A stretch of 64,000 nucleotides of DNA from an uncultured bacterium (GTDB lineage: Bacteria; Omnitrophota; Omnitrophia; Omnitrophales; Aquincolibacteriaceae), in contig CAZLTL010000003.1 in NCBI GenBank assembly GCA_964562525.1, positions 4,115-68,114 of the forward strand, given 5' to 3'. Below, piece after piece: positions 1-64,000 of this stretch. Under the pieces are notes generated by a model. That model was given only the letters and a program-made list of their open reading frames with translations. It had not been told where the DNA came from and did not search any database. Every line of letters starts with the position of its first letter. Positions within the stretch are counted from its first letter, which is position 1. The position numbers were made by a program, and so were the translations under genes.

Positions 1-1126
1 AACTTCCGAACGATCCGGACAGCCCGCCGCGTACCATTTTAAATAAGCTTCCATAAATGCATCAATTTTCCCGTCAAGAAAACCCTGAGTGTCGGAGGTT
101 TGCTCAAAAGTTCTTAAGTCCTTGATCATGCTGTACGGATGCAGAACATAAGAACGGATTTGGGAACCCCACTCGATTTTTTTCTTTTCACCGTATTCAG
201 CCAAATGCGCTTCTTCTTTTTTGCGCCGTTCATGCTCATAAATTCGCGACTTCAAAACCTGAAGCGCGGATGCTTTGTTTTGAATCTGTGAACGCTGGTT
301 TTGACACTGAACCACAATTCCCGTAGGAATATGAGTCAAACGCACAGCGGATTCAATTTTATTGACGTTTTGTCCGCCCTTACCGCCTGCACGGTAAGTA
401 TCAATCTTCAAATCTTTTTCGTTAATTTCAACCGGAACATCTTCGGCAACCTGCGCGATCACATCGACGGATGAAAAAGAAGTATGCCGGCGCTTATTGG
501 AATCAAAAGGTGAAATGCGCACGAGCCGGTGCACGCCGCTTTCCGATTTCAAATAACCAAAAGCGTAAGGGCCGCTCACCGTAAACGTCACGCCTTTAAC
601 CCCGGCTTCATCGCCGTCATTGTAATCAAGCATTTCAACGGCAAACCCGCGGCGCTCACACCAGCGCAAATACTGGCGCAAAAGCATTGAGGTCCAGTCA
701 CAGGCTTCCGTCCCGCCGGCGCCCGCGTTGATATTCACGATAGCGTTGCTCGCATCGCGCGGTTCGGAAAGCAATCTTTGAAACTCCACCGCCGCGACTT
801 CTTTGGCAAGCTTCTCAACTTCACCTTGGATTTCGCGGAAAGACTCCTCCTGATTTTCGTCAACCATGTCAACAAGCTCAAGGGTATCGCGCGCGTCCTG
901 ATCCGCTTTTTGCCACGGTTCATAGACGTTTTTGAGAATTTTCAGCTTTTCAACGATTTGCTTCGCCTTCTCTTGGTTATCCCAAAAGGTGGGCTCGGCC
1001 ATTTGCTCGTTCAGGGCTTCAATTTGGCGCAGTTTGTCATCGAGGTCAAAGATACCTCCTGATCTCTTGAAGCTTGGCCGCGAGATCATTAAGGTGTGCC
1101 TTGAGTTGAGTGATTTCTTCTTTCAT
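1..1126 (-). CDS. prfB: Peptide chain release factor 2 (3' end runs off window start); two reading frames joined by programmed +1 frameshift
   Basis: Reverse-strand translation gives [26 protein letters not shown], an in-frame TGA, and then after a +1 shift [15 protein letters not shown]...[18 protein letters not shown]...[43 protein letters not shown]...[18 protein letters not shown] and GGQ motifs are present. Frame is open through position 1. Confidence 0.8.
1045..1060 (-). promoter_or_regulatory. prfB programmed +1 ribosomal frameshift site (SD-like AGGAGG, 3-nt spacer, CUU UGA C)
   Basis: Minus strand reads AGGAGGTATCTTTGACCTCGATGAC. This is the canonical RF2 autoregulatory shift site, with the in-frame UGA followed by C. 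Confidence 0.75.
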
Positions 1127-1138
1127 AAAATAATTCGC

Positions 1139-2137
1139 TTACTGCGCGGGGCGCGTGAGCCAGGAAAATGGCTGGATTTGAACCGATTGGATGGCTTCCA
1201 TCAGGCTGTCGGATTTACGTAAATATTTTTCAGCGGTTTTGCAGATTTTTTCCTGCGCGGCGCTTGCGAGGGCTGATAAATTTTTAAGTTTGTCGAGCTT
1301 CCATGTTTCCACTAAAAAGAGCAGCAATTCAGCATAATCGCGCGTCGTATAAATACCGAGCTTTTGCGCCACGATTGAATAATCTCCGAAAATATCGCGG
1401 CCGGAACCGTCATCCATTAAACGCGCGGGCATCACGATTTTGGAAAGCAGCATATCGGCCATCGCTTCCATCGCGCCGTTGGGATCGCATTCGAGACACA
1501 CCTTGAAAAGATTTTGATAGGCTTGTTCATGGCGGGCTTCATCCCCCGCGATTAAAGCGCTGATGCGGCCAAGTTTTTTATCACCAAACTTATGCGCAAG
1601 TAACCCCATATTGCGGTGCGAAACCCGTGTAGCGCGCTCTTGAAAAGAGGCGTACACGATCGACTTATAAACATGGTTACCCGAACCGAGGTTGAATCCG
1701 TTGCGGATTAAATTGTGAATCGTAATTTCAATCGAATGCATATTCACGCGGCCGGTTAAATAGAGATAGCGGTTCAAAACATCCCCATGACGGTTTTCTT
1801 CGGCCGACCAGGCGCGGGTCCATTTCGCCCAGGGCGTCGTGTCGGTGCCGCTTTCATCGCGGAACTCCATGTGGCGGTTCAACCAAGTTTGATAAGACGG
1901 CAAAGCTTCTTCGGTGATCATGTTGCCCACCAAACAAGCAAGAGCTTCATCCGGAATCTGGGCGGCCTCTTTTTGAAACTCCGCCACTTCGTCTTTCCAG
2001 TTTTTACTGGAAAAATCAGGTAAAAGGTCGGTAGGCTGCCAAGTATCAGCCGCGGGCTTTAAAAGCGGAAGCTGGGCCTCGGTCGCTTTTTGCAGTTCAT
2101 TAATGATGTCCTGAGGGATCAATTTGTCGCTAAACAT
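1139..2137 (-). CDS. Soluble acyl-ACP (stearoyl-ACP-type) desaturase, di-iron ferritin-like fold
   Basis: Two E-x-x-H di-iron motifs (WSAEENRHGD and AGDEARHEQAY). Overall similarity to DesA-type acyl-ACP desaturases. 332 aa. Confidence 0.75.
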   Translation of the reverse strand: MFSDKLIPQDIINELQKATEAQLPLLKPAADTWQPTDLLPDFSSKNWKDEVAEFQKEAAQIPDEALACLVGNMITEEALPSYQTWLNRHMEFRDESGTDTTPWAKWTRAWSAEENRHGDVLNRYLYLTGRVNMHSIEITIHNLIRNGFNLGSGNHVYKSIVYASFQERATRVSHRNMGLLAHKFGDKKLGRISALIAGDEARHEQAYQNLFKVCLECDPNGAMEAMADMLLSKIVMPARLMDDGSGRDIFGDYSIVAQKLGIYTTRDYAELLLFLVETWKLDKLKNLSALASAAQEKICKTAEKYLRKSDSLMEAIQSVQIQPFSWLTRPAQ

Positions 2138-2155
2138 AAGGGCGAATCATACCAT

Positions 2156-2188
2156 AGACTGCAGACTACAGACTACAGACAAAAGACA
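2156..2188. repeat. Short tandem heptamer repeat (CAGACTA x3, degenerate) in intergenic region upstream of the desaturase gene
   Basis: agactgcagactacagactacagacaaaagaca seen directly. Confidence 0.4.
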
Positions 2189-2298
2189 CTGATAATTCGG
2201 CATGTTCAGCGCGCTGAAACTTCACCCTAACCGAATGACACAATAAATGCATAATTCCGTTGTACTTCTGTCTTCAGTCTGTGGTCTTGGGTCTGATT

Positions 2299-2688
2299 TT
2301 AGGCCGGTTTTGAGATTGGCTCAGAGGAAAAAGCGAGGCGGATATCCGTCACAATACGGTGCGCGCTCAAGGGCTTTAAGTACAAAGCCACTTGTCGACC
2401 GCGCACCAGGGGGGATTCCTTGGTACCATCTAATTTTCCGGTAAGAAATATAACGGGAGTTTGGGGCGTGCCGGCAAGTTTCATGACTCGATCATAAACA
2501 TCAGGTCCGGAATGATCTCCAAAAAAAATATCGAGTAAAATCAAATCGGGATTGGTTTTAAAAAATACACGTTCAAATTCCTCGGCATCGGAAGCCGTCA
2601 CGACATCATATCCGTAATGGCTGAAGATTTCTGACAACATAGTCAGAGCATCCGGCTCATCATCCGCGATCAATATCTTTTGAATCAT
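2299..2688 (-). CDS. Stand-alone CheY-like response regulator receiver domain
   Basis: MIQKILIADDEPD...LILLDIFFGDHSG...IFLTGK. Typical receiver acidic pocket and phospho-acceptor Asp. 129 aa. Confidence 0.75.
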   Translation of the reverse strand: MIQKILIADDEPDALTMLSEIFSHYGYDVVTASDAEEFERVFFKTNPDLILLDIFFGDHSGPDVYDRVMKLAGTPQTPVIFLTGKLDGTKESPLVRGRQVALYLKPLSAHRIVTDIRLAFSSEPISKPA

Positions 2689-3184
2689 CCTGTTTTGTCC
2701 TTAAAAATAACCCGATCAAAAGTGGTTAAGCGTTTCCATTCAAGGCCCTTTGAAGCTAAGCCCGCCTACACAAAAGATGCGTCACTGGCTGTTGATTTAC
2801 AACACGCAGAATGAAGCAAGAATCTTCTTTAATTTTTTTATAAAGTGATGGGGCTCAGATGCCGCGCGGCTTTTATCCTCATCGGCGTATGGCCTTGCGC
2901 CTCCAGAGCCGGCGCTGGCTCCGCAAGCCTGTTTCGAAACGCTTGTTCCGGTTCATGATTCTGTCTCATTCGGCGAAGGAAGCCTTCCGCGGATGGAACG
3001 CGGCATTCCTTTCGCATCCTCGCAAGAATCATTCCCTTCACTGCACATGTTTCTCAACACGGCTTGCTGAAAAAAAAGACAGGGCAGACTCCAAAAGAAC
3101 ACATCAGGATGGAAAATGGAGAAAAAGAATTCCGAGAAGCTCCCGGAGTTGCGGAACGCATCTCCGTGAGTTGAGAAAACTGTA

Positions 3185-6100
3185 TTAAGCTGAAGTCATC
3201 ACACGGCGGGCTGCCGCGGAGAAAAGCTCCAGAACGGAAGATAAAAGGAAAATCCCCTCGCCTTTTCGGATCTGGAGATGCTGAATCCAGCGCGCAAAAC
3301 CTGTTGCCCATGCCGCTTCGATTTCATCCGTCCGCGTGGCGGCAAAAAAGGCCATCGCCTCCGGCACTAGTGCAAAGGAAACTTCGGTCGGCAAACTTTC
3401 AGCAGATAAGTTTCTCTGCCACGCCATACCTGCCAAAATTTCTCGCGCGCCAAACACACCATAATGATCGCGCCATTTAGCCGAGTTAAAAACATCGGTT
3501 GCCAACTGCCCCATAGCCTGAGGACCGTACATTTTAACTTGTTTGAGCTTGCCAAACTTCTTTTCAAAAGTGGCGCGCTCATAGTCGGTCCTGAAAACCA
3601 AAGCAAACCGATATTGCTTGGTACTTTGCCCCGGATACAACGTCTCAAATGATTTTTGAGTCAGCTCAATAAACTCGATCAGCTGAGATTCAATTTCAGG
3701 GGAGTAAAAAATAACCGGAGCCGTTTTTGGGATTTGCTTAGCGGCAATCGCATCTTTCCAACGAGTCAGAGCTTGCTGCCACAAAGCTTTTGCTTGCGGC
3801 GAAATTTGCCGCGCCTGCTGAACCAACCGAACCTCAATCGCCGTATCCGCCGCCATTTGCGCTTCAAGCCAATCCTGAAAACGAATTTCATCGTCACGCT
3901 CCTCGCTGTAAACAGGAGTCACCGCGTCTGAACCGATCCAAATCCCCAAATCTCGCGTTTCAGATCGGTGCACAGACCGAATCAATTCAACTAAGTCTTC
4001 GCGTGTTCCTTCTTCCTCCCACAATCGCTTAAGCTCATCGAGCTTTGCTCTAAAAGGATTCCAAACTTCAGTGCTGTTTAAATACATTTGTAACAAAAAA
4101 TACACCCCCAGCGTTTCGTATGGAATCGGTTTATCTTCAGACTCACCTGCATCATCTAAAAATATTTTTGAACTTTTATATTTTTCAAGATTCGCAGAAT
4201 TGCTGTCTGATTCAATCAACATTAATAAATCAAGTGTGCGCAAAACAATCGAACCATCACTAACAATCTCGTCGGGTGATAGCTCACGTTTGTACAAAAA
4301 CCCGATATCGTTACCAAAGCGATGCTCATTCATCCAACTGTTAAATGATATTTTAATTACAGACTCAGAAGCATCTTCAGTTTTCATCAGAGTAAATGCT
4401 TCTATACCAACCGTCATATCTTCCAACTCGCCAATAATGTGTTTTATCCGCCTCAGCTTATCTTGCAATCGCTGCCCATCTGCACGAGCTTCCGAGCGGC
4501 CGATATTAAAAATGTAGGTATTCGTTCCCGAGCCGTTAGGAAATGTCATCACACGCGGGTCGCCGAATTTTTCCTTGAGCATTTCAACATCAAGCTCACC
4601 TTTCATATCCGGCTGAGCGCCGTAGAGTACGAAATAGGATCCTGCCGGCGCATTTTCAATGCGTTCCAGCAATTGGCTGCGATGCTTCATATTCTCCAAA
4701 CCGGCCGAACCGCCCGCAAAATAATAATAAATCCGTTTTCGTTCAGGCTCGATTTTACCGTTGAGTGTAATTAAATTTATTCTCGAGGCATCCAAAAAAT
4801 TGCCGTTGATAGTCGCTATTTTTTCCGAAGCGTACTGTGATGATGCGCCAAAACCGATCCTTTGCCGTTCAAATTCGACGGTAAAACGATCAATTAGCAC
4901 TTTGCCGTCCGCAAACAAGGATTCATCCCCTTCGATTCCCACGGCTTTGTGCACGCCCAGATGCGCGGCAACAATCAAAGAAGTATTTAATCCGCTACCT
5001 AAATCGATGAAATCATGCTCGCCGGTTACGATGGGTTTCAAAGCCTGAATCACTTCGTCCATAGGCGAAGGAACAAAAATACCTGCCCACGTTTTTTTCC
5101 AAACAGATGGCAAACCGCCAAGTAAAATTTGATACTTCTGGGCCAAGATCGGCTTGGAGACATCTCTCAGCAAATCAAAAAACCATTGGTCATCCGCGCT
5201 GAGATTCATATCCCGCACCTGCCCTGAGTGCGTCGAACGGGTTTCAGAACGTTCATTTGACTCGGGGAATTGCAAACTAGAGTCAGGCTGATTAAATTCA
5301 GAATCGAATGCGCCGCCGGATCGATATAAATTTTTAATTTTTATAAAAAAAGAAATGCCTAGAGCTGTGAATCCAAAAACCGACATGGCCAACGGGATCA
5401 AACGCAGCCATGAAACTCCATTCAAAGTCAAAGAGAGAGCACTAACAACTACCCCAAAAAAACCAGATAACATCATCGGTATGCGCCAATCCATGAGCTC
5501 CGCCATCCAATCAATATTTTTTATATTTTGATTATTGGTTTGATTTAAGTCTGTGGCTTTTAACTCAACCCCGGCTATTGCTTCAACTATCTGTTCGACC
5601 ACTTGGACAACAGGGTTCAGAGGCCACATTCCGGTTATTTTTTCACCGCTAAAGTCACGATCTAATTCGGGCGCATAGGCTTCATCCAAAGCACTGCGCT
5701 CACGGGCAATTTCCGGAGTCATCGCATGAAAATACTCGTGGCCATATTCTTGTAAAGGAGTGTAGTCATGACTTGTATATCCCGTCTGCAAAGTGCGAAA
5801 CTTTGTGAGCACATCATAGTCACTGCCCTCTTCTCGAGCCTGCCCCCTGCGGAATACAAGCCCTATTTTTTCCGCATTCTCAGGTGATAAGCCAACGTAT
5901 CCTTTCTCAAAAAGCTCGTTGAATAAAGGACGTGCGCCAGGAGTTGCATCGATATCGCGATACATCGCATGCGATTCGAGTTGTCGTCCCGTTACATCAA
6001 CGTAAATAGGCTGAAGACCGGGATACTGAACAACCTGAACGACATGCCGAAGATAGCCCCCAAACACTAATGAAGCTCCGTGAATCGTTGATTTAATTTT

Positions 6101-9100
6101 TCCTGCGGATAACGAATAAAGACTGCGATGAAAACTAAGCGATGAAGACGTGCACCACCCCACCATAAAGTCTGCGGATAAATACAAAATGGGGTTACGA
6201 AATTGAATACCTGCAAGATGTGTCGCGGGATATTGATCCGAAGCCCACTTTCCATTATGAACACTCCAACTTGCCGTTTCGCCCATATAGGGCCCGGCAT
6301 GCTTCAATAGGGCCTCCCAAGATTCGTAAACCGCTTGCCGAATAATGACTTCAAGATCGTCTTGTGTCACTTTTGCGTCTGCTTCAAATAAACGAAAGAC
6401 GCGTTCAACCTCCGCAGCAGGCGGGGCCTCCACAATCGGCAGAGGTCCTTGTTTATTCATTTCGCTTAAGAGCGCAGTTTCTTCAGTTTCTGAAAGTTGA
6501 CGATCATTAATCCCCATGTATTTTTTGGGATGAACCGAAGTCCGTGTTTCGGAGCGTTGCAGCTTCACCGCGGAAATAACCCAATAATCTTTTTTGCTAT
6601 CGGTCAAATCGAACGAAATACTTTGGAAGCCGAAATCCGATAATGCGTCTTTAATTTCATCTTGGCTGTATTGACGATATTGAAACCCCTCAGCCAATTT
6701 GGATTCAGGCGGATAAGTCATGATAAAAATACTTCCGCCCGGTTTTAATACGCGCGAGGCATCTTGAACGGCACTTTTTAAATCTAAATGCCCGATGCTT
6801 TCGGGATAAATGACCGTGTCATAACTTTGCTTTTGAAACGGTAAAAGCTCCCCATGCGCGACAACCGTTATGATTTGACTTCGCACACCTTCACTCTGGT
6901 TGATAATTTGCAAAAATTCAGGCAGAACATCCGTCCCCGTCACTTCCGCCCCATACCGCCTAATCAAATCGCCTTCAAGCGCACCGATGCCGATTCCGAC
7001 AGAAAGAAGTTTTTTACCGCGGCTTCTTGCTCCTATCTGATCCGCCACATACTGTCTCAGCTTTGGATAACGAAGCAACGAACTCATATCTGCCCGAACA
7101 TAACCCGGATCAATGCGAGCAAAAGGCCCGTAAATTCTTTGGGTCTGCCGGACATTCTTTAAGATGCGTTTAACGTCAACGGCCCGTCCCGCCCTGGTTA
7201 ATTCTTCTGCGACTTCATGTGCAAAAGCTTCCGCGGGGCGGCCCAAAATATAAAGACGAACCGCGGCAGCGAGAATGACAGCGAGATAGTCTTTTTGTTC
7301 ACGCTTTTGGATGTGACGGCTCTCAAAAGCATTCATAACATCCTCTTTCAATCCGCGAAGATCTGAAAGCGTGTAACTCATACTCTCAACTTCTGTATAA
7401 ATCTCATCCAATTTCCCACGCATTTCGGAGCGGTTTAATTTCAAAACAAGGCTTTGCGGGTTTTCCGTCAGCTCAAATCCGAGGCGTTGCAACGGCACGG
7501 CAAAAACAGAACTCTGACGGGCTTCTTCGGCAGATAAATAGAAAAATAAATCTTCCGGCTTAGGATTAAAGTAAGTGCTGAAATAAATTTTTAAAAAATC
7601 AACTAAGCGGCGTCCATGCCCTTGACCACGGTAACCAGGTAACCCCGCTTCAGGTTCAAAAATTTGAAAGCGCAGCTGAAAGCTTTTTTCACCGATGCGG
7701 TTAAAAACAACATAACCAAGAATCGGAATATCTTGATCACCAAAAAGGATAATACCACCCAGATTGTCACGCCGACTCCAACGATAGAAACGGTTGTAGT
7801 TACGTTTACCGCTAACATCTGTTCCATGATCCCAAATAAAAGCGCGAGCATTGGTGTGAAGCACATCTTCATGATCAAGCGGTATGTCAGCCCCATCGCG
7901 AGCCATAGCAAGCCCGCGCCTTCCAAGCTCTTGAAGCAACTTTTGAAAAAATGCCTGTGATTCTTCAACACTAAAAAGATGGCTTTTAATTTCTGGGGCA
8001 CTCTCAGGTATGTGAGCTTGCGATGGCTTATTGAGAACTTCTTTTTTTAGAGCTGTCAAAGCGTAATAACCTACCGTTATTCCGATCAAGGCTATACTTG
8101 CAGCCACGATTGAAAGTGCCGAAGCTCCGCCCAAAATAAATATCAGTCCGACAACTGAGAGATTCACCCGCAAGTAAGTTTTAAGATCAAAACTGGGCTT
8201 TTGCGAATTCACCATATAGTTACGGAACAGCTGCATGAAAAGACCGAGGGTAAAAATAGTGGGTATGCGTAATAATTCCGGAACAATATCTTGTGCGATG
8301 TGATGCTGTGCTAGGAGCACGGGCAAACGCCCCCAAACACCTTTAAGATCTTTGCCCCACTGACTGCGAGTGGAATATGCGGCCTGAAGCTCGTCGATTT
8401 TATCCGGTGCCACATCTCCGCGTGTTTTTATTTCTGCCACACCGCGACGATTCCAATAGCCATTGAAGTAAACCGATATTAGGCTACTGAATGATACGCC
8501 GACAAAACCGCTGATTGCCGCGCGCAAAAGTGGCGAAGTAAATAAATCAACCCAATAAACATTGGCGGCAAATGCCACCACGCCCGTCAAAAATCGCACA
8601 CCCATAAATGCTGTAAAACGCTTTTTGACATGATATTGGTAAGCGGGATAATCACTGATCAGCTGCGTGTAATAATCTGCAATCGCCCCGGTCACAGAAG
8701 CGATCAAACCCGAAGCAACCAAGCTTCCCAACGCAAAATCGCCCCAGTAAAAAGAATTGATCCATGAGTAAAGGTTAAAGATAAAAGGAAAGCCAAAATA
8801 CCAGCTCGCAAGCTCAATCAATCCCCACGCCACCGCGCCTATCGCAATATGAAGATAAAACCGTTTTTTTGAAATTTGTTTATCAGAGGCAGCAACATCA
8901 GAGTATTGTTGATTAATCTTACGTACTTCAGAACGACTGACAACAATCACCTTCCAACCTTGATCATGCAAATAGCGCATTCCAGCAAGGTTATTGCGAC
9001 TCGCAACGACAGCGGTAAAAACATCATCATACTGAGATCGGTCGGGACCATTACGAAAAACCGTGGTAAAAGCAACATGAAATCCCTGCTCTAAAAGAAC

Positions 9101-12100
9101 CCGCACTGCGGCATAATTTTGATAATGATCGGACGCTACATAGACAAGCCCATCATCTTTCACAAGCTGTGCAGCCATCTCCGTAAAAACAGCCATATTC
9201 CCCGCTCTGGGGGTCGGCGAATTTACAGATACAAAATCCATCGAGCCCTTTCCGTGCTCCTTTAGAAATTCTTCATTGGTTGAATGGGCATCGTAATTTT
9301 CAGTTCCAAACATCTGAATTTGTAAGCCGGCTTTTGCAAAATAGGTTTGTGCTTGCGGTAAAAACCAACCCTCCCCCATCCCTAAATCAACGCCCTTTAA
9401 CTTTGGCCGCCCGTCAAATTGAGCCTTAATCAACCGCACAAAATCGGGAATAGGATTATTAATATCCGCCGACAATTCTCCTTCGGGCCACAGCATATCC
9501 ACACCCTCTTTAACTGTCGAAACAACGGTCGCAAAAGCATCCGTTGCTTTGGTTTCCTTCTCACCTCTTGCTTCAGAACGGTTCGCGGTCGTTCGCTGCT
9601 TCAGATCTTGAACGGGTAGAATCCAGTGCTGGGCCTTTGTTTTTTTAAGGAAAGCGTCAACGCGCTTATGGGTCACATCTTTGTGAGCGTGAATATCAAG
9701 AAAAAGCCGATCGGCTTCTTCTTTGTTGTCAGGTGGGTAATAACCGCGTGAAAGATTAAAAAGTACCCGTAAATAAAGATCCCCCAGACGAGATTTCGTG
9801 ATTTGGCTTTCCGCATCCACACGAATATGAATAGGGTTACGGCTGACCAGTCCCGCTAGCCAAGCGTTATACAAATCGTGCGTCTTAAATGCATATTTAC
9901 TGGTACTGTGGTCACGGTAAGCTTTAAAGACATTGAACGCAGCATTAATCGAGTGTGTTTTGATCCCATCTTTGTCCTTAAAAATTTGATAGATTGCATA
10001 AGCCACGGGCGTTCCGCGATCACTCGCATCTTTAAGATCAATCATATTGAAAAAAGTGACGCCGTAAACATTGCCCGGCAAAACAGGAACACTGACCATT
10101 TCCAACATTAACTTGCCGGGCTTAAGTGAATACAGGGTATGTCTTGCGTCTTTGGCGTTATCACGCATTGCGGTAAAATAGCTATGGTCAAAATAGTTTT
10201 CCATTTCAGGTGCCCCGCGCACCGCTTGCGCGAAACGCGTGACCTCCTGATGCGCTAATTCCTCGGCCAATGCATCGGACCGCACATTGGGCAAACTGCG
10301 AATTATTTTCAATCTCAGCGCGTCGGCCTGCTCTGATATTGTCATTTTGGATTTGGCAGCGCGAGCCTCAGAACGGCGGACAGGAATTCGAACTTTGACT
10401 TCGTTTACTAAGTTCTCAGGCAAGGGCTGAAAACCGCCCATTCGCATGAGATAGTTTCGACCGCTTAATCCTTCGATAAAAACCCGCTCGCCGTAGCGCT
10501 TTTGCTGATTGCGGTGAAATGCTTGCGCTTCTTCGGAAGGATCAACTTCAATCCATACCTCCGAGATACCTCTTTCCTTCATGTCAGAGAAAAAACGGTC
10601 GCGTAAACGGGTCGCTAACTTTAGGCCCTGCCGCCGCCACTTTTTAGCTACAAATAATCCGGTTGTGCGGACGCGCCCTGATGTTCCGCTCAAAAGACTA
10701 TCGTAAGCCTGCACCGCGGCCAATTCAGGCTTGCCATACTTGCCGGTTATTTTCCATTTAGAACTTACGTAAGCAATCCAGGCATAAGGCGGAATGCGCA
10801 CAGCCCATTCCTGCGAAAATTCAACGGCCTTTTGTTTTTCTTTCAAACTGAGGTCGGAATACTTTGCAAATGTAATTTTGTATTCATGATCCGCATTTTT
10901 CAAATCTGAATATGCCTGAAGTAATTTAAAAATCAACGCGCCCGCGGTAAAAACAACCGCAGCCGCGACAAAAGCAACCCCAAAGATAACGCCCCAAAAA
11001 GCGAATCCAAAAAAAGTTTTAAAAGCAAACCTGGCATCCTCCGTTTTATCGAGCCATTCGGGCTTATTTTTTTGTTGGATTAACTGCGGCCTGCTTTCAC
11101 CCTCACGCGCCTCCGAGCGCTGATAAATGCTGCGCGTCAATCCGGCAAGTTCCGAGACATTCACCTTAATTCCATCTCCCCAGCGAAAAGGCTTGATCGC
11201 GATATAGTTCGCTTTATGATTAGGAAAAGATTTCAATTCAACCAACGTTTCATCTCCGTTGGCTCTCTCAAATCCAATCTCATTCGGACCGTACCCGCGA
11301 AGATAAACAGCTTCCTCCTTTTGCCCATTCAAAAAAGCCTCCGGCTCAGAGCCATTGGTCGCCAAAGTAAACCACCCGCCCGTATAGGAAACACGCACAG
11401 ACTCAAAATGCTCTCGCATGACTCCGTCCGCATCCGCTTCGACCACAGCAAAACGAAACTCGCGCCCATCTCCCGTCCCTTGAAAAAAACGATCCGGAAG
11501 CATAAGCTCGAAATCACGCGGAATCAAAACTGCATCTTGATTTTTAGCTCCAAATTCCGAAAGAGTTTCAGCAAGGGAAACCGCATCGAACTTACTCGGG
11601 CGAACGGAAAGCTGTAAATCTTCAAAACGCCAAAGACGCGATTCCGAACGCCGCAAGGCGGGGCTGCGGATCTCTTCCCATGTAAGATTGCTTCGATTAA
11701 GAAAATCTTGAATTTCTTGAACAGCTTGATCGAGCCCCTGATTCATGGCTGCAGTTAATTCGGGTCGAACCCGTTCGCGAACTTGACGGCGATGATCTCC
11801 GTCGCGTGCTGCAACCAACGCGTTGAGTGCGTACTCCAGACGAAGCCATTTTTGGGCGGGCACGGTTCGCATTCGAGCAAAATACTTTTCGACGCTTAAA
11901 TGCTTTTCATCCGCATAAATATCTTTGAGATGAATGGTTGAAATCAAACTGTCCACCGCTTCTACATTTTCGTGAAAATCATCGACCAGTAGCGCATGGT
12001 CTTTGGCGATACCTGCAGATTCAAGATGCTTTTGAATAGCTTTCAGCTTTTCTATGCCCGCCCCATCCGTAAAAAGCCAATCCGTAATAGCACCTTCCCC

Positions 12101-15100
12101 GAAAATAGCCGTGGTCGTAGCAATAGTTTCCGGGCGAATTTTTTGGGGCCGCGCAGTCACAGCAACGATACGAACACCCTTTTTCCGCAGCTCTTGGTAA
12201 AAACCAATATCTAAATCAGATGCAGGTTCAAAATAACCGTTCTTTTTCATCCAAGCATGCATCTTATCCACAAACGGAAAGACAAGCCGGGCCGCCATGC
12301 TTCGCGCATTTTTTTCACCACTAAACTTTTCGGTAAGCTTTTGAATTAAAGACTGAATTTGCCCTTCGGAGCCATGCCATCCCCTTGTGCTAAAAGTCGT
12401 ATTGTCCAAATCAACATAAAGCACATCCAGCTGCTTGGCATTTGCTGCGCGCAAAAGCATGGCCTCAATCTCCTGCCATGACCGCGCTTCAAAGTGACGC
12501 CCGGCAAAAGGGCCTTTCCAACCGACCTTTAACTTCTCCCGCGCTTCGGAACGTTTATCCGTTGATTCCGGCTTTCGGATAATAAAAAAATCAAATAAAT
12601 CCGGGCTCAAAAATAAAGGTTCATCCCTCATCGCCTGCGGACGTTCTTTTCCATTAAGCGCAAAAACAGAGGGCTCCGCCTGAAGAGACTGTCTCAGATT
12701 TGAAAAATCGGTTACATTCGCCTTCCGCAGCTGATCAGGCGTCCACCATCCGCTGCTTTCAAGCGGTTGCCGGCTCCGCGTTTTAAAGCTTCCGTCACGG
12801 ATCGAAGCGAAGTACTTAAAAGAATCATCCCGAACGGGCAGCAAATAATGCCCGCGTGGCTGCCACCCCCGCGCCTTTTTGAATTCACTCGCAGCCCCGG
12901 GCTTAGGACGAAAAACAACTAAATCGCCCGCACGAATTTCATGCAAGTCTTGATTCAAACGGTATCGGAGCCCATTCACATTTTCAAAAATCTTAGCCAC
13001 AGCGTAATCAGCCAGTTTTTCCCCGCCTAAATACTGATTTAAAAACTCTAGCTGCTTGCGATTCAAGTTAATCTTAACTTGCGGCTCACGCCCCGGTTCC
13101 GGTCCGTCCAAAACAAACCGAGACTCGGAGCGGCGGATCGGATAACCGGAAACAATATGAAAATTAAGATCGGAAATCTTCGCCGGATCAACTTGTCCGC
13201 GGACAAAAACATACCGATCCATATGCCGTATTTTTCCGATATTGTTTTCTACCCCGCGATCCGTAATCACCATGACATTATTTGTCAGCGGATCGAAACG
13301 CACTCTCCTCCCAATTAATTCGGATTTGTCATAATCTAAATCTTGATCATCGACATCCGCGAGGATCCATCGATCGCCGTCTTTTTCATGTTTAAACTTA
13401 ACCTTTCGTATTCCTTCAAACGGCATGAAAAAAGCATCTTGAGCTGACGCGAAAACAAGACCGGGAGAGTGAAACTTATCAACAACATCCTCCCAGCTCC
13501 GGCCTCTGAAATCATTCAAATTAAAACCCTGCTTTTGGTCATACTCCAATTCCAAAGAAAATGCATCCCGGCCGATCCAAAAATCCCTGACATTTTTCCA
13601 ATGAAGAGGAATCAGCCTCTTGACCGGAAGACTTATAATTTCCGAAAAATTTAACCCGCGTGAATATTTTTCAAAAATTAAAAGCAACGGATAAACTCTT
13701 GTAATATCAATTTCAAAATGGCCCTGCTGATCGAAACCAACCGCTCCTATTAAAAATCGCAAAACAGCCCCGCCCACACCTCGTTTTCGATTGAGTTCAT
13801 AAACGGGGTCGGCCCATGTACCGGAGGGATAAACATCATGAAACTCATATACTTTTTTATCCCCCTCATCGCGTACATTGATGCTGACGGCACCGCCAAA
13901 TTCTTCCCATTGCTGGAAAATTCCTTGAAAATAAGGGTAAGTGATTTTTGCTCGAAATGACTGCCCGGTTATAGCATCCATGCGTCCAGGCACAATCGTC
14001 ACAATGACCGATGCTTGCGTGCGAGGAATTTTTACTTCGGCAACCAGCGGCGCATCTCCCTCGCGGGCTTGGTTGAGATACTCATTAACTTCACGTAATT
14101 CCGAACGCCTTACCTCCCGAATATGCCCAGCATGAATATTGGCGACAGTTTTGAGCGCTTCAAAACCTCGGTTAACGGACTGCGCGGCAAAGGTGGAGGC
14201 GGCAACCGAATCGAACCAAGCAATCGGAACTTGTGCAATTTGTTTTTTATTGAGAGCCGCAAGTAAAAGTAATTCGGAGTCAAAGGAAAAACTAAAATCA
14301 CGCGCCACAGGCAAAATCGCACGCAAGGTTTCAGGAGAAAATATTTTGAAACCAGCTTGGGTATCGCGAATATTTGAAATCGGCGAAAGCAGTAAGCGAA
14401 TAGCCCAGTTGTACATCAAGCTTGAAATGAGAGCCTGCCAATTGCGTCCTTCCGTGTACGATCCTTTTCCGCGGCGAACGCCAATCGCGGCTCCGTTCAA
14501 AACTGTTTCAGCCATCGGTTTAATTAAAAGCCCGGTTAAAAGCAAGTTGGCCGAAATATCCATGTCGGTATAACCAATGTAATGTTTTCCGCGCGGTCGG
14601 ATGCTATTGAGAGCTGCGTTTAAGCCTAAATGCACAGCCCCGCCCTTCGGCCCCCTTTTCACACTGGGTGCTAATCTTAAAATTTGAACTTGCTGCGGAT
14701 CCAGTTTTGATGACCGGCGCAAACGTTTTAACAAACTGACCGTTTCCAAATCAGGAGAACCATCATCCACAAAAACCATCCGCCAATGAAACTGCGGATT
14801 GATTTCACGCAACATTTGGAGCTGTTCAAACTTCACTCGAAAGGCATCTTCTCCGGCAGGATAACGCGCTGATGGCCGGTGCAAACGCTCAATTTCATTG
14901 TAAGCGGGAATTCCCCAGGTAACCGTAACATCCTGTGTAAGCCCGCGAATCACATCCATCGACTCATCGATTTTCTTTTGCTCAATGCCCTTCGCATCGC
15001 GGCCGCGCAAAGTAAAATCATCGCTTCGCGTTTCAGACCGCATAACGTTTCGCCCAGACTTCAATTCTGCCGATTGATGAGAGGGCTCTTGATCGCGGAG

Positions 15101-17371
15101 CTTTATTTCACGCGCAGTGTTTTCAACTTCATACCGATGACTAACAAAAAAATCGTACAGCTCAGCTACGGAACTTAAAGCACGTCCCATCCAATAAACT
15201 CCAATACCAAAAACTGCCGCAATGGTACCAGCAACGAAACCTTGTCTAAAATGTTCAAACCTGTCGTCAAAGAGAAATAGAAATCCAATACCCATAAACG
15301 CGCTGAAACTTAGAGCAAATACTTTCTGCATTCCAACCCAATAAATTCGGTATTCACGCGGAAGAAGAACCAGATTCTTTTGAATCCATGCATCTAGCCC
15401 CTTGCTCACTAAAGACTCAAAAAGAAAACTTGAACGGATCCACTTCCAAGCTCGAATAATTTTCTTCTCTTTCTCCGCAAAGAAATGATCTCTTGCAACT
15501 GTCTGAACAGCTTGATCCCAAACCCCTTCAGTTATGGTGGATGCACCCATCGGATTTGCAATCTTTCTCACGGCATCAACTGGTTGAACCAGTAAGTTAA
15601 CAGGAAGGGCTTGATCCATCGGGATGAGAAATGGACTTTGAGTCATTGCTTGAGATACAGCTTGAGCCGTTGTCGGCGACTTTAAATGACTCCGCCATTG
15701 GTAGCGAAATCTTTGTCTCGTAGGCTCCGACATAAAATCTGCCAGCCAACCATGAAGAGGCTCGGCAATTTTAACCGCTTGATTAAGCTTCTTAAGATCA
15801 GCAAGCCGCAAAATAAGCCGCTTGCGCCAATTTAAAAGCAAATCGTAAACCTGACCGGGATGATCTTTTGCATAAGCCTGAAGTAAATAGCTCCAATAAG
15901 CTTTTTGAAGATTAACTTGCCCATTTACAGCTTTCATTTGCGATCGCCAGCCTATGTTTCCCTGCATTAATTCCACATAGCGGTCAGCCCCTTCCAAAGA
16001 ATCAATACTCGGCGTGATAACCGCAAAATTCCAACCCTGCTTTTGGGCGATTTGCTCAAGCCCTTGCTTGTGAAAGCCCCCCGAGACAAACACCACCGTT
16101 TCCGATGAGCGAAAGCTGGCAGCGATATGTTTCTGCATTTTCTCTTCACGCTTAAACTGAACCGCGTAAAAATCCTTAAATGACTGCCAATCAGGGCTCT
16201 CAAGATTCATTCTCTTCACTGTCTGCCAATCGGACAAACTCAACTCCATTCGAACCAACTTCTCAAGCAAGCGAATCCGCAAAGTTTGTTTAAGTAAAAG
16301 ATGTTGCGCGGATTTTGTAAAGTAAGTTGAAAGTTTCTGTATCAAAAACCCTTGATACTCAGCTGCAAGCTCAGCTGTTTTAATTTCTTGCCATTCACGC
16401 TCCGAGCGCAATGCAAAATGATAAAGCCGCTTCTCCAATGCGTTCACTTTATTAAATAAGTCGGCAGGCAAAAGCTGTTCTAATTTTTGTGCGGATTGCG
16501 TAACAGATAGTCGCCCTGTCTGGACGTCTTTTTGCAGGGCCAATAATGCCAAACGCTCCGCTGGACCCGCAACCTGTTTGGCCAACGACCCAAGACACCG
16601 CTGCCAAAACTGAACTATCGCCGGGCGTTTTAAATGATTTTGAATTTGAACCTGACGGCGAACGGCTTCTAAGTGAGGAAAGTGCTCTGCGAATGATTCA
16701 TCCGGAAACTGCAGAATAAGCGGCAGCGCCTCGAACGAGTCTTCGGAAATAAATCTGTCCCATTTCAGAGCTTCTGTAGAATAACTTTTCTGCTTGGATT
16801 TCGAAATAATTTCACGCGCACGCTCGAGCCTAACTAAAACAGACTCCTGTTTTTTTATCGCGCTTTGATAAAGTTCTACAGCCCTATAATAAAGTTCCTT
16901 AGACTCCGCGGCTTGCGGCATAAGCAAATCAGATAAAATTAAAGCTGCGGCACCCCCGCTAATGTTTTGAGCCACAACATCTGCTTCGATTTTTTTTCGC
17001 AGCCAATCACGATCAGGAAAACTATGCTCTAACGCCAAGTGTGACGACTCATTTAAACCTTCCAAGTGCAAGGCAAAAGCACCGTAACGCGCACGAATAT
17101 CTTCAATCAGTTTCCAAATCGATTTTTGTGCCGAAGAAACAGCGTGCGCGTCCTCAATCACCAGAAGCGTTTTACCTGACTCTCCATGCTTGCGATTCTG
17201 AATCCGCCCCCATTTTTCTGAAAGCTGCAGTTTGTTAATTTGAATGGCAGATTCAGAAACAACAGTCGCAAGGCGCGGAGCCGCTTGTGCGTCGGAAGAC
17301 AAGAACCCCGATAATTGCAAAGCAATTAACAGCACTGCCACCGCTTTTTTAAAAACGTTCTTTTTCGCCAT
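3185..17371 (-). CDS. Giant multidomain secreted/membrane protein 1 (4728 aa). Order: signal peptide, TraB/GumN-like N-domain, TM pairs, GT2, HAD, GNAT, SAM-MTases, punctuated by recurrent RSExR motif
   Basis: Uninterrupted 14.2 kb ORF. N-terminal MAKKNVFKKAVAVLLIALQLSGFLSSDAQAAP signal peptide. Recognisable catalytic motifs across the whole length (see domain features). Opposite-strand ORFs inside are short shadow ORFs. Confidence 0.85.
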   Translation of the reverse strand: MAKKNVFKKAVAVLLIALQLSGFLSSDAQAAPRLATVVSESAIQINKLQLSEKWGRIQNRKHGESGKTLLVIEDAHAVSSAQKSIWKLIEDIRARYGAFALHLEGLNESSHLALEHSFPDRDWLRKKIEADVVAQNISGGAAALILSDLLMPQAAESKELYYRAVELYQSAIKKQESVLVRLERAREIISKSKQKSYSTEALKWDRFISEDSFEALPLILQFPDESFAEHFPHLEAVRRQVQIQNHLKRPAIVQFWQRCLGSLAKQVAGPAERLALLALQKDVQTGRLSVTQSAQKLEQLLPADLFNKVNALEKRLYHFALRSEREWQEIKTAELAAEYQGFLIQKLSTYFTKSAQHLLLKQTLRIRLLEKLVRMELSLSDWQTVKRMNLESPDWQSFKDFYAVQFKREEKMQKHIAASFRSSETVVFVSGGFHKQGLEQIAQKQGWNFAVITPSIDSLEGADRYVELMQGNIGWRSQMKAVNGQVNLQKAYWSYLLQAYAKDHPGQVYDLLLNWRKRLILRLADLKKLNQAVKIAEPLHGWLADFMSEPTRQRFRYQWRSHLKSPTTAQAVSQAMTQSPFLIPMDQALPVNLLVQPVDAVRKIANPMGASTITEGVWDQAVQTVARDHFFAEKEKKIIRAWKWIRSSFLFESLVSKGLDAWIQKNLVLLPREYRIYWVGMQKVFALSFSAFMGIGFLFLFDDRFEHFRQGFVAGTIAAVFGIGVYWMGRALSSVAELYDFFVSHRYEVENTAREIKLRDQEPSHQSAELKSGRNVMRSETRSDDFTLRGRDAKGIEQKKIDESMDVIRGLTQDVTVTWGIPAYNEIERLHRPSARYPAGEDAFRVKFEQLQMLREINPQFHWRMVFVDDGSPDLETVSLLKRLRRSSKLDPQQVQILRLAPSVKRGPKGGAVHLGLNAALNSIRPRGKHYIGYTDMDISANLLLTGLLIKPMAETVLNGAAIGVRRGKGSYTEGRNWQALISSLMYNWAIRLLLSPISNIRDTQAGFKIFSPETLRAILPVARDFSFSFDSELLLLAALNKKQIAQVPIAWFDSVAASTFAAQSVNRGFEALKTVANIHAGHIREVRRSELREVNEYLNQAREGDAPLVAEVKIPRTQASVIVTIVPGRMDAITGQSFRAKITYPYFQGIFQQWEEFGGAVSINVRDEGDKKVYEFHDVYPSGTWADPVYELNRKRGVGGAVLRFLIGAVGFDQQGHFEIDITRVYPLLLIFEKYSRGLNFSEIISLPVKRLIPLHWKNVRDFWIGRDAFSLELEYDQKQGFNLNDFRGRSWEDVVDKFHSPGLVFASAQDAFFMPFEGIRKVKFKHEKDGDRWILADVDDQDLDYDKSELIGRRVRFDPLTNNVMVITDRGVENNIGKIRHMDRYVFVRGQVDPAKISDLNFHIVSGYPIRRSESRFVLDGPEPGREPQVKINLNRKQLEFLNQYLGGEKLADYAVAKIFENVNGLRYRLNQDLHEIRAGDLVVFRPKPGAASEFKKARGWQPRGHYLLPVRDDSFKYFASIRDGSFKTRSRQPLESSGWWTPDQLRKANVTDFSNLRQSLQAEPSVFALNGKERPQAMRDEPLFLSPDLFDFFIIRKPESTDKRSEAREKLKVGWKGPFAGRHFEARSWQEIEAMLLRAANAKQLDVLYVDLDNTTFSTRGWHGSEGQIQSLIQKLTEKFSGEKNARSMAARLVFPFVDKMHAWMKKNGYFEPASDLDIGFYQELRKKGVRIVAVTARPQKIRPETIATTTAIFGEGAITDWLFTDGAGIEKLKAIQKHLESAGIAKDHALLVDDFHENVEAVDSLISTIHLKDIYADEKHLSVEKYFARMRTVPAQKWLRLEYALNALVAARDGDHRRQVRERVRPELTAAMNQGLDQAVQEIQDFLNRSNLTWEEIRSPALRRSESRLWRFEDLQLSVRPSKFDAVSLAETLSEFGAKNQDAVLIPRDFELMLPDRFFQGTGDGREFRFAVVEADADGVMREHFESVRVSYTGGWFTLATNGSEPEAFLNGQKEEAVYLRGYGPNEIGFERANGDETLVELKSFPNHKANYIAIKPFRWGDGIKVNVSELAGLTRSIYQRSEAREGESRPQLIQQKNKPEWLDKTEDARFAFKTFFGFAFWGVIFGVAFVAAAVVFTAGALIFKLLQAYSDLKNADHEYKITFAKYSDLSLKEKQKAVEFSQEWAVRIPPYAWIAYVSSKWKITGKYGKPELAAVQAYDSLLSGTSGRVRTTGLFVAKKWRRQGLKLATRLRDRFFSDMKERGISEVWIEVDPSEEAQAFHRNQQKRYGERVFIEGLSGRNYLMRMGGFQPLPENLVNEVKVRIPVRRSEARAAKSKMTISEQADALRLKIIRSLPNVRSDALAEELAHQEVTRFAQAVRGAPEMENYFDHSYFTAMRDNAKDARHTLYSLKPGKLMLEMVSVPVLPGNVYGVTFFNMIDLKDASDRGTPVAYAIYQIFKDKDGIKTHSINAAFNVFKAYRDHSTSKYAFKTHDLYNAWLAGLVSRNPIHIRVDAESQITKSRLGDLYLRVLFNLSRGYYPPDNKEEADRLFLDIHAHKDVTHKRVDAFLKKTKAQHWILPVQDLKQRTTANRSEARGEKETKATDAFATVVSTVKEGVDMLWPEGELSADINNPIPDFVRLIKAQFDGRPKLKGVDLGMGEGWFLPQAQTYFAKAGLQIQMFGTENYDAHSTNEEFLKEHGKGSMDFVSVNSPTPRAGNMAVFTEMAAQLVKDDGLVYVASDHYQNYAAVRVLLEQGFHVAFTTVFRNGPDRSQYDDVFTAVVASRNNLAGMRYLHDQGWKVIVVSRSEVRKINQQYSDVAASDKQISKKRFYLHIAIGAVAWGLIELASWYFGFPFIFNLYSWINSFYWGDFALGSLVASGLIASVTGAIADYYTQLISDYPAYQYHVKKRFTAFMGVRFLTGVVAFAANVYWVDLFTSPLLRAAISGFVGVSFSSLISVYFNGYWNRRGVAEIKTRGDVAPDKIDELQAAYSTRSQWGKDLKGVWGRLPVLLAQHHIAQDIVPELLRIPTIFTLGLFMQLFRNYMVNSQKPSFDLKTYLRVNLSVVGLIFILGGASALSIVAASIALIGITVGYYALTALKKEVLNKPSQAHIPESAPEIKSHLFSVEESQAFFQKLLQELGRRGLAMARDGADIPLDHEDVLHTNARAFIWDHGTDVSGKRNYNRFYRWSRRDNLGGIILFGDQDIPILGYVVFNRIGEKSFQLRFQIFEPEAGLPGYRGQGHGRRLVDFLKIYFSTYFNPKPEDLFFYLSAEEARQSSVFAVPLQRLGFELTENPQSLVLKLNRSEMRGKLDEIYTEVESMSYTLSDLRGLKEDVMNAFESRHIQKREQKDYLAVILAAAVRLYILGRPAEAFAHEVAEELTRAGRAVDVKRILKNVRQTQRIYGPFARIDPGYVRADMSSLLRYPKLRQYVADQIGARSRGKKLLSVGIGIGALEGDLIRRYGAEVTGTDVLPEFLQIINQSEGVRSQIITVVAHGELLPFQKQSYDTVIYPESIGHLDLKSAVQDASRVLKPGGSIFIMTYPPESKLAEGFQYRQYSQDEIKDALSDFGFQSISFDLTDSKKDYWVISAVKLQRSETRTSVHPKKYMGINDRQLSETEETALLSEMNKQGPLPIVEAPPAAEVERVFRLFEADAKVTQDDLEVIIRQAVYESWEALLKHAGPYMGETASWSVHNGKWASDQYPATHLAGIQFRNPILYLSADFMVGWCTSSSLSFHRSLYSLSAGKIKSTIHGASLVFGGYLRHVVQVVQYPGLQPIYVDVTGRQLESHAMYRDIDATPGARPLFNELFEKGYVGLSPENAEKIGLVFRRGQAREEGSDYDVLTKFRTLQTGYTSHDYTPLQEYGHEYFHAMTPEIARERSALDEAYAPELDRDFSGEKITGMWPLNPVVQVVEQIVEAIAGVELKATDLNQTNNQNIKNIDWMAELMDWRIPMMLSGFFGVVVSALSLTLNGVSWLRLIPLAMSVFGFTALGISFFIKIKNLYRSGGAFDSEFNQPDSSLQFPESNERSETRSTHSGQVRDMNLSADDQWFFDLLRDVSKPILAQKYQILLGGLPSVWKKTWAGIFVPSPMDEVIQALKPIVTGEHDFIDLGSGLNTSLIVAAHLGVHKAVGIEGDESLFADGKVLIDRFTVEFERQRIGFGASSQYASEKIATINGNFLDASRINLITLNGKIEPERKRIYYYFAGGSAGLENMKHRSQLLERIENAPAGSYFVLYGAQPDMKGELDVEMLKEKFGDPRVMTFPNGSGTNTYIFNIGRSEARADGQRLQDKLRRIKHIIGELEDMTVGIEAFTLMKTEDASESVIKISFNSWMNEHRFGNDIGFLYKRELSPDEIVSDGSIVLRTLDLLMLIESDSNSANLEKYKSSKIFLDDAGESEDKPIPYETLGVYFLLQMYLNSTEVWNPFRAKLDELKRLWEEEGTREDLVELIRSVHRSETRDLGIWIGSDAVTPVYSEERDDEIRFQDWLEAQMAADTAIEVRLVQQARQISPQAKALWQQALTRWKDAIAAKQIPKTAPVIFYSPEIESQLIEFIELTQKSFETLYPGQSTKQYRFALVFRTDYERATFEKKFGKLKQVKMYGPQAMGQLATDVFNSAKWRDHYGVFGAREILAGMAWQRNLSAESLPTEVSFALVPEAMAFFAATRTDEIEAAWATGFARWIQHLQIRKGEGIFLLSSVLELFSAAARRVMTSA
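6700..7110 (-). other. Class I SAM-dependent methyltransferase-like domain inside giant protein 1 (approximate coordinates)
   Basis: LSVGIGIGALEGDL (motif I-like), DTVIYPESIGHL, LKPGGSIFIMTY (post-III motif). Confidence 0.5.
11820..12430 (-). other. HAD-superfamily phosphatase-like domain inside giant protein 1 (approximate coordinates)
   Basis: Motif I VLYVDLDNTTF (DxDxT), motif II VAVTAR, motif IV LLVDDFHENVEAV. Verified on minus strand near 12395-12430. Confidence 0.55.
14190..14970 (-). other. Family-2 glycosyltransferase (DPM1/GtrB-like) domain inside giant protein 1 (approximate coordinates)
   Basis: IPAYNE, VFVDDGSPD, GPKGGAVHLG, YTDMD (DxD), DTQAGFKIF. This is the canonical GT2 motif order. 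Confidence 0.7.
15960..17190 (-). other. N-terminal domain of giant protein 1, paralogous to the N-domain of giant protein 2; possibly TraB/GumN/Tiki-like (approximate coordinates)
   Basis: LLVIEDAHAVSSAQKSIWKLIEDIRARYGAFALHLEG ... VVFVSGGFHKQGL in protein 1. The counterpart in protein 2 is VILIQDAHAIPDAQKNIHALIRHFEKKYGVKNVALEG ... VILVAGGFHTQGM. The two His-containing motifs (xxAH / GGFH) resemble TraB/GumN GxxH motifs. Confidence 0.35.
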
Positions 17372-17570
17372 ACGTCTTTCGGATTTGAATCAGCCAAACC
17401 ACTTTAAACAAGCCATTTATAAAGACCTTAGAAATCGATTATTGCTAAAAATTAACATACTCCTCCGTGAATACAAATTGGACGAAAATTTAGCTTGGCG
17501 TTAGGGCAAGATGATCAGCCTTGCTATATCCTGCTTCCCCCGTCTCAGATACGGGATCTGGGATGGGGGT

Positions 17571-19046
17571 TTAGGTGTGGAAATGGTTCCAGACAGCTTC
17601 TGCGGCAGAAAAAGTCATGCCGGGTAATCCAGCCAATTGGGAAACCCCGGCGCGCTTCAACTCATCGATGGACTCAAAATTTTTAAGCAAAATTTTCTTC
17701 CTCTCCTCACCAATACCGGAAATCTCATCCAACACGGATTTTGAAATTCCTTCGCTTTTTAAATGCCGGTGAAATGAAACCGCAAAACGATGCGCTTCAT
17801 CGCGAACACGCATGAGCAAATGCAGCGCGGAAGAGCCTTTTGGAAACACAAGCGGTTCTTTGGAATCCGCGGTGTAAATCCATTCAAACCTTTTTGCAAT
17901 GGATATCAGCTTAATATTCGACATCTCTTCTTTTTCTAAAACTTCTTTCGCTGCCGAAAGCTGGCCTTTGCCGCCGTCGATCATGATTAAATCCGGAATC
18001 CATTCCTCCCGGCCTTCCTTAATCCCCCGCAACATGCGTCCCAGAGCTTCTTGGATCGATGCATAGTCATTAATGCCTTCTACGGTTTTAATTTTGTAGC
18101 GGCGGTAACCCAGCTTGTCGGGTAATTCCCTATAAAATGCCGTCCGCGAAGCGACGGTCTCATCTCCTTGAATATGCGAAATATCAAAACAGACAATTTT
18201 TTCGGGCAGACTTTCCATTTGAAGCGCCTGCTTTAATTCTTGTGTCGCCGAAAGAACAACAGAACGCTCGGGGGATTTCGGCTCAAACCGTTTACGGCGC
18301 AGCTTCTCAAGCGATTCAATTTGATTTTTATAAAACTGCGCGTCTTCAAAACGAAGTTCCGCTGCCGCTTGCTTCATGCGGTCGGACAAGTAATCCAAAA
18401 AGCCTTTTTTGCCGCCGCCGATAAAATGCTTTACCTCCGCCACAAGCTTGGCATAAACGCTTTCAACTTCAGGTTTAATGCAAGGCGCAACACATTGGCC
18501 GATGTGATAATAAAGGCATGCTGTTTTGGGAAGTGTCTGGCATTTACGGATCGGAAACAGCGCCTGGATCAAGGATACGGCCCTGCGCAAAAGCTTTGCA
18601 TCAGTAAATGGACCGTAATAAAACGCTTTCTTTTCTTTTTTATTGCGGGTAATGACAAGCCGCGGAAATTTTTCGCCCGTGATTTTGAGAAGCGGAAAGG
18701 ACTTATCATCTTTCAGCTCTTTGTTATAACGCGGCTGATGTTCACGCACAAGCTGCGCTTCAAGTAAAAGTGCATCCATTTCCGTCGCAGTGGAAATATA
18801 ATCCACATCCCTGACGCGACTCATTAAAACCGCAAGCTTGGGAAATTCGGGATGCGATCCAAAGTACGAGAGCAGGCGCTTCTTTAGGGATTTAGCTTTA
18901 CCGATATAAAGCGTGTCGCCGCTTTCATCTTTCCAAAAATAAACGCCGGGTCCATCCGGTGTTTGACGAACTTTGTCCTTAAGGGTACCAGGCACCGAAG
19001 GGACAGGTTCCATTTTACTTTTCCCCTTCGATACCGGGCGCCTCAA
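17571..19046 (-). CDS. uvrC: Excinuclease ABC subunit C (compact 491 aa form)
   Basis: GIY-YIG (GVYFWKDESGDTLYIGKAKSLKKRL), Cys-rich CxxxC region, UVR domain (FEDAQFYKNQIESLEK), endonuclease core, C-terminal HhH (ISGIGEERKKILLKNFESIDELKRA). Confidence 0.85.
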   Translation of the reverse strand: MRRPVSKGKSKMEPVPSVPGTLKDKVRQTPDGPGVYFWKDESGDTLYIGKAKSLKKRLLSYFGSHPEFPKLAVLMSRVRDVDYISTATEMDALLLEAQLVREHQPRYNKELKDDKSFPLLKITGEKFPRLVITRNKKEKKAFYYGPFTDAKLLRRAVSLIQALFPIRKCQTLPKTACLYYHIGQCVAPCIKPEVESVYAKLVAEVKHFIGGGKKGFLDYLSDRMKQAAAELRFEDAQFYKNQIESLEKLRRKRFEPKSPERSVVLSATQELKQALQMESLPEKIVCFDISHIQGDETVASRTAFYRELPDKLGYRRYKIKTVEGINDYASIQEALGRMLRGIKEGREEWIPDLIMIDGGKGQLSAAKEVLEKEEMSNIKLISIAKRFEWIYTADSKEPLVFPKGSSALHLLMRVRDEAHRFAVSFHRHLKSEGISKSVLDEISGIGEERKKILLKNFESIDELKRAGVSQLAGLPGMTFSAAEAVWNHFHT

Positions 19047-20610
19047 CCTTAGCTGCTTTTCTCCGCTTCAAGTAAGCAAAAACCTGCGACGCTTCTTTCT
19101 TCTGAATGACGATGGAAATCAATACATAAAAAACACCCGCTGCCGCAATCGTCCCCAAAACCTGAACGGAGTAAACCGCTGTGCTTGCGGCAGGCGCACC
19201 CCCGCTCCACACATTCAAGAGAAGCCGTGCGCCCACAGCCATCAGCAAAGAAGCGCCCAGCGTTTTGATAAAACTAACTGCCGTTTCGCGGAAAGGAAAG
19301 CTTCCGACACAGCGCGGGTAAAAAGCCATTAAAAGTAAAAATTGCGCAACGGCAGAGACGGAAGTAGAAATGGCCAAGCCGGTTTCCTTAAAAATCGGCA
19401 TAAGAATAAAATTAAGCGCGGCATTCATAATCAATGAAATAATTCCGATGCGCATGGGAGTTTTAGAGTCATGCGCGGCATAGTAGCCGGTAATCATCAT
19501 TTTCTGACCTGAATACGCAAAAAGCCCCCACGAATAAGCGGCTAAAACCGAAGCCGTGCGCGCCGTAGAAGCCGCGTCAAACTCTCCTCGTTCGAAAAGC
19601 AGCCGCATAATATCCGGCGCCAGAACAACCAACCCGGCAGCCGCGGGCAAAACGATCATAAAAGTCACAGAAAGCGAAAACGCCAAGGTTTGCTTGGCTT
19701 CCTCTTTCTGATTTTTCGCGATTTGATTAGAAAGCATCGGTAAAAGCGCGGAGCCCATCGCAACACCGAACATTGCCAGCGGCAACTGCATCACCCGGTT
19801 GCCGTACCAAAGGCTTGAGTTGGCGCCCGGCCCAGCCCAATAAGCAAAAGCGGTATCCACCAGCATATTCACTTGAACGGCACCGAAACTTAAAAGCACC
19901 GGCGCAAAAAGCTTCCAACTGCGCGTCAGACCTTCATGCGGCCATTCCCAAACCCATTTAAATTTAAATCCCAACTTTTCCAGAAAAGGCCATTCCACAA
20001 CCCAATGCAATAATCCGGCGAAGGTTAAAGCCCATGCCAGAACATGCAGCCGCAAAGATTGATCGTCCGGAACCCAAGGGAAAACCCAAAGCATGACCCC
20101 GATCCAAATAAAATTCATCAGAACCGGACCGATCATCGGTACAAAAAATCGATTGTGCGTATTTAAGATGCCCATCCCAACTGCATAAGCGCATAAAAAC
20201 CATAGATGCGGAAACATCACCTGCAGCAAACTGATGGCGAGGCGGATCACTTCGGGAAAAACACCGAACTTGAGCAGCAATCCGAGAAGGATTTCAACCA
20301 CGAGGATAAAAACCAGCAAAGCCGCCCCCATAAAGGTGTAGACGAGATTGGCATACTTCGAAGCAGCTTCCTCGCCTTGCTTGACGCGGATATCGCTATA
20401 AACGGGAATAAACGCGCTCGCTAGGGCACCTTCCCCCACAATGCGGCGGAAGAAATTCGGCACCATAAAAGCGTATAAGAAAGCGTCCCAAGCCCAGCCT
20501 AGGCCGAAGGATTTAGCACTGACAATGTCACGCACAAGCCCCAAAATGCGGCTCAGCATAATCATTGCCGCCATAACAAACGCGGATTTCAGTAATTTAT
20601 CTTTTGCCAT
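19015..20610 (-). CDS. murJ: Lipid II flippase MurJ/MviN
   Basis: MAKDKLLKSAFVMAAMIMLSRILGLVRDIVSAKSFG is a typical MurJ N-terminus. About 14 TM helices over 531 aa. 3' end overlaps uvrC start by 32 nt. Confidence 0.85.
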   Translation of the reverse strand: MAKDKLLKSAFVMAAMIMLSRILGLVRDIVSAKSFGLGWAWDAFLYAFMVPNFFRRIVGEGALASAFIPVYSDIRVKQGEEAASKYANLVYTFMGAALLVFILVVEILLGLLLKFGVFPEVIRLAISLLQVMFPHLWFLCAYAVGMGILNTHNRFFVPMIGPVLMNFIWIGVMLWVFPWVPDDQSLRLHVLAWALTFAGLLHWVVEWPFLEKLGFKFKWVWEWPHEGLTRSWKLFAPVLLSFGAVQVNMLVDTAFAYWAGPGANSSLWYGNRVMQLPLAMFGVAMGSALLPMLSNQIAKNQKEEAKQTLAFSLSVTFMIVLPAAAGLVVLAPDIMRLLFERGEFDAASTARTASVLAAYSWGLFAYSGQKMMITGYYAAHDSKTPMRIGIISLIMNAALNFILMPIFKETGLAISTSVSAVAQFLLLMAFYPRCVGSFPFRETAVSFIKTLGASLLMAVGARLLLNVWSGGAPAASTAVYSVQVLGTIAAAGVFYVLISIVIQKKEASQVFAYLKRRKAAKVEAPGIEGEK

Positions 20611-20720
20611 CGTTTTTCACATCGCCTTCCGGCCGTTTGACATACATTTTGACACCCCGCAAAAGGGTATGCTATAGTTTCGCCCGTTATCAAGCACTTT
20701 ATCTAAAAGGAAATGACACT

Positions 20721-20996
20721 ATGCCGAATATTAAGTCCGCAATGAAGCGGCTTCGCAGCAACGCTAAAAAAGAAGATCGTAACCAGACGATGCTTTCTGA
20801 ACTTAAGACGCTTAAGAAGAACCTTTTGAAGCTTCAGGCCGAGCCTGAAAAAGCGAAAGAAGTTGCCGCTAAAGCCATGAAACGTTTCGACCAAGCCGCC
20901 GTTAAAGGAATCATTCCTAAGGGCCGCGCAAACCGCAATAAATCCCGCATTCAGGCTCTCGTTAATAAACTGACAGCCAAGAAGAAAAAAGCGTAA
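20721..20996 (+). CDS. rpsT: 30S ribosomal protein S20
   Basis: MPNIKSAMKRLRSNAKKEDRNQ...KGIIPKGRANRNKSRIQALVNKL. AAGGA Shine-Dalgarno 11 nt upstream. Start chosen inside the longer track ORF. Confidence 0.9.
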   Translation: MPNIKSAMKRLRSNAKKEDRNQTMLSELKTLKKNLLKLQAEPEKAKEVAAKAMKRFDQAAVKGIIPKGRANRNKSRIQALVNKLTAKKKKA

Positions 20997-21001
20997 GTCT
21001 T

Positions 21002-21997
21002 TCAACTCCGGCCTCTTCCCAGCCCTCGCGGGGGTGAAGCGGCCGGAGCTGTTATTTTAAGCATCCACATTTCAAGCGCAGGCCGTCCAAGCGCTCTCCC
21101 TGTTTTTGATTTAATGTCTAAATCGTGAAGTTCTTCAATCGCCGTTTCTAGCCGGCCCAATTCAAACTTCGCTAAAGCCCGAAAAAACTGCTCCGAGCCA
21201 TAGCCGGGTTTCATGCCAAGACGCGCTGTGACCTGTGACGGGGCAAGACCTTCTTCCATTAAAACTTTGGCCTGCCAAAGTTTTTTAATTTGAGAATGAA
21301 TAAATCCCAGCATAGAGTAAATATCATCATCCATTTCGAAAAGTTTCGTGAGAACCCGCAAGGCTTCCGCCGGATTCTTAGCGAGAATGGCATTCGATAA
21401 ATCATAAATTTTGACATCATTCCAATCTTCATCAAATTGCTGCGCCATAGACTCATCAATTTGCGGTTTATCCCCCGCGAATAAAACAAGGCGGTCAATC
21501 ATGCTCGCAAGAAATACGGGCGATTCGCCGCACATTTCAAAAATCATTTTTTGCGCGCCGGGAGTAATCGTTTTTTTAGCTTCAGTGAGCTTCGCTTTAA
21601 GAAACTGCAATTCCCGTTTCATGCGGTCCGCCTGCGCGGGACGGATCAGAACACCATATTGGTGAATGAGTTTAGCCAAGCGGCTTTTTTCATCGGCTTT
21701 ATCCGCTTCAAAAATCAGCACCGACTTGGGAAAAGGGGTTTTGAGATAAGCTTCCAACTCATCCAAAGCGTCTTCTTTGAGCTTATCCGCTTGTTTTACT
21801 CTTAGGATTTGCGATTCAGCCAGAAAAGGAAGCGAGCGGGCGCAGCCAAGAATTTGCGCGAGAGGAGCATCCGTCACGTCGAAGGTTTGAATTTCACATT
21901 GGCCGGCGAGCTCTTTCTGAACCTGCGGAAGCAACGCCTCGTATTCCGCGCGCCGCATGAACCCATCCCCAGCAATCAAATAAACTAATTTACTCAT
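21002..21997 (-). CDS. holA: DNA polymerase III delta subunit
   Basis: Length of 331 aa. N-terminal LVYLIAGDGFM clamp-loader delta signature. Conserved position next to lptE and divergent from rpsT. Confidence 0.65.
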   Translation of the reverse strand: MSKLVYLIAGDGFMRRAEYEALLPQVQKELAGQCEIQTFDVTDAPLAQILGCARSLPFLAESQILRVKQADKLKEDALDELEAYLKTPFPKSVLIFEADKADEKSRLAKLIHQYGVLIRPAQADRMKRELQFLKAKLTEAKKTITPGAQKMIFEMCGESPVFLASMIDRLVLFAGDKPQIDESMAQQFDEDWNDVKIYDLSNAILAKNPAEALRVLTKLFEMDDDIYSMLGFIHSQIKKLWQAKVLMEEGLAPSQVTARLGMKPGYGSEQFFRALAKFELGRLETAIEELHDLDIKSKTGRALGRPALEMWMLKITAPAASPPRGLGRGRS

Positions 21998-22160
21998 TTT
22001 TTATGAAAGCTCTAAACGGAATTGTTTAATGGAAGCGCCTTTCAAAAGGGCTTGGATGCTAGGCATGCATAAGCGCCCGCGGAGGCGTATAGAGCAATAC
22101 GCCGCACAAGGAAGCGAAATGCATAACAACGCAGACGAGCCCTTTTCAAAGGCGCTCGGT

Positions 22161-22691
22161 TTACCAGTCTTCGGCGACGCGGTCGACCACTCTCTCCGCC
22201 AAATCCTCAATCGCCTTCGTGGTGGAAGAACGCTGTCCCATGGACCGAACTTCGGTCACAAAGTATTCATCATTGCCCGAAAAATTCGGTTCCGTCCAAA
22301 TCACTTCACCGGTTTCGCGATGCGTTAGGGTCAAACTTAAAACGATAAAAAGACGAAACTCGGATACGCCTTCAAGCGAATTAAACCGAACACCTTCTTG
22401 CTCATAAGCTTTCAAATCAATTGAAAGCACCGCATCCGCTTGATCCGGTCTTTCAACCTTCAAGTTACCGTCGACCTGAAAACGCTGAATAATGGCATTG
22501 GTAATGTCCATTTCAAGACCGGGCTGATACGAATACATTTGCTCAATTGGAATTTTATTGAGCACGGTTGAAACGTAAATAGATTGAATATCATAAGGCA
22601 GTTTGGTTTTGCTGGTATAACCGCAGCCCGACGCCGAAATCAAAGCCAAGCCCACAACCCACCACCGAAAGTTTAAAAGCAATTTCCGCAT
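22161..22691 (-). CDS. lptE: LptE-like LPS-assembly lipoprotein
   Basis: Signal peptide with lipobox ISASGC. About 176 aa. Immediately upstream of holA, the conserved lptE-holA arrangement. Confidence 0.5.
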   Translation of the reverse strand: MRKLLLNFRWWVVGLALISASGCGYTSKTKLPYDIQSIYVSTVLNKIPIEQMYSYQPGLEMDITNAIIQRFQVDGNLKVERPDQADAVLSIDLKAYEQEGVRFNSLEGVSEFRLFIVLSLTLTHRETGEVIWTEPNFSGNDEYFVTEVRSMGQRSSTTKAIEDLAERVVDRVAEDW

Positions 22692-22695
22692 TTGT

Positions 22696-25590
22696 TTATC
22701 CTTCAGATTTCATGAAGCGCGCAACTTCCTTTTCAAGAAAATCACGCTGCTGCGTTAACTCCGTCACACGGGCTTCCAATCGATCGCGTTCCATAAGCAA
22801 ATCGCCGCGCATCGCTTTTGAAGTTGATTTTTGAACCTGCAAATCAGCTTCGTTGATACGCTTTTCAAGAATTTTCTTCTCTTCGTCTTCAAGCTCAATT
22901 TGATTTTGAATCACCTCGACGAGTGACTCCTCAATTTCTTTCAGCTCTTTAACCTGTTTCGGGTCCGCAACTTCCAAATCAACCGGCGCTAAACCAGATG
23001 GGGACGCAATCGCGCCTGACTCCGGCGCCATCTTTTCAATTTCGTTGCGCAAGCTTTGCTTATCGACATTAGAAGTCGGCGTGGGCAATTCAAGGCTCTC
23101 AGCCGAAGGTGCCGGAACTTCACTTGGCGGAAGCTTGGCCACCGCCGCCTCTACTTTTTCGAGCTCTTTTTTCAAACTTTCAAGTTCAGTTGTCTTTTGG
23201 TCCAGGCGCTCAATCAGCATTTCCTGACGCTGTTCGGGCGTAACTAATTTTTGCGCGTTATCAATCGCATCATCAATAAAAACGTAAGGCACTGTGACCA
23301 TCGCCGAGCGGAATTGCTGCCCGCCCGCGAGCGAAGCCTGCGCACGGAGAATTTCAAGATTCTTTTCAAGCTGTTCAATTTCAATCGCCTGCGCCTGAAT
23401 CATTAAGCTTTCCGTTTCAATTTCTTTCTTCAGGTTCTGCGCCGCTGCATCATCAGACTTGCCGGCTTTATGCGTTAAGGCAGCCGCTGCATTATCACGG
23501 CCAAACAAGAAAACGCGCGTCGCCTTGACCGGAAAAAGAAGCGTTCCGCTCACTTTTTCAGAAGTTGTTTTTGCGGCTTTGCTGCCGACCAATTGATCCA
23601 GCTCATTTAAAAGCTTGGTTTTGCGCTTATCGCGATCTTCAATGTCTTCATAGCGTGAACGAATTCCACGCTCCACTTTTTTGATTTCTTTGCGCAATTC
23701 TTTCGGATCAACCGCATCGGACGTTTCAAGTTTTTCAGCCAAGCGCTCCTGTTCAATCAGCGCCAGCTCATCATTAAACGCGGTTGAAAGGGTATCCACG
23801 ACATTCTGAGACATCGCCACTTTTTCGCGCAAATGCAAACGAAGCTCGAGCAATTCTTGAGTGCTCTTGGATTCATATTTTGTATCTTTAAAGGGGTTCA
23901 CTGCAACCTTGCTCACGGCAAGCCCGACCTTTTTGCGGAAGCTGACCAGCCAATCGTCCGAGCCGAAACGCGCGGCATACTGAGCAAGCTTTTGACGGAA
24001 GGGACTGTCTTGATCTTTGTCGTCAGCCTGAACCTCAGTTGCTGAACCGGCAGGCAAGCCGCTGATAAGCGCGGAAACTTCATGATGCTGTTTATACAGT
24101 GTTTCTTTCTCATCCAAAGTTTTTTTCTTTTTATCCGAAATTTTATAGAGCTCTTTCGCGTCCAATGCCTGAACTTTTTCAAGAGGCGTTTTCGGTTCAC
24201 CCGTAAAAGGAACCCAGCCTTCGTAAAAAGCTTTCCCGACACCAAGCTCGGAACGCCACCCTGCCAACTGCAGTTTCTCGGCTTCAAGCGCATCGCGCTC
24301 CGCTTCAAGCGACGCGCGCCAACGTTCAATCGCTTTTTTGAAATCTTCCGATTGATTGTCTTTATGCTGCTTGATTTTCTTGTCCAAGTTTTTGAATTTT
24401 TCTTTCAATTCCGCTTCGCGCCGCTTCAAATCCTGAGTCAGACGGGCAACGCTGTCGCCTTTTTCCTTTTCAAGCGACTTACTGCGCTTTTCAAGGCGAT
24501 CCAACTTACGCTCCAAAGCTTCACGTTCGGCAGGATCCGCATCCGTGCCCAGTCCGGCCAACCGTTTCTTGGTATCGTCGATTTCGGCGTTCAAAGCATC
24601 CCGTTCGGAAGTTAAATACTCGACCGGCTGCTTAAGCGAACGCAAGCGGTTCTCCGCCTTCGCGCCTGAATGAGTATGGGGATAGCGTTTCGCGACATCC
24701 TGATAATAAATGACGGCACTTTGAACAAAGTTTTGTTTTTCGTAAAATAAACCGATTTGGTAGTTTTTCTCGGCATTCTTTTCATCAATTTCTTCACTAA
24801 TTTTCGCGGCTTGTTCCGTTCCGGGAGCGCCGGGATATTTCTGCATAAATCCCTGAACCTGCTCAGAGGCTTTTTCGAGCGCACGTTCATCGCGGTTTTG
24901 AGCGATGGAGCGAAAGTAAGCGGTTTCGGCGAGTTCATACCGCGCCTTTTCAACCAAGCTGCTTTGCGGGTAATTATCGATTAAATCCTGAAAAGACTGC
25001 ATCGCGGCGTCAAATTGGGCGGCTTTTTTCTGAGCGACCGCTAAACTAAATTGGGCTTGATCGCCAAAAGCGCCGTAAGGGGCAAATTTAACGATATGTT
25101 CAAAAGCCTGCACTGCAATCGGGAAAGCAGGACGGATTTCAACGCCGAAAAGCTTTCCTTTTTTACCGGAAAGAAACATATTTCCAAGATTGAATTCGCG
25201 CTCAATGACCTCTTCAAAGCGGTCATTTTGAGGGTAAACTTCAATCATCTTCTGATAGGCTTTGAGTGCTTTGTAGTAATCGCCCTTTTCCTCATAAACC
25301 GTTCCCAGGCGGTATTGTGCTTCAGGCGCAACACGGGAAGCGGGAAAATCCTTAATTAAAGACTCTAACTCGGTAATGGCTTTGTCGTATTGCTTCTGCT
25401 TATAAAGTTCGAGGGCGTATTCCAGCTGCTGGCTGCTATTGTCGCGCGTATCATCTTCTTTAGGGCTGACAAACTTCCCCAACTCGGGGGACCAAACCCA
25501 GTCTGCATAGAGATTAAAAGGGCTGAATGCTGTAATCAGGGCAAGCAGAACCGGCAAGTAAGATTTTTTATGTATCATGATGAATTTCAA
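22696..25590 (-). CDS. Secreted BamD-like TPR domain fused to ~600 aa coiled-coil (964 aa)
   Basis: Signal peptide. N-terminal TPR repeats with BamD/YbgF-like spacing (YALELYKQKQYDKAITELESLIKDFPASRVAPEAQYRLGTVY...). The remainder is heptad-rich and charged (KLDRLEKRSKSLEKEKG...). TTG start per track; an ATG lies 12 nt downstream. Confidence 0.7.
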   Translation of the reverse strand: MKFIMIHKKSYLPVLLALITAFSPFNLYADWVWSPELGKFVSPKEDDTRDNSSQQLEYALELYKQKQYDKAITELESLIKDFPASRVAPEAQYRLGTVYEEKGDYYKALKAYQKMIEVYPQNDRFEEVIEREFNLGNMFLSGKKGKLFGVEIRPAFPIAVQAFEHIVKFAPYGAFGDQAQFSLAVAQKKAAQFDAAMQSFQDLIDNYPQSSLVEKARYELAETAYFRSIAQNRDERALEKASEQVQGFMQKYPGAPGTEQAAKISEEIDEKNAEKNYQIGLFYEKQNFVQSAVIYYQDVAKRYPHTHSGAKAENRLRSLKQPVEYLTSERDALNAEIDDTKKRLAGLGTDADPAEREALERKLDRLEKRSKSLEKEKGDSVARLTQDLKRREAELKEKFKNLDKKIKQHKDNQSEDFKKAIERWRASLEAERDALEAEKLQLAGWRSELGVGKAFYEGWVPFTGEPKTPLEKVQALDAKELYKISDKKKKTLDEKETLYKQHHEVSALISGLPAGSATEVQADDKDQDSPFRQKLAQYAARFGSDDWLVSFRKKVGLAVSKVAVNPFKDTKYESKSTQELLELRLHLREKVAMSQNVVDTLSTAFNDELALIEQERLAEKLETSDAVDPKELRKEIKKVERGIRSRYEDIEDRDKRKTKLLNELDQLVGSKAAKTTSEKVSGTLLFPVKATRVFLFGRDNAAAALTHKAGKSDDAAAQNLKKEIETESLMIQAQAIEIEQLEKNLEILRAQASLAGGQQFRSAMVTVPYVFIDDAIDNAQKLVTPEQRQEMLIERLDQKTTELESLKKELEKVEAAVAKLPPSEVPAPSAESLELPTPTSNVDKQSLRNEIEKMAPESGAIASPSGLAPVDLEVADPKQVKELKEIEESLVEVIQNQIELEDEEKKILEKRINEADLQVQKSTSKAMRGDLLMERDRLEARVTELTQQRDFLEKEVARFMKSEG

Positions 25591-25647
25591 TAGGTTGAAA
25601 GGAGTACTCTATCCGCTCACCCAAGGGCTGTCAATCAGGAACCCTTT

Positions 25648-25942
25648 AGGTCGTATTGACATTGTTTATGCGTTGGCGTTGTGAGCGCCATAGCCGACTT
25701 ATCCCAGGCGTGACGACGAAGGCTTGTCCCATGCGACAAGTCTAGGAGGAACAACGCCGGAGAATCGGCTATGCCGCCTCAACCCGATTTGCTCCTGCTT
25801 TGTGGGACAGGACGAGTTGCTACGCATCACTGCGTCTCTCGATCGTCGACGCACCGCTCAGGGTGCGCCTTCCTCCTCATTCCTTGTGCTGCTTGCAAGC
25901 CGTTCCTGTCGCCAGCGCAGAAACAATGTCAACACGACCTAG
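25648..25942. mobile_element. MITE-like non-coding element: 295 bp bounded by 32-bp imperfect terminal inverted repeats (29/32 match), with a hairpin-rich interior
   Basis: TAGGTCGTATTGACATTGTTTATGCGTTGGCG at 25648-25679. Its reverse complement, with 3 mismatches, is at 25910-25942. Interior holds several local stems (e.g. cttgtcccatgcgacaag; catagccga / tcggctatg). No transposase ORF inside. Confidence 0.4.
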
Positions 25943-26440
25943 CAGCTCCATTCGCCGAATTTGAACCCCGGGGCTAATAGCTTGAAATGTTTTCCTCATT
26001 CTTTCCGCTCGATCCGGCGGATAGTAAATAGCCTGCACTTCAAAGTTTTTTTGAAGTTCTTTTAAAGCCCCGATTTGTTCGGCGCTATGCCCCTCAAGAA
26101 CAATTTTACTGATTCGGGAAACCCCTCTTTTACGAAGTTCAGGCACCAGCTCAAACCGTGAAAAGCGCTGAAAACGATCTGAGCAAGCGCCCCATAAATC
26201 GGCATGGCGGCCTTGCTGAATTAAGGTCACTTCGCCGCAAGAACCGCGCAATGTCTCTATACGTAAAGAACCCGGCCAGCCTTTGGGTAAAAAAAAAGGT
26301 ATCTGAATCAATATCCAGCTGATGCCGATGGCGCTGCACCAAAACTGTGCCGACTTAAAAGAAAAACGCATACGCCTCCTAAAACGTAATAACTCAAAAC
26401 GAGTTTCAAGTCCGGCTGTGCCAGAGCAAGACTGCTCCAT
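25877..26440 (-). pseudogene. Detached, degenerate metallo-beta-lactamase-like C-terminal piece of ComEC, in a different frame overlapping comEC by 133 nt; its 3' end overlaps the MITE-like inverted repeat
   Basis: LRIETLRGSCGEVTLIQQGRHADLWG resembles the ComEC MBL start (FLDVGQGDAxLI) but lacks the HxHxDH metal-binding motif. Confidence 0.35.
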
Positions 26441-27786
26441 TTAAAGGTAGCTATCGCATCAACAACCCAAAGAGAACTCGCCAGCAAAAGCTTCACGACC
26501 CAGAAAGCGGGCATTCCCAGAAAAGGCAAGAGAGAAAGAAACCCCAAAGGCAAAATAAGCGCAAAGGCCGGCACAACGGCGAGATTCGCGAAAATACCGC
26601 TCCAAGAAAAAGTTTGAAAGTGATAAAGAACCACCGGATAACTCGCCAAAAAAGCCGCAAGGCTGACATCCAGCCCGGGCAGAGGTAAAACTTTTTTGAT
26701 CAAAGGCGCGACAAATAAAATGCCATACATCGATAAAAAAGAAAGCTGAAACGAGATGTCCCAAATCTTTTTAGGATCCGCGATCAAAAGCACCGCGAGG
26801 GCAAAATTAAGCCAATAAGCCAAAGGCTGCGGCCTTCCCATGGCCCATGCGGCCCAAACAACAATCGCCATCATGCCCGCACGCTGAACCGCAATCCCCC
26901 AACCGGTTAAGGCCATATAAATAAAAATGCCCAAACCTGAAACAATAACTGCACCCACGGGACGCAAACGTAATAACAAGGTCAGGCCAAAAATAAATCC
27001 TGCAATGACGGCGGCGTGAAAGCCGCTCACCGAAAGCAAATGCGAAGTGCTCGAGCGTGTAAATATTCTCCGCAGCTCAGGGTCCGGAACCCGAAAACCC
27101 AGCAAAAGCGCTTTTAAAACTTGGCTGTGTCGAGGCGAGTATCGCTTTTCAATTTGAAGCGCCAGCGATTCGCGCGCAATCTGCAAAATGCGCAACGGAA
27201 GAAACCGACTATCCCATCCATTCGGAATCATATCGCCTGATTTTTTAACCCGGATTTGAGCTTGAACATTTTTCATAAATAAATTTCTCCGCATCCACTC
27301 CGCGCCAGGTTCGCCTTCGCGCGGAAAGCGAATAAAACCCTTCACAATAAGACGGTCGCCGATCAAAGGTGCTTCTTCCATGTCCGAGACAGAAACCTCT
27401 ACTTTACTCCTTGTGGCATGCCAAGGGCCTTCCTCCATTCGAAAGCGGACACATTCAAACTCCCACCTTTGTTTTGAATAGGCTTTTTCGGGAAATGTTT
27501 TAACCATTCCCTCCATCACCACTAACTTTCCGGGCACACGCCATGCAGAATGATTCCAATCATCCCGCGCAATCGTAACTGAAGCCAGTCCATAGAGAAA
27601 TGAAACAATGAGCATTACCCCCAACTTCCATCGACTCTCTTTTAAAATCAAAAGCGCCGCTAATGCTAAGCCACACACCATTGAAGTTCCCTCTTCGATT
27701 GGAAAATGGCTCAGCTGAGACAAGCTTGCCCCGACCGCGATGCCCGCCGCCGTTAAAACCCACTTAAGCCTTAATATATAAATCAT
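26308..27786 (-). CDS. comEC: ComEC/Rec2-like DNA internalization channel (DUF4131 + competence domain, no intact MBL domain)
   Basis: Polytopic membrane protein. Competence-domain signature TSHLLSVSGFHAAVIAGF. 492 aa. Confidence 0.7.
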   Translation of the reverse strand: MIYILRLKWVLTAAGIAVGASLSQLSHFPIEEGTSMVCGLALAALLILKESRWKLGVMLIVSFLYGLASVTIARDDWNHSAWRVPGKLVVMEGMVKTFPEKAYSKQRWEFECVRFRMEEGPWHATRSKVEVSVSDMEEAPLIGDRLIVKGFIRFPREGEPGAEWMRRNLFMKNVQAQIRVKKSGDMIPNGWDSRFLPLRILQIARESLALQIEKRYSPRHSQVLKALLLGFRVPDPELRRIFTRSSTSHLLSVSGFHAAVIAGFIFGLTLLLRLRPVGAVIVSGLGIFIYMALTGWGIAVQRAGMMAIVVWAAWAMGRPQPLAYWLNFALAVLLIADPKKIWDISFQLSFLSMYGILFVAPLIKKVLPLPGLDVSLAAFLASYPVVLYHFQTFSWSGIFANLAVVPAFALILPLGFLSLLPFLGMPAFWVVKLLLASSLWVVDAIATFKWSSLALAQPDLKLVLSYYVLGGVCVFLLSRHSFGAAPSASAGY

Positions 27787-27863
27787 AATAAATATGATAT
27801 ATAATTATATATGAAAGCAAAGAAGTTTTTTGATAAAAATGAAGGGAAATTTAGAAACGACTT

Positions 27864-28469
27864 TTAACGAGGTAATTCGAGACGGACAAGCTCACCGCGG
27901 TAATCGAGATCGACATACTCTTTTTCAATTTTTTGTACGAAAACTTTGCGTTCGACCTTATCGCCCACGCGCATAATTTGACCGTTAATCAGCGCATAAG
28001 GCTGATCGCCGCCCCAGGCAATGCCGCTTAACTCAAACCGTCCGCGAGCCTCAGAAGACTCCGCCAATGTCACAAATTGAGTTTTTACCGAAGCTTGCGC
28101 CAATTCAGGTTTTGCCACAAAGGTACTGCGCTGAATATCAACCACCGCCGCGGGAGCCGGCTCGACTGCCGGACGCTGAGAGAACCAATAAATCAGCCCA
28201 AAAACAATCAGTCCGCCTAGCGCGAGCCCAATCACGGTAGGCCAATAAGATTTCCGAACGAGTGGCGCTGGACTATGCTGAACTTCCTCAATTTTCTTTT
28301 CAACTTCACGGTCAAATTGATCAAGACCTTCCAAGGCGCTTGGACGATGCCCCACCTTGGGTTGTTCGGGTATCGTTTTCACCGGCGCAGGACTATGCTT
28401 TTGTGTCTTTGCCAAAGCTTCTTGAATTAAACTCATGCCGCAACTCCTTCTAAGTCTGCTGCAGCACAT
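27864..28469 (-). CDS. Bitopic membrane protein with periplasmic C-domain, GspB/ExeB-like or the detached C-terminal half of ExeA/GspA
   Basis: Single TM (WPTVIGLALGGLIVFGLIYWF). Internal ATG (MSLIQEAL) forms an ATGA overlap with the stop of the upstream exeA-like gene, implying translational coupling. The true start is probably 28436. Confidence 0.45.
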   Translation of the reverse strand: MCCSRLRRSCGMSLIQEALAKTQKHSPAPVKTIPEQPKVGHRPSALEGLDQFDREVEKKIEEVQHSPAPLVRKSYWPTVIGLALGGLIVFGLIYWFSQRPAVEPAPAAVVDIQRSTFVAKPELAQASVKTQFVTLAESSEARGRFELSGIAWGGDQPYALINGQIMRVGDKVERKVFVQKIEKEYVDLDYRGELVRLELPR

Positions 28470-38500: not shown

Positions 38501-38734
38501 GAAGTTCTCCTGGTGCTTTATACGCAGCGGTTAGATCCATTAATCCTGGCGCCTCTCCTAAGCTAAAATGGCGAATGCCATTTTAAATTTCACTCCGGCG
38601 CCGTGCCGAATCTGCTGAAAACACAACTAGCGATTCGGCGGGATGGCGTTATTATAAGTCAGATAGCGGAAAATAGACAACAAGAAGAAAGGCCATATCT
38701 TGCATCATTCAGAATAAAGACTAAAATAGGTTTC

Positions 38735-39274
38735 ATGACTCAAAAACGCGCAGCCACAATAAGTCTCCTGAGCCTGTTTTCTTACCTGCTTGTGGCTTGC
38801 GCCTCAAAACAACCGCTGCCGCCATCGGGTGACGCACCTTACTTTAATTGGATTCAGCCATCTACCCCCGAATCCTCTTTGACGGGAAAAGCGTATTTCT
38901 GGCCTGCTCCAAGCGGCGAGAGTGTCCGAATAAAAATCATGCTGACGGGCGCGGTTCCGGAAAAAGAGTATTTTGCCCATATTCATGAAAAAGGCGGTTG
39001 CGCGGATGAAGCCCAGGCCGCGGGAAAAATTTACAGGCCGACGGGTTCTTTTCTGGGGTTTGAGACAAAACAGTCCGGGCTATTGGCTAAAATCGAATCC
39101 AACGCTGATGGTACGGCAGAATTTGAGGGAGAATTCAAAAGGTTTTCGCTTGCGAACGGCAAAAATAATATCGCCGGAAAATCGATTGTCATCAGCGGCG
39201 ACGAAACCACATTGACCCGCGCCGGGTGTACCGTCATTCCCGTTCCAAAGCGCGAGGGCAAATCCGCGGATTAA
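38735..39274 (+). CDS. Lipoprotein with Cu,Zn-superoxide-dismutase-like fold but incomplete metal ligands
   Basis: Lipobox LLVAC. AHIHEKGGCADEAQAAGKIYRPTGS and NADGTAEFEG...IAGKSIVISGDETT parallel SodC blocks (FHVHE.G.C..AG.HFNP ; ADG.A ; GRSLVIHAGGDD), but the His63/71/80/120 equivalents are absent. Stop overlaps the stop of giant gene 2 by 4 nt (convergent). Confidence 0.5.
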   Translation: MTQKRAATISLLSLFSYLLVACASKQPLPPSGDAPYFNWIQPSTPESSLTGKAYFWPAPSGESVRIKIMLTGAVPEKEYFAHIHEKGGCADEAQAAGKIYRPTGSFLGFETKQSGLLAKIESNADGTAEFEGEFKRFSLANGKNNIAGKSIVISGDETTLTRAGCTVIPVPKREGKSAD

Positions 39275-42200
39275 GCCGCCGCCTGAATCTGCTTCGTCGC
39301 GGCATATTCTTGAGCCAGACGCATCAAGACATTCATCGAAACCGCAAGCCTTCCATCCTTAAAAGTCAAAGCCTGCACGATGTTCTGAAAATACCCGGCG
39401 TCCGCAAGCAGCATGGGAATATTATTCATCTGATCACGGCTTTTTACTTTACCTGACAGCAAAATCGCCACAAGCATCCGCATCAACACATCCGCTTTTT
39501 GGCGCTGAACATCGTTAAAATCAGCAAAGCCGTCTTCATCAGAAATCAAATCGACGATACTTTCGCTTTTTTGCGACGCGCCTTCTCCGCCAGCGCTAAA
39601 AATCGACAATAAAACGGGAGCTCCCTTTTTAACTGCGCTCACCAAAGAATTCACGCGCCTTACCATCGTTGCGGGAACTTTTAAATTCGCCATTGTTTTA
39701 GGCAGCACAAACCGCACTCCATCTCCAAACGCAAACTCTTGAATGGCTTGCTGCAAAGCAATCTCAAGCTCCGGAGCATCCAAAGCAATTTCCACTTCTG
39801 ACTTTGAATTCTGTAAAAGGACATCCGCAAAAAACAACTCCAGGTTTTGAATTTGTTTGGTCTGATTACCCTCCCAACTCGCCACCATTTCATCGCGCAG
39901 CTTTTGAACCGCCGCCAAATACTCATCAAATCCAACCCTTTCAGCATCGCTCACAACTTGCCGTGCTTGCGAATCAGCTTGCTGTGGACTTAAAGCCAAA
40001 ACTTCAGCCTGAAAGACACCTAATAACCTAGGTGCCGATTCAACTTCTTCAACAACTTTACGACTTTCCGATCGGCTTACGATCGCCCTCTCTGCAGAAA
40101 CTTCCCGCGATTCAGAACGAGCAAGTTCAAAGCCGGTATTCAAACGAGAGAAACTTGTAAATGAATTCGGTAAATCACCCTCAAAATGAACTCTCTCCTG
40201 CTCTTCATCAACTCGATCAATAACATAAGTTTTGCCATTCATGATATTTTTTACGCTATCGCCAACTCTCCATTTTGGCAGCTTGCCTTTAACAGCAACG
40301 TCGGGCTCTTTAACATAAATCCAACCCTCTCTAAAATCAGCGTAATTAGGTTGATTTTTACTCACGAGAGCCTCATTAAAATTAAATCCTTGCATATCAC
40401 GGAAAGCAACTCTTTTATATCCAGGAATATTGCCCTCATCTTTTAAGGTCACGATAACGTTCGACTTGAAAGGGATGGCTTGAATAGGAACATTCGTCCT
40501 GAGTGCCGCTTTTCTCAAGTACGCGCTAAATCCTTCATAAACATTCCGGCTATTGGCAACTGAATCAGAATCAATTTTTGTCTGCTCATAAATGATTGTT
40601 CTTTTCTTTGAATTGCCCGCAGAACCATCTGATGACCAAACAAAATCAATATAATCAAAATCACTATTTTCACCTCTTGCCGGATCCCCTTTTCGAGGAG
40701 CTTGAATTTGCTCGGCACCAAGCGCCTCGAGCTGCCAGGTGATTGCCGCCAAATTGCTTCCGACGGCTGCAAGAAGCTCGGTATTGATGTATCCATTTGT
40801 TGCCAAGGATGCCATGAATATCTCTTTTAAAGAATCCGGCGGATTGTCACGATCCGGTTGTTTCGGAGTAAGAGGAAGAATATCCCGAATATGAACCACT
40901 TCAGCATCGAATAAAATCAGCGGAGTAATGGCATCGGCGCCGCCGTAATCATACCCGACCCGACTCGTATCGAACCCATTTTCTCGAATCCATTTTTGAA
41001 CAATCAAAGAGGCATCAACCAATTTTCGGGTCATGGTCCGATTTTTGACTAAGTTTCTATAATTTGACAACCCTTCAACTTTAAAATCACCCTTTGCGGC
41101 GGAATCGATTAAAGGCCATAAATGCTCTTGAACGCCCTCGGGTAGCAGCAGATAACGACGCTCCGTAAAATAATGCACTCGAAGCATCTCTTCGAGCAAA
41201 AGTTCCCTGTCTGCAGCATTTAAAGGGCTGAGGCTGATAAAGTTTTCATACAGCTGATGCATGCTCGTGAGTCTCAGTTTCTGGCCGCGCTGAGCAATTA
41301 AACTTTGTAAACCAAAAATAACACTAAAATCTTGTTCACTAAGAACCCCCTCTAAAGCGCTAATTAAAAGCGGCCAACTTTTTTCGAAGTTAAATTTTCC
41401 GTCATGAACACTTTGACCCGAAACTTGCCCAAAAACATACATAGCACGCATAAAGTTTTTGAGAGATTCATCTATTTTCATACGATTAATTTCCTCAACA
41501 GCAATTTTTATTTTAACAACCGCTGAGCTAACAACATACTGAGGGGCTTGTTTTTCAATTTGCTTCTCAAAAAAATCAACGCCATGCATCACATTAACCA
41601 TGCGCGCAACCTGAATAGCTGCCCGGTCAAAATCCAAAGTAATCACAAAAGAATCATCGCTCAATGATCGCGCCATCGCTTTCCAATTTTCAAAAATTTC
41701 TCGCTTACCAAAACGATTCAGCATCGACTCAAAAAAATCTTGTTTTTTAAGAATCTCCTCAAACAGCTTTTTGTAAAGAGCTCTCTGTTCACTTACGTCT
41801 TTAAACTTTTCTTGCAAATCAGCATGCTGAATAATTTTATCCGCGACCAAAACAACTTCTTCAAACACCTCCGCCATTCGCATTTCACTTCTATCAGAAG
41901 CAGACTCACTAGCCTTGCCTTGCATGTTTAATTCAACTTTTTTTGAATCTTTATTACTGCGCGGAATCCAAATACCATAGCGCAAGGGCCGCCCTTTTCT
42001 CTCTTCTACTTCAAAGTACACCGCGTCATGATTTGTTAATTTTCCCTTCGTTGCTTTTTCTCGCAAAGCGTCCCTAACCTGAGTTGCTTTTTTGACACCA
42101 TCAAAGTCAAGCAGCACACCCTCCTTAGTCGAACCGGCCGGAATATCATCCGTGAAAGCAAACAAAGCTTGGGGCCAATTAACATCAATGGCATCCATCA

Positions 42201-45200
42201 TTTTTTGATAAGCGTTGCGATCTAGATGGTAAAGAGACGCGTTTGCCAAAACCAAATGAGGAATACCAGCTTCACCGCCTGGGAATGCTGTCATATCTCC
42301 GGCAACAAAATGAGTATTCGCGCGAAAATCATCCGCTTGCTCACGAAGGGTGCTCATCATGTCATCCAGATAAGCCCGTTGTTCCGGTTCAAGCGTGGCC
42401 TCTGAGGCAACCCAAGACTCCAACCCGGCAAGACGGCGTTTTGCGCTTTCAACCAAAGCTTGGCTCTTTTCCATAGCCGTGATTTTAATTTTCCAGTCGC
42501 CTTTCATATTTTTTCCGTCGCGCTTCAAGAAGCGGTTTATTTCATGATAAACACGCGCGGCTTCCTCGCCCGTGCTGGCTCCCAAAATCTGAACACGAAT
42601 TTCAGGCTGCCCTTTACTTTGCAACGCTTCCTCTTCAGCATTTCGTACGATCTGTCCCAAATAAGTATCGGCCCGGTTTTGAACCAATTTGTAATCTCCG
42701 CGCAGCCGATCCCATTGCGCCAAATGTCTCACAAGCAATGAAAGTTGCCTCGTTGTCCCCACGGTTGAAGGCTCAATCACAGGATCAGGAAACCGCACTT
42801 CGGAGCGTAACACCGCAACTTGCTTTGAAATCTCTTGGGTCACGCTTGAAAAATCATCAACGGTTATTCCGGATGAAAGCCCACTCTGCATCAATGCAAT
42901 CAGGCTGCCAATCTGTACGCCGGATAAAGGAACAGGAAAAGAAACAACGATCCGATTATCAATTTCGCCGCGGTCACGGGTTAAAATTTGGGCATTTGAC
43001 ATTATATTGCCGCGCATGGCTGCGATCATGCGCGTAAGACGGTGCAAAAACCAAGGCTGGTCGCGGTCACTTTGAACCTTCATTTCATAAGTCAAACCAT
43101 CTTGGCCGTCCAAATTTTTAAATTCCACTTCAATCCGAGGCTGATCCCCTTCTTGTGCTTGGCGGCCGAAGGATTGAATCCCTTGGTCATCGTAATATCG
43201 ATTCAGTCTCTCCTGAAAAAGAGCCGGATCTCCCCGCATCAGGGTTTGAATATCTTCCCGTAAAAATGATTTTACTTGATCTTGCAGGTCTCCCGATCGA
43301 ATCAGCTCACCCTCAAAGTTTTCGCTCTTATAGCTGACAAGAAAATGGTTGAAAACTTTTCCGTTAATCGTTTTGACAAAAACCTGCTGCACATTCAACC
43401 TTCGCGCAGCCAACGCCGCCGTCATCGCGGCCAAAAGACCGGGCCGGTCTTCCGGCAATCCGACCCAAACATTCATATAACGATTATCGTGAATTGAATA
43501 AAGGTCTGTATCCAAATGCATAGGCATAATCGAATTCCAATGAATATCCTCTAGCCATTCCATTTGTGAAAGAAATAATGATCGAATCTTGCTTAAAATT
43601 TGATTCATAACACGCTGAAAAGCCGCCATCGCTTTAACAACTAAGTGATTTTTTATTGTAAAAATGCCAATTTGAATCTCGGGATGAATCAGCTTGCGGT
43701 AAAAACGATCCAGCTTTACCACATTTGAAACATCTCGTTTTTGCGAGTCAAAATGCAGCCGCATCAAATACCACGCTGGAAACTCGGACAAAACATCGGG
43801 GTGAATTCCTTGCTGGGCCAAGTCGTCTCTAAATTTTTGCTGATCGACTTGAATCTGAGCTTCCCATTTTTGACGGATTTTCGCTTGTGCTTCTGCTGGT
43901 GAACTTAAATAAGATTCCATTTCACGCCGGATTTGAACAAGTTTCATGACAGCATGATTTTGCTCCAAAAATCCCGCACCTTGATTGCTACTGTAAATAC
44001 TTTGCAGTGATTTGCCGTATAGCCCCATCTCGCTCAGCAATCCACGGACATCTCCCGGCGGCCCAGGAATTCGGAACACCCCAAGATAATCCGCCATTGA
44101 AACCATAAAAAGCATATTTAAATAATCCAAATCCATTTGGGGTAAATCCGCAAGCTCAAGCAGCATCTGTTCGAAAGTCTTTCGACCGGCTAAGACATCC
44201 GCAAGAACAGAGTTTAAATATTGATGATACATAGCAATCCATGAAGGAATTTCAGCTGTGTCCAGCTGCAGCTCTTTAAACAAAGGCGGCAGCATCTGTG
44301 CGCCCAAAACCATATGCGACGGCGCATAAGCTGTCGGCACCTCCTTGGCTTTTCCGATATCATGGAAAAGCTCTCCCAACCTAAAGGAAGCAAGCTGAGA
44401 CGCTCCCTTTCCGGCAACCGAACGATAGGCTTTTTGGTATTCAAGTAAAAACTCTCTCTCATATTGCCCCACATTTTCAGGAGCATAAATCTCCTCTTCT
44501 GCATCGGCGAACGCAAACCGCTCTGAGTTCATTAAAACCTGTACTAAATGCCGGGCGGTATAGTATTGATGCGGTGAAATATCTCCGTCATTCTGACGCT
44601 TCAGTATTTTCCAATCGGGAAGAAGCCAATCCCAAAACCCCGCATTAAAAAGCGCCCACACAGCATCGTCTACAGCTGCATCAATTCCAAAAGCATCAAA
44701 AATCCTTTGCGCCGAAATGCGCCGCGCTTGGTTTTCAGACACTGAATCTTCCGCTGAAGCGCTGGCAATCGCATCCCGCAAAGCCAAAGCAAAACTGTCG
44801 CCAATTTCAAATTGAACGGCGTGATTTTGATTTTTTTGCTTCTCCTGAAGATACTGTTTCAAAGCGGATATAAAATCAGTTACTTGCACTTTTTTGCCGG
44901 GCTCCTGGATAGAAACAAGGCGATTGATGGTTCGGGCTTCACCGTTGTGGCCGCGCGCAGGAATCTCCAATATTCTAAATTCAGATCGAAAAAGAGGCCT
45001 TGAAGTAAAATTTTGTCCCAAATCTTGCGCAACATGGTCCAGCATGGCGCCGATAAATTGGTTTAAATCGCGGCTAAAATCAGCCCAATAGGGCAATGAG
45101 TCTTTCCTAATCACGTCAACACCCGATTCCGTCATAATCGGGGGAAGATCTTCCAACCTCACGGCATCCTTCAAGTACGGATTGCTGCTGGCGAGCCCCA

Positions 45201-48200
45201 CTTCCAACGAGCTGACTTGACGGCGGAAATAATCATACCGATCGGCATAACCCAATTCTTCAATCCAAGGTGCGGTCACCCTATAAAATGCATCTAAATA
45301 ATTTCTCAGTGATTTATACCGCCCGTTAAAAAAACGGCGCGCAAAAGGAAAATAAAATTCCATTTCCTTCACGTTATAAACTTGATACTGCCGCTCAGAT
45401 TGCCATACGCGGAAAAGCTCATCGATTTCCGCGTAGATCTTGCTGTGTATCGCGCTGCGCCGGCTGGGTAAATTTTGAAATGCCGCGTCTCTGTCCGAAG
45501 ATGAAAAAAGAAAATTCATATCTTCGATTAAAGCCTTGATTGTTTCCTCATCCAGAGGTCCTTCGTTTTTCTGGACTTCAAAAGTATCTACCACCCTCAG
45601 ACCTTTGTAATCTTCGGCAACTCCTTCGGTATCCAGGGTTGATTTATCCATAATATTCAACCCATATCGTTCAAAAAGCCGGGCAACATCGAAAAGAATC
45701 TGCGGACCGTCTTCCATCTTAAGGTGGATGAATGTTGATTTTTTTCCGTTTTCAGCCGTCACTTCCAAAGGGATGGTTCCGCTGTTCGGTTTTGCAGGCT
45801 GATAAATTTTACTGCGATTTTTGAGATAGGCTTGATAAGACTTGCCCGCAGGGTCAACAATTAAACTCTTGATATCTTCCCTTAATACTGTCTGAAGCTT
45901 CTCCTCAACTTGCGCCATTTCTTCGCCATCAACCGGGTTGCGGAGCTTAACAATAAACCGGTCTCCGGTCGCGCCGTTCCGAACCAACCCAATCTGCATG
46001 TTCTGAACGCTCAGATTATGTTTCACAAACGCAGCCGCAATCCGCAAAAGCGTTCCGGGCCGATTCCAATAGGGGTCCAACACCACATCCACCTGTAAAA
46101 ATTGATCCGAGCCTTCTATAAACCGCAAAGCAAGATCAACGCTGGTTTTATGCTGTTTGCCGTCCGCCTCGGGCATCCCCTCCTCTGCCAATTGCTGAAT
46201 TTCATGCTGTGTTTGACTGAACCGCACTCGTAGTTCTTTGTCATTTTTAAACTGACTCTCAGTCAACCCCATCAAAGGCTGCAGCACTTCCGAAAAAATC
46301 TTTTTACGTCCTAGGTTGAAAAAATCCATCCGCGTCACAGTCAAGAGCAGTAATAAAACCCACCGCTCATAGTTTCCCTCCAGCTTTTGGTCGCGGAGTT
46401 CTTTAAACATTTGGGGATCATTCATTCCGCCCCGCCGGATGAAATTAATCAATGCATCGCGATTTTCAATCAGCCAAACTAGATTGCTTTTCTGGGATTC
46501 TTCGCCGTATCCAAGCTGCTTAATCAAAATTTGAACTTGTTCCGGCATAAAATCAGCCAAAGGCTGTACAAGAAGGGCATCACGAATCGAACGAAGCAGC
46601 TCAGGCTTATTTTTGACAAACTCCGCCTCGCTCTGAACTTTCTCCACCAAAGCATGCGGCTTATCTTCCCAAAATTTAAGCCCTAAAATCTGGTCCATAA
46701 CACCCAAGCTTTTAATCGCGTAAATATCTAAAGTTTCGCGATGCTTAATATCCAGCGTGGCTTTTGAACTGATTTCACCAAAAGCTGGGATCAAATCCTC
46801 AAGCAGCCCGAGCGCGTGCATCCGGAATATCAAATACCCCAGCGCTTGCGGCGTTTCTCTCAGTTTTAAAAATTGCGTGCGCGCAGATTCAGGATTAGCT
46901 TTGACCCATTCACTAAAATCTGGGAGGCGGCGAGTCATTTCATCTAAAAGCTCGCCGGTCATGGCCAGTTTGTGCTCTACTGCATATTGAAGCAGATTCA
47001 AAATATTCTCGGATTTAAGAACGTGATCCGGATGAATTGTTAGCGTAACTTGATCAACCACATGCTTCAGTCCCGTATCCAGAAAAACCGTTTTACCCGT
47101 CCGCTTCACGAGCTCAATTCCATCTGCTTCTAAGCCTTTAACCCATTTCGGCTTTCCGTCATCACCGAGCGGGGTATAATTCAGCGAACTCGTTTGATGC
47201 AGAGCGCGCCTGAAAATATTCGACGCAAAAAGATAGAGTGCTTGACTTGAAGACTGAAGCCTTGAAACCATTTTCTCAAGCCTCGCCTGCGGGTCCGCGA
47301 TCTCGGGATAAAGCTGACCGGCAATGGCCTGCTGAAACTCAAAGCTAAGTATATCCGCCGTTTTTTCCGTTAAAGGTTTTTTTTGCTTCACCCGTTCTTC
47401 ATGCAGCATCCAGCGCACGGTCCTTAAATAGCGGTAGGCTTCCTCCGCTTCTCGCATTTCCTCTTCAGCGATCATTTTCGGATGCAAAGCCTTTTCCTCT
47501 TCTGATCGGTGATCCATAACTTGCAAGATCCAACGGCTAAAATCCATATCTCGGAAACCGCCGGCACCCCATTTCAAATTCGGTTCACGCTCAAAAATTC
47601 CGTCATAAAAACCCCGTTTAACCCTGTTTTCCTGCCAAAATTTAATCAAATGACGAATCAAAAATTGGACGTTTGTTTTGATGTCTTCAAGCTCCGGATC
47701 TTTCGTCGGATTCTTAAAGTCGCTCTGCAAATACCTGTGATATTTCTGATTGAACTCCTTCACAACAGTTTCCGAACCGGCTACCGGCCGAGCGTCTATC
47801 ATTTCCGTCATCTCTTCCGCGGTCAGATTACGGGTTTCGATATCATCAGAAGCGATTTGCGGCCAGCCGGCTGAAAAATTGAGCCCATTCAGCATCGCAT
47901 AATAAAAGTAATCTAAAAGCGGTTTATACGATTCCTCATCCGCACCCCGCGGATAAAGCATCAATCCATCACGGTCAGACCCCCGGGCCAACTCGTTGCG
48001 CGCATAAGTTCCCGTCGCAACAAGAGCAACCGGCCAATCCGCCTCATGCCCTGCCAACCCTTCAACAAAAGTCGAGGCAAGGTCAAAAATAATCCCAATT
48101 TTTTTGTCTGAAAGAATGCTTAATTCCTTTGATTTCTGTTCCGGCGAAATCTCTAAATCGGGCTTCGCTAAAATCGCGGTTATTTCTCCTAAATACTGCT

Positions 48201-51200
48201 TTTTAAAATCCTTCGCCCAATCCATAAAATCTTGCCGCTGATGATCAAACCGCAGCTCTGAGCGGTTGACTATTTTTAAATCGCGCTCGAGCTCACGATA
48301 TAAAAGCTGAATGACAGAATCATCCAATTCAGCCAATCGTGATTCTGTGCTCAAATCTGATATTTGTTGAAGTTTCCGTGAAAGCCCTTCAAAGTCACCT
48401 TTGAGAAGATACGGCTCAAATACGGCGCGGGCATCCTGCCGAAGCTCCGGACTAAAATAACCATCGATAAAAGCTTCAAAAAATAATTTGCCATGCAGTT
48501 TCAGAATTTCAATTTCATCCTCTTCAGAAATTCCCATCTGCTGAACACGGCGCGCAGCGGACGCAAATGCGTCACGGTAGCCCAAAACCAATGTTTTGAA
48601 ATCTAAAAATGCATATGCGAAACGATCTTCAAACGTCTTGATATTTTTCCACCGCTTGAAATGCGTCAAATCGCGAATTGCAAAAATTTGATCATTCCAA
48701 ACCGCGATATTCGTCAAATTAAATGAGCCATGCTTGCCAATTTTCTGCATTTCCCGGAGCATTTCAGCCGACTTTTGAATTACTTTTCTGACTTCAGTCA
48801 CAGCGGCAGCAACGTTGCCTTGTTTTCCCGAAATTAGAAATTTTTCAAAGTCATACACCTGATCGATCAATTGCCGGTGAGCGCGAATTTCATCATGCTG
48901 TATCGCACCAAATTGATTTACAACGAGTTGTGCCTGCACCAACTGGAGCTCATAACCCAAATCAACTCTTACATTTTCCGTCTGCAAATATTTATTGGAA
49001 ATTTTCCCCTTGGCAAGAGGGTAAGCCGAAGAATAATGGAAGCCATTTGGGTCGAAATGTAAAAATTGCGCAGCAGCTGTTTCTTCATTAGCTTGGGTCC
49101 AAGGCAAACCACCCAAAGCTTGCGCCCCCTCAGGTCCATAAACAATCCGGCCATCAAGCACATCCACTTTTTCCAAAGGTTGCCCTGCCGCTTTTAAAGG
49201 AAGTTGACGTACTGACTCATCATCGTAAGAATCCAGCCGAATTCCTTTTGCAATAGCAGCGTTATACACCACTCCCTTAAAAACAACCGGCTTCGCCAAT
49301 GGAATAATGACTGAGCGGGTCATATTGGTGTTCCCCGAAGTGCCAATGGCACGAACACCTCGATCACCAAAACGCTTCATATTTTCAGCATGTTCTCCAA
49401 AAGACAAAACACCTTCGACGACTTCACGGTCTTCGGGTGAAATTAAATCGTAAACTTCTTTATCAACAAATAAGTCACTTTGAATAGGGCGGCCGGGGCG
49501 ATCCGAGAAATCGTTATTGCGCTCCAATTCACGCATCTCAGACCTTTTTTTCTGAAACACACTCACATCCAGTCCTCGTGCTTGAGCGAGCACATACTCC
49601 TGAGGGTTTGCAGTACTCCCTACATAGCCGAAGCGGCCAAGATAATGCGGAAGAAAAACAACTTCTGAATCATTTAAACCAAAAATCTTTCCCATTTTCT
49701 GAAGAGTCTGAAAATCAATATTATGCGTTGTATCCACGCCTAACTTCAGCGGGGGTTCCCCGTCACGATCGCCAAATGTCCAAACTGAATTAACTGTATC
49801 GGACTCAAATCGATGCGACGTTTTTTCAAACCCGTAATCCATCGTCAGCACAATACCTTGATTAAGAGTTCTAGATATTTCCGCCATCAACTGATTCATT
49901 GCAAGATTGACCGCAAACTCCTTCCCTTCTGGCGGCAAACCACCCACCAATTTGAAGTAGGCCTCGATCTCATCTTTTGCGGCCAGCGACAAATCACCTT
50001 CTTTTTCATAAAAACCGCTCTCGTTGTAGGCGACATAAATCTCTTTCAGCTTGCCTCCACGGACAACAACCCGGTGCACGGCAAAAGCATCGGGAAGTTC
50101 ATTTGAATAAATCACCCCATTCACGGATTTTTCTCCTAAACCGGTGTGGAGCGCGGAAGCATTTTGCCAACTTAAGCGATCACGCAGAACCCTCTTAAGA
50201 CTTGCTAGCGTTTTTTGCTGACGTTTAATCAGTACTTCATTTAGCTCGACTATTCTGTAATGCAAACTATTCCAAAATCTTTCGGGATATTTTTCTTCTG
50301 CCATCAGAATGGTTTCCAAAACGTTATGCGCCATAGAGCCATCACCGCCGCTCAGCTCAACAATATCAAAATGGTCAGGTTCCCCCATCGCTTTCCAAGT
50401 GTTCAAAAATTGATCCGCCAGAGCACGCCCAATCGCGGGTATATGCGCGTTTGTATGAAATTGAACCCCTACGTCATCCGTTCCCCCTATTTGTTCAAAC
50501 TGAACAGCCCCCGCTGAGTAATAGCCATATTTTCCGTAAAGCGCTAACTCTTGAAATTGGACGTAAGGAATCAACCCGCCCGCTTGATCAATTGCAACCT
50601 CAATCTCGGCCTGAGAATCTTCCACCAACCGCATTTCGGAGCGCCCCATTCGAAAGACATAACGGTGGGTGGGAATTTCAGATTCACTTTTTCGGTCAAC
50701 TAATCGATTGATTTCTTTCTCACCAAAAAGATCAATCCACAAACCTTGGCTCTTTTGGTTTAAAAAATATTCTTTAGTCTGCGGAAACTGTTTATGCAAG
50801 TATGCTTCCACACCTCGATTTGAAATCGTGACCTCATAAATGGTATTCAGCGGAGCATACTTATCTTCTAAAAAGTTCATATACGCTAAAGCTGTTTTTC
50901 CTGATTGATAACCCGTCGTCAAATCTGATGTCCAAGAAAGTTTAGGCTCTCTCAAAACTCTTCCACCGCGTTTTGTCCAAATATCACCCCATGAGAAGCG
51001 CGCTAAAATCGATGGATCAGAATCTGTTCGATCACCGTACAAAGACAGACTGCGAAACTCTCCGGTCTTAGCATCAACTAAGTTTTGAAGAGCGGATTTC
51101 TTTAAGACCAAAATCGTACGCTGTAATTGATGTGCGACTAAAGAGTCCTGCCCTTCACTGTAATTGGTCAAAGTCAAGTAGACGGCATCATCTTTGCCAA

Positions 51201-54200
51201 GCATCTGAATCGCAGGGTCGATTTCTATTTCTTGCAAAAATCGCTGCCCTGTTAACGGCGACTCGCTATTGCTAAAGTGTTTTACGGCCTTAATCTGATC
51301 GCGGAAATGAAGCCAAGAACCATCTTTCAAGGAACCAAGCCATTCTTGCTGCATCGATTCATAAACATCCGCTGGAATTTCTCTTGCTTCAGAGCGGCGG
51401 CGGTTCGGCTTAGATTTTCCGGGCGGCTTTAACCCAAATGCGCGCCGCGCATCCATCCCGGTCAATTGCTTTCCTAGGGCGGGTTTATTTTTAAAATTAA
51501 AATCGTCCAGAACATGCTCTTTTAAACTTTGGAAAAAGCCCTTCTCCTCAAAGAATACACTCTTAGCTATACGAAAAAATAAGTACGCGACCCAAAAAAT
51601 AAATCCGCCACCCACAATCGAGGCAAGAGTGACTAAAAGATAAAAAAGACTTCGATCGCGGGGTTTCACCTCAAGAAACTTCCCATCAGACTGAATCTCA
51701 GCAGCCAATAATTTGGGTCCGGGCAATATTCCATCCCCTTCCTCAACATCGAAGTAAATCTTCCCGTCTGATTCAAACCGAGCGTTGATGGTCAAACCTG
51801 AAAACTCACTACCGGAAAAAACCTTGAGTTGATTCCGCTTAAACCCACGCTGAGTAAGCAAATCAGAAAAAACCTCGGGCAAGCTAATCGGAGATATCCC
51901 ATTCGCATAAATATAAAAAACTCCGTTGCCAGGAGTAATTCCATTTTCTTTAAGAATCCTCGCAAGATTGTCCGCATAAGTTTCCATTTCAGAATCCGAC
52001 AAAAGCTCGTCTGTTTCCATATTGCTCGGATAAACATGCGCTAAAACAGCTGGCATACTTTTCTGATCGGAGTGCGCCATCACAACGCAACATTGGTTAC
52101 CTTGAATAACATTAGTAAAAAACGAGCCGTCCTTAACAATAGTCACTTCATTCTCCGTGACCATTCGCGGGCTAGGATCGTCATTGCGCAGCTCGCCGGT
52201 TGAAAGCCGATATGTTTGGACGCCCGATTCAGCGCGCAACTCAGAAATGCTAACCATTCCCCAAACCGAGGCAATCGCTAAAGATTTGACGACCTTGGGT
52301 AGGATTTGAGCAAAAGCAAATCGAGCCATATCTCTCACTTCTGAACGGCTCTTCGAATCTGCTCTAGCTTTACCTTTAGGTTTCGAGACTGTCCTTCGAG
52401 CTTCTTTCTTTAAATCCTTTTCCGTCTGCTGAGTCAATAAACCAAAATGATAATTCTGACTACCTATGTTCTTCAGCACCCAATCACGAGCAGACCTATA
52501 AAAAGCAGTCCACAACGACTTATAAAAATCATGCCGCTGTTCTTTTGATACTTTTTCCGCGGCATTTTCTGCCTCTTCATTTATTTTCCACAAAAAACTC
52601 CGGGCCAAGCGATAACCTGCTTTTACAGGGTCTCTTATCGCTTGAATTGCCGAAGGACTCATTTCAAAGTAAAGTTTTGCCTTCAGCGGCTCAAAACGGA
52701 TATATGCCCAATAAGGTAAGCCACTCAATAATGCATAGAGCACTGCTAGTACATCAGCAAACCATTCGTGCGCAGCCTTACGTTCAACTGTTCCCGAGTC
52801 AAAACCCCATTGATCTAGCATTTGGTGCCCGAGCTCGTGAACAGCACTCATAATTGCCTGGGATGGCGAGACGGAACGTAAAAATCGACTGCCAAACTCA
52901 TTATGTGAATTGGCATTGTCCCAACCCCATCGAAGGCTTCCACGCATAATTCCGCTGACAACTTGTCGTTGTAAATCTGAGTGAGGCAACCAAAGCAATC
53001 CCTTGCTGCGTAGATCTAAATAAACCGCTGTAATAAAAACTTTCAACTCCTCATCACCCAATGGACTCCGCAAAATACGGCGCACCTCGGGTGCGGAAAC
53101 ACCATCTTCGGGATACTCATCCTTCACAAATTCCTTTAAAAATTCCGCAGAAGGTTTCTCTAATAGAGTTGACGTCTTCACATATCCGCCGTGCTTTTGC
53201 AACAAGCCAAAAGCATAAAGTCTTAAATGAGTGATTACCGAGGAGTCTTCTGCTATTTTTTTTAAGAAGGTAATTTCGTTTTTAAAATGCCGCAAAAGCA
53301 CATATCCCGCAGCATGTTCATAACCATGCAAACTTTTTAAATACGCTTGAGCGGATTCATTGGGCAACCGGCTCTCAATTAACTGGGCTAACTTTGTGAC
53401 TTTTTCAGATGGAACAAAGTCCCTTAAGAGATGCCCAAGTATCAAACGCAACCGACGATGCGCGTTGATCTGAACTTCACTTTTCCTCTGCTGAAATAAA
53501 CGGATTTCATGTTCAATTAGGCTGGAAAGAAATGAACGCGAAAGCCCTTGAACTTCGTCTCCCACACTTCCATCTTGAGCTAGGCCCGCAATCACGGAAA
53601 CAGCATTTCGATAAGGCAACTGTATCATTATTTCTTTCATCAACTTTGCGACAAAGTCATGATCAAAGCTCTTATCTTCAGACTGACGAATGCTATCCAA
53701 ATAACCCTGAGCTTTTGGTAGTTTAAAAAACTTATCATTGGCAAGCCCTTGCAAATTCGGCCACTCATCAGAATTAACCCTTACTGCTTCGTTCAGAAGC
53801 TCAAATGCGGCACTCCGCTCAGCAATGTCATACGTTTTACCGTATCGCAATGCATTAACAGCTTTTTTGATCGAATCAGCCGCATAATCCTGAAATTCTC
53901 TAACGTTGCTTTCTCCGTTTTGATTCAGAATTTCAAACACACCAGGGCTTTGAATCATCCACCGCACCATGTGAAAACGCAGGTTAGCGTTCAATAATCT
54001 TTCGGCGAATACTGAAGCGGTTGTTGTATCGCCAAGAAGAATCAATCGGGCATACTTGGTAAAATCATCCGGCTCTACTTTCTCCATAAGAAGAAGCAAA
54101 TCAACAACAGCGCGAATATCCTCATCATTAGCATTTCCGAAACTTTTGCCTGTTTCAATAAATTGAATGAGTCCACGCAACATCTCGCGTCTTACCGATC

Positions 54201-57200
54201 CCGCATAATTCTCTGGGTCCTTCAAAATCATCCTTACAACACCAGAGAAGTCTCCATACGCAGTAAACAGCATCGAATCCCCACGCCCCGCCTGTCTAGC
54301 TTCCGAACGGCCTAATCGCGAATTATCAAAAACAAAGTCATAATTTATATCCGGCCCATAAAACAAATACTCATTTGCATATTCAGCCCACTCACGGATT
54401 TGTTTCTGAATCACATCCGGGCGCATTCTTGCCAACTCGGAGTTAGGATTTGATTCAATTCGTTGACGAACCCGTTTCTCTAAACCGGACTGAACAGTCG
54501 ATTGGTCTGTGGCCACATGAACTTTAATGTCAAACCAATCATCACGACGATCCAATCCATTATTTCGTGACCCAAAAAGATAATATCCCTCCACAATAAC
54601 AGCCTGAGCGTTCGGATGAGATCTCAAAGCTTCATCAATAGCAACCCTAAGCATTTGCGGATTGGCGCCTTTCTTTGACGGCAGCAGATAATCATCCATA
54701 TGAATCACAACATATTCATTATTCCCCTCGAACTGTTTTGAAAATGTTGTTTTTCCCGAACCTTTGGTTCCGTCAATGCCAACCAATATCGGAGTTTCAT
54801 TTTCCAAACGCCTTTCACGAACAGCCGCTTCCAAAAGTTTACGAGCCTCCCGCATTGAATGAATCTGAATATCCTCACCTAAGTAGTCTTGAACAATCTG
54901 CTTTGCAGTACGAGTCTCAGAACGCTGAAATAAGGTATGCGACCGTGGTCGATCGGCGCTTCCCCAACGATAAAGAATTTCCCGCAAAATAAGCCGATTA
55001 CGGTCTTGGCGCAAAACTTGAAAGTGATGGTTTAATCTCAAAATACGGTGATCAGATACTCTGCGTGAAGGTGTAATAAATTTCTCTAGCGCAGCCTCGG
55101 CTGTGTCGAACTCGAAAACGTGATGATCCCGCGCTGTAGCGAAAAGCTCCCAAAGACTCATTCTGGAAAGCTCTTCTGACAAACTCCGCTTTTGATCCGC
55201 AGAAAGGCTATTTGGAACAGGGCGGCCTCTCTCATCAATATCATCGGAAAAAATCCACATCTGCGGTGAGCCAAATGTTGCAAGCTCCGCCAAAACTTCA
55301 TCGCGCATATTCGCACCTTGATTCTTATTTAATTCATCAAGACGAAAATCATCAAACGTCGCATAGCCCAGTTGCTGATAGACATCCGCCCTGGTGAGAT
55401 TTTCACCAGGCTCTGCCTGCGCATCTAATCCGCGCAACCAATCTCCGTGGTTCGCCTTAATCTTTTCTGCTTCTTTTTCATTGACCACTTCGATCACGCT
55501 CATCAAAGCCATTGACTGCGCCGCTTGGCGCACAACATAAGCACCCTTTTCATCGGAATAGGCTCTTGCTATTCCAGTAAAAGCCAGCCGTACAGCGTTC
55601 ATTTTCTGATTGATAATTTTGCTGAGTAACTCCGGATTCGATAGCGCGTCATCCCATTTTGTAATACCTCCATCGCGCAAAGCGCTCCAAAAGTCATACA
55701 GAGCTGAACGGTTCAAAGTCCGCGATTTATTCAATGCATCCATACGGAGCGCGAGCATTTGAAAATCAGAATTTTGGGAATCTGCTTTATGCTTTTCCAA
55801 TTCCGAAATCCATTTTGAGTAATCTTCGCGCGCTGATTCCGAAACATTTTCGACACGCGGTTGTGGCGGTAGAGTTAACGCGGCCGACATCAAAACAGAC
55901 GCCTCGGGCGCAAACGCATTTACAAGGACCGCCTCCGCAGCAGTCATGGATTTAAGCAATTGAGTGACACTAGAATGATTGAGTTTTCCGGAAGAATTAA
56001 GCGAACGCAAACCACTTACAAATTGGTCAACTCGGCGAGACAAACGTTCAGCGACTCCTTCCCGGGGACTCCGGTTTCGGCGTCCGTCACGGCTTTGAGC
56101 TTCATCAATAAACTTTGTATATTTCCAAGCGTCCTGGGCGCGTCCTTGATCCGCGAGGTCTCGAATAATTTCATCGCGCCAAACTTTTGCGGCGTCAATG
56201 TCTTGAGACAAAAGCTGGTCGCGGACTGAGCGAGCAAATGCGTCATAAGGGCGAACACGGTTGCCTTCAAATTTAAAATAGGACTTCCACGACACATCAC
56301 CTGCCATGTGCTTGCGATAAGAATTCACTTCCGGTAAACGTTCAATCTTGGGCGTTACGACGGCATACGAAAGTCCTTCTTTTTTAAAGCGTTCCGCCAT
56401 TCCCTGAGTATGAAAACCGCCGGCAACTAAAATGACCGGGCGAGTATCACTCGTGGAATTGGGCAGCATCTTGCGGATATTCCGCATAAACGCTTTTTCA
56501 CGCTCGACCGAGTTTTCATAGAAACTTAAATTGGCTTCCAATAAATTCCAATCTATCAGACGAAGCTCTCCCGCTTCCCCCTCGGAAGAACCCCGTCTGA
56601 TAGATTGAATTTGATTCCATTCGTCATGCGACAATTCCAAACGTGCAAGTTTTTCAACTAAACGGATTTTTTGGCTTTGCTTTTCTGTTACGCGAATAGC
56701 TTCTTTGCGGGGCAAATCTGTTTCACGCTCTACAAGCTCCTGCTTAATTTCGGCCGCGTAAACCTCGAACTCCTTCAAAAGCTTGGTCCCGCGCATGGAC
56801 TCTAAACGCATTTGCATTGCGGATAACTCGCGCAGCGGACGAGAAAACTGGACAGCTAATCCGAGCCCCCCCGCTAATTTTTTAATCTGAACCGCAAACT
56901 CCTGAGCATTCATTGCTCCGGTCTGGTAGGCTTGCAAGCATCGGTTCAATTCCATCAGCTCTTTTTTTCGGCCTGCCGGATTTTTATCTAACCCGGCCCG
57001 GACAACTTCAACGGCCGCCTTCAGCTCCGAATCCTGACCTTGGACATGTTCTCCTTGCTGCTCAACGCGCATGAGCAATTCAACCAAAGAACCCGCTGCC
57101 GGCTTTTTAACCGAGGCCAACACTTTGATCGTTTCGAGAATTTGCGTTTGATTCTCCTCAAAAGCTTCCCAAGCGCGATCCGCATTTAAAAGATCCGGTG

Positions 57201-57807
57201 AATAGTTTTTTTGTTTCGCAAGATTCAAATCTGCCTTAAGCCCTTTGACGCGCGCTAAAACGACACTCTCACTTTCTAACGCGCGGAGATAATCCAATAC
57301 AGCCTGTTCATAAAGCGGCCAATCTTCAACTCCTTGAAAACGAACATCGGTTCCTGCAAAAACGGAGGCTGCGGCCGCGCCGCTCAATTCCGCCCGCTCG
57401 TAATAATCATTAAAGATTTTTTTCAATAATTTTTGATTCGGAAAGCTACGGAAAAATTGAGGGTCCAACTCCGATGACGCACCTTCCAGCGCGACATTTT
57501 TGACTCCATACTTTTTTTCAAAATGGCGAATCAGGGCGTGAATATTTTTCTGCGCATCCGGAATCGCGTGCGCATCCTGAATTAAAATAACTGCTGGCTT
57601 GTTGTCCGCGCCTTCGGTCTTTTCACTAATCTCGCCAAACTTCTCAGGTACTTGCAGTTGGTTTAAATTGAATGGGAGAGAAGTCTTCGATACAGCTTGG
57701 GGCTGAGCTGCGTACAAAACACCGCCATCTCCAATACTTGATAAAAGCATGAAGAGCGACAGAGCCCAAGCCGTCATTTTGACTAGAAAAAATTGTTTCA
57801 TTCTCAT
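39271..57807 (-). CDS. Giant multidomain secreted/membrane protein 2 (6178 aa). Order: signal peptide, TraB/GumN-like N-domain, P-loop kinase, HExxH segment, TM, MidA-like MTase, protein-kinase-like segment, GlnD/GlnE-type NTase, ACT x2, HD, ACT x2, CheR-like MTase. Recurrent RSExR motif throughout
   Basis: Uninterrupted 18.5 kb ORF. MRMKQFFLVKMTAWALSLFMLLSSIGDGGVLYAAQP signal peptide. Motifs verified on the minus strand at several points (see domain features). Confidence 0.85.
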   Translation of the reverse strand: MRMKQFFLVKMTAWALSLFMLLSSIGDGGVLYAAQPQAVSKTSLPFNLNQLQVPEKFGEISEKTEGADNKPAVILIQDAHAIPDAQKNIHALIRHFEKKYGVKNVALEGASSELDPQFFRSFPNQKLLKKIFNDYYERAELSGAAAASVFAGTDVRFQGVEDWPLYEQAVLDYLRALESESVVLARVKGLKADLNLAKQKNYSPDLLNADRAWEAFEENQTQILETIKVLASVKKPAAGSLVELLMRVEQQGEHVQGQDSELKAAVEVVRAGLDKNPAGRKKELMELNRCLQAYQTGAMNAQEFAVQIKKLAGGLGLAVQFSRPLRELSAMQMRLESMRGTKLLKEFEVYAAEIKQELVERETDLPRKEAIRVTEKQSQKIRLVEKLARLELSHDEWNQIQSIRRGSSEGEAGELRLIDWNLLEANLSFYENSVEREKAFMRNIRKMLPNSTSDTRPVILVAGGFHTQGMAERFKKEGLSYAVVTPKIERLPEVNSYRKHMAGDVSWKSYFKFEGNRVRPYDAFARSVRDQLLSQDIDAAKVWRDEIIRDLADQGRAQDAWKYTKFIDEAQSRDGRRNRSPREGVAERLSRRVDQFVSGLRSLNSSGKLNHSSVTQLLKSMTAAEAVLVNAFAPEASVLMSAALTLPPQPRVENVSESAREDYSKWISELEKHKADSQNSDFQMLALRMDALNKSRTLNRSALYDFWSALRDGGITKWDDALSNPELLSKIINQKMNAVRLAFTGIARAYSDEKGAYVVRQAAQSMALMSVIEVVNEKEAEKIKANHGDWLRGLDAQAEPGENLTRADVYQQLGYATFDDFRLDELNKNQGANMRDEVLAELATFGSPQMWIFSDDIDERGRPVPNSLSADQKRSLSEELSRMSLWELFATARDHHVFEFDTAEAALEKFITPSRRVSDHRILRLNHHFQVLRQDRNRLILREILYRWGSADRPRSHTLFQRSETRTAKQIVQDYLGEDIQIHSMREARKLLEAAVRERRLENETPILVGIDGTKGSGKTTFSKQFEGNNEYVVIHMDDYLLPSKKGANPQMLRVAIDEALRSHPNAQAVIVEGYYLFGSRNNGLDRRDDWFDIKVHVATDQSTVQSGLEKRVRQRIESNPNSELARMRPDVIQKQIREWAEYANEYLFYGPDINYDFVFDNSRLGRSEARQAGRGDSMLFTAYGDFSGVVRMILKDPENYAGSVRREMLRGLIQFIETGKSFGNANDEDIRAVVDLLLLMEKVEPDDFTKYARLILLGDTTTASVFAERLLNANLRFHMVRWMIQSPGVFEILNQNGESNVREFQDYAADSIKKAVNALRYGKTYDIAERSAAFELLNEAVRVNSDEWPNLQGLANDKFFKLPKAQGYLDSIRQSEDKSFDHDFVAKLMKEIMIQLPYRNAVSVIAGLAQDGSVGDEVQGLSRSFLSSLIEHEIRLFQQRKSEVQINAHRRLRLILGHLLRDFVPSEKVTKLAQLIESRLPNESAQAYLKSLHGYEHAAGYVLLRHFKNEITFLKKIAEDSSVITHLRLYAFGLLQKHGGYVKTSTLLEKPSAEFLKEFVKDEYPEDGVSAPEVRRILRSPLGDEELKVFITAVYLDLRSKGLLWLPHSDLQRQVVSGIMRGSLRWGWDNANSHNEFGSRFLRSVSPSQAIMSAVHELGHQMLDQWGFDSGTVERKAAHEWFADVLAVLYALLSGLPYWAYIRFEPLKAKLYFEMSPSAIQAIRDPVKAGYRLARSFLWKINEEAENAAEKVSKEQRHDFYKSLWTAFYRSARDWVLKNIGSQNYHFGLLTQQTEKDLKKEARRTVSKPKGKARADSKSRSEVRDMARFAFAQILPKVVKSLAIASVWGMVSISELRAESGVQTYRLSTGELRNDDPSPRMVTENEVTIVKDGSFFTNVIQGNQCCVVMAHSDQKSMPAVLAHVYPSNMETDELLSDSEMETYADNLARILKENGITPGNGVFYIYANGISPISLPEVFSDLLTQRGFKRNQLKVFSGSEFSGLTINARFESDGKIYFDVEEGDGILPGPKLLAAEIQSDGKFLEVKPRDRSLFYLLVTLASIVGGGFIFWVAYLFFRIAKSVFFEEKGFFQSLKEHVLDDFNFKNKPALGKQLTGMDARRAFGLKPPGKSKPNRRRSEAREIPADVYESMQQEWLGSLKDGSWLHFRDQIKAVKHFSNSESPLTGQRFLQEIEIDPAIQMLGKDDAVYLTLTNYSEGQDSLVAHQLQRTILVLKKSALQNLVDAKTGEFRSLSLYGDRTDSDPSILARFSWGDIWTKRGGRVLREPKLSWTSDLTTGYQSGKTALAYMNFLEDKYAPLNTIYEVTISNRGVEAYLHKQFPQTKEYFLNQKSQGLWIDLFGEKEINRLVDRKSESEIPTHRYVFRMGRSEMRLVEDSQAEIEVAIDQAGGLIPYVQFQELALYGKYGYYSAGAVQFEQIGGTDDVGVQFHTNAHIPAIGRALADQFLNTWKAMGEPDHFDIVELSGGDGSMAHNVLETILMAEEKYPERFWNSLHYRIVELNEVLIKRQQKTLASLKRVLRDRLSWQNASALHTGLGEKSVNGVIYSNELPDAFAVHRVVVRGGKLKEIYVAYNESGFYEKEGDLSLAAKDEIEAYFKLVGGLPPEGKEFAVNLAMNQLMAEISRTLNQGIVLTMDYGFEKTSHRFESDTVNSVWTFGDRDGEPPLKLGVDTTHNIDFQTLQKMGKIFGLNDSEVVFLPHYLGRFGYVGSTANPQEYVLAQARGLDVSVFQKKRSEMRELERNNDFSDRPGRPIQSDLFVDKEVYDLISPEDREVVEGVLSFGEHAENMKRFGDRGVRAIGTSGNTNMTRSVIIPLAKPVVFKGVVYNAAIAKGIRLDSYDDESVRQLPLKAAGQPLEKVDVLDGRIVYGPEGAQALGGLPWTQANEETAAAQFLHFDPNGFHYSSAYPLAKGKISNKYLQTENVRVDLGYELQLVQAQLVVNQFGAIQHDEIRAHRQLIDQVYDFEKFLISGKQGNVAAAVTEVRKVIQKSAEMLREMQKIGKHGSFNLTNIAVWNDQIFAIRDLTHFKRWKNIKTFEDRFAYAFLDFKTLVLGYRDAFASAARRVQQMGISEEDEIEILKLHGKLFFEAFIDGYFSPELRQDARAVFEPYLLKGDFEGLSRKLQQISDLSTESRLAELDDSVIQLLYRELERDLKIVNRSELRFDHQRQDFMDWAKDFKKQYLGEITAILAKPDLEISPEQKSKELSILSDKKIGIIFDLASTFVEGLAGHEADWPVALVATGTYARNELARGSDRDGLMLYPRGADEESYKPLLDYFYYAMLNGLNFSAGWPQIASDDIETRNLTAEEMTEMIDARPVAGSETVVKEFNQKYHRYLQSDFKNPTKDPELEDIKTNVQFLIRHLIKFWQENRVKRGFYDGIFEREPNLKWGAGGFRDMDFSRWILQVMDHRSEEEKALHPKMIAEEEMREAEEAYRYLRTVRWMLHEERVKQKKPLTEKTADILSFEFQQAIAGQLYPEIADPQARLEKMVSRLQSSSQALYLFASNIFRRALHQTSSLNYTPLGDDGKPKWVKGLEADGIELVKRTGKTVFLDTGLKHVVDQVTLTIHPDHVLKSENILNLLQYAVEHKLAMTGELLDEMTRRLPDFSEWVKANPESARTQFLKLRETPQALGYLIFRMHALGLLEDLIPAFGEISSKATLDIKHRETLDIYAIKSLGVMDQILGLKFWEDKPHALVEKVQSEAEFVKNKPELLRSIRDALLVQPLADFMPEQVQILIKQLGYGEESQKSNLVWLIENRDALINFIRRGGMNDPQMFKELRDQKLEGNYERWVLLLLLTVTRMDFFNLGRKKIFSEVLQPLMGLTESQFKNDKELRVRFSQTQHEIQQLAEEGMPEADGKQHKTSVDLALRFIEGSDQFLQVDVVLDPYWNRPGTLLRIAAAFVKHNLSVQNMQIGLVRNGATGDRFIVKLRNPVDGEEMAQVEEKLQTVLREDIKSLIVDPAGKSYQAYLKNRSKIYQPAKPNSGTIPLEVTAENGKKSTFIHLKMEDGPQILFDVARLFERYGLNIMDKSTLDTEGVAEDYKGLRVVDTFEVQKNEGPLDEETIKALIEDMNFLFSSSDRDAAFQNLPSRRSAIHSKIYAEIDELFRVWQSERQYQVYNVKEMEFYFPFARRFFNGRYKSLRNYLDAFYRVTAPWIEELGYADRYDYFRRQVSSLEVGLASSNPYLKDAVRLEDLPPIMTESGVDVIRKDSLPYWADFSRDLNQFIGAMLDHVAQDLGQNFTSRPLFRSEFRILEIPARGHNGEARTINRLVSIQEPGKKVQVTDFISALKQYLQEKQKNQNHAVQFEIGDSFALALRDAIASASAEDSVSENQARRISAQRIFDAFGIDAAVDDAVWALFNAGFWDWLLPDWKILKRQNDGDISPHQYYTARHLVQVLMNSERFAFADAEEEIYAPENVGQYEREFLLEYQKAYRSVAGKGASQLASFRLGELFHDIGKAKEVPTAYAPSHMVLGAQMLPPLFKELQLDTAEIPSWIAMYHQYLNSVLADVLAGRKTFEQMLLELADLPQMDLDYLNMLFMVSMADYLGVFRIPGPPGDVRGLLSEMGLYGKSLQSIYSSNQGAGFLEQNHAVMKLVQIRREMESYLSSPAEAQAKIRQKWEAQIQVDQQKFRDDLAQQGIHPDVLSEFPAWYLMRLHFDSQKRDVSNVVKLDRFYRKLIHPEIQIGIFTIKNHLVVKAMAAFQRVMNQILSKIRSLFLSQMEWLEDIHWNSIMPMHLDTDLYSIHDNRYMNVWVGLPEDRPGLLAAMTAALAARRLNVQQVFVKTINGKVFNHFLVSYKSENFEGELIRSGDLQDQVKSFLREDIQTLMRGDPALFQERLNRYYDDQGIQSFGRQAQEGDQPRIEVEFKNLDGQDGLTYEMKVQSDRDQPWFLHRLTRMIAAMRGNIMSNAQILTRDRGEIDNRIVVSFPVPLSGVQIGSLIALMQSGLSSGITVDDFSSVTQEISKQVAVLRSEVRFPDPVIEPSTVGTTRQLSLLVRHLAQWDRLRGDYKLVQNRADTYLGQIVRNAEEEALQSKGQPEIRVQILGASTGEEAARVYHEINRFLKRDGKNMKGDWKIKITAMEKSQALVESAKRRLAGLESWVASEATLEPEQRAYLDDMMSTLREQADDFRANTHFVAGDMTAFPGGEAGIPHLVLANASLYHLDRNAYQKMMDAIDVNWPQALFAFTDDIPAGSTKEGVLLDFDGVKKATQVRDALREKATKGKLTNHDAVYFEVEERKGRPLRYGIWIPRSNKDSKKVELNMQGKASESASDRSEMRMAEVFEEVVLVADKIIQHADLQEKFKDVSEQRALYKKLFEEILKKQDFFESMLNRFGKREIFENWKAMARSLSDDSFVITLDFDRAAIQVARMVNVMHGVDFFEKQIEKQAPQYVVSSAVVKIKIAVEEINRMKIDESLKNFMRAMYVFGQVSGQSVHDGKFNFEKSWPLLISALEGVLSEQDFSVIFGLQSLIAQRGQKLRLTSMHQLYENFISLSPLNAADRELLLEEMLRVHYFTERRYLLLPEGVQEHLWPLIDSAAKGDFKVEGLSNYRNLVKNRTMTRKLVDASLIVQKWIRENGFDTSRVGYDYGGADAITPLILFDAEVVHIRDILPLTPKQPDRDNPPDSLKEIFMASLATNGYINTELLAAVGSNLAAITWQLEALGAEQIQAPRKGDPARGENSDFDYIDFVWSSDGSAGNSKKRTIIYEQTKIDSDSVANSRNVYEGFSAYLRKAALRTNVPIQAIPFKSNVIVTLKDEGNIPGYKRVAFRDMQGFNFNEALVSKNQPNYADFREGWIYVKEPDVAVKGKLPKWRVGDSVKNIMNGKTYVIDRVDEEQERVHFEGDLPNSFTSFSRLNTGFELARSESREVSAERAIVSRSESRKVVEEVESAPRLLGVFQAEVLALSPQQADSQARQVVSDAERVGFDEYLAAVQKLRDEMVASWEGNQTKQIQNLELFFADVLLQNSKSEVEIALDAPELEIALQQAIQEFAFGDGVRFVLPKTMANLKVPATMVRRVNSLVSAVKKGAPVLLSIFSAGGEGASQKSESIVDLISDEDGFADFNDVQRQKADVLMRMLVAILLSGKVKSRDQMNNIPMLLADAGYFQNIVQALTFKDGRLAVSMNVLMRLAQEYAATKQIQAAA
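42000..42750 (-). other. CheR-like SAM-dependent methyltransferase domain inside giant protein 2 (approximate coordinates)
   Basis: EIRVQILGASTGEEAARVYHEI resembles the CheR RIWSAGCSTGEEPYSIA SAM-binding motif. Confidence 0.45.
44000..44650 (-). other. HD phosphohydrolase domain inside giant protein 2, followed by two more ACT-like domains (approximate coordinates)
   Basis: HQYYTARHLVQV ... LGELFHDIGKAKEV ... HMVLGAQML ... MYHQYL ... MVSMADYLGV. Then GLPEDRPGLLAAMTAALAARRLNVQQVFV and RLTRMIAAMRGNIMSNAQILTRDRGEIDNRIVVSF. Confidence 0.6.
45550..46085 (-). other. Tandem ACT domains (GlnD C-terminal-like) inside giant protein 2 (approximate coordinates)
   Basis: VVLDPYWNRPGTLLRIAAAFVKHNLSVQNMQIGLVRNGATGDRFIV and ILFDVARLFERYGLNIMDKSTLDTEGVAEDYKGLRVVDTFEV. 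Confidence 0.55.
47550..48060 (-). other. GlnD/GlnE-type nucleotidyltransferase domain inside giant protein 2 (approximate coordinates)
   Basis: VALVATGTYARNELARGSDRDGLML (GS/GGxxRxELxxxSDxDL NTase motif). PNLKWGAGGFRDMDF (GlnD PNxKxGxGGLRD motif) about 160 aa later. Confidence 0.6.
49700..50550 (-). other. MidA/NDUFAF7-family (DUF185) SAM-dependent methyltransferase-like domain inside giant protein 2 (approximate coordinates)
   Basis: LYGKYGYYSAGAVQFEQIGGTDDVGVQFHTNAHIPAIGRALADQF ... DIVELSGGDGSMAHNVLETI parallels the MidA LYHPxxGYY...GDFxTSPEIS...ELGPGRGTL blocks. Confidence 0.5.
54300..54800 (-). other. Uridine-kinase/PRK-family P-loop kinase-like domain inside giant protein 2 (approximate coordinates)
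   Basis: ETPILVGIDGTKGSGKTTFSKQF (Walker A of the Udk/CoaA type), VIHMDDY, VIVEG. Confidence 0.55.
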
Positions 57808-57899
57808 TGGAAAATCGTCTTTTTAAAGAATCATAGAAAAGTAACAGACAAGCTGTCGTCGTCAATTTTCATAAAAAAAATTTAACACTCACACTTAGC

Positions 57900-57955
57900 C
57901 TTTTCAATATATATAGCAAAATAATAGACCTTTTATATAGCAATAAATAGCATTA
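57900..57955. promoter_or_regulatory. AT-rich promoter region of giant gene 2 with two ~17-bp direct repeats (TATATAGCAAwAAwTAG)
   Basis: atatatagcaaaataatagacc ... ttatatagcaataaatagcat, inside the 182-bp gap between the tsaC stop and the giant gene 2 start. Confidence 0.3.
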
Positions 57956-57989
57956 GATAACATAATTTTGTTAGATTCTGTAGGGAGGA

Positions 57990-58961
57990 TTAATTACGAG
58001 TAGAAGAACCAGCCGACGCTTTACGGAGCCTGTCCATAATCGCTTTTCCAAGCCCCTTCTCAGGGACGGCTTCGGCCAGGATAAAGTCACAATCCGAATC
58101 ATCAAAATCATGCAAAAATGAAAAAAGATTCGCGGCAGCTTCTTTTAAATCCCCCGCTGCGGAAAGAGTTTTAACTTCCTTCGCTTTTAAATTTTTATCC
58201 GCAGAAAAAAGCAAAACTCCACAAGACTGAAGCTTGGGATAATTTAAAATTTCCGCGCGCGATAACACTCTTAGCGGTTTATGCGGCGCATAATGCTGCT
58301 CCAATTGTCCGGGTGCGGAAGGCAAGCTCCCTACTTGGCACGATTCAAGCACCCCGGTTATTTTTTCAATTTCTTCCGCGGGAATTCCTCCCGCCCTCAG
58401 TATCGCCGGACTTGCCGAAGATAAATCCAGAATGGTTGATTCAACGCCTGTCGCGCAAGGCCCCCCATCAAGAATGATACTGACCTTAGCTCCTAGCTGA
58501 TCATCAACATGTTTTGCAGTGGTGGGGCTTAAGTAACCGAATGGATTAGCGCTCGGGGCAGCAATGGGTTTTCCCGCCAAACAAATCAACTCCAACGCAA
58601 CCGGATGATTCGGCATACGCACCGCCACCGTGGGCAAGCCTGAAGTCACCAAATCAGGAATATTTTTTTGTTTCTTTAATACCAAAGTCAGCGGTCCCGG
58701 CCAGAATTTTCTTGCGAGTTTTAAGGCGAGGTCATTCACTTCCGCAATTCTCTCAAGATCGTTTAAATCAGCAATATGCACAATCAGCGGATCAAAATGC
58801 GGGCGGTTTTTAATTTCAAAAATTTGCGCCACCGCAGACGTGTTGAAAGCATCCGCACCCAAACCATAAACCGTTTCCGTGGGAAAAGCAACAACGCCGC
58901 CGGAATTGATTTGATCAGCGGCTCTTTGGATTGATTTGGAGTCGGAATCGTAAATAGGCAT
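57990..58961 (-). CDS. tsaC: L-threonylcarbamoyladenylate synthase (YrdC domain + Sua5 C-terminal domain)
   Basis: GGVVAFPTETVYGLGADA ... KFWPGPLT. 323 aa two-domain Sua5-type architecture. Confidence 0.85.
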   Translation of the reverse strand: MPIYDSDSKSIQRAADQINSGGVVAFPTETVYGLGADAFNTSAVAQIFEIKNRPHFDPLIVHIADLNDLERIAEVNDLALKLARKFWPGPLTLVLKKQKNIPDLVTSGLPTVAVRMPNHPVALELICLAGKPIAAPSANPFGYLSPTTAKHVDDQLGAKVSIILDGGPCATGVESTILDLSSASPAILRAGGIPAEEIEKITGVLESCQVGSLPSAPGQLEQHYAPHKPLRVLSRAEILNYPKLQSCGVLLFSADKNLKAKEVKTLSAAGDLKEAAANLFSFLHDFDDSDCDFILAEAVPEKGLGKAIMDRLRKASAGSSTRN

Positions 58962-59040
58962 AGCGCATTATAGTGATATCTATTCAATCGAAAAAGAAAA
59001 AGCCCACAACCATTTCAGAGGCTGTGGGCTATTAAAACTG

Positions 59041-59118
59041 TGGCGTCCCCAAGCGGATTTGAACCGCTGTTACCAGGATGAAAACCTGGTGTCCTAGACC
59101 GACCTAGACGATGGGGAC
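59041..59118 (-). tRNA. tRNA-Glu (anticodon TTC), CCA encoded
   Basis: GTCCCCATCGTCTAGGTCGGTCTAGGACACCAGGTTTTCATCCTGGTAACAGCGGTTCAAATCCGCTTGGGGACGCCA. Confidence 0.85.
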
Positions 59119-59149
59119 GCGAAAACCAAATTGTATAAGTTCAAACCAC

Positions 59150-59229
59150 GCTGTTACCAGCCGTCTTGTTTATTCGCCAGCGGCGAAATAAACCCGGTGT
59201 CCTGGACCGACCTAGACGCTGGGGACACG
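59150..59229 (-). pseudogene. Degenerate tRNA-Glu-like copy: intact acceptor-5'/D-arm/anticodon-stem, a 25-nt hairpin insert in place of the anticodon loop, decayed T-arm
   Basis: GTCCCCAGCGTCTAGGTCGGTCCAGGACACCGGG + TTTATTTCGCCGCTGGCGAATAAAC + AAGACGGCTGGTAACAGCG + TGGTTTGAACTTATAC. Confidence 0.5.
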
Positions 59230-59238
59230 AGATCGAAA

Positions 59239-59244
59239 ATTATA
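59239..59244 (-). promoter_or_regulatory. Candidate -10 box (TATAAT) about 10 nt upstream of the tRNA-Glu-like leader and tRNA-Glu
   Basis: Minus strand reads AAGTATAATTTTCGATCTCGTGTCCCC. No convincing -35 hexamer. Confidence 0.3.
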
Positions 59245-59322
59245 CTTATTTTTCCCGCCGCGTCGATAACTTTGCACGCGATATTACGGTTGCACTTTTT
59301 ATAAAGTGCAGAGTAAAACGCA

Positions 59323-59395
59323 TGAGGCCGGATGGAATCGAACCATCGACAGCGTCCTTAAAAGGGACGTGCTCTACCAACTGAGCTACGGCCTC
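59323..59395 (-). tRNA. tRNA-Lys (anticodon TTT), CCA not encoded
   Basis: GAGGCCGTAGCTCAGTTGGTAGAGCACGTCCCTTTTAAGGACGCTGTCGATGGTTCGATTCCATCCGGCCTCA. Confidence 0.9.
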
Positions 59396-59408
59396 ACGCA
59401 AATATCGT

Positions 59409-59975
59409 TCAAACTTCCTGAAGCTCCACTTCTTTATGCTTTAGAGCTTCATCAATCTTCGCAGTGAATTCGTCAGTCACCTTCTGAATATCTTTTTGCA
59501 CGGTGCGCGACTCATCTTCTGAAATTTCTTTGGCTTTTTCGCCTTTTTTAATCGTTTCAATCGCTTCATGCCGCGATGCACGCACCGCAACGCGCCCTTC
59601 CTCGGCAATCTTCTTAATAAGCTTGGTCAAATCCGTCCGACGCTCCGCCGTTAATTGAGGGATTTGAATGCGGATCAACTTGCCATCATTCATCGGAGTT
59701 AAGCCTAATTCTGATTTGATTAATGCTTTCTCAATCTCAGCAAGAGCCGTGGCATCCCACGGTGTAATAGCAAGTGTTTTAGCATCAGGAATTGAGAGTG
59801 CCGCCATTTGACGCAAAGCAGTCATAGTTCCGTAATAATCGACCATAATATTTTCAATTAATGACGTAGAAGCACGACCCGTACGCAAATTCTGAAACTC
59901 TTTTTTAGTCGCCTCAAGAGTTTTCTCCATCTTTCCGCGCATAAGCTTAACAACTTCTTTTGAGTTTACCGGCAT
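59409..59975 (-). CDS. frr: Ribosome recycling factor
   Basis: Start set at MPVNSKEVV, which has GGAGGG 5 nt upstream, rather than the longer track ORF. RRF family over 188 aa. Confidence 0.9.
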   Translation of the reverse strand: MPVNSKEVVKLMRGKMEKTLEATKKEFQNLRTGRASTSLIENIMVDYYGTMTALRQMAALSIPDAKTLAITPWDATALAEIEKALIKSELGLTPMNDGKLIRIQIPQLTAERRTDLTKLIKKIAEEGRVAVRASRHEAIETIKKGEKAKEISEDESRTVQKDIQKVTDEFTAKIDEALKHKEVELQEV

Positions 59976-59989
59976 AGTTACCCTCCGCG

Positions 59990-60694
59990 TTACGACACCC
60001 AAGTGCCGATGCGTTCCCCTTTTAAAACTCTGACAATATTACCTGGCTTATTCATATTGAAAACAATAATCGGCATTTGGTTATCCATGCAAAGTGAAAT
60101 CGCAGTCGCATCCATCACCTTAAGCTGTTTTTTCAAAACTTCCATATAAGTCAACTTTTCAAACTTCTTGGCCTTCTTATTCTTAACCGGATCAGAATCA
60201 TAAATACCATCAACTTTGGTCGCCTTCAAAATCACATCCGCGCCAATCTCAGTAGCGCGTAAAGCAGCGGCGGTGTCAGTGGTGAAATAAGGATTGCCTG
60301 TGCCGGCAGCAAAAATAACAACGCGATTCTTTTCCATGTGACGCATCGTACGTCGGCGGATATAAGGCTCACAAAGAGCATCCACGCGGATTGCGGTTTG
60401 AACACGTGTGGGAACACCCTTTTTCTCGAGCGCATCACATACGATCAGCGAATTCATCAAAGTGGCCATCATACCTATATAGTCAGCTGTCGCGCGATCA
60501 ATGCCCTGCTCTGCCGCAGGAACTCCTCGGAAAAAATTTCCGCCACCAATCACAACAGCCAATTCAATGCCCATTTTCCGGACATCTTTGATCTGAGAGG
60601 CAATTGAAGAAACAATCGCGGGATCAACTCCGAATCCATTGGACCCCTGAAGAGCTTCACCGGAAAGTTTGAGTAGAACTCGCTTAAACTTCAT
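59990..60694 (-). CDS. pyrH: UMP kinase
   Basis: [12 protein letters not shown]...GGGNFFRG...amino-acid-kinase fold. 234 aa. Confidence 0.9.
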
Positions 60695-60781
60695 CGAACC
60701 TTTAACAATTTAAAAATCTATTGTTGAGAACCGGCATCGAGCGGAAGGACTATCCCCTTCCGCTGTACCGAAAAGAAACTG

Positions 60782-61387
60782 TTACGCGCCGCCAACCTCA
60801 AAACGAACAAAACGGCGAATAACAATGTTTTCACCGATCGTCGCGATGGTTTCAGAAAGATAATCCTGAATGGTCTGAGAATCATTCTTAATGAACTTTT
60901 GGTTCAAAAGGCAAATATCTTCATAACGCTTAGCTAGCTTACCTTCGAGAATCTTTTCGCGCACGGCTTCGGGCTTATCCTTCACCGACTCAAAAAAGAC
61001 GGCCTTTTCACGATCCATGACTTCCGCGGGAATTTGATCCGCGCTGACATAGAGCGGAAACGCGGCAGCAATATGCATCGCAACATTGCGGGCAAATTCT
61101 TGAAAGCGGTCATTCTTAGCGACGAAATCTGTTTCGCAGTTAATTTCGACTAAAACACCCAGCTTGCCGCCGGCATGAATATACGAAATAACTTGGCCTT
61201 CACGAACTTCGCGTGAAGCTTTCTTCTTAGCGCTATCCAAACCCTTTTTACGGATGATGTCTTTTGCCGCTTCAAAGTTGCCGTTGGCTTCAACTAAGGC
61301 CTTTTTGACGTCCATCATGCCTGCGCCGGTCATTTCGCGCAGCTTAACGATATCTTCTTTTGTAAAATTTTCAGTATTCACTGTCAT
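60782..61387 (-). CDS. tsf: Elongation factor Ts (short form)
   Basis: VKLREMTGAGMMDVKKALVEANGNFEAA (UBA-like N-terminus) ... GKLGVLVEINCETDFVA. Confidence 0.9.
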   Translation of the reverse strand: MTVNTENFTKEDIVKLREMTGAGMMDVKKALVEANGNFEAAKDIIRKKGLDSAKKKASREVREGQVISYIHAGGKLGVLVEINCETDFVAKNDRFQEFARNVAMHIAAAFPLYVSADQIPAEVMDREKAVFFESVKDKPEAVREKILEGKLAKRYEDICLLNQKFIKNDSQTIQDYLSETIATIGENIVIRRFVRFEVGGA

Positions 61388-61493
61388 AAATCCTCAATTA
61401 CTTTGTATTATTTTGCACTGCGTGTCCTGAGCTCAACTACTTGATCTTTTAGGCATCGAGCAAAGCTCTTGGCTTTGCTGTGCCAAAAAAATC

Positions 61494-62267
61494 TCAGTGC
61501 TTCGCTGAATTCAAAGCTTCTTCAGCTACGGCATCAACCGCGGCATCCGCTTCAGGCTTAGCTTCAGCATTCTTGGACATGCGGAATTCATTGCTGCCTT
61601 CAAGAGCGCTATTGGCAACCGCATCACAAAAAAGCGAGATTGCTTTAATTGCGTCATCATTGCCAGGAATCGCGACATCCACCAACTCAGGGTCACTGTT
61701 CGTATCGGCAATGGCCACAACAGGAATCCCGAGCTTTTTAGCTTCAAGAATAGCAATTTTTTCTTTCTCAATATCCACAACAAAGACCGCACCCGGAAGC
61801 TTTTTCATCTCACGGATACCCGCAAGGTTCTTCACAAGCTTTTCGCGTTCCTTTTTCATGGATGACCATTCTTTTTTGGTCACGTACTGATATTCACCGG
61901 TTTTTTCCATCTTATCGATATCTTCGATTTTCTTGATGGATTTACGGATGGTTTCAAAGTTCGTCAACATTCCGCCAAGCCAACGCTCATTCACATAAGG
62001 CATACCGGATTTTTCAGCGGCCGTCTGCAAAGGATCTTGCGCTTGTTTCTTTGTTCCGATGAAAAGAATACCTTCACCTTTTTTGGTGATATTCAAAATA
62101 AATTTAAGCGCTTTATCGAGCACTTTTGCGGTGATTTCAAGATTGACGATATGAATCCCGTTACGGTCGCCGAAAATATACGGCTTCATCTTCGGGTTCC
62201 AGCGCTGAGTCTGATGTCCAAAATGAGCGCCTGCGTCTAAAAGCTGTTTAATAGTAACTTGAGCCAA
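61494..62267 (-). CDS. rpsB: 30S ribosomal protein S2
   Basis: MAQVTIKQLLDAGAHFGHQTQRWNPKM. Confidence 0.95.
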   Translation of the reverse strand: MAQVTIKQLLDAGAHFGHQTQRWNPKMKPYIFGDRNGIHIVNLEITAKVLDKALKFILNITKKGEGILFIGTKKQAQDPLQTAAEKSGMPYVNERWLGGMLTNFETIRKSIKKIEDIDKMEKTGEYQYVTKKEWSSMKKEREKLVKNLAGIREMKKLPGAVFVVDIEKEKIAILEAKKLGIPVVAIADTNSDPELVDVAIPGNDDAIKAISLFCDAVANSALEGSNEFRMSKNAEAKPEADAAVDAVAEEALNSAKH

Positions 62268-62624
62268 GTGATTTCCCCTTTTTTAATATTTCAAACCGGT
62301 CATCGGTGAATTTCATTTTTAGGGCATCTCCCTAAAATAGAAAATCCCCGTCGCTAAAAGCTACGAGGATCCGCCGAATACCAATTTAAAAACCCTTGCT
62401 AGAAGAGTGCTAAATGCCTGTTCAGTTAAAACACCGAACGCTCTTTTTTGCATGGACCACAACTGAAGCCAAAGGCAAGTTGCGATGGTTGACGAATGCG
62501 AAACTTACGAACGAGTGGTGAATTATAGCCAAAAAATCTAAAGTGGCAAGTGATTCATTTTCCCGCAACAGGCAACAGCATAAGCAGCCTGCCAGACGAC
62601 GGCACAAATACTCTCTATCCCCTT

Positions 62625-63515
62625 TTAGGCGTTAAACTTATGAAGCCCTAGGTTTTTGTAGATTTCGGCGGTGGCGCGGGATTTATTGAGAGTATAGAAG
62701 TGAATTCCGGCAACTCCATGCCGAATCAGTTCTTCGCATTGGCGCGACGCATAGTCAATTCCAAACGCAGTGACAGATTCGTTGTCATCGCCAAACCTCT
62801 GAATGGCGGCATGAATCGGCTGAGGAATGGAGGCCCCGCACATTTGCGAAAAACGCTCAATTTGCTTACCGTTGGTGATCGGCATAATTCCAGCAACAAG
62901 CGGAACCTGAATTCCGAGCTTACGGCAGCCCTCTTCAAACCGAAAAAAATCACCGTTCGAGAAAAAAAGCTGTGTCACAACCGCGTCCGCGCCTTCTTTC
63001 ACTTTTAAACTTAAATGCTTCCAATCCTGCTCAAGCGAAACCGATTCGGGGTGTTTTTCAGGATAGCCCGCGACCGCGATCGAAAACCAATCTCTAAATT
63101 CCTCGTGCCCCCGGATAAACGCCACGAGTTCCGAAGCATAACGAAATCCGCCTGCGACAGGCTTGAATTCAGTTTCACCTTTCGGCGGATCGCCGCGCAA
63201 AGCCACCACGCTTTGAATTCCTTTGGCTTTGAGCTCACGCAAAACCGACTCAATTTCCTGCTTGGTATTACCAACGCACGTCAAATGCGAAGCGACTTCC
63301 AAACCCAGTTTGCTTTTAATATGGTCCGCGATGCGAATGGTGTTGGAACGGGTTGAGCCCATTGCCCCGTAGGTCACGGAAACAAAAGTGGGTTTCAAAA
63401 CTTTCAGCTCAGCCGCCGCAGCGTAGAGCTGCTCTTCGGCTTCAGGCGTCTTGGGAGGAAAAAACTCGAAAGAAAAAGACTGCTTCTTTTTTGAAAATAT
63501 TTCTGAGATCTTCAT
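62625..63515 (-). CDS. metF: 5,10-methylenetetrahydrofolate reductase
   Basis: SFEFFPPKT N-terminal signature. TIM-barrel MTHFR. 296 aa. Confidence 0.85.
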   Translation of the reverse strand: MKISEIFSKKKQSFSFEFFPPKTPEAEEQLYAAAAELKVLKPTFVSVTYGAMGSTRSNTIRIADHIKSKLGLEVASHLTCVGNTKQEIESVLRELKAKGIQSVVALRGDPPKGETEFKPVAGGFRYASELVAFIRGHEEFRDWFSIAVAGYPEKHPESVSLEQDWKHLSLKVKEGADAVVTQLFFSNGDFFRFEEGCRKLGIQVPLVAGIMPITNGKQIERFSQMCGASIPQPIHAAIQRFGDDNESVTAFGIDYASRQCEELIRHGVAGIHFYTLNKSRATAEIYKNLGLHKFNA

Positions 63516-63521
63516 AAAAAA

Positions 63522-63782
63522 CTAAACCCACCGTCTTAAGAAAAATAACAACGAAAGTAAAATTAAAAGCGCGGCCGCAATCATCACCCACACGGGCCGG
63601 CTGCCGCCCTGAACGCTGCCACCACAATAAGCGCAAACTGAACTTGAAGCAAGTACTTGCTTGCCGCATTGCCCGCAAACGATGAGCTTCTCTTGGCTTT
63701 CACGGACCTCCCATTTTTTTGCGAGCCGCTCGGGAACCGCTTCGGGCTTAGGCGGCAAGAAATCAGGCTCATCTTCTAACAT
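63522..63782 (-). CDS. Small zinc-ribbon membrane protein (CxxC...CxxC + C-terminal TM)
   Basis: CGQCGKQ ... CAYCGG, then VWVMIAAALLILLSLLFFL. 86 aa. Confidence 0.4.
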   Translation of the reverse strand: MLEDEPDFLPPKPEAVPERLAKKWEVRESQEKLIVCGQCGKQVLASSSVCAYCGGSVQGGSRPVWVMIAAALLILLSLLFFLRRWV

Positions 63783-63788
63783 TCAATA

Positions 63789-64000
63789 TCACCCGACAAT
63801 GTCAGCGATTTTAAGAAAATTAAGTAAAATTTTCCTGCAATAGTAATGCATTTCTTTTTCTTCTTTAAGCCATTCCTTAATCAGAAACTCAGAACGGTAA
63901 TGTTTCAAATCCGGGTCCGTCTGCAACCACTCCGTCAAAAGTGGTGTTGTCACCTCTAAATGTCCCTGAATGCCGTAAGCTCTTTTACCGACGCGCACGA
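63789..64000 (-). CDS. C-terminal end of a class I glutamine amidotransferase-like protein (5' part off window)
   Basis: YGIQGHLEVTTPLL resembles the GATase1 GxQFHPEV motif. Frame stays open to the window edge. Confidence 0.4.
   Translation of the reverse strand, partial: VRVGKRAYGIQGHLEVTTPLLTEWLQTDPDLKHYRSEFLIKEWLKEEKEMHYYCRKILLNFLKIADIVG

Follow-up and report, generated by a model that had tools for sequence, protein, structure and literature searches.

A short junction motif marks module boundaries in an Omnitrophota-specific family of giant multi-enzyme proteins

Results

Two giant genes encode chains of unrelated enzymes

The window analysed here, a 64-kb stretch of DNA, carries two giant open reading frames, both on the minus strand, as are all features within them given below. 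ORF A (3185..17371; 4,728 amino acids) is unbroken from its ATG start to a stop codon within that range and is identical to P0001, a protein present in NCBI on a 130,358-bp contig, so that the initial annotation of a single 14.2-kb frame stands. Since about 5% of random codons are stops, 4,728 consecutive open codons could not arise by chance, and ORF A is confirmed as a genuine gene.

The concatenation of unrelated enzymes and hydrophobic segments that had been read from this frame was borne out, although individual modules fared differently. The N-terminus (aa 1-30; 17282..17371) is signal-peptide-like, as proposed, with a basic n-region (MAKKNVFKK), a hydrophobic core and AQA|A. The N-terminal domain that follows is present but spans ∼560 residues (aa ∼40-575; 15647..17254) rather than the ∼450 first estimated, and is succeeded by a hydrophobic hairpin of two putative transmembrane (TM) helices (aa 684-731; 15179..15322). 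Module 2 (aa 783-1088; 14108..15025) is a complete GT2 enzyme resembling polyprenyl-phosphate beta-glucosyltransferases. Its Pfam score is sub-threshold (E 0.05, 13.9 bits; cutoff 23.3), but a database search returned 91 matches, nearly all of them PF00535 'dolichyl-phosphate beta-glucosyltransferase', and stand-alone enzymes of ∼246 residues align with it nearly end to end. Module 5 (aa 1612-1907; 11651..12538) is a weakly supported HAD-like phosphatase: the DLDNT and VDD motifs on which that call had been based are both there, but its segment aa 1639-1752 matches Acid_phosphat_B below the cutoff (E 4.5e-4, 20.2 bits; cutoff 27). PDB sequence searches with the GT2 and HAD modules gave no matches. 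Module 7 (aa 2090-2332; 10376..11104) combines a 45-residue hydrophobic stretch with a GNAT acetyltransferase (aa 2232-2287) that scores above its Pfam cutoff (24.7 versus 20.7 bits), in agreement with the first of two GNAT assignments. Module 10 (aa 2818-3313; 7433..8920) holds the second, a weak Pfam match (E 0.004), beside a block of hydrophobic helices that by hydropathy appear to number ∼6-7 and not 8-10 as annotated.

The class I SAM methyltransferase of module 11 (aa 3319-3605; 6557..7417) proved solid, aa 3434-3598 matching Pfam Methyltransf_11 at E 2.6e-13 and PDB O-methyltransferases down to 1.9e-8. A further methyltransferase-like Rossmann motif in module 13 (aa 4046-4291; 4499..5236) is recognised weakly by the DOT1 profile (E 0.017), and a 'VDLGMGEG' segment that had been called SAM-methyltransferase-like has no HMM support. 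The chain finishes with a C-terminal module (aa 4474-4728; 3188..3952) ending ...RRVMTSA-COOH, a family-typical -SA tail. Of the internal TM clusters, which number four, three look like hairpins in the hydropathy profile (684-702 with 711-731; 2113-2157; 3961-3980 with 3985-4016). Even-numbered hairpins would leave the flanking modules on one side of the membrane, and the initial proposal that the modules are threaded to alternating sides is not supported.

ORF B (39271..57807; 6,178 amino acids) lies 22 kb from ORF A and belongs to the same family, yet the two have only their N-terminal ∼550 residues in common. This shared part is a TIKI-like head domain (aa 15-562 of ORF B; 56122..57765), 28% identical to that of ORF A and matching it at E 4e-38. 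Further along ORF B come a Methyltransf_28 enzyme with RSEMR at both sides (aa 2394-2754; 49546..50628) and a GlnD-type uridylyltransferase region with ACT (aa 3187-4273; 44989..48249), whose 1,087 residues we take to be about the size of a whole GlnD. The canonical C-terminal domain of the family (aa 5917-6178; 39274..40059, ending ...QIQAAA-COOH) directly follows an RSESR doublet, around which its predicted model has a pLDDT below 50. Many distinct enzyme families tile the two ORFs, with no dominant repeat, a signal-like segment and/or TM helices being present; self-BLAST of the giant ORFs revealed no internal protein repeats. Housekeeping genes are their neighbours, and the cargo looks like housekeeping metabolism (adenylate kinase, PEP-utilising enzyme, GlnD, methyltransferases).

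An R-S-E-x-R motif lies at the module boundaries

ORF A contains 14 copies of the motif R-S-E-x-R, where ∼0.1 would be expected by chance, and each sits at a module boundary. From the N-terminus, motifs 1 to 14 are RSETR at aa 778 (15026..15040), RSELR at aa 1089 (14093..14107), RSESR at aa 1414 (13118..13132), RSEAR at aa 1607 (12539..12553), RSESR at aa 1908 (11636..11650), RSEAR at aa 2085 (11105..11119), aa 2333 (10361..10375) and aa 2598 (9566..9580), RSEVR at aa 2813 (8921..8935), RSEMR at aa 3314 (7418..7432), RSETR at aa 3606 (6542..6556) and aa 4041 (5237..5251), RSEAR at aa 4292 (4484..4498) and RSETR at aa 4469 (3953..3967). Among 29 six-frame matches in the window, 26 fall within ORF A (14) or ORF B (12). 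An RSESR match at 34151-34165 lies in a tRNA region and in no plausible gene; we therefore treated it as chance and rejected it as a true motif.

The enrichment, about 50-fold, extends across the family, with 211 copies against 4.3 expected in one set and 764 against 12.5 in another. Family ORFs carry 1.16 motifs per 1,000 residues and the remaining ORFs at their loci 0.11, with none in the large non-family ORFs there. No Pfam domain of ORFs A or B is interrupted by a motif; the median motif-to-motif spacing of 323 residues corresponds to about one whole protein per cassette, and wherever this could be checked the cassettes are complete enzymes. Composition dips around the motif, the linkers being short and poor in hydrophobic residues; an example of linker sequence is ...VKLQRSETRTSVH.... 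Motifs occur as doublets or triplets 5-30 residues apart in 78 cases, and one member has 21-residue tandem units. Lineages carry the variants RAExR, RTExR and RPExR, giving the general form [R/K/H]-[S/A/T/P]-E-x-R, and such lineage specificity suggests a reader that co-evolves with the motif.

Across the 26 copies in ORFs A and B, arginine is encoded by CGN or AGR, serine by TCN or AGT and glutamate by GAA or GAG, and the fourth codon is free. This synonymous variation points to selection at the protein level. A literature search yielded nothing relevant on an RSExR motif or on an Omnitrophota polyprotein.

A constant frame encloses exchangeable cassettes

An exhaustive HMMER search with the head domain defined a family of more than 5,600 protein clusters (7,535 cluster representatives at E≤1e-3), and in every one of these matches the head is N-terminal. 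Nearly all of 60 related genome loci belong to Omnitrophota metagenome-assembled genomes; the closest is UBA2337, with 53% identity over the head domain. Thousands of independent relatives, 1-8 thousand residues long, have the same layout, a constant four-part frame consisting of a signal-like segment (present in 123 of 145 family proteins, 85%), a head of ∼560 residues, a variable series of cassettes and a closing module with -[A/S]A-COOH at its end, the family C-termini finishing in -AA or -SA. ORFs A and B are members of this very large, Omnitrophota-specific family, in which the frame is fixed and the content exchangeable.

Comparison with the relatives P0002, P0003 and P0004 showed that shared homology blocks begin and end 0-2 residues from a motif. 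Per cassette, the identity of ORF A to its relatives is either absent or ranges from 24% up to 96%: the module 7 cassette has an 89% identical copy in P0003, that of module 10 an 82% identical copy in P0004 only, and that of module 13 copies of 81-82% identity in both. ORF A is in this sense a mosaic of cassettes that occur separately in P0003 and P0004. Iterative searches from its C-terminal 260 residues did not spread beyond four close relatives, indicating that its last module is not the canonical C-terminal domain of the family despite the -SA end. No neighbouring gene, whether for a protease, a transporter or a chaperone, was found to be conserved across the 60 loci; the best neighbour cluster, found at 11 of them, looks like local synteny.

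The head domain resembles the TIKI superfamily

The AF2 model of the head domain (pLDDT 77.9) shows an alpha/beta core with a central parallel sheet, split by a helical insertion of ∼230 residues. In ORF A the residues D74, H76, E104, E156, R408, G431, G432 and H434 are invariant in the family, and they place D74-x-H76, E104 (+28), R408 and H434 (+26 after R408) at TIKI-type spacing. The site-specific endopeptidase RRSP has E3900-x-H3902, E3930 (+28), R4001 and H4030 (+29) (PMC6254334); the set of two histidines, two acidic residues and an arginine is complete in the head, the first acidic residue being Asp and not Glu. This catalytic-type set is intact in 202 of 211 head sequences, the other nine being fragments or carrying single substitutions.

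Profile matches were faint: the best Pfam E values were 0.017 for Cofac_haem_bdg (4 of 36 members), 0.003 for TraB_PrgY_gumN (2 of 36) and 0.097 for Erythro_esteras, and no curated family model matched the head above its gathering score. A PDB sequence search with the head profile, and word-indexed homology searches with the head alone and with its 36-sequence alignment, likewise returned no match. Taken from alignment, model and profiles, these features place the head in the TIKI/TraB/ChaN/EreA hydrolase superfamily, and it may have a hydrolase (protease or esterase) activity. In most family members the first motif lies 175-225 residues past GGFH; in ORFs A and B it does not follow the head domain directly, 200-400 residues lying between the two.

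Processing at the motif and alternative explanations

A conserved short motif at every whole-protein boundary is what a self-processing polyprotein would display. We infer, at about even confidence, that ORF A is a polyprotein of whole enzymes and that it is processed at the motif, perhaps through the action of its head. The whole chain would be made as a series of concatenated enzymes and membrane modules, and the motif would be where the chain is recognised or cut to free them as separate units. The TIKI-like head would be the best candidate for this step, because the first motif directly follows it in most members and no conserved partner gene is found nearby; since the head stands behind a signal peptide, processing would take place outside the cytoplasm. 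The TIKI fold is also that of esterases (Ere) and of a haem binder (ChaN), and the head might therefore have a function other than proteolysis. With the signal peptide and TM hairpins, enzymes that depend on SAM, acetyl-CoA or UDP-sugar would end up outside the cytoplasm, a topological paradox. Processing there would fit a role as exported multi-enzyme cargo in these host-dependent bacteria, which is the most speculative step. In its fullest form, which we offer tentatively, the proposal is that RSExR and its variants constitute a cleavage code and that the TIKI-like head severs the chain it belongs to at each junction; one gene, an 'operon in one protein' with swappable cassettes, would then yield as many as dozens of complete enzymes, possibly for export to a host or prey.

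It is rather unlikely, in our judgement, that the protein acts uncut, as a membrane-tethered multi-enzyme scaffold in which the motif is a linker element for docking (of a chaperone, a partner or the head domain) or for modification. Nielsen & Lui interpret proteins of this kind as multi-enzyme architectures anchored in the membrane, and ORFs A and B and two relatives yielded no dedicated protease from a classical family. Moreover, in about one-third of family proteins the motif stands 3-5 residues from the C-terminus, where cutting would free only a tripeptide; such a position is difficult to reconcile with cleavage alone and points towards binding or recognition. However, unrelated cassettes in an arbitrary, fast-changing order are unlike a co-adapted assembly line, short flexible spacers with doubled or tripled motifs typically mark processing sites and not structural joints, and essentially every head keeps its full hydrolase-type catalytic set. 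An exported multi-effector of the MARTX kind, whose chain leaves by way of the signal peptide, whose hairpins aid entry into host or prey and whose enzymes are released and act there, seems to us unlikely. It overlaps with the polyprotein reading and adds a target compartment. The prevalence of signal-like N-termini would suit it, as would constant ends around inner cassettes that close relatives exchange, in the manner of polymorphic toxins, and cargo enzymes that require cytoplasmic cofactors yet sit behind a signal peptide. Omnitrophota are described as host-dependent or predatory, and a TIKI-fold endopeptidase is already a MARTX component (PMC6254334). Against this, the cargo resembles housekeeping metabolism and not recognisable toxins, the genome has no known host, and RTX repeats, a cysteine protease domain and type I secretion genes were not found.

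Two further readings are far less probable. That the element acts on DNA or RNA, as a recombination site or RNA-processing signal of which the peptide is merely the translation, is highly improbable: cassette exchange breakpoints do coincide with the motif, but its 26 copies differ in codons, so that the peptide and not the nucleotide sequence is conserved. On this codon variation and the absence of direct DNA repeats, we rejected a DNA-level repeat as the motif's cause. That ORF A is an artefact, produced by chimeric assembly or by sequencing errors that joined adjacent genes, can be set aside almost entirely. Its mosaic make-up would on its face suggest a chimera; yet neither within nor between ORFs A and B is there any DNA repeat of at least 30 nt that could mislead an assembler, the breakpoints coincide precisely with a 15-nt motif whose codons are degenerate instead of lying in shared sequence, the family head opens the ORF and the family tail closes it, and the same layout recurs in thousands of independent relatives.

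Comparison with known systems

The TIKI/TraB-PrgY-GumN/ChaN/erythromycin-esterase superfamily has the same parallel-sheet alpha/beta core and residue order as the head ((E/D)-x-H, E ∼28 on, R, and H ∼26-29 on), and TIKI and PrgY are extracytoplasmic, as the head would be. The head differs in falling below every Pfam cutoff, in its Asp for the first Glu, in its large helical insertion and in always fronting a giant modular protein. MARTX toxins, of Vibrio and relatives, are giant polypeptides whose constant frame holds strain-variable enzyme cassettes freed by cleavage of inter-domain linkers, and they share with the family this constant frame and a repertoire that is mosaic between relatives. 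They possess RTX/glycine-rich repeats and an inositol-phosphate-activated cysteine protease (CPD), neither of which Pfam detects in ORFs A and B, as well as adjacent type I secretion and activation genes, none of which adjoins the two ORFs or is conserved across the 60 loci. Their secretion signal is C-terminal, whereas that of the family is N-terminal and Sec-type, and the TIKI domain is cargo in MARTX but the candidate processing enzyme here. Viral polyproteins (picornavirus, flavivirus) are alike in encoding whole proteins in one ORF with a short boundary peptide and a protease, here a candidate, in the same chain. The family gene is, however, chromosomal and bacterial, with many paralogous copies per genome; its content can be exchanged freely and does not form a fixed replication set, its candidate protease has a different fold and its cleavage is inferred.

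The nearest counterparts come from Omnitrophota themselves, in which two preprints have already described giant multi-enzyme proteins. The initial annotation knew no described family of this architecture and held that Omnitrophota giants differ in content. Both statements have to be revised, since the 'multi-enzyme metabolic cluster' class of Nielsen & Lui fits (bioRxiv 10.64898/2026.06.07.730766): its commonest Pfams include methyltransferase PF08241, GNAT PF00583 and HAD, and most members have a signal peptide and/or TM helices. ORFs A and B come from the same phylum and likewise have unrelated enzyme domains tiling one chain, with post-translational cleavage suspected in both cases. At 4.7 and 6.2 thousand residues they are smaller than the catalogued proteins (at least 10,000 in Nielsen & Lui, a threshold that is operational and not biological; 30,000+ in West-Roberts). 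None of the features of the Archaeovorin/Dockerin types of West-Roberts et al. (2023), namely HEAT, dockerin/TSP3 repeats, a C39 or S8 peptidase head and SecA-like domains, is among the Pfam matches of ORFs A and B. Both preprints left open whether the giants act whole or cut, and for West-Roberts et al. the lack of known cleavage points blocked analysis. The TIKI-like head, the junction motif, the C-terminal tail and the motif-bounded exchange of cassettes appear in neither preprint. A five-residue motif at the module boundaries of thousands of proteins offers the first candidate cutting points for these giant genes, and with them a concrete, testable answer on cleavage; it can also guide the division of giant proteins into units whose structures are then predicted, and cassette exchange at the motif would explain how such genes diversify so fast. 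If cleavage is confirmed, the family would represent a large chromosomal polyprotein system in bacteria and a new role for the poorly understood bacterial TIKI/TraB fold.

ORF A and its genomic setting

ORF A (3185-17371) is an uninterrupted minus-strand frame running from an ATG at 17371 down to 3185 (4,728 codons), and NCBI-derived collections contain the identical protein, unnamed and encoded on a 130,358-bp contig, where it forms a singleton when clustered at 90% identity. The single giant gene proposed in the initial annotation is thus borne out. Direct DNA repeats of at least 30 nt, of a kind that could mislead an assembler, were found neither inside ORF A nor linking ORF A to other parts of the window. 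The neighbours are ordinary diderm chromosomal genes (acyl-ACP desaturase, response regulator, UvrC, MurJ, HolA, LptE, ComEC, LeuRS, SurE and Sua5). The soluble acyl-ACP desaturase (1139-2137, minus strand; FA_desaturase_2, E 3e-122) belongs to a type found mostly in plants and actinobacteria. A 109-aa plus-strand ORF at 2859-3188, convergent with ORF A and overlapping its stop codon by 4 nt, has no Pfam match and may not be a gene.

Elsewhere in the window, two adjoining minus-strand genes (27864-29242) encode an AAA_22 ATPase, presumably ExeA/GspA-like, and a product that matches T2SSB/T2SSC weakly; judged by these matches the pair resembles type II secretion accessory proteins, and no connection between it and the giant genes was found. 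Two repeats lie at tRNA genes. One copy of a 38-nt perfect direct repeat (34371-34408 and 34524-34561) overlaps a tRNA-Leu gene (34315-34401) and the other adjoins tRNA-Ala (34565-34640); the repeat may have arisen by duplication of a tRNA fragment or been left behind by an integration event. A 49-nt repeat of 86% identity (59082-59130 and 59190-59238), with one copy overlapping tRNA-Glu (59041-59118) and the other in the spacer ahead of tRNA-Lys, looks like a partial tRNA duplication.

Enzyme domains of ORF A and ORF B

The enzyme domains first read from the sequence of ORF A fared unequally in database searches. The class I methyltransferase (aa 3434-3598) is solid, with a Methyltransf_11 match at E 2.6e-13 and PDB O-methyltransferases down to 1.9e-8, and the first GNAT (aa 2232-2287) passed the Pfam cutoff. 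The GT2 glycosyltransferase was marginal in Pfam alone (E 0.05), but aa 783-1088 gave 91 matches among 5.8 billion proteins, nearly all PF00535, which upholds it. These are stand-alone proteins of ∼246 aa, most of them named dolichyl-phosphate beta-glucosyltransferase, and they align nearly end to end (for example, subject 6-243 of 246 with residues 32-300 of 306), showing that the motif-bounded interval is a complete enzyme plus ∼25-30 linker residues on its N-terminal side. Support for the proposed HAD phosphatase falls below cutoff (E 4.5e-4) and is weak; it is weaker still for the second GNAT and for the third methyltransferase, a DOT1-like one, and the methyltransferase-like segment at VDLGMGEG found no support in Pfam. 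Hydrophobic helices are present as described; judged by hydropathy, three of the four internal clusters are pairs and the large block has ∼6-7 helices rather than 8-10.

ORF B (39271-57807, minus strand; 6,178 aa) is a second member of the same family, with far fewer hydrophobic helices. One of its motif intervals, of 361 aa, is occupied by a Methyltransf_28 enzyme, and another, of 1,087 aa, by a GlnD-type uridylyltransferase region with an ACT domain; a whole GlnD is about that size. The G+C minimum of the window (40001-42000; 0.413 against ∼0.46) falls within the 3′ part of ORF B and could reflect a recently acquired cassette.

A pentapeptide separates whole domains

The initial annotation overlooked both ORF B and the R-S-E-x-R pentapeptide that punctuates the two proteins. 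ORF A has 14 copies spaced 177-501 residues apart and ORF B has 12, and these make up 26 of the 29 RSExR matches obtained when the 64-kb window is read in six frames. The number expected from composition is roughly 0.03 per thousand residues, or ∼0.1 for ORF A. No Pfam domain of either protein is cut by the motif, and every supported domain lies alone between two copies. Codons at the motif vary freely (Arg CGN/AGR, Ser TCN/AGT, Glu GAA/GAG), demonstrating that the peptide is conserved and not a nucleotide element. Enrichment extends to the family, with 211 RSExR observed against 4.3 expected in 62 ORFs of relatives, and 764 motifs against 12.5 in the best 150 proteins. Motif density is 1.16 per thousand residues in family ORFs and 0.11 in the remaining ORFs at these loci, nearly all of whose matches come from family genes that are either broken continuations or neighbouring copies. 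In some lineages RAExR, RTE[LM]R or RPExR replaces RSExR, the general form being [R/K/H]-[S/A/T/P]-E-x-R.

The motif is in short flexible linkers: within five residues on each side the hydrophobic fraction falls from 0.33 to 0.21-0.25, disorder-promoting residues reach 0.63 immediately past it, and the first 30 residues of the ORF B C-terminal domain model, RSESR included, have pLDDT below 50. In about 70% of members the first copy lies 175-225 residues past GGFH, directly behind the head domain. Two or three copies, 5-30 residues apart, occur at 78 family junctions (for example, GRSEARSLRSEARSV), including a doublet at residues 5897 and 5912 of ORF B. The relative P0040 carries tandem 21-residue units (SLDRTEMRPVTDVAGLHK.F.), each with RTEMR, at residues ∼1340-1370, 1800-1850 and 2295-2370, a layout like that of a multi-copy peptide precursor.

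Cassette exchange and the conserved tail

We divided ORF A at its motifs into segments 1-15, counted from the N-terminus, and compared each with the close relatives P0003 (5,246 aa) and P0004 (4,761 aa). Identity to the relatives is 52-53% in the head, 37-41% in segment 4, 76-88% in segments 11, 12 and 13 and 26-27% in the last module. Segments 6, 7 and 8 are shared with P0003 only (95%, 89% and 96%) and segment 10 with P0004 only (82%), while segments 2, 3, 5, 9 and 14 are in neither. Edges of homology blocks fall 0-2 residues from a motif in the relative. Likewise, ORF B and P0002 share 82-89% identity in the head, one cassette and the tail and 24-27% in two other cassettes, with a further four absent. 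Such patchy identity in motif-edged blocks indicates that cassettes are gained, lost and replaced as motif-bounded units. That ORF A is instead an assembly chimera is disfavoured, since the junction shared at the breakpoints is just a 15-nt degenerate sequence.

The C-terminus is -AA or -SA in 139 of 176 family proteins (ORF A ends MTSA, ORF B QAAA), preceded by a conserved ∼55-residue terminal element. Over the last ∼300 residues, 103 of 139 members, ORF B included, form one similarity cluster, whose profile covers ORF B from just past the final RSESR to the C-terminus (E 1e-23). The profile has no match in ORF A, whose last module is common only to its closest relatives. The model of the ORF B C-terminal domain (pLDDT 75.6) shows a Rossmann-like alpha/beta fold of generic type, whose structural neighbours are uninformative.

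Family extent and the head domain

Similarity between ORF A and ORF B is confined to the first ∼550 residues (28% identity, E 4e-38). A profile built from these two head domains and scored against 1.84 billion cluster representatives matched 7,535 proteins at E≤1e-3, of which 5,629 remain at E≤1e-10; in the best 150 matches listed, the head is always at residues ∼1-650 of proteins of 225 to 7,984 aa. A word-indexed protein search gave 0 matches for this family of more than 7,500 representatives by exhaustive HMMER, so a negative from such a search is not evidence of orphan sequence. A one-genome-per-species scan gave 60 loci, almost all of them under the label Candidatus Omnitrophota; a genome carries several paralogues, and no accessory gene is conserved beside family genes. 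Some loci hold tandem members, the ORF directly upstream ending in the family tail (L003 2-9724, QAAA; L005 3621-7370, KQAA; L008 3-3047, EHSA). The sole locus labelled other than Omnitrophota or 'uncultured bacterium' is L057 (CAYZXT010000001.1, uncultured Elusimicrobia), a 3,276-aa ORF with 21% identity in the head that lacks both a recognisable variant of the motif and the -AA/-SA tail; its bin may be mislabelled, or it may be a distant offshoot.

Residues D74, H76, E104, E156, R408, G431, G432 and H434 (ORF A numbering) are invariant across 36 head domains, and the set is complete in 202 of 211 sequences, the remainder being fragments or single substitutions. Single members match ChaN (Cofac_haem_bdg), TraB_PrgY_gumN and erythromycin esterase weakly in Pfam, all below cutoff. 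Fold scores were moderate (ChaN 7.6, a TraB-family protein 7.1, HopBA1 6.7, EreC 6.3, RRSP 6.0), and Foldseek matches were not significant, with HopBA1, BcR135 and ChaN within the top ten. The catalytic set of active TIKI enzymes is, in RRSP, E3900-x-H3902, E3930 and H4030 with a conserved R4001, and RRSP is a sequence-specific endopeptidase (PMC6254334). D74-x-H76, E104, R408 and H434 of the head reproduce this set at near-equal spacings (28 versus 28 and 26 versus 29), and we therefore assign the head to the TIKI superfamily with fair confidence. It forms a divergent, unclassified branch that may act as a protease, as an esterase or otherwise.

A possible polyprotein

From this architecture we infer a mechanism in which ORF A-type proteins would be polyproteins with the motif as processing site. 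The likeness lies in whole enzymes joined by a single short and flexible motif that is often duplicated and co-varies with lineage, in the strictly conserved hydrolase-type domain placed before the first motif, and in the lack of a partner gene. We put the chances of cleavage at the motif at about even. The head would be the best candidate for the processing enzyme, cutting its own chain at the motif, although self-processing is the more doubtful proposal. The main points against this reading are that about a third of members have the motif 3-5 residues ahead of their true C-terminus, the moderate fold scores of the head, and the signal-like N-terminus (85% of members), which with the transmembrane hairpins would place cofactor-dependent enzymes outside the cytoplasm. 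That paradox makes it worth considering that the giant proteins are exported, MARTX-like cargo. Nothing that would place them in the MARTX family itself (RTX repeats, a cysteine protease domain, secretion genes) was found in ORF A, ORF B or neighbouring genes.

Comparison with known giant proteins

Multi-enzyme giant proteins of at least 10,000 aa are on record from Omnitrophota, with the same commonest Pfams and membrane bias (bioRxiv 10.64898/2026.06.07.730766). West-Roberts et al. suspected that C39 or S8 peptidase domains at the N-terminus carry out cleavage, and stated that the cleavage points were unknown. Both Omnitrophota giant-protein texts are silent on TIKI, TraB, any junction motif, linkers and polyproteins, and a literature search for 'RSExR' or for 'Omnitrophota' with 'polyprotein', its coverage short of all journals, returned nothing relevant. 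The general kind is therefore already known from these published giants; the family frame, the motif and the motif-bounded exchange of cassettes appear to be new.

Follow-up and report, generated by a model that had tools for sequence, protein, structure and literature searches.

An RSExR pentapeptide at the module boundaries of giant Omnitrophota proteins is a candidate polyprotein processing site

Two giant proteins encoded in a 64,000-nucleotide stretch of Omnitrophota DNA (the window) carry a strict pentapeptide, RSExR, at the boundaries of unrelated, enzyme-sized units. On balance, the motif probably marks the places at which an endoprotease processes a bacterial polyprotein, with a TIKI-like N-terminal domain as the leading protease candidate. 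The literature searched describes no such motif. The phylum Omnitrophota, uncultured and dependent on hosts, stands out for its giant proteins; according to the authors describing them, it is unknown whether they are single chains or are cut, and the missing cleavage points block structural analysis.

Results

A regular-expression scan of the two proteins revealed 14 RSExR copies in giant 1 and 12 in giant 2 (Table 1). The composition-expected numbers are 0.106 and 0.149, respectively, giving log10 Poisson P values of -24.7 and -18.7, and 2000 shuffles never produced more than two copies. The sequence-only reading had counted at least 15 copies in giant 1, where its own list holds 14, and at least 11 in giant 2, where it had missed RSEFR at aa 4274. 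Its expectation of enrichment was borne out, and no other gene of the window carries RSExR. A six-frame scan of the whole window found just three copies beyond the giants, about the chance number and none within a credible gene: one is intergenic, at leuS/tRNA-Leu (34151-34165, minus strand), and the other two lie on the plus strand. Relaxing the pattern to [KR][ST][ED]x[KR] returned the identical 26 sites and nothing extra, and single-position near-misses occur at chance level. Over the 26 sites, x is A (7), T (5), S (4), M (4), V (3), L (2) or F (1), and never a charged residue. Sites are 177-501 aa apart in giant 1 (median 265) and more widely spaced, by 205-1092 aa, in giant 2 (median about 366), which also has one 15-aa doublet; the sequence-only reading had given ~250-300 aa for both.

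An origin by chance or composition, or as part of an ordinary repeated domain, would have in its favour only the richness of the proteins in Arg, Ser and Glu (about 7% each). The excess over composition is at least 100-fold, the 28 motif-delimited segments of the two giants are not paralogous to one another, which rules out internal repeats, and the motif is kept in thousands of distant relatives. This explanation is already refuted, and its probability is negligible.

The codons behind the motif vary: Arg is encoded by all six of its codons, Ser by TCT, TCC, TCG, TCA and AGT, and Glu by GAA and GAG. At the sites, only the first two codon positions of R, S, E and R, which the amino acids dictate, carry nucleotide information; the third positions and the 30-nt flanks do not rise above background. 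Purifying selection on RSExR thus acts at the peptide level and not on a DNA repeat, as had been proposed from the sequence, and a DNA-level repeat or signal was rejected. These data leave scarcely any probability for a DNA recombination or cassette-exchange signal, an RNA processing site or ribosomal 'stop-go' (2A-like) skipping. The swapping of cassette blocks among paralogues or orthologues, which breaks exactly at the sites, would suit an exchange signal, and co-translational separation would do away with both the need for a protease and the compartment problem described below. The motif Ser is also TCN in 25 of 26 sites, compared with 65% outside the motif, and CGT and TCT are used to excess. 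Drift between S, A, P and T, which all have NCN codons and turn up as lineage variants, accounts for the TCN preference. Besides the confinement of information to forced positions, the occurrence of every Arg codon and of Ser codons from both families speaks against a nucleic-acid signal. The 2A and arrest peptides known so far depend on some 15-20 conserved residues ahead of the site, whereas nothing upstream of RSExR is conserved. A relic start codon at x, considered on account of M/V/L enrichment, was rejected because x codons in the window show no start-codon bias.

Recognisable enzymes each lie whole within one segment, with no Pfam or PDB match interrupted by a site. Among module-level BLAST alignments across the family, 61% begin within 40 aa of a site versus 19% in the null, and 19% cross a site versus 49%. 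Giant 1 shares blocks of 79-93% identity with P0003 and P0004 that break exactly at sites, next to unrelated cassettes (block limits aa 1903-2602, 2810-3318, 3314-4306 and 4046-4297). The proposed location of the motif at module boundaries was thus confirmed; the accompanying estimate, that each copy precedes the next catalytic domain by 30-50 aa, is only approximate, the observed offsets being 0 to about 116 aa. An NRPS/PKS megasynthase was rejected, as Pfam and PDB searches found no condensation, adenylation, thiolation or ketosynthase domains and the segments are mutually unrelated. A C-terminal beta-barrel, as in an autotransporter, was dismissed as well, the C-terminal module being not barrel-like and without invariant residues.

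Giant 1 is laid out as a signal peptide, a TIKI-like N-terminal domain (N-domain), 13 variable cassettes and a C-terminal module. Within positions 3185-57807, the two giants are separated by ~22 kb of ordinary housekeeping genes, all without RSExR, and their neighbours (uvrC, murJ, holA, lptE, leuS, sua5, frr, pyrH, tsf) are housekeeping genes of a diderm bacterium. A jumbo phage with prohead-protease sites had been prompted by the one-strand gene order and PHROG matches. A phage origin was rejected in view of these bacterial neighbours and the lack of any DNA match among 50,697 phage records, and the 'phage' matches to leuS look like bacterial-type leuS sequences; neither the neighbour genes nor the phage-record comparison revealed a mobile-element or phage-genome context. 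A scan of the genome contigs with full-length giant 1 as query gave no match.

Table 1 Coordinates of the two giants (g1, g2), their RSExR sites and selected modules in the window
Feature	Position	Strand	Remarks
Giant 1 CDS	3185..17371	-	4728 aa; 14 RSExR sites; 2 Cys; identical to P0001
g1 aa 1-560	15692..17371	-	Sec-type signal peptide (about aa 1-31, ...DAQA|AP) and conserved N-terminal domain
g1 site aa 778 RSETR	15026..15040	-	
g1 site aa 1089 RSELR	14093..14107	-	
g1 site aa 1414 RSESR	13118..13132	-	start of homology block common to P0003/P0004
g1 site aa 1607 RSEAR	12539..12553	-	
g1 cassette 5	11642..12544	-	301 aa; HAD-type phosphatase (weak match)
g1 site aa 1908 RSESR	11636..11650	-	93%-identical block with P0003 begins
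g1 site aa 2085 RSEAR	11105..11119	-	30-aa hydrophobic anchor-like stretch 34 aa later
g1 cassette 7	10367..11110	-	248 aa; N-terminal hydrophobic anchor and GNAT acetyltransferase (weak match)
g1 site aa 2333 RSEAR	10361..10375	-	
g1 site aa 2598 RSEAR	9566..9580	-	93%-identical block with P0003 ends
g1 site aa 2813 RSEVR	8921..8935	-	block common with P0004 begins
g1 site aa 3314 RSEMR	7418..7432	-	block boundary versus both P0003 and P0004
g1 cassette 11	6548..7423	-	292 aa; complete class I SAM methyltransferase
g1 site aa 3606 RSETR	6542..6556	-	
g1 site aa 4041 RSETR	5237..5251	-	
g1 site aa 4292 RSEAR	4484..4498	-	blocks common with P0003/P0004 end
g1 site aa 4469 RSETR	3953..3967	-	last; C-terminus 259 aa on
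g1 C-terminal module	3188..3958	-	257 aa; ends ...TSA; homologous to P0003/P0004/P0005 C-termini
Giant 2 CDS	39271..57807	-	6178 aa; 12 RSExR sites; 3 Cys; architecture as giant 1
g2 aa 1-590	56038..57807	-	signal peptide and N-terminal domain homologous to the giant 1 domain (28% identity)
g2 site aa 962 RSETR	54910..54924	-	
g2 cassette 2	54301..54915	-	205 aa; P-loop nucleoside/nucleotide kinase-like
g2 site aa 1167 RSEAR	54295..54309	-	
g2 site aa 1821 RSEVR	52333..52347	-	
g2 site aa 2138 RSEAR	51382..51396	-	
g2 site aa 2389 RSEMR	50629..50643	-	residue 1 of stand-alone COG1565 homologue at ~aa 2393
g2 cassette 6	49537..50634	-	366 aa; complete COG1565/Methyltransf_28 methyltransferase
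g2 site aa 2755 RSEMR	49531..49545	-	
g2 site aa 3182 RSELR	48250..48264	-	
g2 cassette 8	44980..48255	-	1092 aa; multi-domain GlnD-like unit (NTase, GlnD_UR_UTase, ACT); no internal site
g2 site aa 4274 RSEFR	44974..44988	-	
g2 site aa 5001 RSEVR	42793..42807	-	
g2 site aa 5306 RSEMR	41878..41892	-	AGA AGT codons
g2 site aa 5897 RSESR	40105..40119	-	tandem doublet, first copy; 15 aa apart
g2 site aa 5912 RSESR	40060..40074	-	last; C-terminus 266 aa on
g2 C-terminal module	39274..40065	-	264 aa; ends ...AAA; in main family cluster of C-terminal modules

A profile of the N-domain retrieved 7564 representative clusters at E<=1e-3, in which the domain is always N-terminal. Members start with a signal peptide and the conserved N-terminal domain (~560 aa), continue with variable cassettes of enzyme size and end in a C-terminal module of ~260 aa; there are many paralogous giants per genome. 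The 151 family proteins analysed (491 kaa) contain 769 copies of RSExR versus 12.5 expected, a 61-fold excess; across 63 Omnitrophota loci, ORFs of at least 700 aa have 1.44 copies per 1000 aa and smaller ORFs 0.067. All four fixed residues are kept in homologous alignments at 29-89% of sites, versus 1-45% for control pentamers taken from the same identity bands. Across lineages the second position is S, A, P or T, and a genome with one of the minor variants (RAExR, RPExR, KSExR, RTExR) tends to use it consistently (11 proteins of the family set have a non-RS variant). In some members longer than 3000 aa (P0028, P0052 and P0067), recognisable sites are few or absent despite an intact N-domain, a point against processing. 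Of the 63 GTDB loci, nearly all that carry an organism name come from Omnitrophota MAGs; one bears the label uncultured Planctomycetales, and the others read 'uncultured bacterium'. Near relatives are recorded as 'hypothetical protein [Candidatus Omnitrophota bacterium]'. Judged from these comparisons, the RSExR junction motif is a phylum-wide family trait and not a peculiarity of these two genes.

Analysis of the site flanks revealed enrichment of P/S/T/A at -6 to -1 and of D/E/T/S/P at +5 to +13, with a dip in hydrophobicity and no residue-level conservation around the sites, upstream included. Doublets less than 40 aa apart within linkers make up 9% of site intervals, which fits redundant recognition sites better than a structural element. 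Over the 40 aa that precede a site, hydrophobic stretches are depleted 6-fold, and 5-45 aa past it they are enriched 2.5-fold. Canonical Tat signals (S/T-R-R-x-F-L, h-region, A-x-A) are 16-fold enriched 2-25 aa after sites, as seen in P0031, P0032, P0035, P0070, P0095 and P0098; two of the four remaining internal Tat signals come after RREAR or RFEAR, and Sec signal peptides likewise begin 2-25 aa after some sites. With such signals so placed, the cassettes look like independent pre-proteins. A Pfam search of the Tat-signal cassettes gave no match. Single TM-like stretches occur in about 7% of cassettes and would, in an uncut chain, put sites on both sides of the membrane, which we count against processing; an even number of TM stretches per cassette, which would keep all sites on one side, was looked for and not found.

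These observations bear on the alternative that the junctions stay uncut, the giants forming an intact membrane-anchored multi-enzyme assembly in which RSExR is a docking or organising motif, binding for example a chaperone, a scaffold or the N- or C-terminal module, or a strand-face cap with a charged R/E/R face. The location of the motif within linkers agrees with this, R-E-R at i, i+2 and i+4 suits one face of an extended strand, and the interspersed TM-like segments suit a polytopic protein; a 2026 preprint (10.64898/2026.06.07.730766) portrays the Omnitrophota giants as intact 'multi-enzyme metabolic clusters' held in the inner membrane by an anchor, and does not invoke cleavage. However, a structural cap would come neither as linker doublets 4-40 aa apart nor ahead of canonical N-terminal-type Tat/Sec signal peptides, and a docking fold would lack conserved flanks to form it. 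Within the window, K, T and D never replace R, S and E, a strictness that suits the recognition site of an enzyme more than a linker. We regard an uncut junction element as unlikely.

The N-domain is the sole universally conserved enzyme-like part of the family. Each of the residues D74, H76, Q82, E104, E156, R408 and H434 is kept unchanged in 150-151 of the 151 sequences, at pairwise identities of ~21-25%. An AF2 model of the domain (pLDDT 80) finds its best structural matches in the TIKI/TraB-PrgY/EreA/ChaN/RRSP superfamily, predicting an alpha/beta TIKI fold with a parallel beta-sheet core; some 240 residues of helical sequence are inserted between the two halves. The superfamily members TIKI and RRSP act as site-specific endopeptidases, and the superfamily's 2His/2Glu catalytic set includes a His-Glu pair 28 residues apart (H85/E113 in Bcr135, H3902/E3930 in RRSP). 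H76 and E104 of the N-domain show the same spacing of 28 residues, and D74-x-H76 and H434 appear to parallel E3900-x-H3902 and H4030 of RRSP, with Asp as the first acidic residue where the TIKI set has Glu. None of the Pfam (PF04187, PF01963, PF05139) or NCBIfam models reaches threshold on the N-domain, PF04187 matching weakly in 3 of 17 members (E = 0.003-0.018, 15.5 bits versus a 27.7-bit cutoff), and a PDB profile search gave no match. NAExR, considered as a junction variant, proved to belong to a conserved FYxNAExRD inside this domain.

With its TIKI-like fold and putative catalytic signature, the N-domain is the leading candidate endopeptidase for RSExR. No conserved protease or secretion gene was found adjoining family members, and this lack of a neighbour gene as dedicated partner counts for the N-domain. 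Lying behind a classical Sec signal peptide (positive n-region, A-x-A), the domain should be periplasmic. The Tat/Sec signals right after sites, together with cofactor-dependent, cytoplasmic-type enzymes, argue that the units are separated in the cytoplasm, which is hard to reconcile with a periplasmic N-domain and weakens its case as the protease.

A further alternative is that RSExR undergoes post-translational modification (for example phosphorylation, O-glycosylation or AMPylation on Ser, or methylation or ADP-ribosylation on Arg) that marks or regulates the units without cutting. A strict short consensus in exposed linkers would suit this, as would the kinase-, nucleotidyltransferase- and methyltransferase-like cassettes of the giants, including COG1565/Methyltransf_28, a family whose mitochondrial relative NDUFAF7 methylates protein arginine. 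Members share no modifying cassette, only the TIKI-like hydrolase domain; with S, A, P or T at the second position, Ser is not essential, so that a Ser-directed modification is ruled out as the motif's general role. Nor would modification explain why homology blocks and signal peptides begin at the site, and we consider it improbable.

Discussion

Among the roles first proposed for RSExR (a modifying-enzyme tag, a linker or a protease processing site), the evidence favours the protease/polyprotein role, to which the Tat/Sec signals after sites, the linker doublets and the TIKI-fold domain in every member point. According to this model, each giant ORF would be a polyprotein comprising a Sec-type signal peptide, a TIKI-superfamily hydrolase domain and variable, unrelated, complete units (methyltransferases, GNAT acetyltransferases, a P-loop kinase, an HAD phosphatase, a GlnD-like nucleotidyltransferase), closed by the conserved C-terminal module of about 260 aa. 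At every junction, R-S-E-Phi-R (Phi = L/A/V/M/T/S) in a short exposed linker would be recognised by a site-specific endopeptidase, for which the candidate is the TIKI-like N-terminal domain carried by every family member, and the chain would be cut into separate proteins. Some released units may then use their own newly exposed Tat/Sec signal peptides or membrane anchors. We infer from sequence that cleavage occurs, and likewise its bond, compartment and enzyme. Counting against processing, a cut between E and Phi in the cytoplasm would make an N-degron of Leu, the commonest x. The wider proposal, that Omnitrophota, much as RNA viruses do, make a sizeable share of their accessory proteome via many paralogous, self-contained TIKI-headed polyproteins cut at R-S-E-Phi-R into dozens of independent enzymes, with some of these entering the Tat or Sec pathway and with cassettes shuffled freely at the cut sites, is tentative.

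A strict, phylum-wide junction peptide provides a concrete and testable cleavage map for thousands of proteins, and lets giants be split computationally for structure prediction and annotation. The TIKI-fold domain is nominated as a new site-specific protease with a five-residue site, and might serve as a tool protease. If cleavage is confirmed, virus-like polyprotein expression would occur on a large scale in cellular organisms; if the TIKI-headed polyprotein reading is true, it would represent a strategy of gene expression and protein diversification not known in cellular organisms. If cleavage is refuted, the motif still marks the modular grammar and the shuffling breakpoints of the giants.

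Polyvalent proteins of phages and conjugative elements, in work attributed to Iyer et al. from 2017, are said to be very large, to carry many unrelated enzymatic domains and to have been proposed to be cut by embedded peptidases. Unlike these, the giants lie outside mobile elements and have no match to phage records. The N-domain carries [D/E]-x-H ... E (28 residues on) ... H, which appears to parallel the pattern in Bcr135 and RRSP; unlike members of the TIKI/TraB-PrgY/EreA/ChaN/RRSP superfamily, it has the ~240-residue helical insertion and no match to a curated model above threshold. A fusion of a TIKI-superfamily domain to a giant cargo chain is not described in the literature searched.

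The Omnitrophota giants catalogued in two preprints (Nielsen & Lui 2026; West-Roberts et al. 2023) are from the same phylum and similar in domain content, having methyltransferase (PF08241), GNAT (PF00583), HAD and nucleotidyltransferase domains and signal peptides or TM helices. The 2026 catalogue is restricted to proteins of 10 kaa or longer and the 2023 one to those above 30 kaa, whereas the giants here are 4.7 and 6.2 kaa, and neither preprint mentions a junction motif, a conserved N-terminal domain or cleavage sites.

MARTX toxins resemble the giants as giant bacterial proteins with arrays of unrelated enzymes, and their effectors are released at inter-domain linkers. MARTX processing occurs at Leu in the linkers, as against the R-S-E-Phi-R site of the giants. 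RRSP, a MARTX effector, is a TIKI-family site-specific endopeptidase. Unlike MARTX toxins, the giants have an N-terminal Sec signal peptide, the TIKI-like domain is a conserved head and not cargo, and Pfam searches of giants and cassettes found no RTX/GD-rich repeats, cysteine protease domain or type I secretion architecture.

Compared with viral polyproteins (picornavirus 3C, potyvirus NIa, flavivirus NS2B-NS3), the giants lie on a cellular chromosome amid housekeeping genes, have many paralogues per genome and carry hypervariable, shuffled cargo; the candidate protease has a TIKI fold and is not chymotrypsin-like or papain-like, and cleavage is a prediction. In common with viral polyproteins, one ORF encodes many unrelated functional proteins, a short strict peptide under peptide-level selection stands at every junction, and a protease-like domain is present in the same chain.

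A strict pentapeptide recurs in two giant proteins

All 24 substantial ORFs in the window lie on the minus strand, and two of them encode giant proteins, here giant 1 and giant 2 (Table). The sequence-only reading had described a recurrent R-S-E-x-R pentapeptide in both giants, spaced every ~250–300 aa. A scan of the two proteins bore out the recurrence, with 14 copies in giant 1 and 12 in giant 2; the earlier counts were off by one per protein, and the intervals in giant 2 proved broader than stated. The copy numbers expected from composition are 0.106 and 0.149, respectively, and 2000 shuffles gave a maximum of 2 copies in any (log10 Poisson P of −24.7 and −18.7); the probability that the recurrence is due to chance is put at next to nil. 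RSExR was absent from the remaining 22 ORFs, and a six-frame scan of the window revealed only 3 extra copies, about the chance number and none in a credible gene. The sole other minus-strand copy (MSRTGSRSESRNF) lies between leuS and tRNA-Leu, in no ORF of ≥30 aa, consistent with a chance occurrence.

The motif is unusually strict in the giants: the relaxed pattern [KR][ST][ED]x[KR] retrieved the identical 26 sites, and single-position near-misses occurred at chance level. The x residue is A, T, S, M, V, L or F only, and apart from a weak preference for V/L/I at −2, no flank conservation was found around the 26 sites. The sites draw on every one of the six Arg codons, on five for Ser and on both for Glu, and nucleotide information is limited to codon positions that the amino acids force, which makes a nucleic-acid or translational signal very improbable. 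The motif Ser is a TCN codon at 25 of 26 sites, against 65% in the rest of these genes; CGT and TCT also occur in excess. This bias is likely due to drift of position 2 among Ser, Ala, Pro and Thr (all NCN), the variants of other lineages; AGY Ser codons are two steps distant from these.

Table. Coordinates of features in the giants, the window and related proteins.
Feature	Protein	Residues (aa)	Window position
Giant 1 ORF	giant 1	4728 in total	3185–17371 (−)
Column F-Y-x-N-A-E-x-R-D in the N-domain	giant 1	401–408	~16147–16170
Block common to P0003/P0004	giant 1	1903–2602	~9566–11665
Block common to P0003/P0004	giant 1	2810–3318	~7418–8944
Block common to P0003/P0004	giant 1	3314–4306	~4454–7432
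Block common to P0003/P0004	giant 1	4046–4297	~4481–5236
Class I SAM methyltransferase	giant 1	3317–3608	
C-terminal module	giant 1	4472–4728	3188–3958
Isolated RSExR			34151–34165 (−)
Giant 2 ORF	giant 2	6178 in total	39271–57807 (−)
P-loop nucleotide kinase	giant 2	965–1169	
COG1565/Methyltransf_28 methyltransferase, whole	giant 2	2392–2757	
GlnD-like unit	giant 2	3185–4276	
Tandem site ARSESREVSAERAIVSRSESRK, two motifs 15 aa apart	giant 2	5897–5916	40060–40119
C-terminal module	giant 2	5915–6178	39274–40065
Tat-led cassette	P0032	1009–1389	
Tat-led cassette	P0095	673–1213	

The giants belong to a phylum-wide family

Relatives of the giants were sought among 1.84 billion representative proteins with a profile of the N-terminal region common to both; 7564 matched at E ≤ 1e-3, 692 of them reaching E ≤ 1e-30. 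The best 150 are mostly 2000–8000 aa long and always carry the conserved N-terminal domain (N-domain) at residues ~1–600. A word-indexed homology search with this domain gave no match even with a 17-sequence alignment, though exact look-up finds giant 1 in the collection; given the 7564 relatives from the exhaustive search, negatives of the word-indexed kind are unreliable for this family. Scanning of GTDB species genomes yielded 63 loci, with several per genome and the named organisms almost all Candidatus Omnitrophota MAGs. NCBI annotates the near relatives only as 'hypothetical protein [Candidatus Omnitrophota bacterium]'.

The 769 copies of RSExR in a set of 151 family proteins (491 kaa) represent a 61-fold excess over the 12.5 expected, with x being L, A, V, M, T, S or I. 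ORFs of ≥700 aa in the 63 loci carry 1.44 motifs per 1000 aa, compared with 0.067 in shorter ones. The minor variants RAExR, RPExR, KSExR and RTExR are dominant in some genomes. A role of the motif as a modification site is improbable, since the Ser is swapped for A, P or T across lineages. A minority of the long members (P0028, P0052, P0067 and P0131, each above 3000 aa) have hardly any recognisable R-x-E-x-R while retaining an intact N-domain catalytic signature, and may use another junction signal, or none.

In the window, the giants lie among housekeeping genes of a diderm bacterium, namely uvrC, murJ, holA, lptE, a gene for a BamD-like TPR protein, comEC, leuS, surE, bactofilin, sua5, frr, pyrH, tsf and metF, together with tRNA genes. 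No match to the window was found in phage records. A jumbo phage with prohead-protease sites was dropped on account of these neighbours and the lack of a match in phage records, together with a second idea, NRPS modules.

Sites separate protein-sized, exchangeable units

Division at the motif gives 15 segments for giant 1 and 13 for giant 2, mutually unrelated save for the N-terminal ~520 aa of the two giants, which are 28% identical. Each nameable segment holds a complete enzyme (Table), with weaker matches in giant 1 to HAD, GNAT, GT2 and DOT1-like domains. Residue 15 of the methyltransferase structure PDB 1zkd aligns to aa 2407 of giant 2, placing its residue 1 at the motif end. No Pfam or PDB match in either giant is interrupted by a site, and the GlnD-like unit comprises several domains (NTase, GlnD_UR_UTase, ACT) without an internal site, indicating that the motif separates protein-sized units and not every domain.

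Unit boundaries were assessed from 662 BLAST alignments between cassettes (stretches between sites) of different family members. Of these, 61% start ≤40 aa from a site (null 19%) and 19% cross one (null 49%). At sites internal to alignments, all four fixed residues are kept in 29, 31, 74 and 89% of cases in identity bands of <30, 30–40, 40–60 and >60%, compared with 1, 3, 10 and 45% for control pentamers. Four blocks of giant 1 are common to the family members P0003/P0004 at 79–93% identity, each ending a few residues from a site, beside cassettes with no homologue in these two proteins, while N-domain identity is only ~52%. This pattern suggests that giants have recently exchanged cassettes, breaking at the motif.

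An excess of P/S/T/A at positions −6 to −1 and of D/E/T/S/P at +5 to +13, together with a dip in hydrophobicity, gives the site flanks a linker-like composition. Sites in the family are a median of 290 aa apart, yet 9% of the intervals span <40 aa and represent doublets within a linker, as would be expected of redundant recognition sites rather than of a structural element belonging to each unit. Some family doublets overlap (e.g. RPELRSEMR), and giant 2 has a tandem site near its end.

Both giants start with a classical Sec-type signal peptide (positive n-region, A-x-A). They contain 2 and 3 Cys, respectively (5 of 10,906 residues, compared with ~0.7% in neighbours), and the mean across the 151 proteins is 0.07%; such depletion would suit chains kept unfolded or crossing an oxidising compartment. 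The C-terminal module, which closes the chain behind the last site, is of conserved size, with a family-wide median length of 283 aa (IQR 247–300), and its alignment revealed no invariant residue within it. The final residue is Ala in 123 of 151 proteins (tails such as KAA, ASA, QAA and KSA), and apolar -[A/S]-A ends of this type resemble tails recognised by Prc/Ctp-type tail-specific proteases or ClpXP.

Targeting signals follow some sites

In the 40 aa upstream of a site, strongly hydrophobic stretches show a 6-fold depletion, and the region 5–45 aa downstream shows a 2.5-fold enrichment in them. Several of the stretches behind a site qualify as textbook signal peptides, among them canonical Tat signals starting 2–25 aa after the motif, as in RSEAR-dnrlqgs-SRRYFLGLCLKSFAFASVAGLPSVVLAQS and RSELR-l-TRRSFFPAAAAGAAAFYATVTGASAQE. 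The enrichment of Tat-type signals after sites is 16-fold, and two of the four located elsewhere follow RREAR or RFEAR. The units thus look like independent pre-proteins. Tat signals normally function at a free N-terminus, and their position after sites is therefore the best indirect evidence of cutting at or near the motif. That the motif is an uncleaved junction or docking element is considered unlikely. We somewhat favour the view that a site-specific endopeptidase recognises R-S-E-Φ-R and cuts each giant chain into separate proteins.

Two Tat-led cassettes (Table) contain HExxH motifs (HELFH, HEIDH), and one of the two weakly matches the putative zinc-peptidase family DUF5700; the cassettes are possible cargo metallopeptidases destined for export.

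The N-domain as a candidate protease

The N-domain is the only enzyme-like part common to all family members. Across 151 sequences with pairwise identity of ~21–25%, D74, H76, Q82, E104, E156, Y161, Y402, R408, G431-G432, H434, Y465 and W475 are invariant or nearly so. An AF2 model from the 17-sequence alignment (pLDDT 80) matched the structures of Bcr135/136 (2rad, 2qgm), HopBA1 (5t09), a TraB-family protein (8bqs_DQ), RRSP (5w6l), EreC (6xcq) and PMT (2ebf), exactly the proteins listed as the TIKI superfamily (PMC6254334). This superfamily has a 2His/2Glu catalytic set with a His-Glu pair 28 residues apart (Bcr135 H85/E113; RRSP H3902/E3930 plus E3900 and H4030); RRSP was shown to be a site-specific endopeptidase, and Tiki is cited as a representative TIKI protease (PMC6254334). 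In the N-domain, H76 and E104 are likewise 28 residues apart, D74-x-H76 mirrors E3900-x-H3902 of RRSP, and H434 would be the counterpart of the second His. Support outside the model is weak: Foldseek gave no significant match with the N-domain, PF04187 was detected in only 3 of 17 members (E = 0.003–0.018), and neither NCBIfam nor a profile search of PDB gave a match. The conserved column around R408 (Table) contains A-E-x-R, similar to the junction [S/A]-E-x-R, which may be a coincidence or a pseudo-substrate.

No conserved neighbouring gene fit as a dedicated partner of the giants was found. The TIKI-like domain is the most economical protease candidate, although we hold this assignment only tentatively because of a problem of topology. 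The domain, lying behind a Sec signal peptide, should be periplasmic, whereas the post-site Tat/Sec signals and cofactor-dependent enzymes argue for separation of the units in the cytoplasm. The difficulty is increased by single TM-like stretches, which occur in ~7% of cassettes and follow no even-number rule. Three scenarios would resolve the conflict: a distinct cytoplasmic protease may do the cutting, the N-domain may be active before export, or the entire chain may be delivered into another cell.

Comparison with known systems

Giants 1 and 2 overlap with the 'multi-enzyme metabolic cluster' giants of Omnitrophota described in a 2026 preprint, with the same Pfam content. The junction motif, conserved N-domain and cleavage sites are unmentioned in that preprint, and likewise in a 2023 giant-gene preprint and a 2023 Nature Microbiology paper; literature searches for the motif strings gave nothing relevant. 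The giants would work like a viral polyprotein, yet they are chromosomal and their candidate protease is of the TIKI fold. They would also work like a MARTX toxin, yet they contain neither RTX repeats nor a cysteine protease domain, and they are members of neither group. A processed polyprotein or multi-effector chain is a kind already known; relative to the texts and searches covered, the motif, the TIKI-like N-domain and the scale are rated new.

Follow-up and report, generated by a model that had tools for sequence, protein, structure and literature searches.

The window, that is the whole 64-kb stretch of DNA that was analysed, contains a gene group in which all members are encoded on the minus strand, in the order of a ComEC part, an ORF that overlaps it, the element described here, a BamD-like gene, and LptE. 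The annotation of homologues of the BamD-like protein as Candidatus Omnitrophota places the window in this phylum. The overlapping ORF (25877-26440, minus strand), hereafter the ComEC C-terminal ORF, is read in another frame than the ComEC N-terminal part and has no Pfam match. Between this ORF and the BamD-like gene lies an element with inverted ends, and the features of the locus are the following.

22696..25578, minus strand: 960-aa TPR/YfiO (BamD-like) gene, the downstream neighbour
25606..25634, minus strand: sigma-70-like promoter of the BamD-like gene (TTGACA-17-TAGAGT), a neighbour outside the element, intact
25637-25635, minus strand: native stop codon TGA of the ComEC C-terminal ORF
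25635..25646, minus strand: orphaned native 3' end AAGGGTTCCTGA of ORF 25877-26440, now cut off by the element (from the L033/L034 alignment)
25647..25941, plus strand: whole element with both TA copies, 295 bp; similarity to other copies drops sharply beyond its ends, and L033, L034 and L035 lack it at the orthologous site
25649-25939: transposon proper, 291 bp
25647..25648: left copy of the TA target-site duplication (a single TA in the empty site of L033 versus TA[element]TA in the window)
25940..25941: right copy of the TA target-site duplication (comparison of the window with L033)
25647..25678, plus strand: left terminal inverted repeat (TIR), with TTGACA at 25657-25662
25910..25941, minus strand: right TIR, with TTGACA at 25931-25926 on the minus strand
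25679..25783, plus strand: left structured domain (closing stem 25678-25711 with 25754-25783, hairpin 25720-25728/25735-25743)
25784..25805, plus strand: central linker, which varies most, carries indels and has a weak 4-bp hairpin
25806..25909, minus strand: right structured domain (closing stem 25806-25820 with 25895-25910, hairpin 25850-25855/25862-25867)
25877..25939, minus strand: element-encoded tail GRVDIVSALATGTACKQHKE plus stop codon, fused to the ComEC C-terminal ORF 25877-26440
26308..27786, minus strand: ComEC N-terminal part (DUF4131 and Competence domains), the upstream neighbour

An inverted-repeat search of the window placed the arms at 25647-25678 and 25910-25941, with 32 nt each, 91% complementarity and 231 nt in between. 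The 21-nt arm core TAGGTCGTRTTGACATTGTTT has only two sites in the 64-kb window even when up to three mismatches are allowed, and none is expected in shuffled sequence (100 shuffles), so that the 32-bp inverted repeat that had been pointed out in the first-pass annotation of this DNA is real and non-random. Its consensus, TAGGTCGTrTTGACATTGTTTmTGCGyTGGCG, was correct, and the embedded TTGACA was found as described, in both arms. The coordinates that had been given, 25648-25942, have the right extent, but the true arms begin one base further left. The G+C content is 0.55-0.59 inside the element versus 0.42-0.48 in the flanks, and no second copy was detected in the 64 kb by nhmmer and the core search.

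The ComEC-BamD locus with and without the element

Empty sites were traced via the contigs that carry the closest BamD orthologues, which are L033 (96% identity), L034 (85%) and L035 (70%). In all three, the gene order is the same as in the window, the element is absent, and the distance from the ComEC C-terminal ORF to the BamD-like gene is 56 nt. The empty site of L033 reads …GGGAGCCTT-TA-ATGGGTTCCTGATTGACAG (the TA context is also given as CCTT-TA-ATGGGTTCC), whereas the filled site on the minus strand of the window reads …TGGAGCTGC-TA[GGTCGT…ACGACC]TA-AAGGGTTCCTGATTGACAG (also given as CTGC-TA[element]TA-AAGGGTTCC), and the difference between the window and L033 is the element plus one TA. 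The second filled/empty pair is found at the end of a photolyase gene, which is AAAGCC-TAA-GGG in the empty L037 versus AAAGCC-TA[element]TA-GGGG in the filled L010, with an identical photolyase C-terminus LYARLKA* in both. Two independent filled/empty comparisons at the sequence level thus demonstrate a TA target-site duplication, and the view that there was no clear target-site duplication was mistaken, as the duplication is TA at the ComEC-BamD locus as well as at the photolyase locus.

The last residues of the ComEC C-terminal ORF are …EPLMGS* or …DRQGS* in the relatives, and its TGA stands directly before the -35 box of the BamD promoter. The insertion point in the window is a Leu codon three codons ahead of this native stop. 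In consequence the ORF of the window reads …ELL followed by GRVDIVSALATGTACKQHKE, with 20 element codons (25939-25880) and a stop (25879-25877) that replace MGS. It had been noted before that the right repeat overlaps the last codons of the ORF, and indeed the right arm together with 33 further bases covers the last 20 codons and the stop. The -35 box of the BamD promoter is 11 nt away from the insertion point, and the promoter is conserved base for base in L033-L035. The element accounts for the hairpin-rich spacer, for the 20-residue foreign tail on the ComEC-like ORF, and also for a contig break in a public assembly (see below).

The proposal that the insertion contributed to the split of ComEC is refuted by the relatives: as L033, L034 and L035 have the same two overlapping ORFs and no element, the insertion did not cause the split. 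ComEC is present as two overlapping ORFs in different frames, of about 485 aa (DUF4131 and Competence domains) and about 147 aa (without Pfam match), in the window at 25877-27786 (minus strand), in L033 at 4086-5944, in L034 at 4092-5944, and in L035 at 421-1640. As this layout is kept in relatives down to 70% BamD identity, the arrangement looks real (separate genes or a programmed frameshift) rather than like a recent pseudogene or an assembly error. At 26286-26294 the ComEC C-terminal ORF contains nine consecutive A (T on the coding strand), at which slippage is possible, but this run cannot alone explain the frame change because it is located downstream of the stop of the first ORF. Further along the minus strand of the window there is a giant ORF of 4,728 aa (3185-17371), and syntenic to it are proteins of 5,246 aa and 6,950 aa with methyltransferase, SNF2 helicase and NUDIX matches (L033 from 14158, L035 from 9965).

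Copies of the family and their insertion sites

Further copies were searched for with the pattern GGTCGTNTTGACATTGTTT, which was scanned against one genome per species, and by an additional metagenome scan. The genome scan yielded loci in which two inverted matches are spaced by about 270 bp: L008, L010 and the contig-end copy L015, all from an uncultured-bacterium MAG, as well as L019 (Omnitrophota GFS_2494) and L013 (Omnitrophica UBA2337). The metagenome scan contributed L021-L023, L025, L026 and L030-L032. Including the window, this amounts to 12 distinct sites of insertion, spread over no fewer than five genomes or metagenomes of Omnitrophota, if one counts the window, L031, L030, L010, L008, L015, L019, L025, L021, L022 and L032 each as a site, and L013, L023 and L026 as a single one. 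The flanks of the copies are unrelated, except for these last three, which represent the same locus in related organisms. Additional copies, for which a BLASTN comparison had been suggested, are thus dispersed over 11 other unrelated loci. The filled L019 and the empty L035 belong to one and the same MAG.

According to BLAST and nhmmer, the copies are 293-296 bp long and 76-97% identical, with the internally deleted L025 as the exception, and nhmmer detected no further copies in any of the loci retrieved. The ends are sharp: similarity stops exactly at TAGGTCGT…ACGACCTA (TA|GGTCGT…ACGACC|TA). In the MAG CAZSVD01 there are three copies with a mutual identity of 92-97%, compared to 76-89% between genomes, and copies that are more alike within one MAG are the pattern that spread within a genome would produce. 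Within the family, the TIR columns are the least variable (21% variable, versus 39-48% in the interior), as is to be expected if the TIRs are the binding sites of the transposase. No match to the element was found in annotated plasmid and phage collections, and blastn against 5,426 complete E. coli genomes gave none either, which means that the similarity to be expected of an ERIC / RU-3 relative was not found there. A full-text literature search that paired "Omnitrophota" with "MITE" gave no relevant paper. This previously undescribed family of Omnitrophota matches no curated family, while the kind itself, the MITE, is already known; this poorly studied, uncultured phylum thereby gains a family of mobile elements for which the exact ends, the TA duplication and the Y-TA-R target are defined. 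The element can also serve as a marker for insertion polymorphism at the strain level.

Two copies deserve mention for their state. L025 (1117-1321) is a 205-bp deletion derivative that has lost nearly the whole left structured domain (alignment columns 53-144) and whose left TA has decayed to CA, and its position still coincides exactly with the stop codon of a gene for an ABC ATPase. The Logan contig L001, from the strain of the window (SRR13355622), breaks 50 nt inside the element, with positions 1-50 of L001 corresponding to 25647-25696 of the window. Such a break is expected if the genome holds further near-identical copies, and it hints at their presence without proving it.

The target context is Y-TA-R, with a pyrimidine before the TA in 8 of 10 sites and a purine after it in 9 of 10. 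The G and C beside the TAs are invariant bases of the element, and it is the outer Y and R that vary. Relative to the host genes both orientations of the element occur. A stop codon was hit exactly at three independent loci, and at these the host stop is rebuilt as TAG from the duplicated TA and the first G of the element. The stop-codon insertions are the following.

L013/L023/L026: GHL10 hydrolase gene
L010: photolyase gene
L025: ABC ATPase gene

In L030, a response-regulator/GGDEF/MshEN gene has become about six codons shorter, with a TGA inside the repeat as its stop. In total, 5 of the 12 copies are at the 3' end of a gene or a few codons from it; the copies other than those at stop codons, L030 and the window are 11-115 nt away from gene starts or ends. 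As the ends of the element read TA|G inward in either orientation, hits in TAA or TAG stop codons would be silent, and such TAR stop codons would by themselves already supply half of the Y-TA-R preference. The stop-codon insertions with their regenerated TAG, together with the covarying two-domain architecture described below, illustrate how such an element persists in compact genomes.

The orthologous copies L013 and L026 differ by 6.1%, and the third-codon divergence of the flanking genes is 8.5% for one and 23% for the other (third-codon identities of 91.5% and 77.1% along L013 733-3158). The similarity of 6.1% to 8.5% indicates that resident copies are under little constraint, and the unequal divergence of the two flanks suggests a recombination breakpoint at or near the element.

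Coding capacity, fold and two-domain architecture

The first-pass annotation had seen no coding capacity in the element, and this is borne out by the family, in which no ORF is conserved: in all six frames the copies differ in their stops and in indels of 1-2 nt. The longest open frame, that of copy L026, matched among 5.8 billion proteins only an ORF that had been called on copy L030, and the 72-aa frame of the window matched among 1.8 billion representatives only two unrelated tandem-repeat proteins. A hidden protein was rejected on the basis of these searches. Prediction of promoters and terminators inside the element gave none, and also the TTGACA of the arms was rejected as a promoter, as a usable -10 box is missing and the one good promoter in the vicinity, that of the BamD-like gene, lies outside the element. 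At the gathering threshold, Rfam detected in the whole window only four tRNAs, and at E up to 10 it gave nothing better than E = 4 in the region 25400-26200. The tRNAs are arranged as two pairs on the minus strand, at 34315-34640 and 59041-59396 (Leu-CAA with Ala-GGC, and Glu-TTC with Lys-TTT), and are unrelated to the element. A retron msr/msd RNA was considered and rejected, as the neighbours are ComEC, the BamD-like gene and LptE, there is no reverse transcriptase, and the element is dispersed.

The internal stems that had been described before are very pronounced, as the interior is strongly structured on both strands. The RNA minimum free energies of the element are -137 and -141 kcal/mol for the two strands, with z = -6.8 each relative to shuffles, and folding with DNA parameters resulted in z = -7.7. 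When the left half is compared with the reverse-complemented right half, the two can be aligned over the full length with about 53-57% identity (79 of 150 bases). This alignment in inverted orientation makes the element a pseudo-palindrome of two structured domains of about 105 nt. Each half consists of the 32-bp repeat, a long closing stem, and the conserved motif GAnGAnGAAGGC-[hairpin]-GTCnAnGA, and the sequence of the hairpin stem is entirely different between the halves (CTTGTCC versus GCGCACC).

For eight full copies, RNAalifold predicted 100 pairs, 18 of which show compensatory changes. In controls, column shuffles gave 6.1 +/- 1.9 such pairs (0 of 500 reached 18) and slid partners gave 1-5. 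In the left domain, 8 and 5 pairs with compensatory changes belong to helices 2 and 3 (RNAalifold and pair counts). The opposite strand folds equally well, with 97 pairs and 19 compensatory ones. Seven left and seven right domains, all read inward, share one fold in which 19 of 26 pairs covary, and one G·U pair is invariant in all 14 half-domain sequences on the inward-reading strand. An assignment of the strand from counts of G·U versus A·C was indecisive, and a pseudoknot of the SD/anti-SD type was rejected by inspection of the alignment, in which the stretches AGGAGGAA and TTCCTCCT do not covary. The paired columns of the interior are not significantly less variable than the unpaired ones (39% versus 48% variable columns, p = 0.18). 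It has to be considered that the correction of quasi-palindromes by template switching can mimic compensatory evolution without selection.

From the comparison of its halves, the interior is apparently an ancient inverted duplication of one end-domain of about 105 nt, of which both copies have been maintained by compensatory substitutions. The fold is best read as a structured subterminal region that would be inherited from the transposition system and needed by it. It is a good deal less likely, and in our opinion doubtful, that the two end-domains are functional nucleic-acid structures and not passive palindromes, either as a ssDNA/hairpin signal for a non-canonical TA-targeting transposition or as a host RNA module at gene 3' ends. 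If the RNA-module reading were true, one could regard the element as a 'stop-codon-seeking' cassette, from which the gene receives a TAG along with a structured 3' UTR.

Identity, mobilisation and relation to known repeats

It is very likely that the element is a non-autonomous MITE of Omnitrophota of about 295 bp, which would be moved in trans by a TA-specific transposase. The element is clearly smaller than about 600 bp, has no ORF, ends in TIRs, is flanked by a target-site duplication at filled/empty sites, is polymorphic in its insertion, has a covarying fold, and is dispersed in multiple copies over 12 sites, with at least three in one MAG. A MITE-like nature had already been considered in the first-pass annotation, and the dispersed copies with unrelated flanks, the conserved TIRs, the non-coding interior, and the two filled/empty pairs with their TA duplication support it.

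The transposase is probably an IS630/Tc1-mariner-like DDE enzyme, by analogy, because the element inserts at TA with a 2-bp TA duplication, and such mobilisation has been proposed for RUP and IS630-Spn1. In the genome, metagenome and viral scans, which required an exact match of 18-19 bases, no autonomous element or transposase with matching GGTCGTGTTGACATTGTTT-like ends and no two-armed match wider than about 295 bp was found. A number of single-arm matches (L003-L007, L009, L011, L012, L014, L016-L018, L020, L024 and L027-L029) were rejected as parents, as they have no similarity beyond the pattern and match by chance within genes that are unrelated; among these, the 23-nt match in L027/L029 lies inside a methyltransferase gene and has no second arm. 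A scan of viral contigs with the TIR core gave one match inside a phage structural gene, which was judged to be due to chance.

The main alternative to the IS630/Tc1-mariner transposase is an enzyme of the IS5 group. IS5-group elements prefer YTAR targets, which the Y-TA-R context resembles, and some of them also give 2-bp duplications, and for the latter reason, and because the parent has not been found, the assignment to the IS630 family is not firm. A mobilisation by an enzyme of another family, such as an IS427-like member of the IS5 group or another TA- or YTAR-targeting transposase, is conceivable, as nothing ties the TIR to IS630, and it should be kept in mind as the less likely case: the duplication is strictly 2 bp with one TA at each of the two empty sites, the G and C beside the TAs are invariant, in contrast to the variable outer Y and R, and IS630/Tc1-mariner elements are characterised by a TA duplication (PMC2229807 for RUP/IS630-Spn1). 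A different aspect is the possibility that the MITE has been exapted, with the fold acting as an RNA at the 3' end of the upstream gene, be it as a 3' stabiliser, an RNase III target or an insulator. This would be compatible with the MITE explanation and does not exclude it, and there are precedents in proposals for Correia and ERIC elements (PMC2229807). The very stable fold (z about -6.8), the compensatory changes within and between the halves, and the location of 5 of 12 copies at or close to gene 3' ends would agree with exaptation, and of the 19 differences between L013 and L026 only about 7 are in paired columns, although about 68% of the positions are paired. We nevertheless regard exaptation as rather unlikely, as the element is found in both orientations with respect to the host gene, its two strands hardly differ in how well they fold, the paired interior columns are not significantly less variable, close relatives lack the element at the same loci, and it contains no terminator-like site.

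The strong and covarying predicted structure and the intergenic position just upstream of the BamD-like gene could also be taken to indicate an independent structured small-RNA gene that serves the ComEC/BamD locus, with the inverted repeat being incidental. Such an sRNA locus had been offered as the second reading of this DNA, but it is highly improbable. Rfam gave no matching family even at E up to 10, the element contains neither promoter nor terminator, and it is found in either orientation at 11 other unrelated loci; the empty sites at the same locus in relatives with 96, 85 and 70% BamD identity have already largely refuted it. As to a chance inverted repeat or a one-off remnant of an insertion sequence deleted in situ, the single copy in the 64-kb window would be compatible with this, but with zero chance matches expected and uniform copies of 293-296 bp at 12 sites in several genomes, this reading has practically no probability left and can be regarded as already refuted.

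For the MITE, the following course of events can be envisaged. An autonomous element elsewhere would supply the transposase in trans, which would recognise the 32-bp TIRs, excise the element, and paste it into a TA, preferably in the context Y-TA-R, whereby staggered cleavage would duplicate the TA. With TA|G at each end, read inward, an insertion in a TAA or TAG stop would rebuild a TAG, and the second reading frame runs into a TGA, which occupies bases 10-12 of the repeat. Genes would thereby tolerate insertions at their extreme 3' end, and it would be such copies that persist. The copy in the window entered the ComEC C-terminal ORF three codons short of its stop, at a distance of 11 nt upstream from the -35 box of the BamD-like promoter, thereby exchanging MGS* for 20 element-encoded residues while sparing the promoter. 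The fold would have a part in transposition, perhaps by providing a subterminal structure for binding or synapsis, and in co-transcribed copies it may additionally work at the RNA level as a 3' stem-loop.

The TA duplication and the long, partly conserved inverted ends are known also from eukaryotic Tc1/mariner-derived MITEs (Stowaway, MADE1) and from Tc1 elements of the IR/DR type, and the literature links TA with IS630-Tc1-mariner elements. These belong to another host domain and have no sequence relation to the element, which has no evident internal direct repeat of the terminal binding site. Among the bacterial MITEs, Correia, ERIC and RUP share TIRs, a terminal TA and stem-loop transcripts, and RUP has been attributed to IS630-Spn1 (PMC2229807). 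Like the element, the IS630-Spn1-associated RUP of Streptococcus pneumoniae is non-coding and multicopy, has TIRs, inserts at TA, and has stops in all frames (PMC2229807), but it has only 107 bp, folds into one stem-loop and has TIRs that correspond to those of a known IS630 member, whereas the element has 295 bp and two internal structured domains. The Correia/NEMIS elements of Neisseria resemble the element in their TIRs (about 24-26 bp), the terminal TA with TA duplication, the filled/empty polymorphism, the stem-loop transcripts, and the position next to or fused with gene ends (PMC2229807). They differ in that they are 107-155 bp long, have an IHF site and outward promoters, and occur in hundreds per genome; in the element no promoter was detected, the copy number is apparently low (at least three per MAG), the phylum is another one, and there is no sequence similarity. 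The enterobacterial ERIC/IRU and YPAL repeats are, like the element, imperfect palindromes with a terminal TA, and they are co-transcribed or co-translated with upstream genes, sometimes as in-frame fusions to ORF ends (PMC2229807), but they are 127-168 bp long and form a single long hairpin, and the element is unmatched in the 5,426 E. coli genomes. The CIR repeats of Caulobacter and Brucella likewise form a secondary structure of two arms with a linker between them (PMC2229807), but they have no TIRs and no proven target-site duplication, whereas the element possesses both, and a terminal stem of 31 bp encloses its arms. Apart from its unusually well-conserved two-domain fold, the element is a feature of an ordinary kind that leaves the current understanding unchanged. 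With its 295 bp and its branched two-domain fold, it is larger and more elaborate than the bacterial MITEs of 100-200 bp that are reviewed in PMC2229807.

Follow-up and report, generated by a model that had tools for sequence, protein, structure and literature searches.

Two giant genes lie on the minus strand of the window, the whole stretch of 64,000 nucleotides that was analysed (Table 1). The larger one, ORF A, opens with an ATG and keeps an unbroken reading frame over 18.5 kb, with a GC content and a GC skew that are uniform along its length; the original prediction of one giant ORF was borne out. The second same-strand giant gene with a paralogous secreted N-domain, which had also been predicted, corresponds to ORF B, whose N-terminal region shares 28% identity with that of ORF A over about 520 aa. 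ORF B comprises a signal peptide, the N-domain, about seven hydrophobic helices, a cargo of methyltransferase/GNAT/HAD-like modules and a tail ending in RRVMTSA. ORF A is surrounded by housekeeping genes, namely rpsB, tsf, pyrH, frr, tsaC, sodC and a bactofilin gene. Neither a protease nor a secretion partner was found among the genes adjoining the two ORFs, which are all of the housekeeping type, and no immunity genes were seen adjoining ORF A.

Table 1. Features of ORFs A and B in window coordinates; residue numbers in the sub-feature rows refer to ORF A.
Feature	Position	Strand	Residues (aa)	Remarks
Giant ORF A, putative polyprotein gene	39271..57807	(-)	6178 + stop	18.5 kb
Giant ORF B, paralogue of ORF A	3185..17371	(-)	4728	
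Sec-type signal peptide	57709..57807	(-)	1-~33	MRMK / hydrophobic core / VLYA-AQ; hydropathy peak aa 7-25
Family-defining N-domain	55888..57705	(-)	35-640	
Module 1, lineage-specific extension	54925..55887	(-)	641-961	no family match
Junction motif 1, RSETR	54910..54924	(-)	962-966	
Module 2, P-loop nucleoside/nucleotide-kinase-like	54310..54909	(-)	967-1166 (200)	Walker A VGIDGTKGSGKTT
Junction motif 2, RSEAR	54295..54309	(-)	1167-1171	
Module 3, HELGH at aa 1657	52348..54294	(-)	1172-1820 (649)	motif only
Junction motif 3, RSEVR	52333..52347	(-)	1821-1825	
Module 4, predicted membrane/exported	51397..52332	(-)	1826-2137 (312)	signal-peptide-like start MARFAFAQILPKVVKSLAIASVWGMV
Transmembrane helix in module 4	51589..51645	(-)	2055-2073	Kyte-Doolittle 2.02 over 19 aa
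Junction motif 4, RSEAR	51382..51396	(-)	2138-2142	
Module 5, no assigned family	50644..51381	(-)	2143-2388 (246)	82% identity to P0056 module
Junction motif 5, RSEMR	50629..50643	(-)	2389-2393	
Module 6, MidA/NDUFAF7-type SAM methyltransferase	49546..50628	(-)	2394-2754 (361)	full-length enzyme size
Junction motif 6, RSEMR	49531..49545	(-)	2755-2759	
Module 7, orphan	48265..49530	(-)	2760-3181 (422)	contains HGSFNLTN..IRD segment
Junction motif 7, RSELR	48250..48264	(-)	3182-3186	
Module 8, GlnD-like	44989..48249	(-)	3187-4273 (1087)	NTase (GT..SDRDG), GlnD_UR_UTase, two ACT
Junction motif 8, RSEFR	44974..44988	(-)	4274-4278	
Module 9, HD-type phosphohydrolase + two ACT	42808..44973	(-)	4279-5000 (722)	PHQYYTARH ... 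LFHDIGK
Junction motif 9, RSEVR	42793..42807	(-)	5001-5005	
Module 10, probable class-I SAM methyltransferase	41893..42792	(-)	5006-5305 (300)	ILGASTGEE
Junction motif 10, RSEMR	41878..41892	(-)	5306-5310	
Module 11, no assigned family	40120..41877	(-)	5311-5896 (586)	weak similarity to P0147 module
Double junction, RSESR + 10-aa spacer + RSESR	40060..40119	(-)	5897-5901 and 5912-5916	
Module 12, family terminal module	39274..40059	(-)	5917-6178 (262)	conserved tail ...LAQEYAATKQIQAAA-COOH

The RSExR motif

The pentapeptide R-S-E-x-R occurs 12 times in ORF A against 0.15 expected and 14 times in ORF B against 0.11 expected. All 26 copies are in the coding frame, and the ordinary neighbouring genes are essentially devoid of it. 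The motif divides ORF A into 12 enzyme-sized modules; none of the recognised domains crosses it and its position is always inter-domain. On the sequence of ORF A, the linker consensus would read R-S-E-[L/V/A/M/T]-R. The synonymous codons at the motif are freely variable, from which it follows that the constraint acts on the peptide and not on the DNA; a junction signal at the DNA or RNA level was rejected for the same reason. These junctions were absent from the original prediction, which also left the N-domain without an identity. An additional RSESR at about position 34165 of the window falls in a tRNA-bearing region, outside any gene, and was discarded.

In 165 members of the protein family to which ORF A belongs, RSE.R was observed 751 times against 12.3 expected, a 61-fold excess. 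The flanks of the motif are unconserved, with an abundance of small residues upstream and of acidic residues downstream, and closely spaced duplicates are common, 45 of the 613 inter-motif gaps being shorter than 40 aa. Dialects of the motif exist, R[S/A/P]ExR in genome JBAYGD01 and RTExR in JACKFM01, each of them common to all the paralogues of its genome; such lineage-specific dialects fit a putative recognition factor co-evolving with the motif. Whole lineages have Ala, Pro or Thr in place of the serine, which indicates that this residue is not chemically essential and leads to the rejection of Ser-dependent chemistry, be it self-cleavage through an N-O acyl shift or a phosphorylation site. 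In some family members the exact RSExR is scarce or absent, and in others a motif lies just 5-9 aa from the C-terminus, which is an odd position for a processing site. Three members devoid of the exact motif (L005, L047 and L061) have nevertheless retained the predicted catalytic residues of the head domain described below, so that the coupling between head and motif is not strict; no link was found between the loss of the motif and the loss of these residues.

Head and cargo modules

The N-domain of ORF A matches its homologues at E 1e-110. It is of the TIKI/TraB/ChaN/erythromycin-esterase (Ere)/RRSP type, a predicted hydrolase fold, and displays the parallel β-sheet α/β core of this superfamily, which is made of aa ~58-160 and ~458-530 and interrupted by a helical insertion of about 300 aa. 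The residues D78-A-H80, E108-G, E161, R436 and G463-G-F-H466 are invariant, and D78-x-H80, E108 and H466 are so across 18 sequences. The D-x-H, the glutamate 28 residues later and the G-G-x-H would correspond to the E-x-H/Glu/His arrangement of RRSP and Bcr135, the His-Glu spacing of 28 residues being the same, whereas the helical insertion and the first 'GxxH', which reads QDAH, set the domain apart. Pfam returned nothing at E ≤ 5, the family profile found no meaningful match among the PDB sequences, and a Foldseek search of the PDB gave no significant result, although the same Ere-like proteins ranked at the top. Cleavage aside, a fold can now be assigned to the N-domain of a very large uncharacterised family, together with a likely catalytic centre. 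The extension that completes module 1 is common to UBA2337 (L001), and in the family member P0056 it is shared only up to aa 752.

That the cargo consists of enzyme and regulator modules and not of a structural adhesin, as had been proposed, is in line with the profile matches to enzyme families and with the lack of adhesin repeats. Module 6 has a match to Pfam Methyltransf_28 (PF02636; E 6.5e-38, 131 bits against a cutoff of 23.3), which extends over aa 2463-2712 and covers the profile nearly completely (positions 2-244 of 249), thereby confirming the MidA/NDUFAF7-like domain.

Modules 8 and 9 resemble GlnD by their nucleotidyltransferase signature G[ST]...DxD, their GlnD_UR_UTase region, their HD domain and their paired ACT domains. 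The nucleotidyltransferase, announced as being of the GlnD/GlnE type, is of the GlnD type: module 8 matches Pfam GlnD_UR_UTase (PF08335; 5.7e-15, 56 bits against a cutoff of 21) and, over a part of the profile (39-455), TIGR01693 (6.1e-39; 134 bits against an equivalog cutoff of 519.4). An HD motif is not recognisable in its middle region. Module 9, which is comparable to the C-terminal half of GlnD, matches PRK03381 (4.2e-11, profile 599-743 of 782) and contains the H..H and LFHDIGK motifs of the predicted HD domain, the profile matches of which are weak (HDIG 1.7e-3, Pfam HD 0.011). The four ACT domains were all found, two within aa 3860-4273 of module 8 and two within aa 4700-5000 of module 9. 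ORF A differs from GlnD in that the functions are split by RSEFR, the nucleotidyltransferase and two ACT domains on one side and the HD and two ACT domains on the other, in the total of four ACT domains, and in the score of 134 against 519 bits. The order NTase-HD-ACT-ACT is encountered within neither of the two modules, the HD domain being located past RSEFR. The counterpart of this GlnD-like part in P0056 is 23-27% identical, against about 80% for the flanking blocks.

The other assignments are less firm. The Walker A of the Udk/PRK-type P-loop is present in module 2, with kinase profiles that match weakly and far below their cutoffs, both in NCBIfam (PRK09270 1.3e-6, udk 7.5e-4, PRK 1.4e-3) and in Pfam (AAA_33 1.3e-4, Zeta_toxin 5e-3); the best kinase-family matches reach 19-27 bits against cutoffs of at least 173. 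Module 10 can be retained as a generic class-I methyltransferase on a weak match to Methyltransf_25 (3e-4), while its designation as CheR cannot (PF01739, E 0.14, 12 bits against a cutoff of 27). The HELGH of module 3 was located as predicted but could be assigned to no peptidase family, the module having no match in Pfam, in NCBIfam or, with phmmer, in the PDB; by our own estimate a single HExxH is near chance level, about 0.2 being expected per 6,000 aa. As a candidate for the processing protease of the family, the HExxH module was rejected because this motif is sporadic among the members. The protein-kinase-like segment of module 7 found no support: neither Pfam, NCBIfam nor the PDB (phmmer) gave a match, no homologue appeared at E ≤ 0.01, and the HGS motif presents a serine at the position of the catalytic aspartate. 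A single-sequence AlphaFold (AF2) model of this module had a pLDDT of 38 and was unusable for fold assignment.

At the end of module 4 lie the only strong transmembrane helix, in agreement with the one that had been predicted, and behind it a stretch rich in K and R; the first ~50 aa of the module are kept in P0056 as a mini-module between two motifs. The alignment of module 5 with P0056 extends precisely from motif to motif. Module 11 has no match in Pfam or NCBIfam. Module 12, the sequence of which closes with QIQAAA, matches the C-terminal end of P0056 with 82-86% identity, and the homologue search made with it returned nothing at E ≤ 0.01; it was rejected as a protease since no Cys, His or Ser is invariant in it. 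On the whole, the ORF, the MidA domain, the GlnD nucleotidyltransferase and the ACT domains of the original prediction stand, the HD, P-loop and generic methyltransferase assignments do so weakly, and those of CheR and of the protein kinase are not supported. The domain-wise HMM search that it had suggested as a check recovered the nucleotidyltransferase and ACT domains, the HD and generic methyltransferase domains weakly, and CheR not at all.

The Omnitrophota family and its cassettes

A search with the N-domain profile collected 9,944 cluster representatives, 6,909 of them at E ≤ 1e-30, in which the domain is always N-terminal; the named genomes are all Omnitrophota. ORF A belongs to this very large and apparently undescribed family, since it combines its three characteristics, a signal peptide with the N-domain, multiple copies of R-[S>A,T,P]-E-x-R and a terminal module ending in [AS]A. 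The median module length in the family is 314 aa. Between the last motif and the C-terminus there are most often 250-300 aa (58 of 112 members), which corresponds to a terminal module of about 285 aa, and the final two residues are AA or SA in 112 of 137 members. The cargo recognised by Pfam on the alignment includes PdxA, PCMT, PPDK, adenylate kinase, 2-hydroxyacid dehydrogenase and HTH domains.

Comparisons between relatives place the limits of the conserved blocks at the motif. The syntenic gene of UBA2337, which also adjoins tsaC, is 68% identical to ORF A over aa 1-966, and the similarity vanishes exactly at motif 1. P0056 is a mosaic in which blocks of about 80% identity (the head, module 5 and the terminal module) are combined with blocks that are replaced or only 23-27% identical. 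Residues 3392-3715 of L016 match residues 1618-1941 of L027 with 80% identity, so that the same cassette, ending at motifs, is found at a different position. More generally, 31% of the alignment starts and 20% of the alignment ends lie no more than 10 aa from a motif, where a random placement would give 5%. These alignments show that the modules are exchanged between relatives as cassettes with breakpoints at the motif, a fixed head and a fixed tail bracketing a freely exchangeable cargo.

These data bear on the suspicion that the long frame is an artefact fusing unrelated genes, either an assembly chimera or a decaying pseudogene. The sequence of ORF A is indeed a singleton from a metagenome-derived contig, and many of its modules have no homologues. 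We consider this explanation highly improbable in view of the 18.5 kb free of stop codons with an even composition, of the same head/cargo/tail order and of the ~80% identical blocks in P0056, of an architecture common to thousands of independent family members, and of a motif that is in frame at every junction.

A proposed polyprotein precursor and its alternatives

The model we propose, to which we give a probability of about 58%, is that ORF A would encode a polyprotein precursor cleaved at RSExR and not a single working enzyme of 6178 aa. The presence of self-contained modules, their swapping within boundaries set by the motif and the export signals that some of them possess are consistent with such a precursor. 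The idea of one protein embedding a whole toolkit would accordingly be kept for its modules, while the single-protein picture is probably to be given up, as the motif splits the chain into enzyme-sized units.

The targeting signals are central to this argument. In family members, the motif is in some cases followed at once by a Sec, Tat or lipoprotein signal belonging to the module that begins there: Tat-like starts (RSEAR..SSRRYFLG..VLAQS in P0041 and L016), a Tat lipoprotein start (RSEMR-RRDFLG..LTGC in L007), a lipoprotein start (..LAGC in P0110) and a Sec start (..TYAQS in L012). The Tat-like starts number nine against 1.1 expected, a small absolute number that includes overlapping or near-duplicate entries (P0041/L016) and one lax match, the ORF B start at aa 2813 with KR only. 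Hydrophobic windows are near-absent in the 30 aa that precede the motifs and 2-3-fold enriched in the region 10-60 aa after them. Tat and lipoprotein signals function at free N-termini, and their location straight after the motifs hardly makes sense within an intact chain.

In ORF A, only modules 1 and 4 carry targeting signals. If its signal peptide and its single transmembrane helix were to operate in an uncleaved chain, the ATP-dependent kinase of module 2 would be extracellular, whereas cleavage keeps it in the cytoplasm; because the targeting signals are confined to modules 1 and 4, the polyprotein reading would settle the paradox of 'cytosolic' enzymes situated behind a signal peptide. 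A fixed N-out/C-in topology was rejected for the family, whose members have anything between 0 and 7 transmembrane helices beyond the head.

The opposite view is that the product of ORF A stays in one piece, a giant multi-enzyme protein held in the membrane by its signal peptide and its transmembrane helix, and that RSExR would be a linker or a docking peptide to which, for instance, a chaperone, scaffold or modifying enzyme could bind. This view meets the same topological difficulty with the P-loop kinase. It agrees with the current portrayal of the Omnitrophota giants (signal peptide plus TM, 'multi-enzyme metabolic clusters', possibly active at the membrane), with the lack of a protease among the genes adjoining ORF A, with the members having few or no exact motifs, and with the motifs 5-9 aa from the C-terminus, the cleavage of which would free merely a tiny peptide. 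The internal signal-like segments could then be relics of fused genes now acting as membrane anchors. However, duplicated, adjacent or overlapping motifs with unconserved flanks of the disordered type are typical of processing sites, and a modification of the motif by phosphorylation is difficult to reconcile with a serine that Ala, Pro and Thr can replace. We regard an uncleaved chain as unlikely, without considering it negligible.

In the precursor model, a site-specific endoprotease would cut at or beside each RSExR, probably on the cytoplasmic side and during or shortly after translation. Module 1 would yield a Sec-exported predicted hydrolase of the TIKI/TraB/erythromycin-esterase/RRSP fold and module 4 a protein that is either membrane-bound or exported. 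Some ten products would stay in the cytoplasm, among them the P-loop nucleotide kinase, the HExxH protein, the MidA-type methyltransferase, the 'split GlnD' pair, the class-I methyltransferase, three unassigned proteins and the conserved terminal module. The head is the sole conserved hydrolase of the family but is predicted to be exported, which makes it more likely that the processing would be achieved by a putative trans-acting cytoplasmic protease co-evolving with the motif than by the head domain itself. A tension persists between the predicted export of the head and the cytoplasmic cleavage that the argument of the signal peptides implies.

A different role for the head is conceivable if the protein is a secreted multi-effector carrier comparable to MARTX, the head being the processing protease that cuts RSExR extracellularly or in a host or prey, and the released enzymes modifying host proteins. 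The Sec signal, the conserved head and tail around a hypervariable cargo and the swapping of this cargo at an orthologous locus recall MARTX and polymorphic toxins; the head has the fold, and probably the catalytic 2His/2Glu-type residues, of the superfamily to which TIKI and RRSP, both site-specific endopeptidases, belong, RRSP being itself a MARTX effector; many complete members have no transmembrane helix past the head; and Omnitrophota have been proposed to be parasites or predators. The Legionella effector DrrA contains a GlnE-like AMPylation domain, which offers a precedent for the GlnD/GlnE-type nucleotidyltransferase of the present cocktail. The MARTX proteins of Vibrio resemble ORF A by their size (3,500-5,200 aa), their conserved ends, their exchangeable effectors freed by the cutting of linkers and their strain-mosaic cargo.

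The differences are nonetheless considerable. The cargo of the family is mostly metabolic, regulatory or housekeeping and not cytotoxic, and the Tat, Sec and lipoprotein signals of individual modules imply a sorting from the cytoplasm of the producer. ORF A contains a stop-transfer-type helix with its K/R-rich stretch and ORF B about seven hydrophobic helices. RTX or glycine-rich repeats and the inositol-hexakisphosphate-activated cysteine protease domain (C80) were not found by Pfam in ORFs A and B, secretion genes are not found nearby, and a Sec signal is present in place of type I secretion. The MARTX processing sites are of the Leu-X type, in contrast to the fixed five-residue motif of the junctions described here. 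A secreted carrier appears to us improbable.

Giant proteins, the genes of which are a recognised puzzle, have been described in the same phylum (West-Roberts et al. 2023, bioRxiv 10.1101/2023.11.21.568195; Seymour et al. 2023, PMC10066038; a 2026 preprint, 10.64898/2026.06.07.730766), and they share with ORF A the long ORFs, a signal peptide and/or transmembrane segments, the tiling of unrelated enzyme domains, including methyltransferases, kinases and PPDK, and a poor conservation. The published proteins have at least 10,000 aa (ORFs >20 kb; Seymour et al., PMC10066038), against 6178 aa for ORF A. A cleavage into smaller products has been suggested and is treated as an open question in these papers, no cleavage points being known (10.1101/2023.11.21.568195); the 2026 preprint interprets such proteins as multi-pass membrane proteins and does not contain the terms cleavage, motif or polyprotein (10.64898/2026.06.07.730766). 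Text searches of these giant-protein papers brought up no mention of a TIKI-like N-domain, RSExR, a fixed terminal module or an ...AA/SA tail. Enriched 61-fold, in a family of about 10,000 clusters, RSExR is the first concrete handle by which the alternative between a cut and a single chain becomes experimentally testable.

If cleavage holds, ORF A would illustrate a polyprotein strategy encoded by a bacterial chromosome and based on exchangeable enzyme cassettes. The motif would then provide a rule for dividing giant ORFs into units for annotation and structure prediction, and it would point to a novel site-specific protease of possible biotechnological use. A wider proposal, which we put forward tentatively and hold to be somewhat less probable than not, is that a dedicated endoprotease co-evolving with each lineage might use R-[S/A/T/P]-E-x-R as its general processing site, the Omnitrophota expressing a sizeable share of their accessory proteome as virus-like polyproteins. 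If so, thousands of genes would each code for 5-25 proteins, which would be cut apart in the cytoplasm and each sorted according to the Sec, Tat or lipoprotein signal it carries. No cellular organism is known to express its genes in this way at such a scale, and the missing 'cleavage points' of the giant genes of the phylum would be supplied.

The polyproteins of picornaviruses and nidoviruses likewise assemble many complete proteins in one chain with a short conserved junction motif, but ORF A is a cellular chromosomal gene located among housekeeping genes, it has no recognisable viral-type protease, and its cleavage is a prediction. In polymorphic toxins the conserved N-terminal part ends at a short peptide, VENN in CdiA and PxxxxDPxGL in Rhs, beyond which the sequence is replaced in close relatives, as in the present family. 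These toxins carry one C-terminal toxin, whereas ORF A is devoid of adjoining immunity genes, its cargo is not toxin-like, and it possesses many cassettes followed by a conserved C-terminus.

A junction motif divides the giant ORFs

The pentapeptide Arg-Ser-Glu-x-Arg (RSExR) occurs 12 times in the giant ORF A, where 0.15 is predicted from composition, and 14 times in the second giant ORF, B, where 0.11 is expected. All 26 motifs are in frame with the two ORFs; the remainder of the window contains three chance matches, in other frames. The R, S and E codons differ freely between sites, and this synonymous freedom points to selection on the peptide rather than on the nucleic acid. In A the motif is always situated between recognised domains, never within one, and delimits 12 modules of 200-1087 aa, each of the size of a stand-alone protein. 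The original prediction had missed this motif.

Roughly half of the domains initially assigned to A are confirmed. The MidA/NDUFAF7-type methyltransferase (PF02636, E 6.5e-38), the GlnD-type nucleotidyltransferase (PF08335, 5.7e-15; TIGR01693, 6e-39 over profile positions 39-455, with a score of 134 bits that lies far under the 519-bit equivalog cutoff), the four ACT segments, arranged 2 + 2, and the one strong transmembrane helix are all recovered. The HD domain, whose H..H and HD motifs are in place, persists as a weak assignment (Pfam 0.011, HDIG 1.7e-3), as does the P-loop nucleoside/nucleotide kinase (far under cutoffs, at E 1e-6 to 1e-3). The supposed CheR-type methyltransferase is retained as a generic class-I enzyme (weakly, Methyltransf_25 3e-4) and not as CheR specifically (E 0.14). 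The protein-kinase-like domain is not supported: the segment, whose motif is HGS and not HGD, gave no profile, PDB or homologue match, and its single-sequence structure model (pLDDT 38) is unusable. Pfam, NCBIfam and PDB searches assigned no family to the HExxH segment. The GlnD-like region is divided in two by an RSEFR motif, module 8 comprising the nucleotidyltransferase, a GlnD_UR_UTase domain and two ACT segments, without a recognisable HD motif, while in module 9, which lacks a nucleotidyltransferase, the HD motif is intact and accompanied by two ACT segments.

A is indeed a single uninterrupted ORF with an ATG start, and its GC content (0.41-0.47) and GC skew are uniform along the whole length. 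The exact sequences of A and of B are each on record once, and an assembly artefact is in our opinion very improbable. B, the other giant gene on this strand, whose N-domain was correctly foreseen to be paralogous to that of A (28% identity over the N-terminal ~520 aa), belongs to the same family. It has about 7 hydrophobic helices and ends in ...RRVMTSA; its head, the N-terminal domain that defines the family, reads IEDAH and GGFHKQG, and its cargo, the exchangeable modules that follow, includes methyltransferase, GNAT and HAD-like modules. Upstream of A lie rpsB, tsf, pyrH, frr, a pair of tRNA genes and tsaC; downstream of it come sodC, in convergent orientation, and a gene for a bactofilin; uvrC and murJ adjoin B. 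From these housekeeping neighbours, A is chromosomal and does not lie in an obvious island. The stop codons of A and sodC overlap, which leaves no intergenic terminator region between them.

Table. Features of the window and of the proteins discussed (nucleotide positions are those of the window)
Feature	Position	Strand	Details
ORF A	39271..57807	-	6178 aa
ORF B	3185..17371	-	4728 aa
sodC	38603-39274	+	convergent with A
Overlapping stop codons, A and sodC	39271-39274
tRNA pair Leu-CAA + Ala-GGC	34315-34640
tRNA pair Glu-TTC + Lys-TTT	59041-59396		lies between frr and tsaC and immediately precedes A
RSESR outside genes	~34165		chance match; adjoins the Leu-CAA/Ala-GGC pair
Region compared with first cargo of L001	54310-54909		L001 aa 981 onward
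GlnD-like pair	42808-48249	-	P0056 aa 3126-4930
Signal-like start of module 4 of A	52183-52332	-	P0056 aa 1881-1945
C-terminus of A	39274-39333		family tail, often with a degenerate motif; compare P0001, P0009, P0076, P0137
RSExR in A	aa 962, 1167, 1821, 2138, 2389, 2755, 3182, 4274, 5001, 5306, 5897, 5912
MidA/NDUFAF7-type domain of A	aa 2463-2712
Transmembrane helix of A	aa 2055-2073
Core strands of head model	residues 29-49, 75-78, 127-130, 429-434, 451-457

Modules as exchangeable cassettes

In UBA2337 (locus L001), the closest genome, the orthologous gene likewise lies directly downstream of tsaC. Its product shares 68% identity with A over aa 1-966; where the first RSExR is reached the similarity ends entirely, the nucleotide alignment stopping 13 nt short of this motif. 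The first cargo module of L001 is a different P-loop kinase, of undetectable homology to the corresponding region of the window, with an adenylate-kinase-type loop (GAPGAGKGT) where A has the Udk-like GIDGTKGSGKTT. In terms of function, this has the look of a like-for-like exchange.

The family protein P0056 (5881 aa) is a mosaic relative to A: its head is 80% and its terminal module 82-86% identical, the counterpart of module 5 aligns exactly from motif to motif with 82% identity, and modules 2, 3, 6, 7, 10 and 11 are missing. The two halves of the GlnD-like pair are 27% and 23% identical, against about 80% for the flanking blocks. The pair has either been replaced by a distant allele or evolves very fast. 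P0056 also possesses a 55-aa mini-module, with RSExR on both sides, which is equivalent to the signal-like hydrophobic start of module 4 of A and which, if cut, would yield a small hydrophobic peptide.

Among 82 family ORFs, one cassette can be found at differing positions in different proteins, with alignments that end at motifs on both sides (for example, L016 3392-3715 and L027 1618-1941, 80% identity). The starts of cargo alignments fall within 10 aa of a motif in 31% of cases and the ends in 20%, versus 5% for random segments. In ten members of 4,100-4,900 aa, the greater part of the sequence is unannotated; the cargo is mostly metabolic or regulatory, with FHA, methyltransferases, PdxA, PCMT, PPDK, ABC1 kinase, adenylate kinase, HATPase, peptidase M48, 2-hydroxyacid dehydrogenase and HTH among its domains.

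In 165 family proteins, RSE.R is found 751 times for 12.3 expected, a 61-fold enrichment, and RAE.R is 9-fold enriched; the remaining variants that differ by a single residue are enriched about 4-fold at most, and some not at all (KSE.R 3.7, RPE.R 4.0, RTE.R 3.0). Position x is L, V, A, M or T, and the flanks are unconserved, with small residues N-terminal of the motif and acidic ones C-terminal. Successive motifs in these proteins are separated by a median of 314 aa (interquartile range 192-500), and closely spaced, adjacent and even overlapping duplicates are common in the family. The first motif lies C-terminal of the N-domain (median position 678). Of the 112 members with an AA or SA end, 58 have their last motif at a distance of 250-300 aa from the C-terminus. 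The ordinary genes of the family loci are essentially devoid of the motif, the few background matches lying almost all in adjacent giant ORFs with the same tail.

Proposed cleavage at the junctions

Some family modules start directly after the motif with textbook N-terminal export signals: a twin-arginine signal (RSEAR..SSRRYFLG..VLAQS; P0041, L016), a Tat lipoprotein signal (RSEMR-RRDFLG..LTGC; L007), a lipoprotein signal (..LAGC; P0110) and a Sec signal (..TYAQS; L012). The Tat-like starts number 9 for 1.1 expected, a small count that includes overlapping or near-duplicate entries and one lax KR match, and the lipobox starts 2 for 0.06 expected at random positions, again a small count. Hydrophobic windows are nearly absent from the 30 residues before the motifs and 2-3-fold enriched 10-60 residues after them. 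Tat, Sec and lipoprotein signals act at free N-termini, and their location right after the motifs implies, at the level of sequence, that RSExR would mark the point where a new N-terminus arises, on the cytoplasmic side.

The model we propose, with a probability of about 0.58, is that A is a polyprotein precursor cut at RSExR. Its targeting information is confined to module 1, which has a Sec signal, and to module 4, in which the signal-like start and the transmembrane helix are followed by a K/R-rich stretch. Cutting would leave the kinase, MidA, GlnD-like, HD/ACT and methyltransferase modules in the cytoplasm, beside their co-substrates. On the other hand, A could be an uncleaved, membrane-anchored multi-enzyme protein in which RSExR is a linker or docking peptide, the internal signals being remnants left by gene fusion that serve today as anchors. 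Against cleavage stand the failure to find a protease candidate among the genes near A, the predicted export of the head, the conservation of the putative catalytic residues of the head in members that lack an exact RSExR and the location of some motifs 5-9 aa from the C-terminus; we nevertheless consider the uncleaved reading unlikely, because a signal peptide and one transmembrane helix would place the ATP-dependent kinase extracellularly.

The motif has genome-wide dialects, common to all paralogues: R[S/A/P]ExR in JBAYGD01 (L018-L070), each variant being 14-18-fold enriched, and RTExR in JACKFM01 (L005, L047, L061). Such dialects are what one would expect if the sites and a factor that recognises them evolved in concert. 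The replacement of Ser in them rules out a Ser-dependent chemistry at the motif. Some genomes (JACKFM01, JBAYGD01) display another dialect or a far lower motif density despite an intact head, and a repeated EAQIYFYxE-type element is additionally present in the members from JACKFM01.

Giant multi-enzyme ORFs with signal peptides and transmembrane helices have already been described in Omnitrophota, and their cleavage was suggested from C39 and S8 peptidase domains (bioRxiv 10.1101/2023.11.21.568195; PMC10066038), at points that are unknown according to the authors (bioRxiv 10.1101/2023.11.21.568195). A 2026 survey (10.64898/2026.06.07.730766) mentions neither cleavage nor motifs nor polyproteins, and a full-text literature search for 'RSExR' returned nothing relevant. 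The family of A thus appears to be a defined and very large one inside this giant-protein phenomenon, whose head, junction motif and tail appear to be undescribed, and RSExR makes an unsettled question about giant bacterial genes directly accessible to experiment. MARTX toxins, viral polyproteins and polymorphic toxins are the closest working analogues of A, the last in that the sequence beyond a conserved motif is replaced.

Head and tail of the family

The homologues of the first ~640 aa of A are all uncharacterised, mostly labelled Omnitrophota and mostly incomplete at contig ends. Relatives are encoded in 150 stretches of the GTDB collection (one genome per species), every named organism being an Omnitrophota, and several genomes contain many paralogues (among the 80 loci kept, at least 9 in JBAYGD01 and 4 in JACKFM01), in some cases as tandem genes with 84-314 bp between them. 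The N-domain profile matches 9,944 of 1.84 billion cluster representatives, 6,909 of them at E <= 1e-30; in the best 150 of the 9,944 matches, the length reaches 7,984 aa and the domain is N-terminal in almost all. At L016, L018, L027, L057, L059, L066 and L075, family genes are in tandem, an upstream giant ORF with the family tail ending 84-733 bp before the next head.

The AlphaFold model of the head is confident (pLDDT 83.8, 18-sequence alignment) and consists of an alpha/beta core broken by a roughly 300-aa helical domain. D78-A-H80, E108, E161, R436 and G463-G-F-H466 are invariant in the family alignment. According to the RRSP structure paper, active members have Glu-x-His, a Glu 28 residues past that His and a later His (E3900, H3902, E3930 and H4030 in RRSP; the pair H85/E113 in Bcr135). 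The invariant residues of the head appear to reproduce this pattern, and fold ranking together with motif spacing suggests that it is probably an active hydrolase, a predicted peptidase (like TIKI and RRSP) or esterase (like Ere). Could A then be an exported carrier of effectors, similar to MARTX, that its own head domain processes? MARTX toxins also combine conserved ends with exchangeable effector modules and autoprocess in linkers, but their defining features, namely the RTX repeats, the cysteine protease domain and type I secretion, are missing in A, and we find this reading improbable.

After a conserved amphipathic tail, 112 of 137 newly retrieved members end in AA or SA. With its small, apolar residues, the -AA end is reminiscent of the recognition tags of the ssrA type and of tail-specific proteases. 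The tail often holds a degenerate junction motif followed by 3-5 residues and AA/SA (RSELRIHQAA, RAEVRKAA). P0026 (596 aa) is a minimal member, made of the head and the family tail only, and may be the ancestral form of the family; L050 is a 555-aa head-only ORF that ends in ...GKA, without the AA/SA tail.

Follow-up and report, generated by a model that had tools for sequence, protein, structure and literature searches.

GlnD is the textbook case of one protein doing both the writing and the erasing of a regulatory nucleotidyl mark, and GlnE is built of two homologous halves, one adding and one removing. Omnitrophota are ultra-small, probably host-dependent bacteria. In GlnD the UTase activity is located in the N-terminal NT domain and the UR activity in the adjacent HD domain, and both activities are regulated by glutamine (PMC4285133). 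The enzyme occurs chiefly in Proteobacteria and Actinobacteria, with PII as its sole known substrate, and the actinobacterial GlnD adenylylates GlnK, a nucleotide specificity unlike the E. coli paradigm (PMC4285133). For giant proteins, West-Roberts et al. 2023 stated that the cleavage points are unknown (10.1101/2023.11.21.568195).

The locus compared here with these systems lies in a window of 64,000 nucleotides, the whole stretch of DNA that was analysed. Among GTDB representatives, the best match of the RpsB of the contig was an Omnitrophota MAG (66% identical), and homologues of the N-terminal domain of the giant protein carry the name Ca. Omnitrophica. The two giant ORFs of the window are 6,178 and 4,728 aa long, and the giant polypeptide is tiled by many unrelated enzyme domains (methyltransferase, GNAT, HAD, HD regulators). 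The longer ORF, g2, encodes a modular protein with 12 RSExR motifs, and its main features are the following.

39271..57807, minus strand: giant ORF g2, 6178 aa, no stop codon
aa 7-25 of g2, minus strand: signal-like N-terminal segment (hydrophobicity scan)
aa 2055-2073 of g2, minus strand: TM-like internal segment (hydrophobicity scan)
42808-48249, aa 3187-5000 of g2, minus strand: GlnD-derived region with matches to TIGR01693, PF08335 and (four times) ACT, and with the HD site intact

Alignments resolve the GlnD-derived region into two neighbouring units, modules A and B, both evidently descended from GlnD and each collinear with it. Module A and the junction motifs on its two sides comprise the following features.

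48250..48264, aa 3182-3186, minus strand: RSELR junction motif, directly upstream of module A
44989..48249, aa 3187-4273, minus strand: module A, with NTase, GlnD helical domain, degenerate HD fold, ACT-ACT and helical tail
47962..48015, aa 3265-3282, minus strand: Pol-beta-type NTase signature TGTYARNELARGSDRDGL, with G80, S91, D92 and D94 of module A
47248..47616, aa 3398-3520, minus strand: GlnD_UR_UTase helical domain PF08335, including EREPNLKWGAGGFRD (Pfam match)
46270..46842, aa ~3656-3846, minus strand: degenerate HD-fold domain of module A (alignments; NF002487 alignment 327-640)
45859..46134, aa ~3892-3983, minus strand: ACT1 of module A (Pfam ACT; beta-alpha-beta-beta-alpha-beta in the AF2 model)
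45502..45765, aa ~4015-4102, minus strand: ACT2 of module A (Pfam ACT and AF2 model)
44989..45459, aa 4117-4273, minus strand: helical tail of module A (AF2 mean pLDDT mostly <50, low confidence)
44974..44988, aa 4274-4278, minus strand: RSEFR junction motif between modules A and B

Against the GlnD profile TIGR01693 (NCBIfam), module A scored 133.9 bits (E 6e-39), not reaching the equivalog cutoff of 519.4. BLASTP with one canonical GlnD gave an E-value of 2e-21 across 460 aa, and the identity to canonical GlnD was about 20-24%. The Pol-beta NTase signature G-[GS]...S-D-x-D is present as TGTYARNELARGSDRDG, and module A keeps every column that is invariant across 40 aligned GlnD-family sequences: G80, S91, D92 and D94 in the NTase signature, E222, P223, K226 and R233 in the PF08335 domain (E 5e-15, 56 bits vs a cutoff of 21), and R279. 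The third metal-binding carboxylate of the NTase was not located with confidence in the alignment. In the HD fold the first His survives as H503 of the module, with Tyr standing in place of the second His, Q-P in place of the HD dyad and Arg in place of the late Asp. Judged by these residues, the HD fold of module A is catalytically dead, its metal ligands being lost. A competent HD adjoining the NTase in one unit, as in bifunctional GlnD, is not present in module A.

The AF2 model of module A (pLDDT 72, pTM 0.68) shows two ACT folds, and Pfam ACT (PF01842) matched two stretches of the module (33.3 bits vs a cutoff of 27). GlnE adenylyltransferase and the DrrA AMPylase are protein nucleotidyltransferases, and in a Foldseek search with the model the closest match was the GlnE AT domain 3k7d (E 1e-6), with DrrA at E 6e-5; CCA-adding enzymes (3wfp and related entries) were among the matches at E ~2e-3. 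The GlnE sequence profile NF010707 matched module A weakly (E 0.0018). For the helical tail (aa 4117-4273), no family match was found.

Module B extends to a third junction motif.

42808..44973, aa 4279-5000, minus strand: module B, with GlnD-like pre-HD helices, intact HD and ACT-ACT
44080..44577, aa 4411-4576, minus strand: HD catalytic core of module B, with PHQYYTARH, FHDIGK, YHQY and MADY (4/4 motifs retained)
aa 4480-4485, minus strand: FHDIGK motif of the module B HD site
43249..43485, aa ~4775-4853, minus strand: ACT3 of module B (Pfam ACT, alignment)
42874..43101, aa ~4903-4978, minus strand: ACT4 of module B (Pfam ACT, alignment)
42793..42807, aa 5001-5005, minus strand: RSEVR junction motif closing module B

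Alignment and profile comparison with GlnD found no NTase in module B, and its TIGR01693 score was 30.1 bits. In the hhalign comparison with 73 canonical GlnD sequences, module B was matched with a probability of 99.9% (E 4e-33), its residues 45-680 corresponding to GlnD 333-818 of 842, and the module is the counterpart of the C-terminal ~60% of GlnD. A profile search with module B matched almost solely proteins that are source-named or Pfam-marked as GlnD. The scores of Pfam HD (PF01966; 15.4 bits) and of HDIG TIGR00277 (18.2 bits, E 0.0017) were under the respective cutoffs of 22 and 27.6; no HD ligand is missing, and in the profile-profile comparison the GlnD HD region was matched at 99.9%. 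Both ACT1 and ACT2 of GlnD aligned to module B, in which Pfam ACT matched two stretches (31.6 bits vs a cutoff of 27), and the two C-terminal ACT domains of GlnD are found in each module.

The exhaustive HMMER search gave 891 matches, 108 of them at E<=1e-10, which together with the profile E-values excludes chance. Module A has its nearest relatives in eight other large proteins of Omnitrophota type (2,021-7,818 aa), not in stand-alone GlnD; a close-relative scan of the GTDB representative genomes with module A as query gave no match. Neither g2 nor any of the 11 other aligned clade members, namely the eight large proteins together with P0010, P0015 and P0031, has kept the HD ligands of A. 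Downstream of A the relatives have a B module, a calcineurin-like phosphoesterase, or neither. The order A then B recurs in P0002 and P0004, and since it does so at only 24-27% identity, it is old and maintained. A calcineurin-like phosphoesterase (PF00149, E 2e-9 and 2e-13), another candidate hydrolase partner of A, comes after the HD-dead module in P0005 and P0007, and in P0003 module A is present and a recognisable hydrolase partner was not found.

The first-pass annotation had described a GlnD-like segment at 43400-48060 (aa 3250-4803) buried in a giant secreted or membrane protein. The placement is borne out by the 6178-aa ORF with its signal-like N-terminal segment, and the GlnD homology by the TIGR01693 (E 6e-39), PF08335 (E 5e-15) and above-cutoff ACT matches. 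HMM domain parsing recovered NTase, HD and four ACT domains, the families being those of GlnD and not unrelated ones, and the two SDxD carboxylates are retained as claimed (D92 and D94 of module A). The range overlaps the unit but is too short, the true limits being aa 3187-5000; all four proposed ACT domains exist, but ACT4 (window ~42874-43101) falls outside it. The wording 'secreted/membrane' is only loosely right. Three segments of g2 are above the hydrophobicity threshold: aa 7-25, aa 2055-2073, to which both GlnD units are C-terminal, and aa 4953-4971 (score 1.72), which lies within the ACT4 fold and is not taken as membrane-spanning.

Module A with an NTase site and a dead HD, module B with an HD site and no NTase, and a separate ACT pair in each are best read, with reasonable though not high confidence, as a split writer and eraser. 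The opposing activities of bifunctional GlnD would then be divided between two duplicated units: module A is predicted to transfer a nucleotidyl group (UMP or AMP) from an NTP to a hydroxyl of a protein target, and module B to hydrolyse the linkage made by A. UMP should not be assumed for module A, because actinobacterial GlnD adenylylates GlnK. Ligand binding at the two separate ACT pairs may set the balance between writer and eraser, the ligand by analogy with GlnD possibly being an amino acid such as glutamine. The function predicted in the earlier annotation, in which amino acids would control the nucleotidylylation of a target, is plausible. The 64-kb window contains no canonical glnD or glnB and no other obvious target gene, and tblastn with E. 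coli GlnB gave no match to a PII gene in it.

That the modules are instead pseudoenzymes, kept as ACT-based ligand-binding or scaffolding pieces without nucleotidyl transfer or hydrolysis, seems unlikely. The divergence is strong, with 20-27% identity even between giant-protein copies, module A demonstrably has a dead HD, and in P0005 the SDxD motif of A is wholly lost and reads GKPTG. However, module A of g2 retains all invariant NTase and GlnD-helical residues, the HD ligands of module B are complete in three independent lineages, and the selective keeping of one site per module is unlike the expected product of general decay.

Quite unlikely is also that the region is the organism's own GlnD, a bifunctional glutamine-sensing enzyme fused into the giant gene, duplicated and acting on PII. 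[Protein-PII] uridylyltransferase is the best family match of both modules, which jointly hold every GlnD domain, and no GlnD substrate other than PII is known (PMC4285133). Against this, the A/B pair is not a bona fide GlnD, the equivalog cutoff being far off (134 vs 519 bits), and with the HD of A dead no single unit is bifunctional. The nearest relatives are modules of giant proteins and not stand-alone GlnD, no PII gene was found in the window, and glnD is mainly proteobacterial and actinobacterial (PMC4285133).

A small-molecule signalling pair, in which the NTase would synthesise a nucleotide or small molecule, or cap one, and the product would be broken down by the HD module, is improbable: a Pol-beta NTase is known to be combined with HD in CCA-adding enzymes (3wfp, E ~2e-3) and a protein target was not identified, but in sequence the homology points specifically to GlnD (E 6e-39), followed by GlnE, and the best fold matches are the protein-modifying GlnE and DrrA. 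A single GlnD with its domains rearranged to NTase, ACT-ACT, HD, ACT-ACT, as read in the first-pass annotation, fits if intact sequence motifs alone are counted and is very improbable, being contradicted by the complete collinear HD fold between the NTase and the first ACT pair, which gives module A the canonical order, by the collinearity of the second half with GlnD 333-818, pre-HD helices included, and by the RSEFR junction that parts the halves. Two consecutive collinear GlnD-derived units had been taken for one, the degenerate HD of module A having been overlooked because it no longer has its catalytic residues.

The RSExR module junctions are a more novel lead than the GlnD pair. The motif is an invariant pentapeptide, and the two giant ORFs of the window have 26 RSExR sites bounding protein-sized modules, where 0.1-0.15 would be expected per protein; the enrichment over background is about 70-fold, and control ORFs (728,000 aa) had 0.033 sites per 1000 aa. 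Synonymous codons vary at the motif, and selection therefore acts at the protein level. Every Pfam domain of the giant ORFs sits between two RSExR motifs, and some of the modules start with signal-like hydrophobic segments. No RSExR is present between A and B in P0002, where the junction thus is optional. Searches for a protease family for RSExR cleavage identified none. Tentatively, and with considerable doubt, the giant ORFs may encode bacterial polyproteins, or assemblies of the 'beads-on-a-string' kind, with RSExR as a processing or docking signal, from which modules might be released by cleavage, and A/B a PII-independent cassette that nucleotidylylates sibling modules or prey or host proteins according to amino-acid levels. 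If so, RSExR would provide the 'cleavage points' that have been missing for the dissection of Omnitrophota giant proteins; the motif is in any case a concrete, testable rule for cutting them into protein-sized pieces.

Viral and eukaryotic polyproteins likewise consist of protein-sized modules in a single ORF with a short strictly conserved peptide between them, a likeness that is an analogy only. The Omnitrophota 'multi-enzyme' giant proteins (10.64898/2026.06.07.730766; 10.1101/2023.11.21.568195) share the phylum, the multi-enzyme tiling and the signal or TM segments with the present ORFs. The catalogues of Nielsen & Lui 2026 and West-Roberts et al. 2023 are limited to proteins of 10,000 aa or more, whereas those here have 6,178 and 4,728 aa, and the texts searched were found to name neither GlnD nor ACT domains, nor any junction motif or cleavage points.

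Glutamine synthetase adenylyltransferase GlnE (3k7d), which among solved structures is matched best by module A (E 1e-6), has two NTase domains and no HD or ACT, whereas the module pair has both HD and ACT. The actinobacterial GlnD is a stand-alone protein in an amtB-glnK-glnD operon, a context not present in the window. With GlnD itself (TIGR01693; EC 2.7.7.59) the region shares the same families in the same order, NTase, PF08335, HD fold and ACT-ACT, the invariant NTase and EPxxKxGxGGLRD residues being shared by module A and the HD motifs by module B. GlnD is a stand-alone protein of about 100 kDa, mainly from Proteobacteria and Actinobacteria, whereas this region is embedded in a 6,178-aa protein of Omnitrophota, with no PII gene found in the window. 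The split arrangement, which a handful of giant proteins preserve, suggests that a GlnD-type switch is used outside the PII circuit, and the A/B pair would be a natural system for studying the transferase and removing activities apart. While GlnD is one unit with one ACT pair, here it is split and duplicated with complementary site loss and two ACT pairs, and what is new in comparison to GlnD would be the placing of the two activities in separate duplicated units that each have sensor domains of their own.

The GlnD-like region was enclosed in g2, a single uninterrupted giant ORF of 6,178 aa (39271..57807, minus strand), to whose numbering the aa positions refer unless otherwise said. In the first half of the region the best NCBIfam family was GlnD (TIGR01693, E 6e-39), and 10 of the 11 matches at E ≤ 1 were GlnD or GlnE models. 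The second half again gave GlnD models as its best NCBIfam matches, together with HDIG. With Pfam, the GlnD helical domain (GlnD_UR_UTase) was detected at aa 3398-3520 (PF08335, E 5e-15), the four ACT domains as two matched stretches in each half (PF01842, above cutoff in both), and the HD domain as a weak match at aa ~4476-4530. The SDRDGL motif of the nucleotidyltransferase (NTase) was found at aa 3277-3282, inside TGTYARNELARGSDRDGL (window 47962-48015). The observation made in the first-pass annotation is confirmed, its boundaries are corrected and its interpretation is partly supported. The range first given, aa 3250-4803, was too short on the 3' side, with ACT4 lying at aa ~4903-4978 (window ~42874-43101). 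The proposed non-canonical domain order, NTase-ACT-ACT-HD-ACT-ACT, did not hold: the region very probably consists of two consecutive GlnD-derived units, modules A and B, each collinear with GlnD. The HD fold of module A had been overlooked because HD was recognised by motif alone.

The two modules were defined by copies of a pentapeptide, RSExR, at aa 3182, aa 4274-4278 and aa 5001. The middle copy, RSEFR, separates the first ACT pair from the intact HD domain.

44989..48249, minus strand: module A, g2 aa 3187-4273
42808..44973, minus strand: module B, g2 aa 4279-5000

The alignment of module A with a canonical GlnD of 842 aa spanned 460 residues (E 2e-21). In a multiple alignment with six canonical GlnDs and 11 relatives, its collinearity extended from the NTase over the GlnD helical domain and the HD-fold region to the two ACT domains. 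Every invariant column of a 40-sequence alignment was kept (G80, S91, D92, D94, G158, E222, P223, K226, R233, R279 and D508). The HD metal ligands were lost: the first His was kept, the second was replaced by Tyr, the dyad read Q-P (ALLVQPLAD) and the late Asp was changed to Arg. Loss of a third catalytic Asp (LWD to MLN) was also considered and set aside, since this column is variable even in canonical GlnDs, e.g. P0033.

Module A was modelled with AlphaFold2 from a GlnD-family alignment, with a mean pLDDT of 72 and a pTM of 0.68. The NTase, helical and HD-fold parts and two beta-alpha-beta-beta-alpha-beta ACT domains were well defined, and the tail (module residues 931-1087) was of low confidence. 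When the model was compared with the PDB using Foldseek, the first match was the adenylylation domain of E. coli GlnE (3k7d, E 1e-6) and the second the Legionella AMPylase DrrA (E 6e-5), followed lower down by HD-containing CCA enzymes and by the ACT regulatory domains of threonine deaminase and aspartate kinase. Sequence searches of the PDB with modules A and B and with the N-terminal domain of g2 gave no significant match.

In an alignment with canonical GlnDs and the corresponding modules of two relatives, module B ran collinear with the last ~520 residues of GlnD, comprising the pre-HD helices, the HD domain, ACT1 and ACT2. The NTase was absent and all HD motifs were present (PHQYYTARH, FHDIGK, YHQY and MADY). 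When the three B modules were compared, profile to profile, with 73 canonical GlnDs, the probability was 99.9% (E 4e-33), and module residues 45-680 paired with GlnD residues 333-818 of 842. A search of a 5.8-billion-protein collection with the B-module profile recovered 17 proteins, 16 of them named [protein-PII] uridylyltransferase or carrying GlnD-type domains; the weakest match (E 8.6e-4) bore the annotation of an ACT-containing cation:proton antiporter.

An exhaustive HMMER search with module A against 1.84 billion representative proteins produced 891 matches at E ≤ 1e-3. The eight best were large proteins of 2,021-7,818 aa (E 8e-86 to 4e-39, 26-31% identity), and a ninth large relative was found at E 7e-17; the match was internal in eight of these nine and began near residue 241 in the other, P0006. 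Ordinary GlnDs of ~900 aa appeared only from E ~1e-19. A word-index search with module A returned a single weak canonical GlnD, the giant-protein relatives being reached by the exhaustive search, and a close-relative scan of GTDB genomes gave no match. A narrower metagenome scan found three loci, of which two were the contigs of the relatives P0003 and P0004. The HD dyad was lost in all giant-embedded A copies and in three shorter relatives (P0010, P0015 and P0031). In P0002 and P0004 a B module directly followed module A, as in g2; RSExR was missing from the A-B boundary of P0002, and P0004 had the variant RSNMR there. A calcineurin-like metallophosphoesterase (PF00149) directly followed the HD-dead module A of P0005 and P0007 (E 2e-9 and 2e-13, respectively), and P0003 had module A alone.

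P0005 aa 1801-1935: calcineurin-like metallophosphoesterase, PF00149, after module A
P0007 aa 1649-1773: calcineurin-like metallophosphoesterase, PF00149, after module A

The pattern fits a putative transferase whose internal hydrolase has been lost and which is in most cases paired with another.

The N- and C-terminal domains of g2 were common to the giant-protein family, to which the second giant ORF of the window, g1, also belongs.

3185..17371, minus strand: g1, 4,728 aa
~56400-57807, minus strand: N-terminal domain of g2, aa 1-~470, after a signal-like segment
~15960-17371, minus strand: N-terminal domain of g1, at its N-terminus, conserved
39274-40059, minus strand: C-terminal module of g2, aa 5917-6178, 77-85% identity to P0002 and P0003

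The invariant residues of the N-terminal domain were H80, E108, R436 and GGFH463-466. It had no Pfam match and was also found as stand-alone proteins of ~470-550 aa; its homologues to the g2 copy were annotated as hypothetical and came from Ca. Omnitrophica/Omnitrophota MAGs. A Tiki/ChaN/erythromycin-esterase-like hydrolase is a lead to its identity at most, the only fold matches being weak ones to erythromycin-esterase-type structures (3b55 and 6xcs; E ~0.13). The C-terminus ended in -AA or -SA in 7 of the 12 family proteins examined (QIQAAA, SLASAA, AFAQAA, IRQSA, IGSSA and VMTSA). P0002 shared 80-85% identity with g2 over aa 2143-2388 and over the terminal modules, whereas the GlnD modules of g2 had only ~27% identity to any relative, P0002 included; the proteins are thus mosaics. 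Such identities suggest that modules have been exchanged or have evolved at very unequal rates. With P0003, g2 shared 67% identity over aa 2394-2754.

The Pfam domains of g1 and g2 together included a P-loop kinase-like region, Methyltransf_28, GlnD, ACT, methyltransferases, GNAT and HAD.

49672-50421, minus strand: Methyltransf_28 (PF02636), g2 aa 2463-2712, E 6e-38

The Methyltransf_28 module sits two modules upstream of the GlnD-like unit, and its 67% identical type occurs in P0003. A conserved module order shared by g2 and P0003 (methyltransferase, X, A) was rejected, as the X modules were without detectable homology. The two giant ORFs were surrounded by bacterial housekeeping genes, with rpsB-tsf-pyrH-frr-sua5 upstream and also leuS, uvrC, murJ, holA, surE and others. 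The closest RpsB among GTDB species representatives, from a Candidatus Omnitrophota MAG, shared 66% identity with that of the window, and no other exceeded 60%. The window thus very probably derives from an uncultured Omnitrophota bacterium, one missing from the GTDB representatives. A Cu/Zn superoxide dismutase-like ORF (38603-39274, plus strand) is convergent with g2 and overlaps it by 4 nt at the g2 stop codon. Giant proteins termed 'multi-enzyme', 10,000 aa or longer and carrying methyltransferases, GNAT, HAD and HD regulators, have been described in Omnitrophota (10.64898/2026.06.07.730766).

The RSExR motif lies outside the original finding and is a more novel lead than the GlnD-like pair. 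R-S-E-x-R was strictly invariant in 12 copies in g2 and 14 in g1, where composition predicts 0.1-0.15 per protein. The rate was 2.38 per 1000 aa in g1 and g2 vs 0.033 in control ORFs (728,000 aa from 80 unrelated bacterial loci), about 70 times background. The relaxed pattern [RK][ST][ED]x[RK] found exactly the same 26 sites in g1 and g2, with no conservative variants; the four fixed residues are thus invariant. A 27th in-frame copy, RSESR (window ~34165), fell in a non-coding stretch beside tRNA genes and was regarded as a chance match.

34315-34401, minus strand: tRNA-Leu(CAA) gene
34565-34640, minus strand: tRNA-Ala(GGC) gene

Synonymous codons varied freely within the motif and the x codon was not a start codon, which argues against a DNA-level signal and shows that the constraint acts on the protein. 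The flanks were unconserved, and x was M, A, T, V, S or L in 62 of the 68 unique family instances. Each Pfam domain of g1 and g2 fell between two motifs, the segments between them being whole-protein-sized. The form R[SA]ExR, partly as RAExR, was also present in P0002, P0003, P0004, P0005, P0007 and P0009. In several internal modules the motif was directly followed by a hydrophobic opening stretch resembling a signal peptide or TM segment, as though the N-termini of these modules were formerly free or become so.

~52230-52340, minus strand: hydrophobic segment immediately after RSExR, g2 aa ~1823-1860
P0002 aa 1886+, P0003 aa 1113+ and P0153 aa 685+: hydrophobic segments immediately after RSExR

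RSExR is presented as a candidate processing or junction signal between modules. The cleavage points of giant proteins have been stated as unknown (10.1101/2023.11.21.568195). Neither giant-gene preprint (2023, 2026) mentions GlnD, ACT, linkers or the junction motif, and a literature search for RSExR variants gave nothing relevant. An embedded protease was rejected: zincin-like HExxH motifs occurred in two otherwise unannotated modules without a Pfam protease family, and several RSExR-bearing relatives had no HExxH.

52813-52839, minus strand: HExxH motif AVHELGHQM, g2 aa 1657-1665
~5726-5740, minus strand: HExxH motif, g1 aa 3878-3882

GlnD uridylylates PII with its N-terminal NT domain and removes UMP with the adjacent HD domain, the balance being controlled by glutamine; the actinobacterial GlnD adenylylates instead (PMC4285133). 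On its residue pattern, module A would be a nucleotidyl 'writer' and module B the matching 'eraser', each under the control of its own ACT pair, a mechanism that is somewhat favoured. Judged by hydrophobicity, two membrane-like segments (aa 7-25 and aa 2055-2073) precede the GlnD modules, which suggests that export of the N-terminal segment would leave these modules in the cytoplasm. A PII homologue was not found in the 64-kb window with E. coli GlnB as the query.

The region is predicted to work like GlnD, and it is outside the GlnD equivalog. Modules A and B fall far short of the curated score of the equivalog, and they differ from GlnD in that neither unit alone is bifunctional and in being embedded instead of forming a stand-alone protein. 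The region is best described as a putative split, duplicated GlnD-like writer/eraser cassette, recurrent in modular giant proteins of Omnitrophota.
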